Assembly (NCBI GenBank): GCA_905178155.1 | Contig: CAJINV010000004.1 | Location: 280,969-344,968 of the forward strand | Direction of reading: 5' to 3' | Length of the DNA stretch: 64,000 bases | Source: Amoebophrya sp. A120 | Lineage: Eukaryota > Protista > Dinoflagellata | Shown: positions 1-64,000 of the stretch, in pieces | How positions within the stretch are numbered: the stretch's first letter is position 1 | Layout: each line of letters starts with the position of its first letter | Program-made: the position numbers and the translations under genes | The notes under the pieces: model-generated | Seen by the model: the letters and a program-made list of their open reading frames with translations, nothing else | Told to the model about the DNA's origin: nothing | Database searches by the model: none

Positions 1-261
1 ATCAGGGACGCCCTCCCATAGTTTCCCAACACGAAACGCGCATTTTTCTGCTGCTGTTTGGCCTTTCGGAATGATGTCTAGATGTCGTGCAAACCGCAAC
101 ACCAGGGCAAGAGTTAACTTCTTGAATTCAGTTTGAAATCAGTTTGAAATGAAAGTACAAGACGAGCGGTCTGGAGTTAAGGGCCACACAAAAAAGATAA
201 ATGCGAATTTGCAGCATGGCAAAACAGGCGGAGCAAGAGGCTTTTGCACCCTCATATGGGA

Positions 262-3200
262 AGCCAGTCCACCTTCTGAACGTAGAAGACGGCGACCTCT
301 TTTTCGCGGATCCAGGCGCCATGGCGTGTTATGCGAGGCAAATATGGTTGGGCCTGCTGGAGCGAAAACTTTTGATGCGGATTTCGAAGTAGGCATGTAA
401 AAAATTGTGTTGCAGCATACTCAGCGAACGATGTCGGATTTTTATGTTCACGAGAAGGCATTTCCATTTCTCTTGCAGGCTAGCTATGGAGAAGCTTTGA
501 GAGGACTTGTGATGCTCCGTGCACATTTTTCCAGAGCCTGATGCAGAAGCAAAAACTGCATGACAAACTTTCGCTGTCTTTCAGGCGGCCGATAAATATT
601 TGGAACGCATACTGATCCCGACGGAGTAATGTTCTCCGGTACGTCCCTGGATTGCGAACGCGTTGGGTTGTATCAAATGCAAATATTCCAAAGCTGCTGG
701 AGAGTTGCGGTCCTGAACTGTGGATGATAAAAGCAGTTTCGAATGCAAGCACGTACTAGCGTGACAAATTTGCGGAAGGCTCTGTCACACACAATGCGCA
801 TCAGAAGCTATGTTTTTGCTGTGGCTTTTCTTGGTCCTGCAACAGTACAAATATTACAGAAAAAATATATAATGTAAAGACGAAGAAAGACTGGCATTTA
901 TGAATGCAACAAGTTCCAACTACTTTCCAGACCCAGACGCAGGCACTTTTGCAATGCATAGGCTGACTTTGTTTCGGGCCTACGCAACCAGCAGCTGGCC
1001 CATGCAGTTTGATTTGGGAACATATGGAAATTTCAAGCACTATTTTTCTTGCTGTTACATGATTTGCCATGTTGCAAAATTACGATCAGCCTCTACACGA
1101 TCAAGCTGCTTCGCGCGGCTTGTATGTTGAAGCGCCAAACAGAATGAAGATCTGCTTCGTAAAAATGCAAGACGTACAAGCGGCGCCCGCGCCCCTGCTA
1201 TTTTTGCGCCGCAAACCCAAACTCATGTGAAAAGGTATCAAGCATAACGCTTGAGATCTCCATAGAGCAACAGAGTGTGCGACCGCGACTACGTTCCCGG
1301 TCGGGTGCAGCATGCGGGTCGGGGCCGAGGGTGACAACACAAACAACTACCGGGCTTACTACAACCGGGCCTATATGAAGCCTGCAAACTTCGAAGCCTA
1401 CGCGGACGGGACTTGCGTGCCGCAAAGTTTCATGCCGGTCTGTTCGATGCCGGGCTATCCGGGGAGAATCAAGTATGAGCACGCCAGGTAGGAAATCCTC
1501 AAAATAAAAAGCAAGAAAGTTGGTGACTCCAAGACGACAGCACCAATTGAGGCCGCCATTTCGAACCGGCGAGGGGGAGCTGTGTGTCCGGGAAATGAGG
1601 AGAAATTGCGCAATCCCCCCAGCCCACCCTCATCTATTTTTAGACATGCAAAAATACAAAAACAAACGCATGTCTTGCCTTTGGGCCGTGTGTGAGTCAC
1701 AAACCATAAACAGGATCACAGTCCGCGAGCGGATTTGTCATGCGGAAGTTACGTTTCATTCTGTCGTTGCTTGTGTTGCTGTTCATGCCCTTCAAACGAG
1801 GGCTTATTGCTATTGGACGCGTTGTGAACTCGTATCAAAAGATAAGGAGGGGCGCAGCTTCAAGATTTTTCGGATTGTAGAAACCATGAGACAATAAATT
1901 ACGCAGCTGGCATTTGGGGTTTCCATTCTGAGTGAAACGAGCTGGCAAACCCCAAGGTGTGACGCAGCTGGCTCTGAGCTCTTCTGGCCTTCCTGGACAG
2001 CTGCAGGTGGCAGCGCCTTGAGTTTCTCCGGCCGTGAAAAACTTTACGAAGAGCGGCGCAGCTTTAAGACTTTCCGGTCGTGCAAGGAAAACTACCAAGC
2101 ACAGGGCACCGTGGCGGGTTCGTAGACGTTGCGACGCAGCTGCTGCGAGCTGTTTCGGCCCGGGAAAAGTGTCTCTCCGAGGGGTTCCACAGCTTTGCGT
2201 CGTCCCTTCCTCGAGGCACACGGTGCTCAACCAACGCCGAGCGGGAAAGCAGGTGCGTTGGGACAATCGGCGGGCCGCCAAGCAGACCGCGGCCAGTCAT
2301 ATCGGTCAGCCCCTCGCATAAAACGCTCGCCCGCATATCCCGCATGGCGCGGTCAGGTTTCGGGTTTTTGTTTTGCCGCTCGGGCCTATTTGTCATGCCG
2401 AACGAAACTCGAGAAAGGCGCGGCCAGTTGGGCGCAGGGTATATATTGCCGGCCTCGGTTTTGGGTTCGTTCTGGCGCAGGATATTTTCCGGGGCATGTA
2501 GTTTTCGGGTGTGCCATACGATGGCGCCCGGCTCCCATGATCGGATTTGGCACAAAGTCCGCCGGAAGGCAAAGCCCCACATAGTGCATTCACCCAGGCT
2601 GGCGCGGCTGTTGCTGTGTCTGTGGTCTTCGATGGACAAGGTTGACGGAGTTGCCCTAGGGCCTTTCAGGAGGCGCCCCGCCCGCGGGTGCACACACAGA
2701 GCCCCAGCCCGTGAGAGTATGCTCCATGCCGCGAGTGTTACGCCCCGGAGCACAGGTTGGTAGTCCGCTGCCTGTACTAGCGTCGCCATTTTTTTCATGG
2801 GGCAAACGCAAAGCAATTGCGGGCACACTCGGAAATAAAGCTGCAGGGCGCATTTTGTTGAGCGCCGATGCCGGCGCCACACGCTTGCAGGCGGCCCTGT
2901 TGTGGGCAATTGTGCCTGAATTCTGTAAGGGGGTGCCTTTAGCGGCGGCGAGCGGTTTCTTCAATGTGCTAAAAAGGAAAACGGCGCAGGCCCTACGCAC
3001 GCCAGGGCCATCACCTTCCCAGGCGGCGAGGAGAGGACGCAAGTTCGCAAAAATCCAGAGGGCGCCGCCATGTCCGACCTGCGCCGAGCGATAGGTCGCC
3101 GCGCGGGGGTCGACTCAGTTCCGCGCCGTGTCCAGCTTGTTTATGATGCCTAAACCCGGAGACGGCGCCAGCTGGGCCCGTCATGCATGTTAAGGAGGCG

Positions 3201-6200
3201 CGTTGCAAATTTTTCTGAGGCTCAGAGAAGTCAATCTGTCCGCTGCTGCTGAGGACAAGCGCGCCGCGGATTTCTATCGTGATTGCCTGCCAGCAGCATC
3301 AACGCCATTCCGTGTCTGTCTCGCCCCCTCGTGCCTTCCTTCTTTCACAGCCAGCCGCTTCGGCGGTGGGCGTGTTGGTCGCTCGCTTTGCATCGTTGCG
3401 CGTGTCTTTTCATGGAAGTCAGAACCTACTTGCTTTTCCAGTTTGGGAATTTCCTAACGGACGCTTCCACAGCAAGTACAGGCTCGCCGCCGGCAACAAC
3501 CCTAAAGAAAACGGCAGCTGCAAGGAGATTGCCGCACTCACGGGACGAGCCTGGCGCCCTATCACGAATAGCCACCATTGCGGTCTCGCGGCGCAGGAGA
3601 TAAAAACAGAAAACACGGAACCTAAAATTGAGCCTGAAGAATTTCGGAACAAGATTCTAACGGAGCCTAAAATGGACGGCGTTGACGATAACGAGGCGAA
3701 CTGTAAGCGGGATCGATGCCTGCCGCACACGTATATTCGCGACCGCCCGGGGGGCTGCTATTGCTCGGGCACGACCGGGCAGTGCCATTTCAATAATGGT
3801 GGCTTCGACCGTGATGAGCCAAAGGCGTGGCATGCCATAGGGTATGTTCCGTTGTGCTTTTTGAATGACGACACCTTGCCTGCGGGTGCAGCTGCGGCGA
3901 CAGCGACGAACGCTAAGTATCTTGTGACGGCCGGCTCGCTATCAAAATGAAAAACCTAAACCCCCCTTCCCCATGTTCAAGCGAAATCTGTGATGCGCCG
4001 CGATTTCTGTCCAGAAAGCAGCTTTGTCTTCCGCAGAAGTGGGGTACTGATGCAGGCGGATAAGAATCTGGGGTGGGGTCATTTTCGCGTAGACGCTTAG
4101 CATGAGAGCAGACGCCGGGGCGGGGGGACGGCGCAACAGCATTTGAACTACAACACAACAAATCCCCTGCATATGAATGAATGAATTAATGCACCGGCTC
4201 CGCTGCATCTGGACAATTTACCTTCTTGCAAGACAGGGCACCACGCGATCTGCGACCACAAAAGGGCGCCGCAGATCTTCAGAGGCGTGCTCTGTCATTT
4301 CGGGCCGGGGGGATTTTCCTTACGATACTCGCCTGTGGGAGTTGCTGTGTATCGTGGCGCCGCCGCGGTGGTGCCTGACGATGGACCGGGAGCTCCCGCG
4401 AAATGCGTGCATCCAGGCATCCGATTTTTCCTACGCTGCTGCTCTGACCGCGCAACCCACGTGCCTATGTCTGCGTATGGCTGCGACGACAAGACGGAGG
4501 ACGACAACGGCGTTACCTGTGCTCGGTGCCGCGGACCCTTCTATGATGATACCAACGGAGATCAATTTCTGACCAGCAGTGATGCGCAAAACACCGAGGC
4601 CAGCGGCACTGTCACCTTTCCCTGGACCAGCATGGGACCCGGGCACACGTTGCACACCGCGAAGGCTTACTGCGAAGCGCAGACCTTCGAGGGAACGAAT
4701 CTGCGCCTTTGTACAGACGACGACCTCTTTGACGGACGTGGAGTTCCCGAGAACGATGACTGCGGATTCCATGGGCGGCACATATGGACGCAGACCATGT
4801 GCGAATCCGAAAGTGTTGGCAAAGTGTCGCTGCGGCAAAGTGAAGCGCCACTCACCGGCAACTTTGAAGTGGAAGGCAAGCTCACGATCGGGGAGAAGGA
4901 GAACAACTATGTGACACAATTTACATTGGAGAGGGGAAACCCGAACTCGTTTGATGTGATCTTCCCACACGTGCTCCCTCGGAGCCGCAGGTTCGAGATG
5001 GTGTTCACCCAGCTTCCGGACAACGGCGCAGAAGTCTTCATCCCTTTCGAGGAGGCAAATCTGTACTACATCACAACGGCGGCAGGTTACTCCAGTGACG
5101 CACCAATCACTTGTCCCTACTACAACTCAATGAATTTGGGTTGCGCCGCGCTCTATCAAATGTAAAAGTGTCTGGGTCTGTAAGAATGCAACTTGTCACG
5201 CTAAATCTGAAGCATGCAAAAATCTGTGTTGCATGATTACCAAAAGTCAACCAGTTTTGACCAAGTCGAGAGCGAGTTTCTCACGCAGGATAAGCATGAG
5301 AGCGCTCGCACAGAATCTGTCATGCTACGTTCTGCATTCCAGACCTCGTGGGTCATGGAAAAGCTGCATGACAAACAAGGTCCGAGCACGGGGACAGAGT
5401 CCCCGTGCGGCGACCTTCCGGCATTACATTTGTCTGCGCGGTGGCACTGGCCAGGCAGGTCGCCTGCAGCTAGGTATCTCGGTGCGCCTTGCATTCACTG
5501 ACCCGCGACGGGCCTGCGGACGCGGCCCCCTTGCTTGCGCGCACTAGATTCATTAGCCTGCCGCGCGCAAAGATAAAAGAAAAGAAGAAACTAACTGGCG
5601 CGTGCCGGGCCGGGAGCCGGCCCCCAGGTCATGACGCGGCGACAGAGTCCCCGCACTGCCCTGGGGCTTTTCTCTGCCCCTTCCATCCTCGGCCGCGCGG
5701 TGTGGTGTCCGGGGAGTGTTCGTAGCTAGCCCCCTTGGCCGCACGTTCGTTGTCCGGGAACGAAGCGCCCAAAGCTGGCCCCTAGGCCATGACACGGGGA
5801 CCGAGCAGTCCCCGCGCTGGCCTGGGGCTTTCGCCCCTAACTTGGCCGCACGGTGTCGCCGGGGAGCGCCTGCAGCTGGCCCCTAGGCCATGGCGCGGGG
5901 ACCGAGTCCCCGCGCTGGCCTAGGGCTTTCGCCCCTTGGCAGCACGGCGTCCGGGAAGCGCTTACAGCTGGCCCCTAGGCAATGGCGCGGGGGCAGAGAG
6001 GGTCCCCGCGTGCGCTGGCCTAGGCAGGGCTTTCGCCCTTTTGCCGCACGGCGTCGCGGGAAGTGCTGCGAGCCAGCCCCTAGGCCATGGCGCGGGGGCC
6101 GAGTCCCCGCGCTGCCCTAAGGGTTCGCTTCGCCCCGCCCTTGGCCGCGCGCGCGGTGTCCGGGAAGCGCGCACAGCTGGCCCCTAGTCCATGACGCGGG

Positions 6201-9200
6201 GCCCCACCGAGCCCCCGCGCTGGCCTAGGGCTTTCGCCCCTTGGCTACACGTTGTCCGGGAAGCGCCCTCAGCTGGCCCCTAGGCCATGACGCGGAGACC
6301 GAGTCCCCGCGCTGGCTTAGGGCTTTCGCCCCTTGGCCGCACGGTGTCCGGGAAGCGCCGACAGCTTGCCCCTAGTCCATGACGCGGGGACCGAGTCCCC
6401 GCGCTGGCCTAGGGCTTTCGCCCCTTGGCCACACCTCGCCCGGGACGGATGGAAACGCCAACAGCTGGCCCCTAGACCATGACGCGGGGACCGAGTCCCC
6501 GCGCTGGCCTAGGACTTTCGCCCCTTGGCCGCACGGTGTCCGGGAGGCGCTCCCAGCTGGCCCCTAGGCTATGACGCGGGGGCCCACCGAGTCCCCGCGC
6601 TGGCCTAGGGCTTTCGCACGCCCCTTGGCCGAACGGTGTCCGGGAAGCGCGCGCACAGCCACAGCTGGCCCCTAGGCCATGACGCGGGGACCGAGTCCCC
6701 GCGCTGGCCTAGGGCTTTCGCCCCTTGGCCACACCGTGCCCGGGACACGCCAACAGCTGGCCCCTAGGCCATGACGCGGGGACCGAGTCCCCGCGCTGGC
6801 CTAGGACTTTCGCCCCTTGGCCGCACGGTGTCCGGGAAGCGCTCACAGCTGGCCCCTAGGCCATGACGCGGGGACCGAGTCCCCGCGCTGGCCTAGGGTT
6901 TTCGCCCCTTGGCCACACCATGCCCGGGAAACGCCAACAGCTGGCCCCTAGGCCATGGCGCGGGGACCGAGTCCCCGCGCTGGCCTAGGACTTTCGCCCC
7001 TTGGCCGCACGGTGTCCGGGAAGCGCTTACAGCTGGCCCCTAGGCCATGACGCGGGGACCGAGTCCCCGCGCTGGCCTAGGGCTTTCGCCCCTTCCTTGG
7101 CCGCACGGTCTCGCGTGACAGACTGGGCTTCGGCTCCAAACCTCACATGGCAAAGTCCGAAAGTTTGGCCGGGGTGTGTCCGAAAGTCTGCCCGGGGTGT
7201 GTCCGAAAGTCTGCACGGGGTGTGTCTGGGGTATGTTCGGACTTTTTGCCTGGGGTATGTTCGGGGGTCTGTCTGGGGTGTGTCTGGGGTATGTTTATGC
7301 CCCACCTGTTGGCTTTTCGGCAAAAAATTGCAGTCCGCTCGTGATTGAGGAGCATTTGCATACCCCTGACACACCCCCGAGCATACCCCTCGCCTGCATT
7401 TTTGACCAGCTGCTGCAGTTTAGATAGTAATCTCGCAATCTTCCAGACCCAGACATTTTTGCATTTGATACTCTCCGCAAAGGGGTCGTCTCGGTTGTCG
7501 GCCCGAACCAGGTGCTCAAGTTTGAACAGAAGGCCAGCGTGCGCACGATGCCTGGTGCTTTGAGCGAGTCCTTCGATTATCCCCCACAGTGTATTATCAA
7601 ATGCAAATGTGTCTGGGTCCGGGAGTGTCAGGCATATTCTGTATGACAGCCCATGATTATGATGCCTGTAATGCATGACCTAGCATCACAGATTTTGAAA
7701 GGACTTCCTGATACCTATTCCGCATGAGAAATGCCCTCTCCACGTAACACAAACTGGGCTCCTGTTGCTGGTCATGCGGTACAGATTTTTTTCGAGTCCA
7801 AAGACAGCATCACAGATTGCAACCTTCCAGACCCAGACACTTGTGTAGTTGATATGTACGAACCGTGAACAAAAGCCGGCCAACGTACGGTGCTGTAGTT
7901 GGAACGGGTTCCAACGTCTGGACGACGCATCGGCGGATTATGGAACTGTCAGGATCGAAATAGACAAGGTCGAAAATAATTTTGTAATGCATAAAATGTA
8001 GGAGTAGGGCACGTATGGCCTGTGTTGGGAGCAGGCAATAAATGCGACCGATTGCATTTGCAAGCCTGTTTGCGGGGAGACAATGCGCTGCCAGAGTAGC
8101 ATGACGGGAGCAGTCTTCTTTGCCCAAACAGCACCACGCACGGGATTTTGCCGCTCCCGAAATTTGTCACGCGCAAATTAGGAACTGCGTTCCAATTGCG
8201 TCGGTTTTATGCGTCAGAAATGATTTCGATTTTGGTGATTTCGATCCTGACGATTCCATACGGATACGGTCAAGTTTAGTGTCCGGCTGGACATGCGGCT
8301 GTACGCAGGGCAACGGGAATCGAAGGGGTGCAGCGGCTTGCGGGGGCGTTCCTACAACGACGCAATCGAAATTTGCGAGTACTTCGGGTTTACGCTGTGC
8401 ACCGAAGTCGAGGTCAAGGGGGGGTTTAGCCAAGACACGGGGTGCGGCTTCGATGCCAGTCGAATTTGGACCAATACCGCCTGCGACCCCGCGGAGCTAC
8501 CCTGGTACCTGAACGATGTAGACGCGAACCCCGTTCCGAGGAACGAGATGATCTTCCTCGCAGATGCGCACCTGACCTGCAAAAGGGCGGAGAGTGGCGT
8601 GGACCACGCGTTTTACGCAAAAACCGACTACGTGGACATCAGTGCTTACACGCCCGAGGGCCCCAACAAGTCCTACGCAGCGGGGGCGCTCAACGAGGCC
8701 CTCTCGAAGTGCCTTCAGGACGAAAGCTGCTGCTACGTGAACGCGGCCGGATACTCGCAGAGTGCCGAGCAGTTCATTCGAAGCTACGTGGTGCGGCCTA
8801 GCTACATGAGGCTGGAGTGCACCTTCACATATGGCCCTTTTGGGGATGAAACCTACATGGTGAGCTTTGCGAAGGCGCGATGCTTCGACTACATCTCAGA
8901 GGTCACCTACCTCGCGCGGGCGGACGGAAAGCAAGTCCCGGCAGGAACCAGCCGGGTGACCGGACTGGTGACGGCGGCGAGCGCCCGAGCGCTGCCCCTG
9001 GAGGGTTGGGGACAATGGGCTTACGCCGCCACGAAGTGCTGGGCAGATCCGGCACTATCAATGGAAGTGTATGCGAACCACATGTGCGACGGCATGACTT
9101 ATTTCAGCAAGGTCAACAAGGAGGGCTCGCGGGCGGCTTTTGGCGGGTACCCGGTTCGCCCAGGCCCGAATGTGGGCAGCTGCGTGGACACCTGTGCTCT

Positions 9201-12200
9201 CGAGTCGTACTTTGAAATTGCGCGCACGGTTTCTGCGCATGGTACCCGATATGTGTCCTTTTGCATGGGCTCCGAGCAGATGAGCCGGCGGCTGGAGCAG
9301 TGGGAAAGGATAGGAGGTGCGGAAGGGTCCGGCAACTGCGACGCCGAGGCCGCCGGAGACCCGGACGGGCAGTGGAGTTGGGTATTCCAGAAGGTCGGCA
9401 ACCCAGACGAAAAGTTCGAGGAACTGACCACCACGACGACCCCGGAGCCGGATTTGGGAGTGCCCGGCCCGGTTTTGTGGAAATTTACGCGAATGACCAA
9501 GATGCCGGGATTTAGTGGCGGGTGCTCGTACGATGAGGGCGCGGTGGAGGTGTTGAAGTCTCCCTTCTTTGAGATGCAGTTCGGGTTGCATTGGGAGGAT
9601 GCGGTCGATGCGGACACGGGCAACATGGACTTTCGCACTGCGGTGGCCTTTTGCAAGGTACTCTACGACTGTGCGTACGTAGTGGAGGAAACCACTGAGG
9701 GCGGATCCGGGCCGGAGGAGGACCAGTGCAACCTGCTGCGGATGAGCACCACTAATGGACCCGAGGAAGAGACAGCGCTCGAGACCGACCCGAAACAGGT
9801 CAACGGAGCATGGAACGAGGTCAATGCGCTGAAATACGCGCCGGTCGACGTACCTGGCGAGCGGATAGTTGGCCTGCCAAAGTCCGTGATGCTCCCCTGG
9901 GAAACAGTAGCGGAAGTGGTCGATGACGCGGGCAACGTAAAACTAGAGGACAAGGAAACCAAGTGCCTAAAGCGCGATATACGCAACAAGGATGGCCCCC
10001 CGGAGGTGCGCCACAGATATACAAATTCGGACTTTGAAGACAACAATAAAGCCAGCTGCCTCCGCGCCTTTCGGATCTGCCGATCGGAGCGCATGATTGC
10101 CGATCCTGCCGGCATGCGGTGTGGTCTGATGAAGAAGGAAATTGATGTGAAACTCGCTACCGGGCATCATCCCTACCTTTCCGCGACTTTGCAGCCGTAC
10201 ATAAGGACCGGGTCTGTTCTATGGACTTCTTAAACGTTACATTCTCAGCTGTTACATGATTTGTCATGCAAAATCGCCATCAGCCACACCACGACCAAGC
10301 TACTCCGCACGACAAAATCTCGAAGGGCTAAACAACATTCAACATTGAAATCTGTGCCGAATTTGTAATGCGAATAGTGCAAGCTTGCCCCTTTCAGTGT
10401 TTCTGTTCTTGCATCAAAAATTGATGTAACAGTTGAGAGTGCAACATTTGAGAACTCCATATGTTCTGAACGAGCATTGTCTCGTCTACGACTCCCTGGG
10501 CGAATATCCACAAAAAAACAACCATGCCCATCCAGTTTGTCATGCAAAATATGCATAGAGTCCAGTGTTTGTCATGCATAGAATGGATGGGGATGGTTGT
10601 TTTTTCCGGGATAGCGAAGCGTTTCATGCCTGCGTAGGGAAACCCGGCTGTGCTTACATCTACGACCAATTGTGCCACTCCGCCCTGTATAAAAAGCAAA
10701 TACGTCGTCTGGGTCTGGAAGAGTGCAGATTAGACGCCATGCTTCCTTAAAATCCGGAAAAGAACTTGATCTCGCTTTCGTGACTAGCAAAATACAAATG
10801 CTAACCGTTTTTTGTAGTGCGAAGATTTCTACTCCTGTGGAGGAGCGACGGAGACAAGAAGTCTTGCACGGTATAGGTAGAAAATTATGTGCGTTAAGAC
10901 TTAAATAATACAGCAACTCCTTGCATTGCTTTTCCAGGCCCGGGTATTTTCTAATCCATATCCTGCGTGGGTCTCCAACGAAAACCGTGTGGTTATGAGA
11001 GTACAGAACTCCTTCTCCGAGCCCCTATTTGTGTGGCACGAACGGTAATGAAACCACCAATACATGGATGCTGTGGATGATATTGATATGCTCATGACGA
11101 GCTCAGTGTAGCATGGTTTGGGCTTCCAAAAGTTGTAATGCAAGAAACTACAGTGCCACAGGCGAGGCACAGACAAGACGAGGCAGCAGATGGCTTTGCA
11201 ATTTAGCATGGCACATGAGTGGGAGGGGGATGCTGTGTACCGTTATAGTGGTCCGACGATGACCAGGCCCTGAAAGATATGGAAGCGCCAGGCTTGTTGA
11301 TGAAATCGACTTTAACGATTTGCAGCACACACCTAAGAAACAGCGAATCAAAAAGTACTGCCTGGCTTGCCTAGAAGGCAAGTGAGCGCGATTGTAAGCC
11401 TGTTGAGGGCTAGCGATAGAGCTGTCGAAGCAGCACGAGAATGAAAAGCAGCCACCTGTGCGCCAGCAGGACGACAAACACGATATAGGTGCTGCCAAAA
11501 TTATTTATCGCGCGCCGCTCAAAAATTAGGGGCCCAGGAATAACTGGAGACGGTTTTACGTGTGGCGCCGCAGATTGCTGCAACTTTGTCGATTGCGGCG
11601 AGCCTGCCGCTTGCATAGCCGACCGGTTGCGAGTCGACGCCGGCATCCACTGGTACGTGTGCCCGCGATACGCCCTGCCAATATGTCTCGGTCTGGAATA
11701 TGACAACCGCAGACCTTTTTTACAGTGTTTCTATTTTCATACTGTATAGAAATAAATTGCTAGCTTTGCACAGGGACACAGAAGGTCTGGCCCTCCGCAA
11801 GCCTGAGTGTCCCAAGTTCATCTTCGGAGGTCGTTCCACAATGCGTAAGCCGCGTGACCGACGACCCCCGCTTTCGTTGGCAAGATGAAGCGGGCAACTT
11901 TTGCTCTTCAGCAGGCATGGTAGATTTTGATATCGTGCGACAAAGGTTGCATTTTTCCAGAGGACCCAGGGGACCTATTTGCACTTGATAAGCGATCGGT
12001 TAAGATGGAAGTTCCTGATCCGGAGCTTTCGCAGGTGATAGACGTGAACGAATTCACGGACTGCGCCCTGAAAGTGGAGCCGGAATATCCACTGCAAGCA
12101 AGTGTAGATCACGGAGAAAGTACTTATATGCAGTTTCTACATCTGAAAAAAGGTCTAAAGTGCAAGAAGAGCGTGCCAAATTCTGCGAGTGCCTCTCCAT

Positions 12201-15200
12201 GCCGAGTCTGCATGAGAGATGGCTTTTCCTGGAGACAAGAGCCGCGCATCTTTTGCTAACCGTTCCAAAATCTGCCTCTGCATCACAAATTTGTATCCTT
12301 CCAGACCCAGCAGACCACACATTTGCGAAGGCAGGTCTTCTGGCTCTGGCCTTGCTCCATAGATACGGCCCGCCATCGCCCGGTCGCCCCGCCCCTTGAT
12401 GGTTCGCGACGCTGGCGTTGTTTGGCAGCGTAGCCAGGTCGCTCGTGCGAGGGGAGGTTTTCTGGCCCAGGCCTTTCGCGCAGGCAGCCATCTAGCCCCG
12501 GCCCCGCCCCTTGTTGCCTGACTTTGTTAGTTTGGCGGCGTAGTCCGCCGGTGCGAGGGCAGGCCGCCCCCCCGGCCCTCGGTCTCTCTGGCTCTGGCCC
12601 TGTTCCTCGCCGTCGCGCCGCCCCTTGCTGGTTGGCTGTGCTTGGCGGCGTAGTCAGGTCGTGCGAGGGCAGGAATTCAGGCCCTGGCGTCCATCATGGT
12701 CGCGCAGGTGTTCACCATGATAAGACTTGACGCGGAAAAATGGACTCGGTGATCGGCTCACTTTTGCAACATTTTTTGCCTGGTCATGACAGGACTGCTG
12801 CATGACAGGACTTATTGCATGATAGGACTAGCACTGCGACTGCATGACCATGATAGGACTTTCTGCATGACAGGAGTTTCGGCATGACAGGATTTTTGCA
12901 TGACAGGACTTTTGCACGACAGGACTTTTGATGATCATGACAGGACTTTTTGCATGATCGGGTCGCTTTTCCGCGTCTGTAACATACCCCAGAACAGGGG
13001 TCGAAACATACCCCAGAACACACCCCGAAACACACCCCAGATCATACCCCGGGAGCGACTCTGCGGAAGTGAGGTTCGGGGCCGGAGCTGACTCGCAAAA
13101 AGTGACGTCCCGGGTCGGACGTCACTTTTCCGGAGTCAGGTGTGGGGTATGTTTTGGGGGGTGCATGAGGAAATGGCCGACTCAGCTCGTGATTGATACC
13201 CCGGAACAGGGGTCGAAACATACCCCGGAACACCCCCCAAATGATCACTTTTGGGCAGTTGCTGCAGTTTCAATAGTAATTTGTATCCTTCCAGACCCAG
13301 CAGACCACACATTTGCAACATTTGCATTCCATACGGAAACCCACAAACTGATTCTCCACTCAGCGTGGAGTATGTGCAGCACGCAGGCCGATGTCGTCAT
13401 AGGTAGTGGTGGAGGCGGAGGGGGTAATATTGTAGAAGAAACGTAACACAATCGCCCCAGCACTCATATTGAAAAGAGGAATTATTTGTACCGCCAAGAT
13501 GTGGTCAAGAGCTTTGTCTTGCCTCGAAGCCACTGTCTACCTATTCTAGATCTGCGCCTGAGCAGGTACGTGGCGGTCTACAGAGTCGGCATGTTGCAGA
13601 CGTCTCACGTCTCTGATGTGGGCGGGTGCGCACGAGCATGACAGGTTTGGTGCCCGTAATATATCGCTGCCCGTCGCTCCCACCGTGCCTCGAGGCAAGA
13701 TGTAATGCAATTACGGGCACGAATTATGTACGCGATGACTTTGAGTATGAGGGCGATTTTTCCCTTGGATTCGAGGATTTCTCCGGCTTCGGAAGTGGAT
13801 TCGCGAATTCCGGCTGCGGAATTCGAAAAAGGCCGGGGCCAGAACTTTTACTAGTTCCGGCTCCGGAATTCGAAAAAGTTCGGGCGCCGTCGGGCGCCCG
13901 GAGAGTTTTTTTATTCTCCAAGCGAGTGGGCGCGTGGTCTGGCGCGGGCAAAGGCATCCCACTTACGCAATGGACCAGCGCAGGCCAGGCGTTGGCCCAC
14001 GACAAGACCCCGCGCGCGCCGGCCTCTCGGGTCATAGTTCAGCGAGGGGGCTCATGCGCTGCTGGCTTCCGGCGTGCTGTTTTTTCTTTTTGCTTCTTGC
14101 CCACGGGGGCCTGGTGGGTAACTAACTCGCGGGGGAAACCGTGCAGAAGCGGACCGCCTGTTGCGCTTCGCCCATGTGTAGCCTGCTTGTTTCCGTGGCG
14201 GTTGGGTGAGCCGGGTTTGGTATCCTAGCTGGCAGCGAAGGGGGGCCTGCCCGTTGTTACGGCGTGCCTCGTTTTCGGGCCGTGCCCGAGCCAGCTGCGT
14301 GTGGCGCAGCTGTGGCTACAGCTTTTCGAAGCCTCGCGAGCCATCTTCGCGAAGTGGTGGCCCGTGCCTTTCCGCAAGTTCCCCCAGCGCCAGAGCCCGC
14401 AACAGCCCGGAGCGGGCCCAGTTGAAAAGCTGGGCACCGCATCAGCCGCCACACTTCGCGTGGCCCCGGGCCCCGGCGTAGGGAGAACCGTTTAGCTTGA
14501 TCGGGCGGGGGCGCAGCGCTTAAGGAAATAGGGTTGTGCAATATCCTGGCGCGATATGCCAAACAAGCCCCACCTGGGAGAAGAGTCAACACGTGACAGA
14601 TGATCGCGCTGCAGCCCTAGCGCTTGAGAAGTTGGAAACGCGGAAGCGCCCTGCTGCCCATAGCGAAAGCAGTTTCATTCTGTTTGAGGGCGTTTATTGT
14701 GTTATATCGAGTATGTACGCGATGACTTTGAGTATGAGGGCGATTTTTCCCTTGGATTCGAGGATTTCTCCGGCTTGGACCTTATGGGGCTCTCAAACGT
14801 TACATTCTCAACTGTTACATGATTTGTCATGCAAAAACACTATCACTATTCACACGACCCAGCCTGCCTTGCATGACAACTTCTCGACGCGCTACATAGC
14901 ACTATAATCCGTCCCAAATCTGTAATGCAAAAGGCGCAATCTTCCTCCTGTACTTTTGCCACTCTTGCATTACAAATTCATGTAACAGTTGAGAATGTAA
15001 CGTTTGAGAACGCCATAGACCTTGCGGAGACCTTGCAAGCAATCGAACAGCAGTCAGCGGAGATACTGTTCTCGGCGGAGACTTTGGGAAGGAATCTGGG
15101 TTTTTCGACAAGTTTGCTGCCGACACTACATTGGTATGGCGTCCCCAACTGTTACATTCTTAGCTGTTACGTGATTTGTCACGCAGAAGCAGAACTACCA

Positions 15201-18200
15201 TGAAGATGAAGATCCACACGAGAAAGCTGCTTCGCATTACAACTTTGCGAAGGGCTAAACAGCGCCTAAATCTGTGCAGAACTTGTAATGCTAGAGGTGC
15301 AACCTCCCCCCTTTCTCTTTTGCAATTCTTGCATCACAAAATCCTGCAACAGCTGAGAATGTAACAGTTGAGAGCACCATAATTGGTCCCCGATGGTTCG
15401 GAGACCGGAGGACAAACGACGTATGGAAGCTTCAGGATTGAAATCGCCAAAGTTGAGATAATTTCTCATGCATCAATTGCAAGGCATGGAAAATTGGGCC
15501 TCCAATTGGTGTCGATTTTATGCATTGCAAATCATTTCAACTTTGTCGATTTCAATCCTGACACTCCCATACGACGGCAAAGGACTTTAAAGTTTCGTTG
15601 CAGAATACCACAAGTATAAAAGTGTTTCACTTCTGGCGTATTGAACGACTTTGCAAGGTCGCCTACAACACAAGTTATTTGCGTTGGATGATAAAGAAAT
15701 CTGCCACGCGTCGAGCCTCTTTATGGAGTGAAGGGCGGATAAAAATGAACGGTCTTGCAGCATGTGTGCCAGACCACAAACACTTCCACGATGCATTTTC
15801 TGCATCTTCTTAGAAAATGCAGAAAATGCATCGTGGATGAAGACTTCACAATTTCACAGAGAACCACTTTTTTCTTGCGATACAAACCTGTGCCAAAGCG
15901 TGCGAGTTCTACAAATCGTCGACAGATTCAGACTATGCATTGCAAACATGTCTGGGTCAGATGCAGGACATGTGATGCTTTCTGTCAGTCGCACAAAAAT
16001 GCGTCTTGCAGTCGGAGCGAAGGTTGCTCTTTTGTTAACACGCGAATAGTTCGTTTCTGTATAGGCATTCAGTAGAGTCCTTCTCCTTCAGAATTTTTAA
16101 TCGGTATTTGTTGACAATACGCAATAGGTATGCAGAGTCCTCTAGAAAACCGTGTAACTCTATCGCATTTTATCAGTCTGCGCCTTCGGACCGTCTAGGT
16201 AAGGCAACAGCTGCAACACAAAGTCAGCTTCTTTCCAGACCCGGATATTTTTGTATTTGATGCCGAGAAGTCCTGCAGTGCTTTTGCCATCCACAAGTCG
16301 GGTTTTAAAAGTATGACACTCTTAGACGTTGCATTGTTCTTTGCTATTACATAATTTGCCATCATGCAGGATTCGCGTCAGCCTCAGCCCTCACACCACA
16401 GGAGCAAGCTGCTTGCATTTTGTCGTCGCCGATCGACCTCGACTGGTGCTGGTGCGTTGCCAAGAAGCAAAGACGGCTTGTGTTTGTGGCGGTCTCACAA
16501 TACACCTCTGCCTCTGCGGAGTCCATAGTGGGTCGAGAGGGAGGGGGCCGAAGCCTCAACCGGAGAGGGGCACTGGGTCAACATCTAAATGGGTAGCTCT
16601 CACGAGTCGCTGCCGGCCCGGCTTGGATGTGTGGAGACATGTTGCAATGGATTCTAGCATCGCCTGCGTTTCTCTGTATCTTCTTGCTTCTCCAGCTGTG
16701 TTCCTGCCTCATCTTGGTCGGGTCCTCCAGTCTTCTTCGACGTGACCCCCAGGTCAAGAATTCTCTTGGTGAATTTTAAGGCTTTTTCTTTTTGCGAAAC
16801 TTTTTTGAAAATCCGGAGTTTCTCACGCGCTAGCGAATTTTTAACATGCGCCGCAGGCCTAAATTCGCCGGCACTTTTTTCAAAATTCACCCCAAAATTC
16901 ACCGGGCGCCCCTTTTCGACCGTGATAAGCAAACGCTAGCGCAGAAAAGTGCTCAAAAAAGTGCGCAGGTAGGCACTGGGAAGTCGGGCCGAGGGGAAAA
17001 GACATGCGCCCTCTGTTGCCCTCAGCCCGTCTATATTCTGCCGAAAAGGCCTGGAGAGTTCGCGCGCCTGCCGGATAGACTCTCCTGCCAAAGCTCTCGG
17101 CCTGGTCCGCGCCTTCTTGCCTAATTGCATGCGCTTCGCAGCGCTTTTTTTTTGGCGTCTTACTTTGCCGCGGCTGCTGCAGTGCTTTTATGCGAGCACA
17201 GGGAGACGAATAGACATGGCCAAATAACGGCACCCAGGCCATGTCTTCTAGAAGCTGCCCGCCGCATCAGCCTTGACTTCTGCGGTGTGCAGTAGAACCC
17301 ATTTCCCAGAAAGACAAGAAGGACAACGTCCTGGCGGACTCATCTGCAATTTGCCATGCAAAATTTAGAGTAGGCGTGGCCCTGTGGGGTTAAATTCCGG
17401 TCGGTTGGTTGGTGGGTTGGTCGGTTATGGAAGTGACACTTTGAGCCGAATTTTTGATATCTGGACACACTGACTTTGGTTGCGGATGCCGGATGTGTTG
17501 CAGCTTCTGTTCGACCTGTGTACCTTTCGCCGGGTGGGTTGGTCGGTTGGTTATGGACATGTGACGTGGAAGTGGAACCGAGTTCGAGAATTCGGGAAAC
17601 GGACCCGCTAGTATCGGACGGCTCCGGCGGCTGACACCAGTTGCGCGCATTCGGCCCGACGCAAGTGCAGCTGTACTTGAAGGGGATTTTTTGGGAAATG
17701 GAACACGCGCTGTGCAATGAGGATGATGAGGGGACTGAAATAGGCATTCTACGGGGTGCTAACAACATGTCGGTCTACGTACGTTCGCACCTACCAACCT
17801 ACCTACCTACCCATTGAAGTACGGAAGTGCTTTTGTTGGGGAATCACAACAAAAAACTCGCGCACCTGGTCCACTCAGGCTTTTCGGTAGGTCGGTCGGT
17901 CGGTGGTCCTTAGTGGTAGCACTGCCTCGTCTGTGGTGGCAGGTGACGTTCATGCACCGGCCGACACGGTAGAAGCGTGGCGCCAGAAAACCTACCGACC
18001 CACCCTTCCGTGCACTTCTTGACGCGAGGACCGGACGGGAGGACGCATAGGCTAGGAGTGCGAGTAAGAAGCGGGCCGCTCGATCTTGTGTAGGAACTGC
18101 TCAGAGACCGTGATATCTGGCATAGCTAGCTGAAAACGCAGCCGGCGAAGAGCGCCCCTAGCTGAAAATGCCCGCGAGGAGCATCCCCAGCTGGATTTCC

Positions 18201-21200
18201 ACCTGGGGACCCAGCTGAAAACTCTGGCGCAGAGCATACTACCCCGGGTCTCCTCCCGGTCCCGCTGGAACTGGATGAAACTCTGCATATACTTCCTGAC
18301 CCTATATTTGCCTTACTAAGCCGTGCCGTCGCCGAGCCAGCGGCACAGTGTCGAGCAGCACCTGAGACGCAACCAGCTGTGCTTCGCCCACGCTTCCCAT
18401 GGGTGCGGGCACGAATCTACGGCGGCTTTAGTGGGGTCGTTTTCCCCACCCCTAGACGTACGCGCAGTCGGGCGCTGCTGCTCCTGCTACTAGACGCGAC
18501 TCCAGTCAGGGCTGCGGAGGATCCCCACCCTTTTCTGCGGACGTTCCGGGCTGTCGCGCGCTTCCTACTCGCGCGTGCAGTGGCGCGACCTCTGCCCGCC
18601 GGGAACATCGCGACACAGGCTACGCTACCTGCCCGAAACTAATTGAACCCCACCCCGGAACTCTGTGAACCCTACTCCTTCTCACGCAAGTTTGCGCTGT
18701 GACGCCGAGCGGGCGAAACTTTTCGAATCTCGTCGCTTTACTACGCTGCGAGCCCCACCGCACCCCTGGCCAGGCAGGCGGGTGGGTGGGTCGGTTGGCA
18801 GGCCGGGCCAGGCCACCAGGCAGCGCGCGGCCGGGCGGGCAGCCACCCCCGGCAGGGCAGGTGGGTGGGTTGGTAGGTCGGCAGGCGCGGCCAACAGGCA
18901 ACCAACACACGCCCACCCCGACCCAGGCAGGTGGGCGGGTGGGTTCGTCGGCAGGCGTGGCCACCAGGCAACGCGCACGCACCCCCGCCGAGGCGGGTAC
19001 GTAGGAGGGTGGGTCGGTGGGGAGGTCGTCAGCAGGCCGGCGTGGCCACCGGGTGGCGCGCGCTGACCCCTGCCAAGGAAGGTGGGTGGGTAGGTCGGCA
19101 CGCGTGGCCAGCAGGCGGCACCTGCATGCTCAAGCGTGCCAATGCAGGTGGGTCGGCAAGTCGGTAGGCGGGGCCAACGTATGCGCACCCGTGCCGAGGC
19201 AGGTGGGTGGGAGGGGTCGGCAGGCGTGGCCGATAGGCCACGCACGCTCGTCCCACCCACCAACCAGGCAGGTGGGTGGGTAGGTCGGTAGGCGTGGTCA
19301 GTAGGCAGCGCACGCTCGCGCCACCCACCCACCAGCGAGGCGGGTGGGTAGGTCGGTAGGCGTGGCCAATAGGCAGCGCACGCTCGCTCCACCCGCCCGC
19401 CAGGCAGGTGGGTGGGTGGGAGGGTAGGTCGTTGAGCGTGGCCATTAGGCAGCGCACGCTCGCCCAACCCACCCACCTGCCTGGTGGGTGGGTAGGCCGG
19501 TAGGCGTGGCCAATAGGCAGCGCACGCTCGCCCTGCTCACCCACCAGGCTGGTGGGTCGGTAGGTCGGTAGACGTGGCCAATGGGCAGCGCACGCTCGAC
19601 CCGCCCACCCACCAGGCTGGTGGGTCGGTTGGTAGGTCGGTAGACGTGGCCAATAGGCAGCGCACGCTCGCCCCACCCACCAGCGAGGTGGGTGGGTAGG
19701 TCGGTAGGCGTGGCCACCGGTCTCCTCTGGGTGGAGCGGGATAGGTGGGTAGGTGGGTCGGTGCGATCACGGTAGTGCAACGAATCGAAAAGACGCCAGG
19801 TAGGTGGGTAGGTCGGCAGCTTCAACAGTAATAGTGGATGAATGTCAGTAGAAAAACACAAAACACAACGCAGCGGATTCGGCTCAAAGTGTCACTTCCA
19901 TAACCGACCAACCCACCAACCAACCGACCGGAATTTAACCCCACAGGGCCACGCCTATTGAAAATTTACCACAAATTCGCCACTTCTCATGCTAACGGGT
20001 GTTAAAGCTCTAACTACAAGCTCTTGTCGTCGCCCTCGATCGACGCGCTTTATTAGGTAGCGTGCATGTCTTATCGAAAGAAAATAAAAGTGTTACAGCT
20101 ACACATTGTGTTGCAAGACCGGCAACACAGACAACCGCTCTCATGCAGGAAATGTTTGGGAGCCTCGTTTCCTTCCTGTTTTCCCTTGTTATGATCTTCG
20201 CATTACAAGGTTTCTGTGCCACACAGAGAAAATTTGTGATGCAGAAACTCCAACAAATGCGTAACTGTAAAACACTTTTTTCTCGTGATATGTCTGCCCA
20301 AAAAATACAGAGTGCTTCCCTTTTCTTTCAGAGACGGCCTACTTCTCTTATTCTTGCGACGCAAATTCATGTAATAGCTGCCAATGTAACGCTCGAGAAC
20401 TCCATGAAAAATGGCGATATGCTGGAGCGGGATGTTTCTTCGTTATCGGCAGTGGACAGCGATAACTGCGACTATCCTAAAAAAAAGCGCGCCTGTTGTT
20501 TGTGTGGCGCAAAGAACTTGCTTGTGTTAATCCAGAAGAGGTGCGGGGGGGAAGACCTGTCATGCAAAATGGCGACTGTCACGAGACGAAATATGGGACA
20601 GTCACAGTTGTGATTAGAGAAGTATGATCAAGTAGATTCGTAATGAGGAACAAAGATCGACAGATACAAAAGCATAACTTTTGTCTTGTGAAAAGCGGAA
20701 CTTTCGTCACGAGTTTTTTCATCTTGTCGTCTGGCGCGAGAGGGTGCTTTTTTGTAGGATAGTGACGAGAGGTACGCCTACAGTGGCTTCGGCGTACACT
20801 ACAGGGGGTGTCTATCAGAGTCTCTCGTTGGAAATCGACAAAATCATGGAAATAATTTGTAGTGCAAAAAATCGACTTTCTCTTGCGCAGCTTGGCCCCC
20901 CTTGGCCCACTAGTGGTAGGGGACCTGTGACAAATTTTGGAAGTCTTTCGATCCAGTATGTTCTCCCGTGTAGGGCACAAAGGGGCTCCTTTATCGTGCT
21001 CCTTCGTTTGCATCAGCATCTGTATCGCTATTCATAAACAGGCACACAGTTGCCTCATTTGTCTTCTCTGCGAGACAACGCAAGCCCTGCGCGGTTCGCA
21101 TTTTGTGCGTCCCAAGTGCCCACTTCCACATCGTCGCTTTCCGATCTGAAACTTTCACAGTGCCAGGATTTCGCAGATACTGGTGTAGATGACACCAGCG

Positions 21201-24200
21201 GAGAGATCACACGACAGCAGTGTGATTATTGGAGCGCACATACCACTTACGTCGCGACCCCATTCAATGGGCTCGACAAATTTCGATCGATTGAGGAAGG
21301 CGCCGTCCCTACAGGCATATAACAGGCTCAGATGTCGAATTCAACAGCTTTCGAAAATTTTTTTCTCTATCGAGAGCGCCTTCAAAAACTATCTATTTTT
21401 GTACACGCATCCGCAAGGCCGCAGCCGGACTCTGAGCTAGCTAGTCTCAAGCTCATTAGTAGCTATTTGTAATGTAACTATGTAGGCCCTTTCGGTAGCA
21501 AATAAAGATAAACATTTTTTTTCAAAATTCATTGAATTCGACATCTGGGCCTGTTATAAGACAAGGATCATAATTACTGCCGTAGCCTGGGTAAAAACGT
21601 CCCTTCCTCATAGTGAAAATGAGAACGCCCCAAGAAACATCCAGAACTTTCGGAAGGGCTCATGCGCCGCGAACTTGGCTGAGCAGTGTGGTCGTGCTAC
21701 CTAACTCCTGGCCAGACGCCTCTTCACATCAAAATCCGCTCTATTCTTGTTCTGACGAGCGCATGACAGGTTTCCAAACTACCCACCGCCAGGAAATGTG
21801 AATGCTTCTCATACGGGGCCGCCTGAGAGACGTCATGGGCAGCGGAATTAATATACGTAACAAGTGTACTTCTGGGGTGGGGGCTCTTTGACTCAGAATA
21901 TGCTGCAATCCGGATCCGGGAACGGAACACGAGAAGATCTGGTGTTTTATCACATTGAAAAGCGTCGCCCCTTTTTTGGTCCATTGCGTGCTGGTCTATC
22001 GCGGCGTCGGCCTTTTGTCATGTTCACCAAGCCCCCCCCGATGAAGTTCCGCAATTAGCAGAAAAGCTTGAGTGCTCGGCCGCTTTGTGTCGTTTTGGTG
22101 CATTGCGACGCTCGTTCGGAACTCAAGAAAGAGCACGAGGCAAGGGAGAAATACATTGCCGAGATAGTAAGACGAAGACGCGCACAGTTGGTGTTGCTGG
22201 GGCTGTTTCCGTTATTAGTTTTGTTGTAGGCCGTCGCCAAAGGCGGCCAAGCTGCCCACTTTCCGGCGGTGTGCACCAGGGTGTTTGCTCCGCTCAAGGC
22301 ACAGACCGGGCGTAGCCGATTAACGCGACAGCCCTGCAGTAGGGCTTCTGTTGTTTTCCCGTTGTGGCGCCGCGCCCGAGCAAATGGCTGCCCCGGAGCA
22401 CGCACAAGGGCGCTACTTTTCTTCTTTCTGATTGCCCTGCTTGCCCGTATCTCAGTGTCTTTGGCGGCCCGCTTCCACTTCGGCGCCCATTTCGATGGTT
22501 CCGGCGTCTTTTTGCGGCACATAATTGCTAAACTTGGGCCCGTGTAGGCGATTTTAAGCCACAGGCCGGCGCTTGTCTTGCAAACCGGCATAGGGGAGGC
22601 TCAGTGCGAGAGAGCAAGGCGCGGCGCGCCGCCTTTGCTATTCGTCTTGTGCTTTCTTCACTAGTGGAGCCTGGTGTTCGCGTGCGCGTCCAGGCTGCAA
22701 ACCTTTCGAATGAGGAAGAACGCGCCGCACTCCTCGGGTGTCCTTTGTCTTTGTTTTTTTCGGGCGCGCCCGTGCATGTGCCCCAAACTCAACGCATTGC
22801 GTTCGTAGATGAACAGAGCTCGAAAAGAACGTTCGCAATGTTGTTGCCCTTGCGAATGGCAGCAGCACAGATCTCCGAAGCAGCAGAGCATCATCTGTGC
22901 TGGAAAAAGGCCAAGCAACAGCCGCGGGCCTTGCCATGTAAAAAGATACCACGTCGCACGTTGACAGTGGCAATCCCGGTGAGGGGAGCGCCTAGCATTT
23001 TCGTGCAGGACAGAAGGTCTCCCTTTCCTCCTGGCAATTTTGGATGATACACATTTCGCACGTCGGGGAACGGGGCACTTTTCAAAGTGATGCGCTACTA
23101 CACGGTATGAACGTGCAAAATGCAAAAGGGGTCAACCTAAACAGAGAAGTTTTTTTGCTGTTTGGGCAAAAAAACTTTTCATTTTCAGCCGTATTTGCTC
23201 GCGCCAGGTGCCCCTTCACCGCGCAATATTGAATGCTGCGAACGTATTAAGGTGCCCAAAAACGAATCTGGCTGCCGCGCTCTATCTAGGTTGTCGCAGG
23301 CTTTAGCTTTGCGCGGTGCTGCAGTTGAAGCGCTCCTAGAAGGTGTCTCAACAGGTGGCGCGCGAACCTATATAACGGCGCAACTGCTTGGGCGGTTGAG
23401 GTGACACACCTCCGCCGAGGCGCGCCAACTGTGTTTCTCAAGGAGCTGGCAGCTGGAGGCGCGCCAGCGTTTGCGTTTGCTAACACTCGAAAATCCTCTG
23501 CGCAGAGACCGCGCCGCCCAGTCTGCCGCAAAACAACTCCAGAAAGCGCCCGCGCGAAGTTGCTCCTTGAGAGTGTCCAGGATCATCTCCGGACGCAATA
23601 CAGGCCGCATCCGCATGTGGGAGGGCGCTTAGCCTGGACAGGGGCTCACGCCGATCACGGAGCTTGCGCGACACATTGGAGCCGACATTTCTCGTCTCCT
23701 TTCCTTCTTCGCCGAATGCCGCTCGATGAGAAGAAACTTCTGACTTTGGGGATTTTTTTGCCGGATTTTGCCAAAACTTCGCCAAAAACCCGGACTTTGC
23801 CGAAGTTTTGGCAAAATCCGGCAAAAAAATCGCCAAAGTGAGAAGATTCTTCTCATTGAGCGGCATTCGGCGAACGGGGAAGGGAGAGGTGAGACCTCTG
23901 CTACATTGTGCCGGGCAAGCTCCGGGATGTCCGAACCCCGGGCCAGGATTAACCCTTTTCCGCATGTGGATGCACTCTGGCTCGCGTCCGAGAATAGCTC
24001 TGGACATTTCCCCGGCAACCCGCGGAGCAACTCCGCAAGGGAGCTCGCTGGAGTTGCTTTGCGGTAGATTGGGTTGGCCGGTCTCTGCGAGAGGGCGCTT
24101 CGAAAATCAGATCAGGAGGCTGATGCAACTGCAGCGGCCATCACGCTTGACTTGCTTGAGAGGCACAGCTGGCGCGCCACGAGTGAGATGCGTCATCCCA

Positions 24201-27200
24201 ACCGCCCAGCGAGTTGCGTCTTTAAGTTGCCGCACCACACGCAGATGCGCGCTGCGGGATCGCGCCAGCTGTGGCACTGCGCAAGGCCTGCGACCACCTC
24301 TAACACGACAATCAGTCTTGTTTTTGCGCAACCTAACACGCGCAACTCGATCCACTATCGCGCGGAGAAGGGGCAGCTGGTGCCGGCAAATACGCCCGAA
24401 AATGAAAAGTTTTTTTGCCCAAACAACGAAAAAACTTCTCTGTTTAGGTTGACCCCTTTTGCATTTTGCACGTTCATACTACACGGACGGCGGAGTCACT
24501 AAGCAGGGAGATTGTAGACCGAAACCTTCTGGTGCTGAGTGCTGCACGCTATTTCGCAAGGACGCATGCGACATTTTTGAGGGCGGGAGCGCGATGAGGT
24601 TGCCGACAGCACCCGACCAAATGTTGTTTGAAATGGGTTCGGGATTTCCAATCGGAATGGCTCTCGATGCCCTGTACTACCGGCAAGGGGCGAAAGAGTT
24701 GCAGGATGTTCCCTGGCAAATGATGTACGAGCACGTGCGACACACAGTGCATTGGACACCGTACGGCCCGGAGCATCCGGCCGGACCTCCGAGAACCGGC
24801 CCCGCCGAACTGCCCGCAGTCGACCCCGACAACGGGTTTCTCAGACTGCAGCCCCCGGACCCGGAAGTGGTATTTCCTCAGTGGGGACCCCATCCCGAGG
24901 CGCTCAACAGCGGGGGTGGTTACAACTACTCGGATGTGGGAGACGACGTGCTGCATAACCTACTTGAAGATCGTATCACCGACGCAGACCACAGAACTGG
25001 AAAGAGTGCGCACGAAGCCTGGCCGCCCTGGAATAAGTGCCGGAGGCGCTCCGGCAACAACCTAGGCGTTATGGAGCTTGTGGGCCCCGCTAACGCGAAC
25101 CCAATCATACGATACGCGGCCGATGGAAAAGCGGGAAAAAAAGTCGGAACCGACAACACCAAAACGGGGTTTGTGCAAAAGGACGAAAAAGCGTACGAAT
25201 GGAGCAGCAGAACACAGACCACGTATAATGGGGCGACCATACACATGCACCAGCAGGTAGAGATCCGGGGCTCTCTCATCCGCCAAAGATTAGACAACGT
25301 GGCAATGTCGAAGGGCCTCAACGACGACCATATTGAGCGCGATGATTACGGCGATGTGGTTTCCAAGGTAGACGAAATAGACCGGAGGATCGCGTACTGG
25401 CACAAAGACCGGCGCAGAACCTTTGCCTTTCGCCGCCGGGAGTACGGCTGTGAATTTTGCGTGCGTGCGTGCGTGCGATTTTATGCGTCTTGCGGTTGTG
25501 CGCGCGCGACGATCTCCTTTCTACGCGTGCACGCTCACACGCGCATGGGTCAGTATTCGGGGAAGGAGTAAATGTGCGTGCGCTGCACGAAATGCACAAA
25601 ATCGCGAGCAAGCACGCGCGCAACGCTTACATGTGTACATGTGTACAAGTAATCCGTCGCAATTAGGTTGGTCTGGCAACCCAACTCGCCGTCGCGATTC
25701 GATAGACATAGGAACTGACGCGTACACTCGCCGGCGGCGTTACTGGTGGGGGGAGGGCGATTGGAGTTACGACACTTGGTATCGCAAGACGAAACTGCTT
25801 CACTCATTTGAATGGTAAATGCAACAGGAAAGCGCGTGGCCTGCTCGCGCGTTTTCTTCCTGGAGGATGTGTCCGTGGCAAGATTTCAATTTCATTAGTA
25901 GTGGAAGAAGTCCCCAGACCCCAGTCCCAGAGTAGAAAGATTTCATTTAGTGGATGTCATGTCCCCAGAGTAGAGGAACAAGTCCGGAAGACGCATGCTG
26001 GAAGCGTTAAACCGCGGTGGAAGGGACGAAGAGCAGGCTCTTGACTTTCGCACTTCCTCAGAACAAGAGCCGCTCCTATGAGTCTTTATTTTTATGCATG
26101 TTTTATACGCTGTTCTACTTTTAAAAAAGAAAACTTTTTGGGTTCCAATCCCAAGTAGAAGAAAAATGAAAAAAACGGGAATACATAATTTCTTTCGTCG
26201 ATTGGTCGACGGATGGGCAGACCGTTTTGGGTGTTGTTGCAGCCGACAGTCGGGTGACTATCTTCTGGCGCCACAGCTGCTCCTCTACATGACGCCGCTC
26301 CGACGAGCTCTGCGCAATTGTCTGAGGAATTTCGTGTGAACATTCTCGAACAGAAAAAAAAAGCCGGACACCAAAACAGAAAAAGCGCGCGCGAAAAGAA
26401 AGAACAAAAACAGAAAAAGCGCGCGCGCCGGCTGGCGCGCGGCCAATTTTTTTTGCTCACACGGAAAAATCGCAAGCCCAAAAATTCCGCAGTAGCACCT
26501 GCGCAAAATAAATTTTGAAAATTCCGAGCGAGCGAAAAAAATTCCTGAAAACGCAAAGGGTTTTTGTTTGAAAACGCAGCGCGCTTTTGTTCATTTTCTT
26601 ATTTTAAGATTTTCCGGGCGAAAAAAAAAAGAAAAACAAAACAAAAACGGGGGCGCAGCAGCGCAAAGGGAAATCACAGTGGAAATTGCAATCCAGCCGC
26701 GGGCCAAGGTGTTTTTCGGAATTTTTAAAATTCATAAAATTTTGCTGCGGAAGTTTGAGAAGTTTTTCGGAATTTTGAGCTTCCGCTTCCAGAATTCGCG
26801 CTCTGGCACCCGGGCCGGAATTCGAAAGGCCGCCCGCCCGACCTCGTTTTCCTCGCCCACCCTGCCCAAAAGGGGCCGCTGCCTCGGTTTTTTTCTCATT
26901 CGGTCTATGCGATATCAGGGGCTGAAGCTTTGCGTCCGCCCAGCCCGGTGATGTTGCATTGGCGGGCCTTGCAGTGACAGAAACGCACGCCCTACCCCGC
27001 ATATCGACGGCGGACAGCGACGCCAGACTCTTCGCTGCTGCGGCGCCTTGCTTCGAAAGGAAACGAAAAAATAGCCTTTCGCTTTTATTTTCGAGAATTT
27101 TGCGCTGACTTGGGAAGTGGAGCCAGAAGCCTCTTGAGACAAATACTTACTCCCAGCGTCGTCATATACCTATGGAGCACAGGACTTGGGAGTGATATGA

Positions 27201-30200
27201 TGCAAGCCTTCCACGCAAGTTCGTTACAGTGCGTGAAGTAGCAGCTTTTTTGGGCGATAGTTGGGGAAAGGACCACACTGGGGCGGGATGGGCCCCACTA
27301 AACTCCCCCCCGGAGTCCGATCATAAGTTTTCAGTTGATGACTCGGAAGGTAATTGGATCGCAGCTGCAACGTGCTCTCACTCGGAGTGGGAAGAGCGGG
27401 GCTACACTGCGCACGTGTACGAGTTCGTTCCTCCCGTGCCGATATATGGCATGAGAATTCACAACCGTGGGGATTGTTGTCAGGAGCGCTTGAATTATGC
27501 AAAGGTTTACGTCCAGCTAGATTCCGTGAATATAGGAGGTTATGATAATGTTGCAGACGAGTATGTCGGCGGCAACGCGAACCGTGGCAGGAACCGAGAC
27601 GAATTATCCACTGCAAAATTATCGCACTCGTTAAATGCAAGTCTTGTGACGTTACAAATCTTTTCCCAAAGGAAAATCAGCGTTACAAAATTAATGTTCT
27701 CATGCTGAGGACATTTTTCATGCAACCTACAATAGTGCGTTACTTTTGCAGTTCATACAGATTCGTGGTGGACGATAGATACCAGCAAAACGTACCGGAC
27801 TCTCGGAAGCACCTATCCGACATGACTGTCGACGGCGAAGGGTATGCAAGCGCCAAGCTCGGAATCAACAAAGTTGGCACGATTTTCCCTGCATAAAACC
27901 GACACCATTTTTCGGGCCCGCAATTTCTATGGCGCGCATGACACATTCTGGCAGCATCTAAATCCGATTTGTCGCACTATTTGGGAAAAAGAACGCTGCT
28001 TGCGTCATGATGCTCCTCTAGTATGGCTGTCTTTTTCACGACCACAAAGAGATTTACAACCAGCCTCCCCTCCTCTCCATGAAAGACAGGCACTTTGTGC
28101 CAGCATGGTCCCGCTTTTATGTCATTGTATTTGTCAGCTATTTCTCCAACTTTGCCGATTTCGTCAAGCCTGACGCTTTCATAAAGGAGGTCGCGAAGAT
28201 ATTGGCGCGGTCCCCGCAAGTGGTGTCGTGGTGCTCTTCAATTTGAAACGACAGGAGCGCATCTATGAATTGCAAATATTTATTCAGGGTCTGGAACATA
28301 GATAATTGCAACGTCTGAGGACACTAAATCTACATCTAGCGGACAGAAAGCTTTGCGCTGCGTGAACAGCAAGACTTGTCCAATTTTTGTCACATGAAGA
28401 ACGGACCGCACATGCGGGATAAGCATGGAGAAGTATTGGCATCAAAACAGGCGACACATAATTTTCTATTCCAGACGAGACCTCCTCCTCCACCTCGAGT
28501 GGTGGCATGAAGAAGGTGCGTGACGAGTTTCCTCGATCCATCGCGCCCCTCTGGCATTGTGTTGCGCCGACTCCAGCGGACCTCGCTCTATGGAGGGCGG
28601 AATCTGCGTCGGCGACGCACGTCATCCGACCAGCCCACCAAAGCTCGGCATTGTTCCAGACCCAGACAAATCTGCAACGCATAGCATCCGCCGGATTTAT
28701 ATTGTTCCCCCCCACAGGCAGCAATACATAACCATCTGTGGCCTCCAGTTCTTCCGTATGGAAATATCAGGCTCGATAAAATCTGCAAGAAATATTAGGC
28801 GAGAACGTCGATGGCTTTGCACGAAATTATGCGACGCGCAGAATGTTGCTCGCGTTGCATGAGGGGGAACTGAGGCACTATGATTGTAAGCCTGACGAGG
28901 CTCATATTAGGACTTCCGATTGCGCGCGATACAATGGGCAAAATGCAAAACGGGAGCGGGACACGAGAAAATCCAAGAATTCTTGCGATGTCCCGGCCTT
29001 TTTTCCCTTCTGGCCATTTCTTGGCCAGATCGGGCGAAAGCGCTGCCTTTTTGGACAAGAATTGGCCAGATGGGGAAAAAAACGACCGCGACACCACGCC
29101 AATGTCTGGGTTTTTTCGTGCCCCGTCTTGCATTTTGTCTGTTCATAACGCGCGAGCTAGCATGAAGAGCGCGCTCTTTTGCGCACTGAACAGCGTGACC
29201 GCGCTCCTTCGGAAAAAGCCTTAGGGGCCCAACCGACGTCCAATTGATGCGTCCCAAGTTCTTTCCTCTTTGTTGATTTTCAGCCTGGCGCTTCCATATT
29301 CCGCTGGACATCCGTCGTGGAGGAAATTGATCCGAGTGTTTGGCTATCCTGTGCAAAACAAGTAGCGCTCTGTCGCGAAAACTAAATTGCAAATGTGGTC
29401 ATGATTCTGTGCGACATCTTAACTTATAGAACAGGAAAGATATGCTTTGCAATGGATTACTTCCAATAATTTCGACTGCTAAGGCGAACGCGCCGAATAG
29501 AATGTACTAAATTTATTAAAGAGCTCAAGTACCGGGAGCGTGATGCTTGTAATATTGCAATGCATATCGGCAAGCAAGCGAGTTTCCGACAGCGGACGAT
29601 CAGGATCAGTACGGTATTGTCGGTATCGCACAGAAAAAAGCTGGAGTGTCACAGCTTCTGGCATTATGCAAAAACCTATCCGCAGACAGAGTACGCGCAG
29701 CAGAGTGGCATGCTCCGATTGCAGGTGTAGGTGACAAAGTTACTTTCTGTGCAAATTGTCACTATGGCATGCCGGCTTTTTTCTCTGGAATAGTCGGGCG
29801 CGAGGGTGGGTCCGGATACACGCAGAATCGTCGGCGTGCGGGGGAAATCCAATGGCGTGGGAGGGTAGGGCTCCCACTCTTCTACGCACGGGGGCAGTCG
29901 ACCAGGTGGCCAAATTACTGCTCCCACACCGAGCACATCTGGCAAGTCTGTCACAAAGGATGGGCAAAGGGCGAAAGGGACGGCGAATACCTGCACGCGG
30001 AGTTTGAAGGGCACCATGGGGGGCGATGTCTCGCTTGTGGTATGCGTCGCAAATATGTCAGCTGCTGGGTCTCAAAGTATAGTATACAAGCTTGTGGCGC
30101 GCGTTTTAGATCACACAAAACTCTCCACCGATGACTAGCGCAGGGCCCTCCCTGTCGGTACTCAGTGTTCTGATGATGATTATGTTATGATGATGATGAT

Positions 30201-33200
30201 GATGATGGAAGGACAGCAAAAGTTGCCCTCTTCTTGATGTCACCAAAAGGGTCGATTCATATTCTAGATTTTTAGGCACTTCCCGGACAATGCCAACCTC
30301 TCGGGACGTGGGGTGCTGCATTCATCCATAAGACTCCGACATATTTGCAGTCGATATTTGGCACAGAGAAAGGCACTGGTCGCCGCCGAGGTATGGCGTT
30401 CTCAATTGTTACATTCTCAGCTGTTACATGAATTTGCGATGCAAGAATTGCAAAAGTGAAAGGGGGGAGGTTGCACCTCTAGCATTACAAGTTCTGCACA
30501 GATTTAGGTGCTGTTGAGCTCTCGCAAATTTGTCATGCGAAGCAGCTTCCTCGTGTGGATCTTGATGGTAGTTCTGCATGACAAATTCATGTAACAGTTG
30601 AGAATGTAACAGCTGAGAACGCCATACGAGGGTCGCTCGCCTTCGGAAGTGAGGGCGAGTCGATAGATGATGAGAGCTATAGCACTTTTCCTTCCGTGCG
30701 CTATCGAGAAAACGTGTGGGATAATGGTGACGAGGGGCCAGGGCTTTGCGAAAGTTCCAGGTACGATTTGGGACAAAAAGCATTTTTGAAACCAAAGAAG
30801 CTAGGCGACGCGAGTTTTTACGCTGGTTTTGATGGAGGCCGCGAAACCTTTTACACCGCCGCCGCAAAAATGCTTCCTGAAGCACAAAGCGTTAACCAAA
30901 CCGGAGCGGCTGCAGGGACGCAGTACATGAACGTGTGGACGCGAGCGTCCTGGTGGAAGCTATGAAGTGAAGCGCCCCAGTGCTGCTGCTGCTCGGTGGA
31001 AGTGTGACAGAAGTAGAAGCCGACCCTTTTCAAGCAGACTACTTGCATGTGCGCAGGTTCAGCTTGCGCCATGCAAATCTGATGCACCAGCAGAGTAATC
31101 CACTGTTGGGACGAAATTGTTACTGTTGCGTGTAGTTGTCGTTGATTTTGCACTATGTGTGATTCATGACGCAGACGCATTTTTCGCCACGGACGGTCAC
31201 GAAAGAACAAAGTATAAATCTTTGTATAAATAGATCCGACCAAAAATGTAAAATCATCTGCCAGCTGCAGCACTGACACCGACCACCGCGGCGCACTCTT
31301 TCATAGAAGCGAAGAGCGTGGTGGCAGGTGACTCTGACGCCGGACGCACTCGTATGGAGGTGCCTGGTGGGAAATGGTCGAAGTGGCGTGCTGGATTGAT
31401 AGAGATTGAGACTCGCAGTCGCAACTGAGTTGGTTGCATTGCACAAAAGCCCAGCGTGGGCTTCAGCCTCCACTTCAGGAGCAATGTACGACGCAGGCCT
31501 GCGTCGCAAAAGGAAACGAATGCTGGCCATTGTGCATCTGAACTCGAGGAGGGCCGCTTTAGCGTTACTCGATGACTTCGACGTAGTATCATTATAATTC
31601 TGCATCATATAATTGCCTTTCGCTTCGCGAAATGTGCGAAGTGAGTGCCTTTCTGTCTGTGCTCGAAATAAAGTGCTACATATTCCCTGACCCTGACTGC
31701 AAACTCTGGATGTGCATATCTATGTATGTACCACTGAGGTTGGCTGCGCATATCTCTGTTGCAGGGGGCTGGCCAGTAAATTTACAGTATGTGTACGCGG
31801 CAGCCTCCGTATGTGCTTTGAGCTTGTTGGCCTTGCTGGCGCCGTATGATTCTGCACTCCTTGTTGGATAACATACAAGGAGACAAATCGTGTCGTGCGA
31901 GGTTTTGAGAACTAGAGAAAAAAGGGGGAGGGGAGAAGGGGGGGGAAGACCGAAAAAGAAGAAAGGGGCGGGGGGGAGGGAAGTAAGCCGCCCGATAGGG
32001 CGCGAAGGAAGGCAGCGAACGATGGAGAGAGGGACCGCAGCGCCACCTCCCTGGGCGGGGTGAAAATACAGAAACGCGCGCAGGAAGAAAACGAAAGCCA
32101 AGAGCGGCGCCGCCTCCCGGGGCGGGGTGAAAACACAGGAACGAGCGCGAAGACGATGAAAAGAGCGAGATCGGCGCCGCCTTCCTGGGCGGGGTAAAAA
32201 TACAGGCGCGGCCGCGACGTATCTCGGAAAAAGGAGCCGAAGAAAGCACGGCGCGAGGCCGAAGACCCGCGAAAACGAAGACGAAAGCGGCCGAAGGGCC
32301 GCAGATGCCGACGCCGCCGAGGTCGCCCGGCGAGGTGTGTGGCGGATTCTCTTCGGAGAAGACGCGCGCGCCCCCGAGGTGACCCGCGGAGCGAAGGCCG
32401 GGGCGCAGCAAGGGCGACGCGCGCAGACTTCGTGCCCGCGAGGCTGCCCCGGTGTAGCGCTTCGCGCGCTCCCGGGGGCGGCCCGCTGTGGCGCGGAGAA
32501 ACAAAACGAAGACCCTAACCCACCGCCCCGCCCGCGCGGCCAGCTCGTGAGGATTCGCCCCACCGTAGCGGCCCGCCGAGGCTCAGGCAGCCAGCCCCTG
32601 GCAAATTCGGGTCACTAAAATCAGCATTAAAGAGCACTAATATAAAAGCCGGAGCGGGTTTTGTTTCGTCGGTTTCGTGGCCTGCCTGTTCCGGGCCCCT
32701 TTTTGTCGCTTTCCCGTACGTGGCCCCCGGTGTCGAGGAAGGGAGGGCCGAGCGCCGCCGGTTTTGCGTTTTTGTGCCCCCACGGCCCCGGGGTGTTGTG
32801 TTTGAGTTTTTGCCCGCCTCGCAGGCGTACGCGCGCCGCGTGTCTTTTCTCTTTCCAGTTCCCGGGTTGTTTTCGCCGGGTTCTATCTGGATGGCAGGTG
32901 GGCCGGTGGGGTCTTCGGCCGGCCGATGTGGTTTCGCCGTGTTCGGGAAGGGGCGACTCGCGGCGCTGGTGGCTTTGGTGTTTCAGCAGGTTTTGCCCCA
33001 GCCGGCATTGGCGCCGTCCCGCGCCCGGGGTTTTTTCGGAGGGGCGCCACCGTTTGTTGCGGGCCGACAGGGAGAGGCAGTTGTTGCGCGGGGCTGCTGG
33101 GTTTGCAATAAACCCAGCAGTAACCTTCGCAATAACCGCTGCAATAACCTTTGCATTAAAAATGCAATAAAATGTGCTTTAATTTGTTTTCATTGAAATC

Positions 33201-36200
33201 CTTAGGGATTTCAGTGTGTAACAAATTAAAGCAAATTTTAATGCAAATATTGAACAAAAACTAAACTTAATTGAAAACATAAACTACGCCGATTTTAAAG
33301 CAACTCAACGGGGAATCATGGCGAGGGCAGGGGGGGGGGCGTCACCTCCGCTTCGCGGGGGGTGTGTGTGGCGCGATTATTTCGGCAGGCAAAAACCGGG
33401 ATCCGCAGGCGTGGAAGTAGCAAACCCGAGAAGGAGGGGTGGCGGCCTGTTTTTTCTTTGTTTGTGGTTGGCCGGTTGCCTCGCGTTATTTTCGCGTAGG
33501 GCAGCGCCTCGCGTGCCGCCTTTGCCCGGTGGGGCCGTTTGGTGATTCACCTCCCAGCCGGGGAGTAGCGTGAGCCTTTCCTTTTTCTCCCTGCCTGTAG
33601 GGCCGGGCTGCTTTGGGGCTTTGCTGGGTTCTGTGTGGTGGGTTTCCCTGGGTCTTTCGGCAGCATGGGCCCTGGCCATTTTAATGCGCCATCTTTGTCC
33701 GCCTTCTTTGGCTTTAGGGTTTCGCGTTTGCCCCTGGTGTTGTCGTTCAGGGCTTCGCGTTTTCGGATTAGTGCCTTTTAACTCGCATTTAAAACCCGCC
33801 CGCTTGCCCGGGGCCGGCAGACTGACGAGGCAGGGGAGCAACCGACCCGGGGCGGGTCCGTTTTGTGAAGTGGAGGGGCTCGCCCCTTCGCTCACTACGG
33901 GCCAAAGAACGCCGAAGGAAGGAGCCAACGACTTCGGCGGCCCGGCGCAGCTGCCCGGTGAGGCGTGCGACAGCACGCCCGTCGCGGCGGCTCCCGAGGC
34001 GGACCGACCCCCATCCGAACGCAAAGCAGGGCACGCAAAACCAACGCCCGCCCCGGTCGCGTCGGATGGAGCGAGCGCGTAAGAGCTCCTCTCGCTCGCG
34101 AGGCCAGCCCGGCGCAGCGCCCTACGTACGCGCTCCCAGAGGCGGCCCGCCGAGGCGCGAGTATCGAAGAAAGGGCGAGCGAGAGCAAAACCCTCGCGCG
34201 CCCATTCTCTCCCCCCCGCCCGCGCGGCCAGCTCGTGAGGATTCGTTCCACCGTAGCGGCCCGCCGAGGCAGGGGAGCAACCGACCCGAGGCGGGCTTGA
34301 AGTCCGTAGTTCTGAAGTGGAGGGGCTTGCCCCGTCGCTCACTACGGAGCGGATCAAAGAACGCCGAAGGAGGGAGCAAGCAACACAACTAACTTCGCCC
34401 GCCCGGCGCAGCTGCCCGGCGAGGCGTGTGACAGCACGCCCGCCGCGGCGGCTCCCGAGGTGGACCGACTCCCACCCGAACGCAAATCAGGGCGCGCAAA
34501 ACCAACGCCCGCTCCGGTCGCGTCGGATGGAAGGAGCGCACGCGTAAGAACTCCTCTCGCCCGCGAGGCCAGCCCGGCGTAGCGCGTTACGCGCTCCCAG
34601 AGGCGGCCCGCCGGGGCGCGAGCAACGAATAAAGTAAGGGCTAGCGGGCGCAAAACTCACGCGAGCCCACTCGCCCCCCCCGCCCGCGCGGCCAGCTCGT
34701 GGGGATTCGTTCCACCGTAGCGGCCCGCCGAGGCAGGGGGGCAACCGACCGGAGGCGGATCCGTTTTTTGAAGTGGAGGGGCCCCCTCGCCCCGTCGCCC
34801 GCTATGGATCAAAGAACGCCGCAGGAGGGGGCAAACAACCTCGGCGGCCCGGCGCAGCTTCCCGGCGAGGCGTGTGGCAGCACGCCCGCCGCGGCGGCTC
34901 CCGAGGCGGACCGACCCCCATCCGAACGCAAACCATGGAGCGCAAAACCAACGCCCGCGCCGGTCGCGTCGGGTGGTGCGAGCGCATAGATGCGAACACC
35001 TCTCGCCCGCGAGGCCAGCCCGAGAAGCGCGCTACCTGCTCCCAGAGGCGGCCCGCCAAGGCGCGAGCAACGAATCAAGGGCGGGCGAGCGCAAAACCCC
35101 CGCACGCCCACTCTCTCCCCCCCGCCCGCGCGGCCAGCTCGTGCGGATTCCTTCCACCGTAGCGGCCCGCCGAGGCAGGGGAGCAACCGACCCGAGGCGG
35201 ATCCGTTTTGTGACGTGGAGGGGTCCGCCCTTTCGCTCACTACGAACGGATCAAAGAACGCCGAGGGAAGGGGCAAAGAACGAAACAACTGTGGCCGCCC
35301 GGCGCAGCTGCTCGGCGAGGCGTGTGACAGCATGCCCGCCGCGGCGGCTCCCGAGGCGGATCGGCCCCTATCCGAACGCAAACCAGGTGGGTCGCGCAAA
35401 ACCAACGCCCGCTCCGGTCGCGCCGGATGGAGCGAACGCATAGGAACTCCGCTCGCCCGCGAGGCCGGCCCGGCGTAGCGCATTACGCGCCCCCAGAAGC
35501 GGCCCGCCGGGGCGCGGGCAGCGAACAAAGGGCGAGCGAGAGCAAAGCCCTCGCCATCCCACTCGCTCCGCCCGCCCGCGCGGCCAGCCCGTGGGGATTC
35601 GTTCCACCGTAGCGGCCCGCCGAGGCGGGGGAGCAACCGCCCGACCCCGGGCGGGTCCGTTTTTTGAAGTGGAGGGGCTCGCCCCTTCGCTCGCTACGGA
35701 TCACAGGGCGCCGGCGTTTGGCGTTTCAATCACCGGAATCGAGAGGAGGCGCGCTTGGCCACAGATGGCGCGCGGATTTGGTTCGTTGGTCTTTGGTTTT
35801 TGGAACCCACCGCCCTCCCCCAGCACCCGCCCTCCGCTGCTTCGGCGCGTGTTCTGTGTTTATCCCGCCTCAGCGCTGAGCTTTGAAACTTTTCGCAGCT
35901 CTCGTTCGAAACTTGAAAACTTTTGTCAATTTGCAAAACCACGGCGCATCCGTTTCCGGTCTTTGTCATATCTCGCGCGCTCGAAAGTTTGGCCATTCGC
36001 TGTGATTTCATTCCGTCCTGTGTCTTTGGGCTTTGCACGTTTTCCGTCTTTCCGCCGTTTTTCTATTTCAACAGTTTGACCATTCACCGCGCAGCCCGTG
36101 CTGGCAAGTTTGACCATTCACCGCGCAGCCGTGTTTGAAGTTTGGCCATTCTTTCACCGCGCAGCCGTGCTCGCAAGTTGGTTTGACCATTCACCTCGCA

Positions 36201-39200
36201 GCCGTGTTTGAGGGTTGACCACCCACCGCGCAGCCGTGCTTGCAAGTTTGACCATTCACCGCGCAGCCGTGTCTGAAGTTTGACCATTCACCGCGCAGCC
36301 GTGCGTGCAAGTTTGACCGTTCACCGCGCAGCCGTGTTTGAAGTTTGGCCATTCACCGCGCAGCCGTGCTTGCAAGTTTGACCATTCACCGCGCAGCCGT
36401 GTTGGAAGTTTGACCATCCACCGCGCAGCCGTGCTTGCAAGTTTGACCACTCACCGCGCAGCCGTGTTTGAGGTTTGGCTATTCACCGCAAGGCCGTGCT
36501 TGCAAGTTTGACCATTCACCGACCGCGCAGCCGTTTTTAAAGTTTGACCCGTCACCGCGCAGCCGTCCGCGCTTGCAAGTTCGACTATTCACCGCGCAGC
36601 CGTGTTCGAAGTTTGACCATTCACCGCGCAGCCGTGCTTGCAAGTTTGAACATTCGCCGCGCGGCCGTGTTTGAAGTTTGACCATTCGCCGCGCAGACGT
36701 GCTTCCAAGTTTGACCATTCACCGCGCAGCCGTGTTTGAAGTTTGACCATTCACCGCGCAGCCGTGCTTGCAAGTTTGACCATTCACCGCGCAGCCGTGT
36801 TTAAAGTTTGACCCGTCACCGCGCAGCCGTCCGCGCTTGCAAGTTTGACCATTCACCGCGCAGCCGTGTTTGAAGTTTGACCATTCACCGCGCAGCCGTG
36901 CTTGCAAGTTTGAACATTCGTCGCGCGGCCGTGTTTGGAGTTTGACCATTCACCGCGCAGACGTGCTTGCAAGTTTGGCCATTCACCGCGCAGCCGTGAT
37001 TGACGTTTCTGCCCTTGCCAAACCCAAAAACCAAAAAAAAAAAACGAAAAATCGCAAACGCGAAACCAATCCCGCGGGTCCCCTCTCGTCTCCCTTTTTT
37101 TGGTTCTCTGCAAAACCTCAAAACTTCCCCCGCTCAATGCTAGGAACTATAATAGGAATGCTGCAGTGCAGTTCTGAGATCTTTCTATAGAATATTGAAA
37201 AAGCCGCGGCCTCGTCGTTGCTTACTAGAATCCCCACCTGACGTATCGCAGGAAGAACTGACAACTACACAGCTGCACTTTTTTGCAGGACCCAGATTTT
37301 GCAGCGCGCTCATATTTGGTCTGCATGAAAGGAAGAATCTTTAGTGCACACGCAGAGATTATGATAAGGGAAAAAGTGCAGGAAACTGCCTCCCTTAGCA
37401 TTTCCCGGATGATGCAGCTACCTGTGTGCTTGGTTATTCTGCGTCGCCAGGTGTAACTGTAGTAGGATTTTCTTTTCTGCATATAATGCCACCATATTGA
37501 AATGGCGACACCTACAAGAATGGGGTTTCGGTAGACTCTGTGCGCATTTGGAATCGCGATGAAACAGCTGACTGGTGGTCGCGACGCAGGCGGACCTCAT
37601 TGGGCGATCGACTGAGTTTTGGAAGCATCACGATCTGGGAGGCAAAAAACGGTGCAGTGGCCGGCTCCGGGCTGTTTTACGATCAAAACAACAGGCTGCC
37701 GGCCTACGAGATCTTCGGGCACGCTAAACCTGAAGACGACCTGGAGGGTTTGGACGCAAGTGATCAAAAGCAGCACGTCGCGTGGAAATCACAAAACTAT
37801 GGCGACGTTGGCGGCATTGGCCAAATTTCCAGTCGCGGCACGGTTGTCAAGGTGGACCGCACGAACGTTGGGAGGCTTCGCATTACACAGGCCTACCGCC
37901 GTACGCAAGTGTCAGAACCGAGACGACAAACAAGTACAAAAAATTTGTAATGGATAAAACCCAAGAGCAAGCAGGTGAAACGGTAGGCCTGCACTAATGG
38001 AGAGCAGGCAAACAACGCCGGGCTTTACCCTCTTTAGCCTTAGAAATAGAGCTGCGACTGGACATGATAAAGTCTTCCTTGACCTAAGCTGCGTGACAAA
38101 TTGGCCGCAGGCGCTTCCAAAATTTGTCGCGCTCGGCTTAGAGACAGGCGGCACGACTGGCATCTATTGTATGCTTGCTCGCTTGAACTTTGTCGATTTC
38201 GTTCGTGGCGCTTCCATACGCTCGGACCACTGTCTGCACGACCAGTGGGATGAGGCCAATAGAAACCGGCTATGATCTGCAAAAGTATAGCACCAGTAGG
38301 ACCAAGCCATGCTCCGGCTAGCGCGTGGGCGCACGGCCGTACGACGGGGTCAGAACCATTTGCGACGCGAACGGAACACCGCGAGAGAGATCCGCGCAAC
38401 ACATTGGAGGGGCGCGCGACGGTTGGCTGCACCATGTGGCCCCGCGAGGGTGTCTGCGCGCTTTCCGCGTCTTTGGCGCCCGTCGCACGAGGTGGCTGCC
38501 ACGAACACTCGGGGCGAACAGAGGACGCCGCAGGCAGCGCATCCACCAAGGCGCTTCTTATTTACTCAACTGCCCACATCACTCTCGGCCTATTCTCACA
38601 CGCCACCCATTCCTTTTTTTGTTGTTGTGCCCCGTCCCTGGGTATGACAGAAGGACGTGTGATAGTGGGCACGAGCGATGGGCCCGGGACGTGGTGCGGG
38701 GGAGCGAGGTAGGCGGCAAATAAAAACTCTGGGCGCTCAAGTGTTTCGCTCTGTGCTAAGGCAGGGCCGATACGGAGTCGGCCCCTCCCCTTCCATGCGA
38801 GTCGCGGGACTTCCGCCCTTTCGCTGGCCCTCTTTTCTACCTCTCTCATGGTGCGCGCCTAAAAATGGTCCGGGTATACTCTGGAATGGAGGCCGGCAAA
38901 GGTGGTGGCCGACAGGTCGCCGAGAAGGTCTCCGCAGGTGCCTCCCTGTCGCTGGCCCTCTTTCTACCTCTGCACCCTCTTGCCCCGAACCAAGAAGGGC
39001 TGTGAGTGGGCCCTTCGGCGGGCTATACTGGCGCCACCCCTTCTGGGCCCCCCTCTCAAAAGGCCTTCCGCGTCCCCTCCCCCATCTTCGTCGACCTCTT
39101 TTGATAATCTGGCAACCAAATGCGCGCGCCCAAAACTGGCAGCCAGCTGCGGGCGGTGAAAGTGTGCACGTCGCTCGGGCCACCTGAAAAATGGAAAAAG

Positions 39201-41082
39201 AAAAAAAAATGCGCAGAAGAGCAATCCCTCCGCAGGCTTCAAAACTGCCCGTCAGATGCGGGCGGCGAAAATGTGCAAAGCCCTTCGGTCATCTAAAAAC
39301 TTGGAAAAAAAGGAAAAAGTAGCAAAAGTCGAGAACCCTTGGCAGGCTTAGAAGCTGGCCACCACGGGCGGTCCGGCGGGGCGCGCGCTTTCGCCATACC
39401 ATCGCGATTGGGAAAAAAAACAAGTGCAGTAGAAAGGGGCGGGGGTATGTCACAAAGCTCCCACTTGCCCTGGGTTGTGGGCAGAAATTCGGCATCTTCC
39501 CCGGGTCTGAAGTGGCCGACTTTGGTGGCCCAGCAAGGTTCTTTGGTTTGCGGTTTCCCACATACCTTCCTGGCCCGGGGGCCGGTTCGTCACGCAGGGG
39601 GCAGAAAGGATGCCCCGCGGCGAAGGAGGATGGGCCCCCCCCGCCAAGTACCTTCCTGGCCCGGGGGCCAGTTCGTCACGCAGGGGGTAGAAAGGATGCC
39701 CCGCGGCGATGGAGGATGGGGGGGTCCGGGGGGGGGGCTTGCCCCTTTCGGCCACATACCTTCCTGGCCAGGGGCCAGTTTGTCATGCAGGGGCTAGAAA
39801 GAATGCTCCGCCGCGAAATAGCCGGACTTCGCGGGCCGCGGGGAAGTGGTGGAGCCCGCGGCGGCCCGCAGGCTCCTGCGATAGACTTTGAATAGAAACC
39901 CGGAAGCCCCCGATGACCCCAATGGGCGTCGTGTTTGCTTTCAACTTGTGCTACACACTAAAACTAGAAGCGTCGACTGACATCCCGCCCGGCCGCGGCC
40001 ATGTTCTGGAAGCGACACACGTGGGCCCTAGTCTGCTCAAGAGGAAGAAGTGGGATTCTAATTCAAAAGAAATGGCGCTGGCAGCCGCGCGGCGAAAGCG
40101 CGGCCCTAGGGCCGCGCTTTCTCCGCCGGGCCGGCTGGTTTGGCTTTCGCGCTGGTTACATTTTCGCCGACGCATTTGGTTACCAATGTCGCCCTCCGGG
40201 GTCGATCTTCATGCTTGAAGTAGATTGCAAGTACCCTTATAATACTTAAAGTAGATTGCACTCACTCGAGCAATAGGCTCGGTAGCGTGGAAGCGAGTAT
40301 TCCGCTAGAATGAGATTTGTAGCGCATACCCGCCATCACAATTGGTGCGAGCGCGATACTTTTGCATCCGATGCCGGCGTATCAACCACAGCTTTGTTTT
40401 CTGGGTCTGAAGAATGCAGGAAACTTTTGTGTTGTTTCCATTGCATGCGTAGCGAGAACTGCAATACACGTAGAGCGCCACAACTTTGCGGAGGCTTCTC
40501 CATGCCTAGCCCGCATGAAAAGTGCCCTGTCTTTGTGAAAAAATGCGACAACATTCACGATGACTACGTGAGACAGATTTCTGCAGCTGTGTTTAAAAAT
40601 CAGCATTACAAGCTTGCACTCTTCCAGACCCATACATGCTCGCAATGTATACGGCTGTGGGATGCTGGAGAGAGAGACGCCGCGGTTTATGCAAACGAGG
40701 AACACTCGCGGCGGCGACATTACACCGTGTGCATATGCAGAGAAAATAGAAGCGCCACAGCTACTACACATACTTATCGTCTATGTAGGCCAAGCAAAAC
40801 AGCGAAGGTCTGTCACGCTGCTTAGATTATGTGCTCAGGAGCTCATTAGTTGTCTCATGCGCTTTCTATTCCCCATCTCTCATGGGAGCATCTGCATTTA
40901 GTTGCATTTTCTTTCTGTCATGCCAAGAAAGTCTGTGCTGCCGAAGTTAATTACTATAAGTGTGTACCTGCTGTGGCACTTACACTTTGTTTTTTGGATA
41001 GGGCACCAAAGACACCTACTATATGACGATTTGCGGAATCGAAATTTTCAAACCCGTAGAAATACCGCAATCACCGCGATAG
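262..41082 (+). CDS. Gene 1 (5'-partial): large Cys-rich multidomain extracellular/adhesin-like protein (VRCC modules, PAN/apple-like, kringle, two F-type-lectin-like domains), about 45 exons in window
   Basis: Manual model, removing each TA..TA element plus one 5-bp TSD. Exons: 262-329, 617-670, 966-1022, 1270-1473, 3477-3939, 4333-5153, 7476-7594, 7860-7938, 8266-10219, 10467-10504, 10619-10687, 10966-10993, 11253-11277, 11623-11668, 11996-12085, 13339-13427, 14764-14782, 15023-15134, 15387-15421, 15577-15605, 15888-15933, 16268-16311, 20412-20472, 20767-20812, 21165-21317, 21564-21582, 21906-21947, 23098-23105, 24487-25442, 25651-25779, 27265-27604, 27763-27842, 28189-28263, 28689-28756, 29304-29344, 29572-29623, 29798-30040, 30362-30391, 30632-30960, 31311-31352, ~37501-37901, 38224-38270, 40379, 40657-40733, 41006-41082 (TAG). 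Translation is colinear with gene 2. Junction 31353-37500 is unresolved; 13428 and 25443 are tentative. Confidence 0.85.
330..611. mobile_element. Introner, degenerate family A
   Basis: TA..TA ends; removal restores AMAC|PDG (paralog SPVCPDG); TSD decayed CGTGT/CTGAT. Confidence 0.7.
671..960. mobile_element. Introner, family A
   Basis: TATCAAATGC...TTCCAGACCCAGAC..GCATA; TSD GGTTG/GGCTG. Confidence 0.85.
1023..1264. mobile_element. Introner, family C
   Basis: TATGGA...TCCATA; TSD GAACA/GAGCA. Confidence 0.85.
1270..1473 (+). CDS. Gene 1 exon (GCSMRV..NYRAYYNRAYMKP)
   Basis: Aligns to gene 2 GCSFRI..NWRTFYNRAYMAP. Confidence 0.85.
1474..3471. mobile_element. Introner, family B, expanded by GC-rich nested sequence
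   Basis: TSD TCAAG/GCAAG; removal restores RIK|YRL. Confidence 0.75.
3477..3939 (+). CDS. Gene 1 exon (PHTYIRDRPGGCYCS..CHFNNGGF)
   Basis: Within ORF 3279-3950; aligns to gene 2 PHTYIRERPPGCYCS..CHFNNGGF. Confidence 0.9.
3940..4327. mobile_element. Introner, family E
   Basis: TATC..GATA; perfect TSD CTCGC. Confidence 0.88.
4333..5153 (+). CDS. Gene 1 exon (LRCCSD..LRLCT..DCGFHGRHIWT)
   Basis: Within ORF 4287-5165; homologous to gene 2 from about 51470 to 53520. Confidence 0.9.
5154..7470. mobile_element. Introner, family A, with nested insert 5379-7428
   Basis: TIR TATCAAATGTAAAAGTGTCTGGGTCTG / CAGACCCAGACATTTTTGCATTTGATA; TSD CGCTC/CTCTC. Confidence 0.9.
5620..7107. repeat. Tandem array of a ~92-bp hairpin-forming unit (about 15 copies)
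   Basis: Unit CAGCTGGCCCCTAGGCCATGACGCGGGGACCGAGTCCCCGCGCTGGCCTAGGGCTTTCGCCCCTTGGCCGCACGGTGTCCGGGAAGCGCTCA. Confidence 0.95.
7595..7854. mobile_element. Introner, family A (opposite orientation to 54223)
   Basis: TATCAA..TTGATA; TSD TGTAT/TGTAC. Confidence 0.9.
7939..8260. mobile_element. Introner, family B
   Basis: TATGGAACTGTCAGGATCGAAA / TTTCGATCCTGACGATTCCATA; perfect TSD CGGAT. Confidence 0.92.
8266..10219 (+). CDS. Gene 1 largest exon
   Basis: ORF 8293-10233 (646 aa); homologous to gene 2 exons between 53390 and 58440. Confidence 0.95.
10220..10461. mobile_element. Introner, family C
   Basis: Perfect TSD TGTTC. Confidence 0.92.
10505..10613. mobile_element. Minimal 109-bp introner (D-like)
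   Basis: TATCC..AAAAAACAACCAT / ATGGTTGTTTTTT..GGATA; perfect TSD GCGAA. Confidence 0.92.
10688..10960. mobile_element. Introner, family A
   Basis: TSD CCCTG/TCCTG; removal restores HSAL|RGSPT. Confidence 0.88.
10994..11247. mobile_element. Introner, singleton TIR type
   Basis: Perfect TSD GTGGT; removal restores VW|SDD. Confidence 0.88.
11278..11617. mobile_element. Introner, family B
   Basis: TATGGAAGCG / CGCTTGCATA; TSD decayed AAAGA/GCCGA. Confidence 0.82.
11669..11990. mobile_element. Introner, family A
   Basis: TSD CGCGA/AGCGA. Confidence 0.85.
12086..13333. mobile_element. Introner, family A, with nested insert 12327-13277
   Basis: Perfect TSD CGGAA; removal restores KVEPE|THKLIL. 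Confidence 0.9.
12785..12958. repeat. Array of a ~16-bp GCATGACAGGACTTT unit
   Basis: About 11 degenerate copies, read directly. Confidence 0.9.
14783..15017. mobile_element. Introner, family C
   Basis: Perfect TSD GACCT. Confidence 0.92.
15135..15381. mobile_element. Introner, family C
   Basis: Perfect TSD ATTGG. Confidence 0.92.
15422..15571. mobile_element. Introner, family B (short)
   Basis: Perfect TSD CGACG. Confidence 0.92.
15606..15882. mobile_element. Introner, family D
   Basis: Ends TTTTTTCTTGCGATA; TSD CAGAA/CAAAC. Confidence 0.8.
15934..16262. mobile_element. Introner, family A
   Basis: TCTGGGTC / TTCCAGACCCGGA TIR; TSD CAGAC/CCGAG. Confidence 0.8.
17368..19960. mobile_element. 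Non-autonomous TIR element with 8-bp TSD (hAT-like)
   Basis: About 81-bp IR at 17371-17451 / 19877-19957; TSD AAAATTTA at 17360-17367 and 19961-19968. Confidence 0.88.
18760..19820. repeat. Degenerate ~58-bp G-rich tandem repeat
   Basis: GGTGGGTGGGTAGGTCGGTAGGCGTGGCCAATAGGCAGCGCACGCTCG repeated. Confidence 0.9.
20072..20290. mobile_element. Family D element nested inside another introner
   Basis: Perfect TSD TGTCT; reverse-complement homolog of 62547-62757. Confidence 0.9.
20473..20761. mobile_element. Introner, D-like
   Basis: TATCCTAAAAAAAAGC / GCTTTTTTGTAGGATA; TSD GCGAC/GTGAC. Confidence 0.88.
20813..21159. mobile_element. Introner, degenerate family B
   Basis: TSD GTGTC/GTGCC; removal restores YRGC|QD. 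Confidence 0.8.
21165..21317 (+). CDS. Gene 1 exon, kringle-like core (CQDF..QCDYWS)
   Basis: Joins upstream HYRGC and downstream HNYCRNPD in frame. Confidence 0.85.
21318..21558. mobile_element. Introner with 26/27 TIR TATAACAGGCYCAGATGTCGAATTCAA
   Basis: TSD AGGCA/AGACA. Confidence 0.92.
21583..21900. mobile_element. Introner splitting NYCR|NPD
   Basis: TSD TGCCG/TGCTG; TIR weak. Confidence 0.85.
21948..23092. mobile_element. Introner, family E, expanded
   Basis: TATCACATTGAAAAG / CTTTTCAAAGTGATG; TSD decayed. Confidence 0.78.
23106..24478. mobile_element. Foldback (whole-length palindromic) TIR element, 8-bp TSD
   Basis: TATGAACGTGCAAAATGCAAAAGGGGTCAACCTAAACAGAGAAG IR; TSD CTACACGG; symmetry centre near 23790. 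Confidence 0.92.
24487..25442 (+). CDS. Gene 1 exon (CCTLFRKDACD..QQVEIRGSLIRQ)
   Basis: Within ORF 24459-25571; homologous to gene 2 from about 59500 to 61740. Confidence 0.9.
25443..25645. mobile_element. Probable introner (GCGT-rich TIR)
   Basis: Imperfect IR; TSD not recognisable; frame restored by removal. Confidence 0.6.
25780..27259. mobile_element. Introner, family D, with nested insert
   Basis: TATCGC..GCGATA; TSD CTTGG/GTTGG. Confidence 0.82.
27265..27604 (+). CDS. Gene 1 exon, F-type lectin-like domain (CSH..HNRGDCCQERL)
   Basis: Within ORF 27229-27708; carries an H-x28-R-x-D-x4-R motif. Confidence 0.88.
27605..27757. mobile_element. Introner, family F
   Basis: TATCCACTGCAAAA / TTTTGCAGTTCATA; TSD CGAAT/CAGAT. 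Confidence 0.8.
27843..28183. mobile_element. Introner, family B
   Basis: TSD AAGGG/AAGGA. Confidence 0.85.
28264..28683. mobile_element. Introner, family A
   Basis: Perfect TSD GCATC. Confidence 0.9.
28757..29298. mobile_element. Introner, family B, with nested MITE
   Basis: Perfect TSD TTCCG. Confidence 0.9.
28930..29147. mobile_element. Nested palindromic MITE, 8-bp TSD, related to 23106-24478
   Basis: CAAAATGCAA / TTGCATTTTG..GTTCATA; TSD GCGCGCGA/ACGCGCGA. Confidence 0.8.
29345..29566. mobile_element. Introner, family F
   Basis: TSD TTGGC/TCGGC. Confidence 0.8.
29624..29792. mobile_element. Introner, family D
   Basis: Perfect TSD GTCGG. Confidence 0.9.
29798..30040 (+). CDS. Gene 1 exon
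   Basis: Open frame between two TIR elements, phase-consistent on both sides. Confidence 0.78.
30041..30356. mobile_element. Introner, A-like
   Basis: GCAAATATGTC / GACATATTTGC; TSD TGTGG/TTTGG. Confidence 0.85.
30392..30626. mobile_element. Introner, family C (inverted relative to 15135)
   Basis: TATGGCGTTCTCA / TGAGAACGCCATA; perfect TSD CGAGG. Confidence 0.93.
30632..30960 (+). CDS. Gene 1 exon
   Basis: Open frame between two perfect-TSD elements; continues into RRAWWQVTL. Confidence 0.8.
30961..31305. mobile_element. Introner, singleton TIR type
   Basis: TATGAA..TTCATA; perfect TSD GAAGC. Confidence 0.88.
33820..35705. repeat. Tandem repeat, ~450-bp GC-rich unit (about 4 copies plus a fragment near 32520)
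   Basis: CCCGCGCGGCCAGCTCGTG.GGATTC recurs near 34219, 34684, 35125 and 35576. Confidence 0.92.
36072..36998. repeat. Minisatellite of alternating 32/33-bp monomers
   Basis: AAGTTTGACCATTCACCGCGCAGCCGTG followed alternately by CTTGC or TTTG, about 27 monomers. Confidence 0.95.
37244..37483. mobile_element. Family D-like element within the unresolved large intron
   Basis: TATCGCAGGAAG / TTTTCTGCATA; TSD TGACG/TAATG. Confidence 0.6.
37501..37901 (+). CDS. Gene 1 exon, second lectin-like domain (VDSVRIWNRD)
   Basis: ORF 37540-37950; the 5' boundary is uncertain. Confidence 0.7.
37902..38218. mobile_element. Introner, family B
   Basis: TSD CGCCG/CGCTC. Confidence 0.8.
38271..40373. mobile_element. 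Introner, family F, with nested insert
   Basis: TGCAAAAGTAT / ATACTTTTGCA; perfect TSD CCGGC. Confidence 0.85.
39564..39815. repeat. Three tandem copies of TACCTTCCTGGCCCGGGG..GTCACGCAGGGG..GAAAGGATGCCCCGC
   Basis: Read directly. Confidence 0.85.
40380..40651. mobile_element. Introner, family A
   Basis: TCTGGGTCTG / TTCCAGACCCA; TSD CGGCG/CGGCT. Confidence 0.85.
40734..41000. mobile_element. Introner, family D
   Basis: TSD GTGCA/GGGCA. Confidence 0.82.
41006..41082 (+). CDS. Gene 1 terminal exon (TKDTYYMTICGIEIFKPVEIPQSPR*)
   Basis: MTICGIEIF echoes YITICGLQFF that closes the first lectin-like domain; TAG at 41080-41082. Confidence 0.8.
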
Positions 41083-44000
41083 GAAGTGCGCACCATGAAG
41101 ATCGATTTCCGTTCGCAGTCGACTGATGTGCCACAATTGTCGCAAGTACTTAAACAGGAAAAGCTGGACAATTTTTGCGCGCGTCGTTTTAAATAAATAA
41201 AGGAAGGGCAGTGCTTATAAGCATATTATACTTTTGGCGTCTCACTTTTTTTTGCAACATCAAGAAGAAAGAAAAGCAAGCACTAGAGCACTGGCAGGGT
41301 ATTTTTCAGTACATCAACCAATCAAAACTGAAGCAGTCGTGGATAAGCTAAATGCAAATACGTTATAATCTCATCTATCTCGAGAATTATAGATACGCGT
41401 AAAAGTGGCTCTGGTTTTTCGAAGACGGCGCACTTTGAAAGAAGCGATAGAATTCGCAGTCTGCCAGCACCCCATGCTTTTTTTTGGCGGAAGGGGAACG
41501 CCGCCGACGCACTCAAGATTAGAAAAGAGCCGGGTCTTCAGATGCATTCCGTCATTGCTATCCTGCTGCGCGGTTGCTGCATGTCGCTTGACACGGCTCT
41601 GTGCTACGTTAGGCTTTGGCGAAGCACTGATTGCACTCCCAAGCTACTCACTCTACAGACCCTATTTTGCAGGGCAGGCGTCACCGTCAATCTGATAATA
41701 TGGAATATAAGTAAATGAAAGCAATGCTTTTATTTATTCATGTCGTTCTAAACGAACCAATAGCAACAGAAATTCATTTTTACGGTCGTGTACAATTTTG
41801 CAAGATGCAGTAAGCGGCCACTTCTTCGTAATTTTGTAGCTGAGTTTCATTTACTTATTTTGGTAGATAAACAGGACGCATCAAGTATTTTTTTTCCGGA
41901 CTGGCCCTGACTGACGTTGCGCCAACAGTGTGTATATTTTTCGATGCGTTTTTTTTTTTTTTTTCAATTACTTGCCCATGGTATTATTTTGGCGCTCATT
42001 GTTCCAAGAAATTTTCTAGTATCTCGAATAGTCTTAGTTAGTGAAAGGCTTATTTGTGGCTCCCGCTCCCGCACTTCTATTGTCATTTGGACATCAGCTT
42101 CGTAATCTGCACTCAGCCTGGAAGTCAGAAGAATGATGCGCATTCGCTGCTTGTAACAGCGTCAAGCAGTCGTCAGTCCATTGCGAGTCGCGTAGAGAAC
42201 AAGTACGAGCAAGCTTGTTGGGTCGCTACTTGTAGTCGCACTTTCTGGAGTTGGTGACTCGGAGTACCATCTATCACTACCATGTAGAGATGTTTATTTT
42301 TGTAGCAGAACGAAAGCCACCAGCACCAGCTCGTCCGTGAGGATTTCGTATGTAGTGAGGTCACCGAACGGTTCTAGCCGGGGAGTTTTTTTGACAGCCA
42401 GACAGCAAAACGGCCGTCAGCTTTCAAGCGGGTGGAAGTGTTTTTGGACATAAAACATTTTCAATTATCAAGCGGGCGGGGCTTTGCCGTCAAACAAGCC
42501 CGAGCCAATTCTATCGATTCGCACTGGATAAAACGACGCTGGGGAGCCGGCAAAAGGGGCGCCCTTTTGAGGCGCCCGCCGCCTTGGTTTCTGGCGATTT
42601 GGGGCGCCCAAAAAGGGGCGCGCAAAAAACGCGCCCAAAATCAGAACAGCGAAACAGCATGGCGCGGCCGCGATTTCAGAGCATTTTGGGCGGCCGCGAA
42701 AGCGGCCGCCTGTTCGCCGGTTTCAGAGCCTGGGAAGCTTTGCAAAAAGCGCCGGCGTGAAAAATAAAAACGCGAAAAAGAAAAAGCGCCGAAGAGGCGC
42801 AATGCCAATCCGCATGCTATGGGCCCGATTTTTCTTCGCTTTTTGGGCGCCCCCCGTGGCACCCGGATCGGCCCCATAGCATTGGGGCTGGCCTTCGGAA
42901 AGGAATTTCGGAAATTTGCCAAAATTTGCGACGTTTATCAAGCGGCCGCCATACCGTGCGGCCTAACGTTACTCACGGCGGTATGGCGAGCCCAGAAAAA
43001 GCAAAGCCGCGGCCAAGGCGGTGGCCGGCAAGAAAACGCCCACGACCTCACTACCTCCGCCCCGGCGGCTATATTTGGTACTATATCGGAAGTCCTTATC
43101 ATGTTGCGACTGCGGCTCACTGTAGTGCGACCTAGAAGCTGCACTTTTATCACGGGATTTCCTACCGGGGAGACAGTAAGTTGTAGCGTTCTTTCATCTT
43201 TGCTACAAGGCCGCAGCTTATGTCGCGCAGTGGGAGGGTGAACGAGTAAACAGGGGGGAAAGAAAAACGCCAGACGGTGGGCAAGGGAAAAAAAATTTTT
43301 AATGCAGGGCGGGGCCAAGCTTCTGCGCCGTTCTTGCTCAAAACACGAAGGCGGAGCGCTACAGCCGCCGTGGTTCCCGTCGTTGCGCAAGCGCGAGGAC
43401 CCCGCCCGCATTGGGCGCGCGTTTGTGTGGCGGCAAGCCTTAGGCCCAACAACGCTCGCAAAGCGCGGCAGCGGGCGGGCGCCCGCGGAGGGGGAATGGA
43501 AGCAAGGGGACAGCCCGCGCCATACGCGGCGCTGGCGCGCGACGCCCCGCCCGCGCGTCTGCTGTGTGGCCCCTCCGTGTCGCCTGCCTGTGCGCCCCGC
43601 CCCTGCACGCCTTGGCGCCCCCGCCGCCACACTCTTCTCTCTCGCGCGGCCTTTCAGAGCAGCGGCTGCCTGGGGCCCCTGCCGTGCGCCGCGCGTTGAT
43701 AGAGGACGGGCGCCGGGGGGGGGGCATTGCTTTCCAAGGGCGGGGGCCCACCACCCTCCCCCCCGCACCCCCGGACCACAGCTGCGCCCCGCGCGTGAGC
43801 TGGCGAGCTCTTTCGCCTCCGCCCCCTTTGTGTCTTGGCAGCCTTCTAGAGGCGGCGGCCGGCGGCGCCCTCTGTCTCCCACCAAGCCCCCTCGCAAACA
43901 GAGGGAGGGCGTCGGGGGAGGGTGGTGGGCAGCTGCCCGCCTGGTGTTTCCCGCGTTTGTTTCCCGTGTTGCCCGCTTGCCTCGCGCTTCCCGTTGTCCC

Positions 44001-45237
44001 CGTTCCCGCTGTCCCGTTGCACTTTTCTCAGGGGATTTCCTACCGGGGAGATAGTGAGCTGTAGCGTTCTTTGATCTTTGCTATAGATAGTACTAGTAGT
44101 CTAGTACATATAAATCTTCTGGGTGCGACGGCGACCAGTCCTCAGCATGCGAGTCAGGTGCGAGGGAGGCGTGTTCTTGCTATCGAGAAAAATACTTGGC
44201 TGAAGATGATTTATAAAAATAGAAGTGCTAGTACAAGAGCAGGCCGCTGAAGTAGTTTTATCGCACTCCGTGGATCTAAAAATTTGACACGGCCCACAAG
44301 AACTACCGTGCGACCATCCTAAAAGTTAATACTTAACTCTGGGGCTGGTCCTCCACGTAGTATGTATTCAAGTTCTGTAGCTGTACTCCCGGCGTGCTGT
44401 GCTGCGACTGTCCACAAGAGCTACAGAAAAAACTGCCGGCGCAGAAAAAAAAGAAAAGACTTGTTTCATCTTCGTTGTGCTTATTAACTTCAACGTGTGC
44501 GACGACTCTTCGAGCGCGATTCGTGTTCCACAGAAATTTCGTCACGCGTTGTCAAAAAAGCTAGCACTTGATGACTGCGCACGACCGAAAGTATAACGTA
44601 CAAGACGCGCATGCGAAAAATCTTCTGCGTCTTGCCTGTCACCACCGACGATCAATACCGATGTGGAGTCGCGCTTGCACATAATAAATTTAATTTTTTC
44701 ACTGTACATAGAAAGAACTGTTTGCGCGACGAGGACCCCATAGTTTTAGTTTTCAACTAGAAGCACTATCCAGGATGGAGCAGAAAAAAATGAATTGCGT
44801 TGTTCTCTCGCGAGCATTGCTGTTCTGATATATAGAAAGACTCTTCTAGAACACGCCCGCGCTTTTTCATCTACGCCCGGAATTAGATGAGCCTATACTT
44901 GGTTGTAGTTTCTTTGGAGTTCATGTTTTCATCATGTTCCTCTAGCGAGCTAGAGTCTTTTGCCTATTAAAAAATGATGCCATTCTACGTAGCGTAAAAT
45001 TGCTGACTATTCGGGAAGATGGCACTCTTGCGTACTCGCGGCCGTCCTGATCTCTATTGTCATTTTGGTGATAGTTTAATAGAAGAAATATTATAGTCGA
45101 GCTCGAGTGCTGATGTCGGCGCATGGTTGATGAGGAGACAGATGGACAAGTTGTACTATGTGAAGCTGAAGGCTTCAAGAACTTATAATGTTAAAAACGA
45201 AAACCAATGCGATCGATAGCTGAGCTACATTCAGATC

Positions 45238-45929
45238 ATGCAGCCCCCAGAGAAAGATCGTCGCTCCTGGTCCTCAGCTTACAGCACTACAAGCAATGTT
45301 TTTGAGTCCGCCGCTTCACCGCCGCGCAAAGCCGTGGAGGACAAGAAGGGCGACGTCAAAGGAACCGCTGGTGTTGCATATGAGACGGGATCGGGATCGC
45401 GACGCTGTCAGAACTCCTCTGAAATAATGAAAAGACCAAATCTCTGCGAAGTATCGGGAGGGCAGGGCTTGGTCGCCGAGCCTCGACTTCTCTGGCGGCC
45501 AACCCTCCGCACTGGATCGACGCGGACTTCCTACGGTCATCAAGCAAGCCACGCGTCGGCGACCTTGATACCCGCCACCAAGAACTACAAGCGATTTTCT
45601 GTTGCCGCAGATCGAGAAGGTCGCGAAGCAACTACTACATCAAACTGGGAGCAGCCTGCAAGAGCCCCATTGGGACGAGCAGCAGCTCTAATGGATACGA
45701 CGAGTAAGACCTGCATGCGTAGGACAAGTTTTACCTTGGGTGATGGCGGTGCAGTGTCGACGCAAGCGAGGCCCACCGCAGCTCCGGATGATGAAGATGC
45801 TAACGTCGACCACAAAGGATCAGCCACAACAGGTGGCTCAACATGTCAGCTTAGTGGAGAAAGTGCACGAGCAATTGGACCTCCAGAGCGTGAGTCAATG
45901 CATAATTACCGTGGCACAAAAGATGGTGG
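45238..45929 (+). CDS. Gene 2 probable first exon, low complexity
   Basis: ORF 45238; joins in frame to ORF 46096 across element 45930-46146. Confidence 0.6.
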
Positions 45930-48900
45930 TACGAACTGCAAGTATCTCTGGGTTTGGATTCTTGTAACTGAACTTGTTGCGAAGATGCCAACAAATGATC
46001 TGAGCGTCGCGGATCGAGCCTGCAGACCCAGCGGGTTCTTGCTCTGCTGTGTATTAGTACAGACCTAGCATATATAATCAAAAACCCAGCATCTGTTGAC
46101 AAATGTCTTTGTTCTAGTCCAGACCCAGACGGATTTGCAGCGGATACGAGGTGACGTAGTACATATTGCAGAGCTGGACGAGGAGCGACGGACGGAGAAA
46201 AAGCAAGAAACTGAAACAGCAACGACAATATCACGCGGAGCGACTGCATCAACTTCAACTTCTATTGGCCTAGTTGCGATGAAAATCACTGGGCCAATCC
46301 GCACGACAAGTGAAGATTTGCCTCCAGCACCAGCACCGCATCGCCGCCCCTTCCCCTTGCTGCTCGATATTGATGAGCCGCAGGGGGACTCGTTTAGCGA
46401 ACGTGGTTTCAAGTTGTGTGATTCCAAATGCACCACCAAGGGTGGGGGTGCAGCGAGAGAAACAACCGACGGGAAGACGAGCAGACTATTGACCGAGGTG
46501 GGCGAGGCGGCTTCGAGGCGCACGACGAGTGTCAAGGAGGTGAGCTTCAACATGACCTGCAAGACGAGGATCAGCAGTCATGCGCCGGGACACAGTCGTG
46601 TTGGCGCGGAGCCATCATCGGGAGCAACGCCTCTGCTTTTGACTACATCGCCACCTTCTACACGCCGGAGCCTCCAGTCGGTGGGCGTGAAAGCCCGGAC
46701 ATCGTCCACCAGTGCGTCATCGAGTTCTCTGGTGCTTCCTTATCCAGTGCAAATTCAAATACCCTTGGGTCTGGAAGAGTGCGCTCGTTTGTCAAGCATC
46801 TCGTGGACCACGGAGCCAGATGATCTGCAAGTGCAATGCACGGAAAAGCATTACTTGCAGATTTTTGTTTTTCGCATGCTCCTTGGAACGTAGCACGCAT
46901 TACCAGTGTCGTATTTACGCAGCAAGAACAAGTGGGCTTTGTTGCGTTTATGCAAGATGACAAAGCTCCGCGTAAAAATCCGGAGTCTGCGTCACAAGTT
47001 GGATTTGAATTCTTCCAGACCCAGATCAAGTATTTACGATACATAATCCTATCCTGGGGAAGATGGCGAGAACCACCAGGAACAAGAGAAGCGTGACTGA
47101 TCAAGAGGGGCCGCCCACGACAACCCCGTCCTCGGCATTACCCTGTTACAGCCCTTGCTCTAGCGGGACGATGCTCCTTCAGACCCCGAAGACGGCTAGC
47201 CTAGCAACAGCAATGCGCGCGGTAGAGGACACTGGTCGAACAGGAACAGCGCCGCAAGAAGCTGCTCTCGAGTCGTCACCATCAAGTGCTAGGACATTGT
47301 TCATGACGCTGCGAGGCACCACAGCCAGTTTTCGCACAGTGGAGCCTCCAGCACGAGGACCTCCCGCTGGCTGTTTTTCTCCCGGCCCACACGACGAGAG
47401 CGGCGCATCCTGCTCGGGCCGTCGGGTAGAAGTTGGGCCTACGAAATACCAAGTGTTATTTTACGTACACATGCAAAATGCAAAAATATAAAATGTAGTT
47501 GTCATGCTGAAGCTGAATAGGCTTGAATTAATACAGGAATGGTTTGCCATATCGAAACCGCATTTGCAATACGCGTACGGTAATAAATTTCCTGCGGATA
47601 CGTTCTCTCGCCACTTCGCGACGACTATCGGGAGCAAATTTCCGCGGCTGGGACAACCCGGATTATCAACATGTGACAACGTCGACATCTACCTCCACAG
47701 CTCCTTGGTTCGCTGATTCGTCTTCCGGGACGGAAATCCCGAACCGAAAAAGCAGTGCATCTTCTTCGATCTCTGCCCCAGCGCCATCGGTGACGGAGAC
47801 CCGAAGTCAAACGGGTCCCTCCCCTCTCGCGATGGTGAAAATGTCGGTCCGCCGCGGCAAACGCACTTCTCCGGGCGGGAAAAGGATAGCAGCAAGAACT
47901 GCGGGAACGACTCCCAGCGGTGGACGATCGCGGCGCGGCACAAAGAGCGCCGTCGACGGTGGACCATATGCAAGAAAGAACACCATCACAGTCACACTTT
48001 TGCAAGTTTTGCATCAGAAATTTGTCAGGCATGACACCAAATGTTTCCCGAATTGCAGAAACACTACACCCAGTAGAATGAAATCACGTGCTTATCAAGA
48101 AGATTGACGGCACTGCATTTTTCCGGCGCATGGCAGAAGAGAACTTTTTACTTTGCAAAAATGTGCAAAAGCAACATGCGACATCGTTTCTTCTTGGATA
48201 GGCCTCCGCAGCGACTACACTGTACTAGGAGTGTTCTACTTCAACGGCTGCCTCCTACGACGACAAGCGACGGCGAGGGATCATGGTCCTCGTCCACGAC
48301 ACCGCAAACCGCGCTTCCGTGCCTCCGTCCTACCGGCACTTCGGCTTGCTCCCGTCGTGCCACGGGTTCCGGCCCACGTCCCCGGCTTCCCGGAGCTACT
48401 CTCACCGCAGGAGCTGGAGCAGTGTCGCCATGCAGCAAGAAGCGAGTTCTTCTGCATCGGGTATGCGCCGCGGCGGGCATGCTACTCCTGAGTGTTGCGG
48501 CGCTTGTGGTGGATGGTGCCGTACTACAGCAATCCGAGACCACAGCGTCCACCAATACTGACACTTCTGTTCTTCTATCAGAAGGCACGCAGCTGACCTC
48601 TTCAACTCCAGGGTTCAATGACCTCACTGGCAGCACGACCCAGGGGAGAAGACCAGATCTACTTCAGGGCACGACTAGTGGGGCGGAACTCGTCGCAAGG
48701 CGGCCGCGGCGCGGGGGCCGGCTATTGGGAAAGCTACTGGAAGCGAAGCGCGCTTCATCCGCTACTGGTGCTGGTGCGTCGATGACGAGGAGTGCAAGTG
48801 CCTCCTCCTCCGCAATGTCTACGCAGCTCCCCCCTTCCGGACTGTCGACGAGCCCGCCGGTCGTGCAGAAGGTGGCAACATCTATTTCATCCTCTTCTGC

Positions 48901-51900
48901 CCCCCGAGAAGTGAGGGACTCATTTGAAGACTCTTCAGACAGCAACGCCTTTGACGACGGGTCGTCGGGCGCCGCGCCTGACACGCGCGTCCGCGACCAG
49001 CTAGAGGTTGACGAAGAGGCGGCGCGAAGGGACGCGGCGTTCGCCAAGGTGCTCCAGCGACGCGAGTCGAGGCGGGCGGCCCAGCGACGTGCCCGCGTGG
49101 CGGCAAAGGGGGGCGATCCGTTCGCGATCTCCTGGCTGGCGACCGCGATGCGGCCCGAAGAGGATTTGGCGGCCGTGCCGACCGCGACAACTGTTGCAGC
49201 TGGACCACGCAAAGAACAAACTACTAGATACGGTGCTGACCACAGGAATGATCCTCATTCCGAGTTGTCATCCAACGAAAACGAGTTGCAGGACCACCAC
49301 TCGCGGTCCAGTACCGGTTCTGGAGCCGCAGGCAACATGCGGCATGCTAGTGTTACACCAGCCTCTCCCACTCTCGACACGGAGCTCCTGGTCTCCAGTT
49401 CCGCTTCATCATCCGCCGCGTCAACATCGCGCGTCCATGCATCGGTGGTCCGCGAAACGCCGGCCCGACCAAAACGCGAGGGCGAAGTGGATCCGCCCTA
49501 TTACACTCCGAAGAATATCATGAAAGTCGCGACCATCTCAACCGCTTCCCCGAATGTCGTCGCGCACCAGCAGCGCAAAGGCGGCGACGCGTCACGCCAA
49601 GAGGCCAAGCAGCGCACTTCGCATTCACCAGGTCACGACCCTGCAGCGGCTGTTGAACCGGCAGAGGCCAAAAGCGCTTCCGCGGCCTTGATGCAAACGG
49701 GGGCGGAGCAGAAGATCATGAAGTCCGAGTCTTCTTCTTCCTCTTCGTTCTCGCAAAGTAAACAAGGTTCTGAAAGTACTTCCAAGACGGGAACAAGTAG
49801 AACAACGAGCAAGCAGACACGACAAGGCACGTCAACTTCCGGCCGTGACATGTTCTCCGCATCTGTCACCAACAGGTGGGACACCTACGACTTTCACCTT
49901 CCGCACTCACCTATCGCACGAAATCAAACCTGCTTCACTATAGCGCTTTTCTAAGGTTTGTGCCTTGTAGTTCAGAACACCTACACCACTTGGTTCCCAC
50001 CAGAAGACCAAATTTTCCCTGCGTGCTCGTAATAAACAGACGAGATAAAAATATACACGGCTAGAGAGGCACAGACTGTTTTGCATGTGTAGCAAGGGCA
50101 CAAGCTGCGCCTATTCGCTGCGCCCTGATTTGCATTGCAAGTATTCAGTGAGGCATTCTCTTTCCTCGATACCGCCCGGTATGGCCTTTTGCGACTACGG
50201 CGAGTCCGTGACCGAGGCGGAGTGCGACGATAAGGCTCTGCTGCTGCGGCGGCGGTTTGGCGGTCCCGTGACGCCGGAGATCGCGACCGGCGAAGGGGGC
50301 CAGTGCGGCGACGGAAACTGGGGCGAGGTGCCCATGGGGTGCTCGGTTCGCACGGGCGCCTACGACCGCAAGGGGGACCACAAGCCGCATCTGGCCTGGC
50401 GACCCTACTATAAGACCGGCGAGCCCCCGATGGGGTACTTTAAGTATGCGGATTGCATCGCGCAGATGTACCAGATTGTTTGCCGCTCCGACGAGTCACT
50501 GGCCCTTCCGGGGGACGAGCTGTCCGCCGAGGAGGGCCACGTCTTCTTCGGGGACCCGGGATCCCCGGTCTGCCCGGACGGCGAACTCTTTACAGGGTCG
50601 GCGACGGAATGCGAGCGTCTGGGAGGGCTGCTGTACCGGAAATACGCAAGCTCCTCGTTCGTCATGCAGATTGCCATGGGCGCATCGGAGTGCGGACAAC
50701 CGGGCCGACCGGAGAAGAAAGATCGACACGGGGTCATCAAGCAAGTCTACTATGAGCCTACCGCGCCACCCGGGTGCAGTTTCCGCATCGACCACGGTAA
50801 AGATGGCGAGGACAACTGGCGCACCTTCTACAATCGAGCGTACATGGCGCCGCAGAACCTGGATAACTACGGACCCGGAGAGTGCGTCTTGAACCAGTTT
50901 ATCGGTATCTGTACGTTCCCCGCGAATCCCGGCGTGCTAAAATACTGGCTGGTCAACGAAGACAACATGAATTGCGAAAAGGCGGGCGACTTCGCTGGGT
51001 TTAAGGTGATCCAAACCGCGGGGCACTGCGGCTACGCAGCCGGGCAGCTCAAGAAGTACGGCAGCAGCTCGGTCGAAGGCGGGAATCCCAACCTGCCAGA
51101 CGCCAACACTGGAGATCTTACTGTACCAGATGCCAACCACATTGACGATGATTGGAAAGGCAGCTCGTTCGGCACGGAGGTGCAGGACTGTCAAGAAGGC
51201 TACTGTGCCCCCCACACGTACATTCGCGAGCGACCCCCCGGGTGTTACTGCAGCTACGCAACGAAGCAGTGCCACTTCAACAATGGCGGGTTTACCAGAG
51301 ACTCGCTCGGAAACTACGCAGCGGCGCGCAAGGAAGGAGAGACCGATGCCGGAAGTGGGTACGTGCCCCTTTGCTTTCGCAACGATTTACACCGGAGGGA
51401 TAGTGCGGATGCGTCCACGTTCAACTTCGCGACACGGTACGCCATAACGGCAGGGAATCCCGTGGGCCTGGTGCAGTACCGGGGCACCCCGGCCGTGAAT
51501 CCGCCGAGCACACTGAGCGCGCCCTCCAAGTGCCTCAAGGGCGGAGGCGCCGCGTATGTACGTTGCTGTTCGGACAGTCAAGCAAGTATTCCCATGGCGC
51601 AATACGGGTGCACCGATGACAACGACTGCCATCCATGCCGCGGACCGATGTACAAGGACAACAACGGTGCGAAGGGTGATCAGACGCATGAAGAAGGCGC
51701 AGGGGGTATTACAATGAAAAATGCCCCCACCCCCGAACTTAAAAGCATTTGTATTGCAAACCTTTCCAAATGAAACACTCGCCCTCTTGCATGTATCAGC
51801 ATCACAGATTTCCGATCGTGAATAGCAAAAATTTGCATTGCAAAAGGTCCCAGCAAGAGCGGTGCTTGTCATGCAAGCGATGCGAAACACGAGTAGACTC

Positions 51901-54900
51901 TGCATCAGATGAAGGATTAGTGCTCCTTTCATGCACGACAAGAAGTTTGCATTTGGAAACTTCGCATCACAAATTTTTGCAAATTTGGCGGTGGGGGGCA
52001 CTTTTCGCTGTAACAGGGGGACCAGCGGTAATTCGGTGGTACTACAAGAGGCCCGGACACACGTATCAAGTGCAAAAGTGTCTGGTTCTGGAAGGTTGGA
52101 GCTTGTGACGCTAGCTTTGGAGTCTAAAAAAATCTGCATTGCACGATCAGCAAGAGGAGTCTAGTTTGTGTTACGCGGGGAGGGCATTTGTCATGCGGAA
52201 TATGCATCAGGAAGCCCTCTAAAAGTCACGCATTACAGAAATCGAAATTCTGGATCATTCATGCAAAATATGCATGACGAACACGAATCTGGCAATCTTC
52301 CAGACCCAGACATTTTTGCATTTGATAACACGGTGGAGACTGCAATGCAATTTTGCGAGCTTTGGAACATGCGACTCTGCACGATCGAGGAGATCTACAC
52401 TGGGGTCGGGGTTCCCGATGAGGACGATTGTGGATTTGACAGCCGTCACATCTGGACCAGCACCGTCTGCCCGCAGGAGGCATTGGGCAGCTTCGAGCTA
52501 TTCGCACTGGGCCAACAAGACACCGAAGCCAGCATCATTCTGACGGCGAGAGGTGTGCCAGAGACAATTAAAATAACCGCTGGCGGTGGTTCGAAAGAAG
52601 CCGCTTTGCCCCAACATATCGAAGTGAAAGCTGCTCCTACCCAAGACAGGGAAAGCGTTTGCATTGCAAGATGGAAACTCTCCCCGTTTTGCATCTTCCG
52701 GCAACACAGATTCTTCTTGTTCTTCATCTAGGAGAATGTTGGTAAAAGCTTGTGTATGTGCTGCAAAAAGTAAAAGAACTAGCACGCGCTCGCGCAGAAC
52801 TCCTACCAAAAGATGCGTGCTGCAATTATGCCGAAGGTGCCGCTAACGAAGAGTTGTAGTCGATCGACGTGTAGCTATAGATGAAAAGTTTTTCATTATG
52901 AAATACGAAAACCTTATGCAGTAGAAAACTTTCCCAATTACGGTGCTGGGTCGCTTTTCATTCTGATACAAACCCTCGGGAGAAGTCTCAAACTCACCAT
53001 GAAGTTCGAAAAGTTGCCTGCCGGGATGCGTATCGTGTGTAAAAGCGTCCCCACCTCAGACTTATCACGCAAGTCTACAAATCTGAAAAGAAATGCGTGT
53101 CTCTCGCATGCGCTCTCGCCACCCCGGAGGGGGGCCATTGTCATTGAATTTCTTTAAATGCTATCAGGGAGATGAAGTTTATCTTTATTTTCATGCTAGA
53201 AGCAGGATACGCCGATACATTGATGTCTATGCGATCTCACTAGCTACAAATACACAATTCCACTGCAAGACTAAGCACGTCATCCGGGTGGACTACTTGA
53301 ATTTATTTTTTCTGATCGGTAGCAAAATGCTCGTCTTAATAACGCTGCGTACGGATGGGGACGTTTTTCTTTTCCCTCAGGATAATGCAAGAGGTTTACC
53401 TAGACCCAGACCAGGCCTCGCAGTACTACATCACCACTGCGGCCACCTACGAGGACATGACGTCGGACACGTCCATCATCTGCCCCTACTATAATAGCGA
53501 GGGACTGGGCTGCAACGCCCTGCGGTCCGGGGTGCTCTCCGTAGTTGGCGTCGACAACGAGATCAAATTCGAGCTGAAGGATACCGTCTTCACGACGGCA
53601 GGGTCCCCCGCCTTTCGGCTGGACTACCCCAACGAATGCACGTCTCGCAAGAAGGCGACGGCCCATGTGCGGTGCTGCAGCTGGAACAAGTTCCAGGGGT
53701 TAGACGACGCCAGCACGAAACTGGAGCAATACAGTGTGAAACTTTCGATGCAGGTCTATTGCGGGTACAAGTACTGCGCCGCGCTGAAGAAGCGCACCTA
53801 CGACGAAGCCGTCGAGCACTGTGAATACTTCGGCTTCACGCTGTGCGAGTTGGAGGAGGCCTATCTCGGCGTGCCCGGAGTTACCGGCTGCAACTTCGAC
53901 CAGAGCCGGATTTGGACGAAAACCGCGTGCACGGGCGGCGAGCTTCCGCTTCACCAACAGGATCCGGGGCTCGCGCCGCCTCCGCGAAACGAAATGGTCT
54001 ACCTCGCCGATGCGCATCTGTCCTGCCTGCGCGTGGAGACCGGGATCGACCACCATTTCTACGCCAAGTTTGACTACCTCGACTTCACCGCCATTGCGCC
54101 GATGGCCGCAGACCGGTCCTACGCCGCGCAGGGTTTGCACGAGCCCCTCACGGAGTGCCTGATGAACTCCGACTGTTGCTACGTGAACGCCGCAGGGTAC
54201 CTCGGTTCCGCGGAGCAATTCGTATCAAGTGTAAAAATGTCTGGGTCTGGAAGATTGCAATTAAATCTGCAGCATGCAAAAATCTGTGCTGCATGATTGC
54301 CAAAAGTCGTCCAGTTTTGACCAAGTCGGGAGGTGGTTTCTCATGCAGGATAGGCGTTAGAAAGGTCTCGCAGAATCTGTCATGCTAGGCCCTGCATTCC
54401 AGACCTCATGGGTCATGGAAAAGCAGCATGACAGACAAATCGCGCACTCTTCCAGACCCAGACATTTTTACATTTGATAGCTCGCGCGCTTGTACAAGGT
54501 GGACCCTGCCTACATGAACCTGGAGTGCACCTTCACCTATGGCCCCTTTGGGGACGAGCAGTACATGCTCAGTTTTGCGAAGGCCAAGTGTTTCGACTAC
54601 ATCTCCGAAAACACCTTCGTGATGCGGTCGGACGGAAAGAAAATTCCGACGCCCGTGGGTGTGCACGCGAAAGGGAAAATCAGCGTGCAGACCGCGAACT
54701 CGCTGCCGCTCGCCGGCTGGGGCCAGTGGGCGTACGCGGCTACCCAGTGCTACCTCGATATTTCCTCGGCGGTGGCGGTGCACGCCGACTCGCTGTGCGG
54801 GGGCACGACCTACTTCAGCAAAATCAACCAGAAAGGGAAGCGCGCCGAACACAAGGACGACGAGGGCAACGAGTCTTATCCGCTGCGGTCGGGCCCGAAC

Positions 54901-57900
54901 GTGGGCAGCTGCGTGGACACCTGTAGCGTCACTGAAAACCAAATGAACTACTTCGAACTAGCGCGCCTTTCTCCTGAGGCGCACAGTCCCGCACGCTACA
55001 TGGGTTTCTGCTTGAGTTCCGCAGATATGAACCGGCGAAACCTACAAAAGGAGGAGGCCGAAGGCAATGTGAACGAAGTGTGCGTGAGCGACTCCACGGG
55101 AAAGACCAAAGGGGGGGAAGGCGGGCAGTGGAGCTGGATCTTCCAGAAACGGTTTAACAACGACGACTTCTTTGAGGAAGTCACCACCACGACCACCCCC
55201 AAGCCGGACCCGGGCGTTCCCGGGGACGTCCTTTGGAAGTGGACGCGGATGAGCGAGATGCCTGGCTTCAGTGGCGCATGCTCCTACGACGAAGGAGCCG
55301 TGCTGGTGTTGCAGTCCCCTTTCTTCGTCGATGAGTTCAACCTGAACTGGAACGATATGGCGTTTTCAACTGTTACATTCTCAACTGTTACATGAATTTG
55401 TCATCCAGAACTACCATCAAGATCCATACGTGGAAGCTGCTTCGCATGACAAATTTGCGAAGAGCTAAACAGCGCCTAAATCTGTGCAGAACTTGTAATT
55501 ATACAAGAGGTGAACACGCTCCACACGTAAAAGGTTAGGCTTGTCGCTTTTCGCTTCTTTGTCTTTCTATTCGCACTGTAACGCTACACTTGGGGCCTTG
55601 AGCGTCGACCTAAACCTTACGAAAATTCCAATCGTAAAGCCTACTAGTATGCGGCCTTGCAGCTTTTTTCAGAATGTCGCTGAGAAGAAAGCTGTCCATT
55701 TGTCTTGTCCGATGTGCCCGCTTTATCGTGTTTTGCATCACACATGCATGATGCTGCATTCGTAATTCAATCGCAAACTGAGCACCAACATCAAAAACAT
55801 CTTTGCGCTCACAACTCGAAAGCAAGAGCTTCTTTTTATTCGCCGCTTGAAAATAGTAACATCTTTACAGTGGAATTTTCTGAGGATTTGATTTGTGCCT
55901 TCGATCGTCATCATCTTCTTCTTCTTTCTTTTCTTCATCGCTGTTTCTTCGATTTTGGAACGAGTGGAGCGCGTTCATCTTCTTTTCTGGTAAAAAATCC
56001 ACCCGCGCCGTACCGTTGCGAATTCAGACGCGTTAACTGGTAGAGCTTCATTTTGTGCCTCCTTGTATTGTGTCGCCCAGCCTTCCGCTCCGAAAAGTTC
56101 CCCTTCGTAATGCATTGCCGTTTTGTAGGGTGCGATGCGTAGCCCGCACGCCTCCGGATTTGTGCCCCGGAATTCTTAAAATATAAACATAGCCTAGGAC
56201 TGGCGAAGGGATTTATTAGTTTTAGTGTCGGAACTAGTACCGGATAGCGCCTAGCTAGGATTTCAGCAATTTTACTCGCCCGACCCGTGGCCGGGCTTCC
56301 CGTATCTTTTTCTCTAGCTGGTGTCTCATCCGCTTGCGTTTCGCGTAGCAGTGGCAATTTCGCGCGAACTTTTTTGCTACTCCGGCGGGCCCACTGGTCA
56401 CGTCTTATGTGTGTCTCGACAAAAACAGCCGCGAGCTGTTTCACCCCTTCAAGAAAATCGGGCAGCGTATCAGAGTACCGCAAAAACCGCAGCACTGCGC
56501 TGCCTGCCACCGCAAGTGCTGTCTTTCTATGTGTGTTCGAGTCCAGCCATATATGGAAATCGGAAAACCTTGAAAGAGAAACTATTCCGCTTTTCATATA
56601 GCCTTATCTGCGGTCTGCCCCCCTGGTAATCGAACAAGTCAGGTCCATGAAGTTAACCCGGCGCCTAGTGTCCTTCGAGTCTTTTTCACATTTCAGCGCC
56701 CCGTAGACTTTTTCAGGCAAAAGCTAGCTCCGGACTGTTCACCGTCAACAGGTCGTCTATGAATCGAAAAACATAGCGGAAATTCCTAGCGTAGTCCCTT
56801 GCGCTTCTTGTTCCGCCTAGCAGCTTTACTAGGAGGTGCTGACACTCTTTGCGCCACAGGTATAAGCTTGCTACCAGCGGCCCGGGGTTTATCCCGATCG
56901 GAATGCCGGTCGTCTGCTGGCAAAGGAATTTGCCCAGCCCCATCACATAGGCGCTATGTGTCATCAGCTTGAAAAGTTCAAAAACTTGCCTCCTATTTAG
57001 CGCAAACTCCGTCACTGGTGGAACTTTACCACTAGAGTCCGCGGGCGGGTTTTGGTCTATCGGTTGCGAAGTCCATCGAACATCGCGCCGCCTTGTTTCG
57101 CCGTACTCTTTTGGCGCTGACTGCTACGCATGGCCTACTTGGCATGAAGGCAAACTTGAAAACCCAATCAAATTCTTCTCGCGAGTCATCCTGGTCCAGC
57201 ATCGTGTATAAAGTCGAAAAGTCATAAGTCGCCACGTCCTGCACTCTGTGAGTGGGCCGCTTCGCTAGTTGGTCCAGTACTTCTATCGAGTTTTTTAGGA
57301 CCCAAGAAAACTTCGCCACCCCGTCGACTCCTTTCTCTTCGCAGTATTTCTAGCTAGAGGCGCAGCCTCCGTGTAATGTTAGAGGTGCAACCTCCCGTCT
57401 TTCACTTTTGCAATTCTTCTTGCGTCACAAATTCATGTAACAGTTGAAAGTGTAATAATTGAGAACGCCATAAGCGACCTTGTCGACCCGTACACGGGAA
57501 TGATGGACTTTCGGTCAGCCACCGCGTACTGCAAGGCGCTCTACGACTGCGCCTACGTCGTGGAGGACACGCCGGCCGGGACGGACGGAGACGAGTGCAC
57601 GCTCCTCCGGATAGATACGGTATACAGTGCCAAGGAACTGTATGGGAGTGTCAGGATCGAAATCGTCAGAGTTGAAATAAATAAATTTGTGATGCATAGA
57701 GCGGGCACCTGTCGTGTTGGCGCCTAGTTGTAGTTTTCAAGTGGCGCATGACAAATTTGGGTAGAGCTGAAATCCAGTTTGTAATGCTGTTTGGGTAAGG
57801 GAGACGCCTGCCGTCATGCTGCTTCAGCAGCTCAATTTCTACCCCGCAACAGGCTTGCAATCTGCATCCCTTGCGTCCTCTGCAATAGAGGCAATTGCTG

Positions 57901-60900
57901 CGTTGCATTTTATGCATCACAAACTATTTCAACTGTGACGAGTTCGATTCTGACGCTGCCATAAACTGGACGACGAGGGTGAGGAAACGGGGAAGTTCGT
58001 GAAGAAGACGGGCCCCTGGAACCAGGTCAACGTCGTCAAGTACACTACGGACGACAAAATGGCCCCGACATACCAAATCATGGGATTTCCGGAGAACCTG
58101 GCCCTTCCGTGGGAACAGATTACCATGAAAGACTCGGGCGATTCTTCGCACAATGCGACGGCTTGTTTGCAGCAGGAGGGGTTTGACCCTTCGCAAGCCA
58201 CTCTAAAGGACGCGGTTGCTGAGACCGCGGACCAGGATGCGCTCCAACCCTTCGAGATGCTGAACCAGCGAGGCTGCGTAAAAGCTTTCCGCATCTGCCG
58301 GTCCGAGCGGATGCTGGTGGACAAGAAGGGCCGCAAGTGCGGGTTGCTGAAGAAGGAGTCCCGGTACTCCACCGAAGTGACGTCGCACCACTACCTGGCT
58401 GCGACTCTACACCCGTACGTGAAAAGCGACGCCGAACTGTCGAGCGAATGCCTCGTAGTGGACAGCCTCCGCGAGGCCTTCCGAGCGTGCGTAGAGCGAC
58501 CCGGCTGCCTCTGGATCTACGACCAACTCTGCCACAGCAACCTGCGCGGCTCGCCCACCCGAATGGTCTGGTCGGACGAGGAGCAGGCAATCGTGAACCA
58601 AATCCGCGTAGACGCCGGCATACACTGGTACATCTGCCCGCGTATGGTCCAGATTGACTCGCCGGATCTCGAAACGACGGCCGTGATTGACGTGAACACC
58701 TTCCGGGACTGCGCACTGAAAGTCGAGTATCGCCTGCAAATATGTTGTCTGGGTCTGGAAGAATGCAAGATGAAGATTGTCATGCGAAGTCTCCAGCGCA
58801 AAAAAATCTTTGTTGCATGAACCCCAAAAGCTGCTAACTTCTTGCTAGGCAGAACCAAAAAGCGGATTGCTCATGTGGGATAGGTATCAAAAAGGCCACG
58901 CAGGACCTGTGAATCGTCTGTGTGCAGCATTCCAGACAGTGCGTGTCGTGGTCCGCGAGATGCATAAACAAATCTTTCACTCTCCCGGACGACCCAGACA
59001 TATTTACAACGCATATCGAGCCCGAAACCCACAAACTGATCCTGCATCCGCAGTGGAGCAAGTGCTCCGCGCAGGCGGATGACGTCGTGGGGAAGGACGC
59101 GGCGGCCAAGAAGAACTACGTGCGGTTGGGGCAATGCACGGCCTTCGCAGAGAACCGGGCACAGGGTAGCGACGAAGCCGGGGAGGACTATATCGGCGCA
59201 GACCCATCGGACCCCGGCGCAGAGAAGGGGAAAACTTTCCTCACGCTGCCATCTAAAACCACTCAAAACACGGCTGACTACAAAAGTGGAAGTGCCAACC
59301 CCGGATCAGTGCACCAGAGTTCGACCGATACAATGGTTGCCGTTGACGAGTTCACGGTGACGCTGGACAACTGCGCGGACTTGTGCAAGAAACTGGAGAA
59401 CGAGGACGACATGGGCAAGTCCTGTGGGGCCTTTGCCTTCCACAAGACAGGGTGGAAGACGGGAGACATGCTGGAAGAAGACGGATCCGACAACCTGTGC
59501 TGTACTTTGTTCCGGAAAGACGCCTGTGACGTGATGCAGGGGGGCTCCTCGATGGTCCTTCCGACGGGGCAGGATCAGTTGCTGTACGAGATGGGGCTCG
59601 GCTTCCCCGCGGGGATGAATCTATGGCACGAAAAAACTATTACTTCTGTTTCACTGTGATACGCATTTGTTCGCGCGATCTGCTCACTTCTTGTATCACA
59701 AATTTGTTCCGCACATGTCAAAGGACAATCAACATCTAGCATGCAGCGTGCTTCCAGCCTTCCAAGAGTAAATGTAAATAAGTGCGATGCTTTGCCTTTC
59801 TAGCAAGACAAACACTTGCGCGTGGCATTTTCGGCATCACAAGTTCAAGTTCGTCCTAGTGAAACAGTTTTTTGCTTCCGATAAAAGCTGGAGGCGGTCT
59901 ATTACCAGCCCGGGAAAAAAGAGCTGCAGGATTTGCCCTGGCAGTTCTTGTACGAGGGCGTGCGGTATCAAATACAAATGCAAATATGTCTGGGTCTGGA
60001 ATATTAAAGATGCAGATATCTGTCATGCATGTTTACGTTTTGCATGGCCTTGGCCGCCCATGTCTGCAATGCTGCAGGGGGAATTGCTTCGGTCTAGGAA
60101 TGGGCCCATTCGTTCGGTCCCCAGTAGATAGCCCCACAACAGGACTCGCCTATGTCGGTCCTTTGTATGTTTATGCCAGGCGTTCTTGGTTGGGTTACCC
60201 GGTCGGCACAGCCGATCCACCGATGACGATGCTGCAGGCTCTAGCATCCCAGCCTCAGCAGGGCCTATGTGAAAAATGCGATGTCTATCCCGCATAAGAA
60301 GTGCCCTCGTCCCAACAGCATGCTCCAAAGTGGACATCTTTTCCTGGTCTTGCAAGGCAGATTTTTCTGTGACGGGCCACAAGCAGTAGCAGAAGCATTA
60401 GAATATAAGTTTCCTTTGTTCCTCCAGACGCAGACAGCACACTTGCAATGCATATGTGGCACTACATATCTCACGAAAAAACTGTTTCACTGTGATGATT
60501 TTGCAAGATCTGCATCACAAGTTTGTTACACATGACACAGAAAATTTGCCATGCGCGCTTCCAAAGGGAAAACACCCCTAAAGAGTCAAGGTCTTGCAGG
60601 TGTAGCAAGACAAATAGTTCTGTGTTCCATTCTATGCGTCACAAGTTCACAGTGAAGCAGTTTTTTCTTGCGATACTACGCTCATTGGTATTACGAACCC
60701 GGGTTCGGAGGCAACACGATTCCCTTTTTCCGAACTGGACCGGCCGAAGTATGGAGTTCTCAAATGTTACATTCTCAATTGTTGCGCGAATATGTGATGC
60801 AAAAGCAGCAATAGGGAAAGGGGCCGGCTTGCAATTCTCGCATCACAAATTCGACACAGATTCAGATGCTGTTTAGCCCTTCGAGAATTTGTCACGCGAA

Positions 60901-63076
60901 GCGGCTTGATGGTCTGACGGCTCATGGTCAATCTGCATGACAAATCATGTAACAGCTGAGCATGTAACGCTTGAGAGCCCCATATGAAGCCCCCGTGATA
61001 ACAAGTCTAGATGGACAGCTGAGGATACAGCCACTTGAGCCCGAAGCCAGCGGACAAATATCAAGTGCAAAAATGTCTGGGTCTGGAACAAAACAACTTG
61101 TCATGCTAAATCTGAATGATGCAAAAATCTGTGTTGCATAATTACCAAAATTACAACGAACGATAATTACCAAAAGCTGTCCACTTTTGACCTAATCGAG
61201 AGGCAGACTCTCATGCAGGATAGGCATGATAGAACTCTCACAGAATGTGTCATGCTATGTCCTTCATGCCAGAGCTCGTGGGTCATGGAAAACCTGCATG
61301 ACAAGTCTGGCATTGTTCCAGACCCAGACATTTTTGCAGTTGATAGCAAAGGTACGAGATCTATAGTCGGCGTCGGAGGCGACCGCAATCTGGGGGAGGG
61401 GAAAAAGATAAGCAAATTGAGGGCGGTGGGCCCGGAAGCGGCAATTCGAACGAATTCGAATTTGTGGGTCCGGCGAACGCCGAGCCGATTCATTCCGAAG
61501 ACCTGTATGATAGCGGGAGGTACTCGGTTTTTTATAAAGTGAAGAATGAAGGAGAGAAGAATGATGACATCGACGTGCTAAGTCTCCCGCGAAAAGCAAG
61601 TAGCAGCCCCAATCTCGGGTCACCTTTTGCGTGGAGTACCTGGGAAACGTTGCTTCTGGACGATGAGAAGGGGAATCCAAAAAGTGTTTCGCTCCCCCAG
61701 CAGGTCGAACTTCGGGGGTCGCTCCTGCGCCAGGAATCGGATAACCAGCCACGCGATCACGGTCTAGACCTCTATGTCATGGCCGACGACTGGACTGACG
61801 GTCCCTATAATAACCGCCGACGTCGACGCTGGTGGTACCCTGTTTACGACAATGATCGCCGACGTGCGGAGCGCTGGACACGCGACTACGGGTGGTGGGA
61901 CGGAAACGGCAGGGCTTGGCATCCTCTGAGCAATCCCATTGAAGCCACTAAGGACTGGCAATGGGGCAACTGGGCGCGCCAGGGGCTCTGTTCGCACTGT
62001 CGTAGGGAAAACCGAGGCTACAGCGCGCACGTGTACGAGTTCGTCCCCCCTGTGCCGGTCTACGCCATGCGGATCTCGAACCGAAATGTCGCAAAATACC
62101 GGCTAGACTACTCCAGGGTGTTCTACAGGTCGACGGACGACCATCGCCTCCCAGACAATAATGGTGCAGTTCGCGAAGACATTGTACCGCAGTACATATT
62201 GAGAGGAAAAAACCCCCCTCAACATATCAAAATGGAAGTCTGTGATGCGGGATTTGTATACAGCGCAAATCATTTTGTCATTCTAGAAGGTAAGAGATGC
62301 GGACTGTAGCGCTGGCTGGCGTGGGAAAGCCCAAGCCCTGCGTCTTCAGCATGACAGGAAGCAACTGGAAACGGGAAACAGCAAAAGAAATTGCCTGCAA
62401 ATAAGGGAGCAGGTGCGTCTCTTGGCTTTCTAGCAATACGAGCCGACCACTCGTGTACTCAAATACAGCAACACAAATTTTCTTTTCGCTAATATGGGGA
62501 GGGGGGACGTTTCCTCACGATAGTTCTACGGCCGATGGAGATGCGATATCACCAGAAAAAAGTGTTACACTTACACATTTGTTGGAGTTTCTGCATCACA
62601 AATTTTCTCTGTGTCGCAAGGAAAACTTGTAATGCGAATATCATACGGGAAAAACGGAAAGAAACGAGGCTCCCAAGCATTTCCTGCATGAGAAAGGTTG
62701 TCTGTGTTGCCGGTCTTGCAACACAATGTGTAACTGTAACACTTTTTTCTTGCGATATGCGACGGTGGAACGCGAGTCTGGAGGCGACGAATTTGCAAGG
62801 GCGACGACTATCAAATGTAAAAATGTCGGCCTCTGGAAGAATGCAACTTGTCATGCTAAATCTGAATCAGGCAAAAAACTGTGTTACATGATTGCCAAAG
62901 GTTGTGCACTTTTGACATAATCGAGAGGCAGTCTCTCACGCAGGATAGGCATTGGAAAGGCTTCGCAGAATCTGTCATGCTATATCCTACATGCCAGACC
63001 TCATGGGTTATGGAAAACCTGCATGACAAGCCTGGCAATCTTCCAGACCCAGACACTTGTGCAATCCATAACGACG
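45238..63076 (+). CDS. Gene 2 (3'-partial): paralog of gene 1 with a long Ser/Thr/Arg-rich N-terminus and one hydrophobic segment
   Basis: Exons: 45238-45929, 46152-46740, 47051-47439, 47606-47966, 48206-49911, 50177-51706, 52021-52063, 52333-52616, 52974-53030, 53390-54222, 54485-55355, 57478-57640, 57969-58727, 59021-59621, 59889-59965, 60460-60466, 60681-60749, 60990-61058, 61351-62196, 62528-62546, 62763-62808. Phases are consistent. The start codon, junction 47440 and exons after 62196 are less certain. Confidence 0.8.
45930..46146. mobile_element. Introner, family A
   Basis: TCTGGGTTTGGA / TCCAGACCCAGA; TSD GGTGG/CGAGG. Confidence 0.8.
46741..47045. mobile_element. Introner, family A
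   Basis: TSD TTCCT/ATCCT. Confidence 0.85.
47967..48200. mobile_element. Introner, family D
   Basis: TSD GACCA/GGCCT; frame joins. Confidence 0.75.
48206..49911 (+). CDS. Gene 2 exon with hydrophobic segment AAAGMLLLSVAALVVDGAVL and Ser/Thr-rich region
   Basis: ORF 48104-49954; joins as DFHLPHSP|GMAFCDYG. Confidence 0.82.
49912..50171. mobile_element. Introner, family D
   Basis: TATCG..CGATA; TSD TCACC/CCGCC. Confidence 0.8.
50177..51706 (+). CDS. Gene 2 exon, Cys-rich modules
   Basis: ORF 50085-51773; homologous to gene 1 exons from 262 to about 4600. Confidence 0.93.
51707..52015. mobile_element. Introner, family E
   Basis: About 50-bp imperfect TIR; perfect TSD GGGGG. Confidence 0.9.
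52064..52327. mobile_element. Introner, family A
   Basis: Perfect TSD ACACG. Confidence 0.93.
52333..52616 (+). CDS. Gene 2 exon (MRLCT..DDCGFDSRHIWT)
   Basis: Aligns with gene 1 exon 4333-5153. Confidence 0.9.
52617..52968. mobile_element. Introner, family E
   Basis: TSD CAACA/CAAAC. Confidence 0.8.
53031..53384. mobile_element. Introner, family E
   Basis: CGTCCCCA / TGGGGACG; TSD ATGCG/ATGCA. Confidence 0.85.
53390..54222 (+). CDS. Gene 2 exon
   Basis: ORF 53355-54296; aligns with gene 1. Confidence 0.92.
54223..54479. mobile_element. Introner, family A (near-consensus copy)
   Basis: About 32-bp near-perfect TIR; TSD ATTCG/GCTCG. Confidence 0.93.
54485..55355 (+). CDS. Gene 2 exon
   Basis: ORF 54490-55395; aligns with gene 1. 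Confidence 0.92.
55356..57472. mobile_element. Introner, family C, carrying a nested retroelement
   Basis: TSD AACGA/AGCGA; removal restores WND|LVDP. Confidence 0.9.
55500..57371 (-). mobile_element. 5'-truncated, frameshifted Penelope-like retroelement (reverse transcriptase pseudogene)
   Basis: Minus-strand motifs TYDFSTLYT, QTTGIPIGINPGPLVASLYL, FRFIDDLL, VNFMDLT and LYEKRNSFSFKVFRFP in shifting frames; TSD TGTAAT at 55494-55499 / 57372-57377. Confidence 0.85.
57641..57963. mobile_element. Introner, family B
   Basis: Perfect TSD AACTG. Confidence 0.92.
57969..58727 (+). CDS. Gene 2 exon
   Basis: ORF 57999-58820; aligns with gene 1 from about 9790 to 12080. Confidence 0.92.
58728..59015. 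mobile_element. Introner, family A
   Basis: Perfect TSD TCGAG. Confidence 0.92.
59021..59621 (+). CDS. Gene 2 exon, PAN/apple-like (TLDNCADLC..CGAFAF..CCTLF)
   Basis: ORF 58922-59659; aligns with gene 1. Confidence 0.9.
59622..59883. mobile_element. Introner, family D
   Basis: TSD GAATC/AAAGC; removal restores GMN|LEAVYY. Confidence 0.82.
59966..60454. mobile_element. Introner, family A
   Basis: TSD TGCGG/TGTGG. Confidence 0.88.
60467..60675. mobile_element. Introner, family D
   Basis: TSD CTACA/CTACG; leaves a 7-nt exon at 60460-60466. Confidence 0.88.
60750..60984. mobile_element. Introner, family C
   Basis: TSD CGAAG/TGAAG. Confidence 0.9.
61059..61345. mobile_element. Introner, family A
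   Basis: TSD ACAAA/GCAAA. Confidence 0.92.
61351..62196 (+). CDS. Gene 2 exon, start of lectin-like domain
   Basis: ORF 61464-62309; GYSAHVYEFVPPVP matches gene 1 GYTAHVYEFVPPVP. Confidence 0.9.
62197..62522. mobile_element. Introner, family E
   Basis: GAGGAAA..CCCCCCTC / GAGGGGGG..TTTCCTC; TSD GTACA/GTTCT. Confidence 0.75.
62547..62757. mobile_element. Introner, family D
   Basis: Perfect TSD TGCGA. Confidence 0.9.
62809..63070. mobile_element. Introner, family A
   Basis: Perfect TSD ACGAC. Confidence 0.92.
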
Positions 63077-64000
63077 TATGCCTTGCAAAACTATCGTACT
63101 ACGTAGAAATTGCATGTATAAAATGTAAAGAGCTTCCTTGTCCTTTTCAGGGTTTTCCTTTTCGGGATTTTTCTCGACGTCAATATCGACACTTGGTTGC
63201 CGTGTGCATGTTTGCCCACATAGGTTGTCGCGACTTGTTCAGATAATTCAGCTTGCGGCGATGTATCATTCGTTGCAGCAGGGTGGTGGGTCCACGTTTG
63301 GGGCGTTCTAGTTTTCATTTTCAGGAAGAGGAGTTTTCGGGGAGGCTGTGTCATATTTTTAATACCTTTATCGCTTTTTTATTTTTTGCTTTTTCTTTTG
63401 TTCCCTCGGGAGTAGCGTCTGGCGTCTGTACGGAGTTCTTAGCAATTATTTCTGCTCAGAAATATGCCAACATTACGCGCCGCGCTGCAATACCAGGAAA
63501 GGGCGCGGCTGTCTTTCGGTACAAATCATATGCATCGCCCAAGTTTCCATTTCCAACGTAAAGCTTCCCCGGTATGCGACCACTTCCACTGCGCAGATAC
63601 AGTGGCCACTGCGACGAGGATGCCGTGGCCTCTTCATCCATATGAACGGACAAAATACAACTTGACCCCACAAAGAGCATATACTGTTACGAGAATGAAA
63701 CGAGCGACCTACGAGAATGACGCAGCCAATGGGGCTCCGCCAGCTTTCAACTTTTCCCGCTCCGGACGGGGTAGAAGCTGCACTTTTCGCGGGGTTTCTG
63801 CCCGTTTTTTCGCGCAAAGCTACTTGCTTTACGCGCGGTTCTTCTCCACTCGAGCGGTCGGGTGGAGAAAAACCCCATTACAAATTCGCAAATCCGGCTG
63901 GATTTAGATGCGGTCTTTCTCCCCGCAGGAGAAAAGCCGCATCACAAATTCGCAAACTTCGATGCGATCTTTCTGCCCCCGAGACCTCGGGTGGAGAAAG

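Follow-up and report, generated by a model that had tools for sequence, protein, structure and literature searches.

The closest described relatives of the interruptions analysed here are the introners of Amoebophrya A120 itself. In the portions of Farhat et al. (2021; PMC7789003) drawn on here, these are inverted repeats starting from TAT, bordered by direct repeats of 3-5 nt, ~240 nt long, falling into many families and removed, with RNA support, outside the GT-AG rule, and Table S4 gives all 9 predominant non-canonical boundary classes as NT-NN in A120 and TT-NN in A25. Gozashti et al. (2025; PMC12130899) list them as '5-bp TSD, TA/TA termini' and tally their splice sites without resolving them; one A120 family (family 38, ~810 bp) has integrase-like ORFs (supplementary file 8) and is described in the main text as being without Ginger termini and TSDs. 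Most introns of this organism are removed without GT-AG. The MITE-derived introns of Fritillaria borealis likewise have TIRs and TSDs and, according to the sections of PMC11282704 and PMC13326754 used here, are removed by an adapted U2 spliceosome, but they keep AG-AC and AG-AT ends and are associated with duplicated U2AF and altered snRNA m6A, whereas the elements analysed here are unconstrained both at the two terminal G positions and in the AG. Euglenid nonconventional introns resemble the A120 elements in their TIR hairpin, TSD-like borders and non-canonical ends; in the part of PMC11282704 that treats them they have Y|R borders, CAG(+4..6)/CTG(-8..-6) pairing and yield circles without a lariat, whereas here the border bases are free, +2 lies opposite -5 and base identity is constrained. 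Entamoeba invadens has a branch A at a near-fixed short distance (-8) from the 3' site (10.1101/2022.06.08.495308), but within GT-AG introns with a full branch motif, of which only the A would remain here.

The window (the whole 64,000-nt stretch analysed) contains two genes on the forward strand, both exceeding its limits. Gene A (258..41077; 45 exons within the window, start upstream of it) encodes a Cys-rich protein and corresponds by protein comparison to residues 238-2839 of P0001, with 100% identity across the exon at 8266-10218. Gene B (45238..63075), its paralog, maintains a single frame of ~3,340 codons across 21 elements and extends beyond a left end at 63077. The paralogs share 49.8% identity over 1,800 aligned residues and 69 of 72 Cys, while no insertion position is common to the two (of their junctions, 23 and 12 fall in aligned columns). 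A dN/dS near 1 between them, in untranscribed genes, had been named beforehand as grounds for rejecting the sequence-only reading of this locus; we find dN 0.48 and dS ~3.3, a ratio of ~0.15 with dS near saturation, and because of this ratio both genes are, as judged from codon comparison, functional. The host protein matched no Pfam family (the sole match was a sub-threshold F5/8 type C), and Atlas and Rfam searches gave no match.

The elements interrupting these genes are the published A120 IR/DR introners, as that reading had recognised: organism, gene (P0001), TAT tips, border repeats and families agree. Their anatomy is therefore already in print; the fixed cut register and the three invariant bases described below are new. 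Annotated in full, the two genes contain 65 complete TA(T)..(A)TA elements (44 in gene A, 21 in gene B), to which an unpaired right end at 256 and an unpaired left end at 63077 are added; a strict scan recovered 13 TSD+TIR pairs against 0-1 per shuffle (10 shuffles). Tip and TSD statistics refer to the 62 elements resolved without outside help, the other three right ends having been set from P0001. In these 62 the TSD copies match perfectly in 21, at 4/5 positions in 25, 3/5 in 11, 2/5 in 4 and 1/5 in 1, flank identity reaches 0.80 for a repeat length of 5 bp against 0.24-0.32 at 2-4 and 6-10 bp, 49 have TAT/ATA at both tips, and A occupies left-arm positions 11, 12 and 13 in 39, 39 and 55, the TATGG families being without the full A-run. 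TA as the TSD, in Tc1/mariner or IES style, is out, the duplication being the 5 bp outside the TA. The elements are thus non-autonomous inverted-repeat transposons with a 5-bp TSD, having the MITE-type features of TIRs, constant TSD, both orientations and no ORF, and belong to a type that is Ginger-like according to Gozashti et al. (2025); of one family, 19 copies run with the gene and 20 against it. Strict blastn yields three multi-copy clusters (7, 7 and 5) and 46 singletons, end motifs yield four classes and 15 unclassified, and 139 element matches were found in metagenome contigs.

In gene A (all elements on the forward strand; TSDs as 5' copy/3' copy, or once where perfect; intron always from start-1 to end+4), perfect TSDs flank 3940..4327 (CTCGC), 7939..8260 (CGGAT), 10220..10461 (TGTTC), the shortest element, of 109 bp, at 10505..10613 (GCGAA), 10994..11247 (GTGGT), 12086..13333 (CGGAA), 14783..15017 (GACCT), 15135..15381 (ATTGG), 15422..15571 (CGACG), 28264..28683 (GCATC), 28757..29298 (TTCCG), 29624..29792 (GTCGG), 30392..30626 (CGAGG), 30961..31305 (GAAGC) and 38271..40373 (CCGGC; right tip ATG), after the last of which a 1-nt exon is predicted (40378). 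Imperfect copies border 330..611 (CGTGT/CTGAT), 671..960 (GGTTG/GGCTG), 1023..1264 (GAACA/GAGCA), 7595..7854 (TGTAT/TGTAC), 10688..10960 (CCCTG/TCCTG), 11278..11617 (AAAGA/GCCGA), 20473..20761 (GCGAC/GTGAC), 21318..21558 (AGGCA/AGACA), 25780..27259 (CTTGG/GTTGG), 27605..27757 (CGAAT/CAGAT), 27843..28183 (AAGGG/AAGGA), 29345..29566 (TTGGC/TCGGC), 30041..30356 (TGTGG/TTTGG), 40380..40651 (CGGCG/CGGCT) and 40734..41000 (GTGCA/GGGCA), and, together with a variant tip, 11669..11990 (CGCGA/AGCGA; left TAC), 15606..15882 (CAGAA/CAAAC; left TAC), 15934..16262 (CAGAC/CCGAG; right ATG), 20813..21159 (GTGTC/GTGCC; right ACA), 21583..21900 (TGCCG/TGCTG; left TAG), 21948..23092 (TGTTT/CGCTA; right ATG) and 37902..38218 (CGCCG/CGCTC; left TAC). 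Several elements carry additional DNA: nested DNA in 1474..3471 (TCAAG/GCAAG; right ACA), a 92-bp tandem array in 5154..7470 (CGCTC/CTCTC), a nested element (20072-20290) in the 4.1-kb element 16312..20406 (AAAAG/AAAAA; right ATG), and tandem arrays with a probable nested element (37244-37483) in the 6.1-kb composite intron 31353..37496. The right end of this intron was set from P0001, as were those of the rearranged element 13428..14758 and the degenerate element 25443..25639, both of which have no TSD left and keep N-T-A..A(-7). The young long-TIR element 23106..24478 has a TSD of 8 bp rather than 5 (CTACACGG).

Gene B, likewise with forward-strand elements, has perfect TSDs at 51707..52015 (GGGGG; right ACA), 52064..52327 (ACACG), 57641..57963 (AACTG), 58728..59015 (TCGAG), 62547..62757 (TGCGA) and 62809..63070 (ACGAC), the last separated from the left end at 63077 by a predicted 1-nt exon (63075). 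The remainder are 45930..46146 (GGTGG/CGAGG; left TAC), 46741..47045 (TTCCT/ATCCT), 47440..47600 (GGGCC/CGTTC; left TAC), 47967..48200 (GACCA/GGCCT), 49912..50171 (TCACC/CCGCC), 52617..52968 (CAACA/CAAAC), 53031..53384 (ATGCG/ATGCA), 54223..54479 (ATTCG/GCTCG), 55356..57472 (AACGA/AGCGA; with a 1.9-kb nested insert), 59622..59883 (GAATC/AAAGC), 59966..60454 (TGCGG/TGTGG; then a predicted 7-nt exon), 60467..60675 (CTACA/CTACG), 60750..60984 (CGAAG/TGAAG), 61059..61345 (ACAAA/GCAAA) and 62197..62522 (GTACA/GTTCT).

Most of what had been read from the letters about these elements held: about 65 interruptions in two genes, TA..TA ends with a 5-bp TSD (all four quoted examples show the perfect repeat and these ends), more than 20 perfect TSDs and the use of all three phases (19/21/25). 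The 5-bp length is nearly general, 23106..24478 being the exception, and the claim of at least six TIR families is borne out in part, by the three clusters and four end classes, next to which stand the singletons and unclassified ends. A search for a TIR-flanked transposase had also been proposed; the Pfam scans, covering 140 window ORFs and 128 + 78 further ORFs (128 of 324 long locus ORFs), gave no match in the window ORFs, no relevant match in the others and no transposase, and integrase-like ORFs of the family 38 kind were found in none of the window or locus ORFs scanned. One RT-like fragment was seen among the sequences analysed.

The position of the cut is set more narrowly than the reading frame would set it. 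Removal of the element plus 5 nt leaves 0 stops in both genes, removal of the element plus 3, 4, 6 or 7 leaves 50-87, and plus 2 or 8 leaves 0-3; therefore frame alone sets the excised length only modulo 3. Of the duplicated target, the mRNA retains bases 1-4 from the 5' copy and base 5 from the 3' copy (k=4, where k is the number of bases kept from the 5' copy). A junction model with k=4, built before P0001 was fetched, aligns with 2,602 residues of P0001, which is without all 44 gene A elements, and departs from it in no mismatch and a single extra residue; the gene models underlying P0001 are, in the part of PMC7789003 that describes them, transcript-driven. All 23 informative matched junctions are compatible with k=4, and 19, 14, 11, 5 and 10 junctions exclude k=0, 1, 2, 3 and 5, so that retention of one complete duplicate (k=0 or 5) is rejected by 19 and 10 junctions. 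For three of the 23, P0001 itself supplied the right end; when these are left out, 3 junctions still exclude k=3 and 7 exclude k=5. Individual junctions exclude k<4 (330..611, 21583..21900) or k=5 (7595..7854, 15606..15882, 15934..16262), and that of 37902..38218 fits k=4 only. Direct RNA evidence in gene B consists of four element edges at which three contigs of X1 (an RNA-like run, its RNA status guessed; edges read from match coordinates) break, bracketing k to 4: matches begin at 53385 (k<=4) and 57475 (k>=2), one runs up to 59622 and then diverges (k>=4), and one ends at 57635 with 29 letters remaining. Raw RNA reads in X5 and X6 covered no exon and mapped solely to repeat copies of other loci (187 and 1 reads).

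Retention of the elements in transcripts, or use of nearby GT-AG sites, had been put forward as an outcome fatal to precise excision; the available RNA-derived evidence is without the elements, the X1 contig at 53031..53384 ignores an AG just inside the element end, and in-frame GT..AG pairs within 8 nt of both tips, rejected as the true sites, occur in only 17 of 62 elements. Deletion of an element with one TSD copy had been said to restore the frame; the frame is indeed restored, but the cut falls between TSD bases 4 and 5 rather than removing a whole copy. The further claim that one rule serves all TIR families and arbitrary targets stands, as a single 4+1 register. These data support excision of the elements by one fixed register, whatever their family, orientation or target. 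At 23106..24478 no register gives both N-T-A and A(-7), and the extra residue that the rule predicts there is absent from P0001.

On the sense strand every intron has the form N-U-A...A-N6. The bases +2T, +3A and -7A are each present in 65/65, whereas +1 varies (G27/A16/C14/T8), -2 and -1 are free, and -9 (C28/G19/T17/A1) shows no U2-type consensus ahead of -7A. Judged as U2 introns, 27/65 start with GT, 5/65 end in AG and +2T alone is universal; two introns (those of 30392 and 45930) read GT..AG by chance, so the statement that no GT-AG introns occur stands in that there is no conventional intron and fails to the letter. By contrast with the passages of Farhat et al. (PMC7789003) cited above, in which there is no clear splice signature, the borders are variable or unknown and the mechanism is unknown, the present introns have a fixed 4+1 border with invariant +2U, +3A and -7A.

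The constraint is asymmetric between the arms. Tip variants fall at the mirror positions +4, -6 and -5 in 13/13 cases (62 elements; Fisher p=2e-4). In 138 related loci with 359 candidate elements (174 oriented by ORF, 104 by neighbours, 81 unoriented), variants lie at tolerated positions in 9/10 of the ORF-oriented set (174 elements, 99 in minus-strand genes; the scan was blind to tip bases), or 8/9 without L002, a doubtful pair, and in 7/9 of the neighbour-oriented set, in which 15 variants were reduced by 4 poor pairs (L036, L044, L052, L070) and 2 nested L001 copies with forbidden tips; 32 tip variants were counted in total. Forbidden tips occur in three non-nested elements of these loci (L023 TTT, L051 TTT, L053 ATT). 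A>G, which is compatible with G-U pairing, occurs at -5, one nested copy being its sole instance at +3 or -7. T>C occurs at +4 and -6, with its sole instance at +2 likewise in one nested copy. These patterns indicate that base identity matters, not pairing. As one family has 19 copies in one orientation and 20 in the other, the asymmetry goes with the gene strand. There is no AG preference beyond the mirror control (AG 20/174, CT 13/174), no evident +1/-1 covariation by inspection and no excess of G-U wobble on the sense strand (62 vs 61, 112 vs 114), so selection for an RNA-level hairpin is unsupported.

We consider it probable that the elements are removed by a U2-type spliceosome that has lost its requirement for +1G and AG and counts from the branch A. 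The tip TAT would supply a donor that agrees at +2/+3 with the GUA donors of this organism (in Rpb1 of L055, GTA forms 7/7 canonical donors); the first A of the closing ATA would be the branch adenosine, an assignment we infer from its conservation; and the 3' cut may be placed by counting seven bases from this A, not by an AG. The P complex of yeast has G+1 paired with G-1 and U+2 with U6 A51, and Slu7 is dispensable when the branch point lies <9 nt from the 3' site (10.1101/212811); it is therefore coherent that +1G and AG should be lost together while U+2 stays. Three bases hold less information than the choice of sites would need, so the inverted repeats, either folded into a hairpin or recognised as bound motifs, would join the ends and substitute for U1. 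TAT..ATA is identical when read from either strand, and the 1 and 4 nt removed outside it add up to the length of the TSD; insertion at any site and in either orientation thus restores the mRNA. Mobilisation may occur in trans through an integrase-like transposase, as Gozashti et al. (2025) would suggest. Several observations tell against this reading: canonical introns show no clear -7A (an A stands there in 4/7 in Rpb1 and in 14/58 of an ab initio set, which is noisy), the putative branch A has no U2-type consensus ahead of it and is mostly paired in predicted folds (mean unpaired 0.23 in 52 introns), AG is no more frequent than the mirror control would allow, and the 8-bp-TSD element and the three forbidden tips depart from the rule. 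On balance we lean towards the wider proposal that the Amoebophrya spliceosome reads a three-base code (U+2, A+3, branch A -7), guided by TIRs in place of U1, so that insertion is scarless, with A25 (TTA tips, TT-NN) as what would be a second fit to this donor code.

An unlikely alternative is a non-spliceosomal RNA system, either an endonuclease with a ligase or a distinct machine of the kind suggested for euglenid nonconventional introns, that would recognise the TIR hairpin at its end and cut with a stagger, 1 nt ahead of it and 4 nt beyond it. The cut geometry is constant relative to the stem tip, there is no U2 branch consensus, the arms are predicted to pair in register in 42/52 folded introns, and the euglenid TIR introns cited above yield circles without lariats. 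The reported A120 inventory, as given in the relevant part of PMC7789003, speaks on both sides: U1 snRNA was undetected, but U2, U4, U5, U6 and 83/89 spliceosomal proteins are present. Against such a machine, the invariant bases are those a spliceosome reads while their pairing partners vary, and three TSD-less junctions with weak or disrupted arms are still N-T-A..A(-7) in P0001. One general rule does excise the elements, as the sequence-only reading had it, but its non-GT-AG system, taken as a separate machine, is only a rival: removal does depend on sequence (+2U, +3A, -7A), and these bases resemble remnants of the ordinary spliceosomal code. It is doubtful to a greater degree that the spliceosome cuts but finds the 3' site by matching the TSD copy, with A(-7) bound by a factor rather than serving as branch point: this would explain the 8-bp-TSD element, in which a cut that leaves 7/8 bases in place creates a G|GTAT donor and reproduces the residues of P0001, yet the register survives where the TSD has decayed to 1-2/5 or been lost (330, 11278, 21948, 13428, 25443, 31353).

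Two further readings are each highly improbable. Ciliate IESs are TA-bounded, precisely removed and absent from expressed DNA, and stage-specific DNA excision of that kind would account for the TA-bounded ends and precise removal, but contigs of X3, one DNA-like run, cross element borders unchanged at ~43x, unique element interiors stand at full depth (44-72 against 43-55 in exons), and the cut and constraints track the gene strand, not the element, a dependence that would not arise from a symmetric transposase reaction; of the two, we favour RNA splicing. That the register and asymmetry are an annotation artefact or strand-biased mutation, with true junctions sliding, would suit the Fig. 3 legend of Farhat et al. 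(PMC7789003), which terms splice positions variable and unknown, the read support of individual P0001 junctions, which is not visible, and the few tip variants, but the model preceded P0001, X1 yields k=4 separately, every mutation type has an internal control site and all published boundary classes have +2T.

Removal by a U2-type spliceosome, our preferred reading, can be tested through the register and the three bases, which predict a branch nucleotide as well as lethal and neutral tip mutations and offer, in the 8-bp element, a natural experiment; they also allow the borders of A120 introns to be annotated by an exact rule. Scarless removal explains how a transposon can flood exons at almost no cost (44 insertions in gene A, 7 in the RNA polymerase II Rpb1 of a relative). 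If the spliceosome is responsible, the near-universal G+1/G-1 and A-2/branch pairings would be dispensable in a living eukaryote.

In Amoebophrya sp. A120 the introners with inverted repeats are real and previously published, and four elements offered as examples by the sequence-only reading (7939-8260, 10220-10461, 10505-10613 and 52064-52327) all match their description. A strict scan for target-site duplications (TSDs) and terminal inverted repeats returned 13 pairs in the window versus 0–1 per shuffle (10 shuffles), a relaxed scan returned 43 versus 3–10 (3 shuffles), and end profiles combined with reading frames resolved 62 interruptions without outside data, 41 in gene A (258-41077) and 21 in gene B (45238-63075), both on the plus strand. 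Flank identity is maximal at a TSD length of 5 bp (0.80, 21 perfect; 0.24–0.32 at other lengths from 2 to 10), and excising each element plus 5 nt leaves no stops in either gene, compared with 50–87 when 3, 4, 6 or 7 nt are taken. Insertions occur in all three phases (19/21/25), as had been proposed.

The host genes are tandem paralogs encoding very large Cys-rich proteins (49.8% identity across 1,800 residues). No Pfam family was found for them; there is a single weak F5/8 type C (galactose-binding) match at 27265-27603, and the N-terminal part of the gene B protein is long and Ser/Thr-rich. A dN/dS near 1 between the paralogs, named beforehand as contrary to the claim, was not seen (dN 0.48, dS ~3.3). 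No insertion position is common to the two genes, thus the insertions are younger than the duplication.

The cut can be placed at imperfect TSDs, where the mismatch shows which copy's bases persist (k, the number kept from the 5' copy). P0001, the 2,841-residue A120 protein of gene A, derives from transcript-driven gene models (Farhat et al., 2021, PMC7789003, cited throughout from its accessible part) and is 100% identical to exon 8266-10218. The k=4 model of gene A reproduces P0001 residues 238-2839 with no mismatches and one extra residue, and is allowed at 23/23 informative matched junctions, while k=0, 1, 2, 3 and 5 are contradicted at 19, 14, 11, 5 and 10 junctions, respectively. Removal of the element plus one TSD length therefore stands, whereas the proposed cut at the edge of a whole copy does not. 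Three contigs of run X1, taken as RNA on the tool's guess and with exon pieces at depth 3–4, have matches that break off at element edges while some contig sequence remains unmatched. With edges called from match coordinates, the contig from 53385 (TSD ATGCG/ATGCA) gives k of at most 4, an AG just inside the element end not being used, the contig 57475-57635 k of at least 2, and that reaching 59622 (TSD GAATC/AAAGC) k of at least 4. X1 depth is zero on some exons too, so its gaps carry no weight; runs X5 and X6 have no exon coverage. Junctions 13428, 25443 and 31353 closed only with the help of P0001, each with A at −7. Where the TSDs of neighbouring elements overlap, exons of 1 nt are predicted, at 40378, with which P0001 is consistent, and at 63075; further micro-exons measure 7 nt (60459-60465) and 8 nt (23097-23104).

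In this register, counting from the intron ends, T at +2, A at +3 and A at −7 are present in 65/65 introns, with G at +1 in 27/65 and the final two bases unconstrained. Because the tips are symmetric at insertion (TAT..ATA), later changes reveal the needed bases: among 62 independent elements, 13/13 tip variants are confined to +4, −6 and −5, while +2, +3 and −7 are never altered. As both window genes share a strand, related loci were examined (138 loci, 581 kb; elements ~90% like those of the window) with a scan blind to tip bases, giving 359 candidates, 292 with a perfect 5-bp TSD. Reading-frame-oriented elements (n=174; 99 minus, 75 plus) have 10 variant tips, 9 at tolerated sites; neighbour-oriented elements (n=104) have 7 of 9 retained variants there, four poor pairs and two nested copies having been removed before the count. 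Both nested copies bear forbidden changes, as expected without constraint. One family lies 19 times forward and 20 times reverse relative to the gene. The nearest oriented neighbours within 3 kb are on the same strand in 128/128 cases, many within one gene; one-direction gene clusters also fit. In Table S4 of PMC7789003, T occupies +2 in 18/18 predominant non-canonical border classes (NT-NN in A120, TT-NN in A25), and A25 repeats begin TTA.

The exact cut position and the three-base, strand-specific signature point to a loosened spliceosome, and a spliceosome with its branch at −7 probably removes the elements. At locus L055, the Rpb1 gene of a relative (190-10030; RNA polymerase II subunit) contains seven elements and seven GT-AG introns in a single 1,536-residue frame with 77% identity to the Rpb1 homolog P0002, four elements lying within homolog-matching segments; a probable further element (~5574-5812) is nested inside a canonical intron. 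All seven canonical donors are GTA, so that the element donor N-U-A equals the native donor lacking the initial G. Within the yeast P complex, G+1 pairs with G−1, the branch A with A−2 and U6 A51 with U+2, and Slu7 is unneeded at short branch-to-3' distances (10.1101/212811, accessible part). Joint loss of +1G and AG, with U+2 retained along with a single adenosine at a short, invariant spacing, is the pattern that a relaxed second step would produce. In Entamoeba invadens the preferred branch position is −8 (10.1101/2022.06.08.495308, in part), and in Fritillaria MITE introns are accommodated by an adapted U2 spliceosome (PMC11282704, PMC13326754, in part). U1 was reported as not detected in A120 (PMC7789003). 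Several results speak against the −7 A as the candidate branch: no lariats were observed, a U2 motif upstream is absent, and folding gives a mostly paired A. A is at −7 in 4/7 canonical L055 introns, with no such signal in the noisy ab initio canonical intron sets.

The repeats must assist, because three bases cannot define sites within a 6-kb intron, and the arms pair in register in 42/52 folded introns. A non-spliceosomal cutter acting on this hairpin is unlikely; the tip constraint is not a matter of pairing, because G-U-capable A>G changes are absent at +3/−7 in exonic copies and A-C mismatches at +4/−6 are tolerated. Neither a wobble excess nor a clear AG remnant was found in the elements. 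Less likely again is a spliceosome that sets its 3' cut through TSD matching, a reading that touches element 23106-24478, where the TSD is 8 bp, P0001 lacks the extra residue predicted by the 4+1 register, and no register fits both ends. Here the −8 A may be used, TSDs may be matched, or the element may be missing from the RNA-sequenced cells. This young element has TAT..ATA tips and arms that match perfectly over their initial 48 bp and stay similar for >100 bp; it contains no coding domain and was possibly mobilised by another transposase. DNA excision is very improbable, the DNA-like run X3 (~43x) having contigs that pass element borders unaltered and unique element interiors at 44-72x, and an artefact equally so.

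Three non-nested elements of the related loci have forbidden tips. One, L023 5233-5477, violates +3A (left tip TTT) in a well-supported plus-strand frame; it could reflect misassembly, impairment of the intron or a genuine exception. Intron 13427-14762 carries a direct duplication of ~65 bp (~13725-13790 and ~14712-14777) at its 3' end; ATT seems to have replaced the original right end, with A remaining at −7. Other introns hold tandem arrays with units of 92 bp (5762-7094), 68 bp (19197-19716), 450 bp (33826-35698) and 65 bp (36073-37008); array-bearing introns reach 6.1 kb, yet are missing from P0001. About 175 raw X5 RNA reads from another locus carry an element's leftmost 80 nt (61058-61137) followed by unrelated sequence, so that a transcript, perhaps from another strain, contains an element copy that was either retained or truncated.

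The search for transposase or recombinase ORFs proposed by the sequence-only reading came back empty for the ORFs scanned: 140 from the window, 128 of the 324 long ones from related loci and 78 shorter ones from long elements, none with a transposase, integrase or recombinase domain. A 1.9-kb minus-strand insert nested within an element (~55497-57365) has a broken frame including DVATYDFSTLYTML, which we take to resemble a reverse-transcriptase motif; a Pfam search of the insert gave zero matches. The published candidate for mobilisation is the integrase-like ORF of family 38 (Gozashti et al., 2025, PMC12130899).

Element anatomy, host organism and removal from RNA are already published. The accessible part of PMC7789003 describes inverted repeats starting TAT with direct repeats of 3-5 nt, calls the splice signature not clear and introner borders variable or unknown, and places the repeats 1-5 nt from splice sites in a figure legend; part of the rule may be visible in its Figs 3 and S21-S23. 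Neither a fixed 4+1 register nor a branch-like A is stated for A120 introns in the searched full text (non-subscription papers) or in the accessible parts of PMC11453091, PMC12005148 and PMC12787238. The register makes the splicing of A120 introners directly testable.
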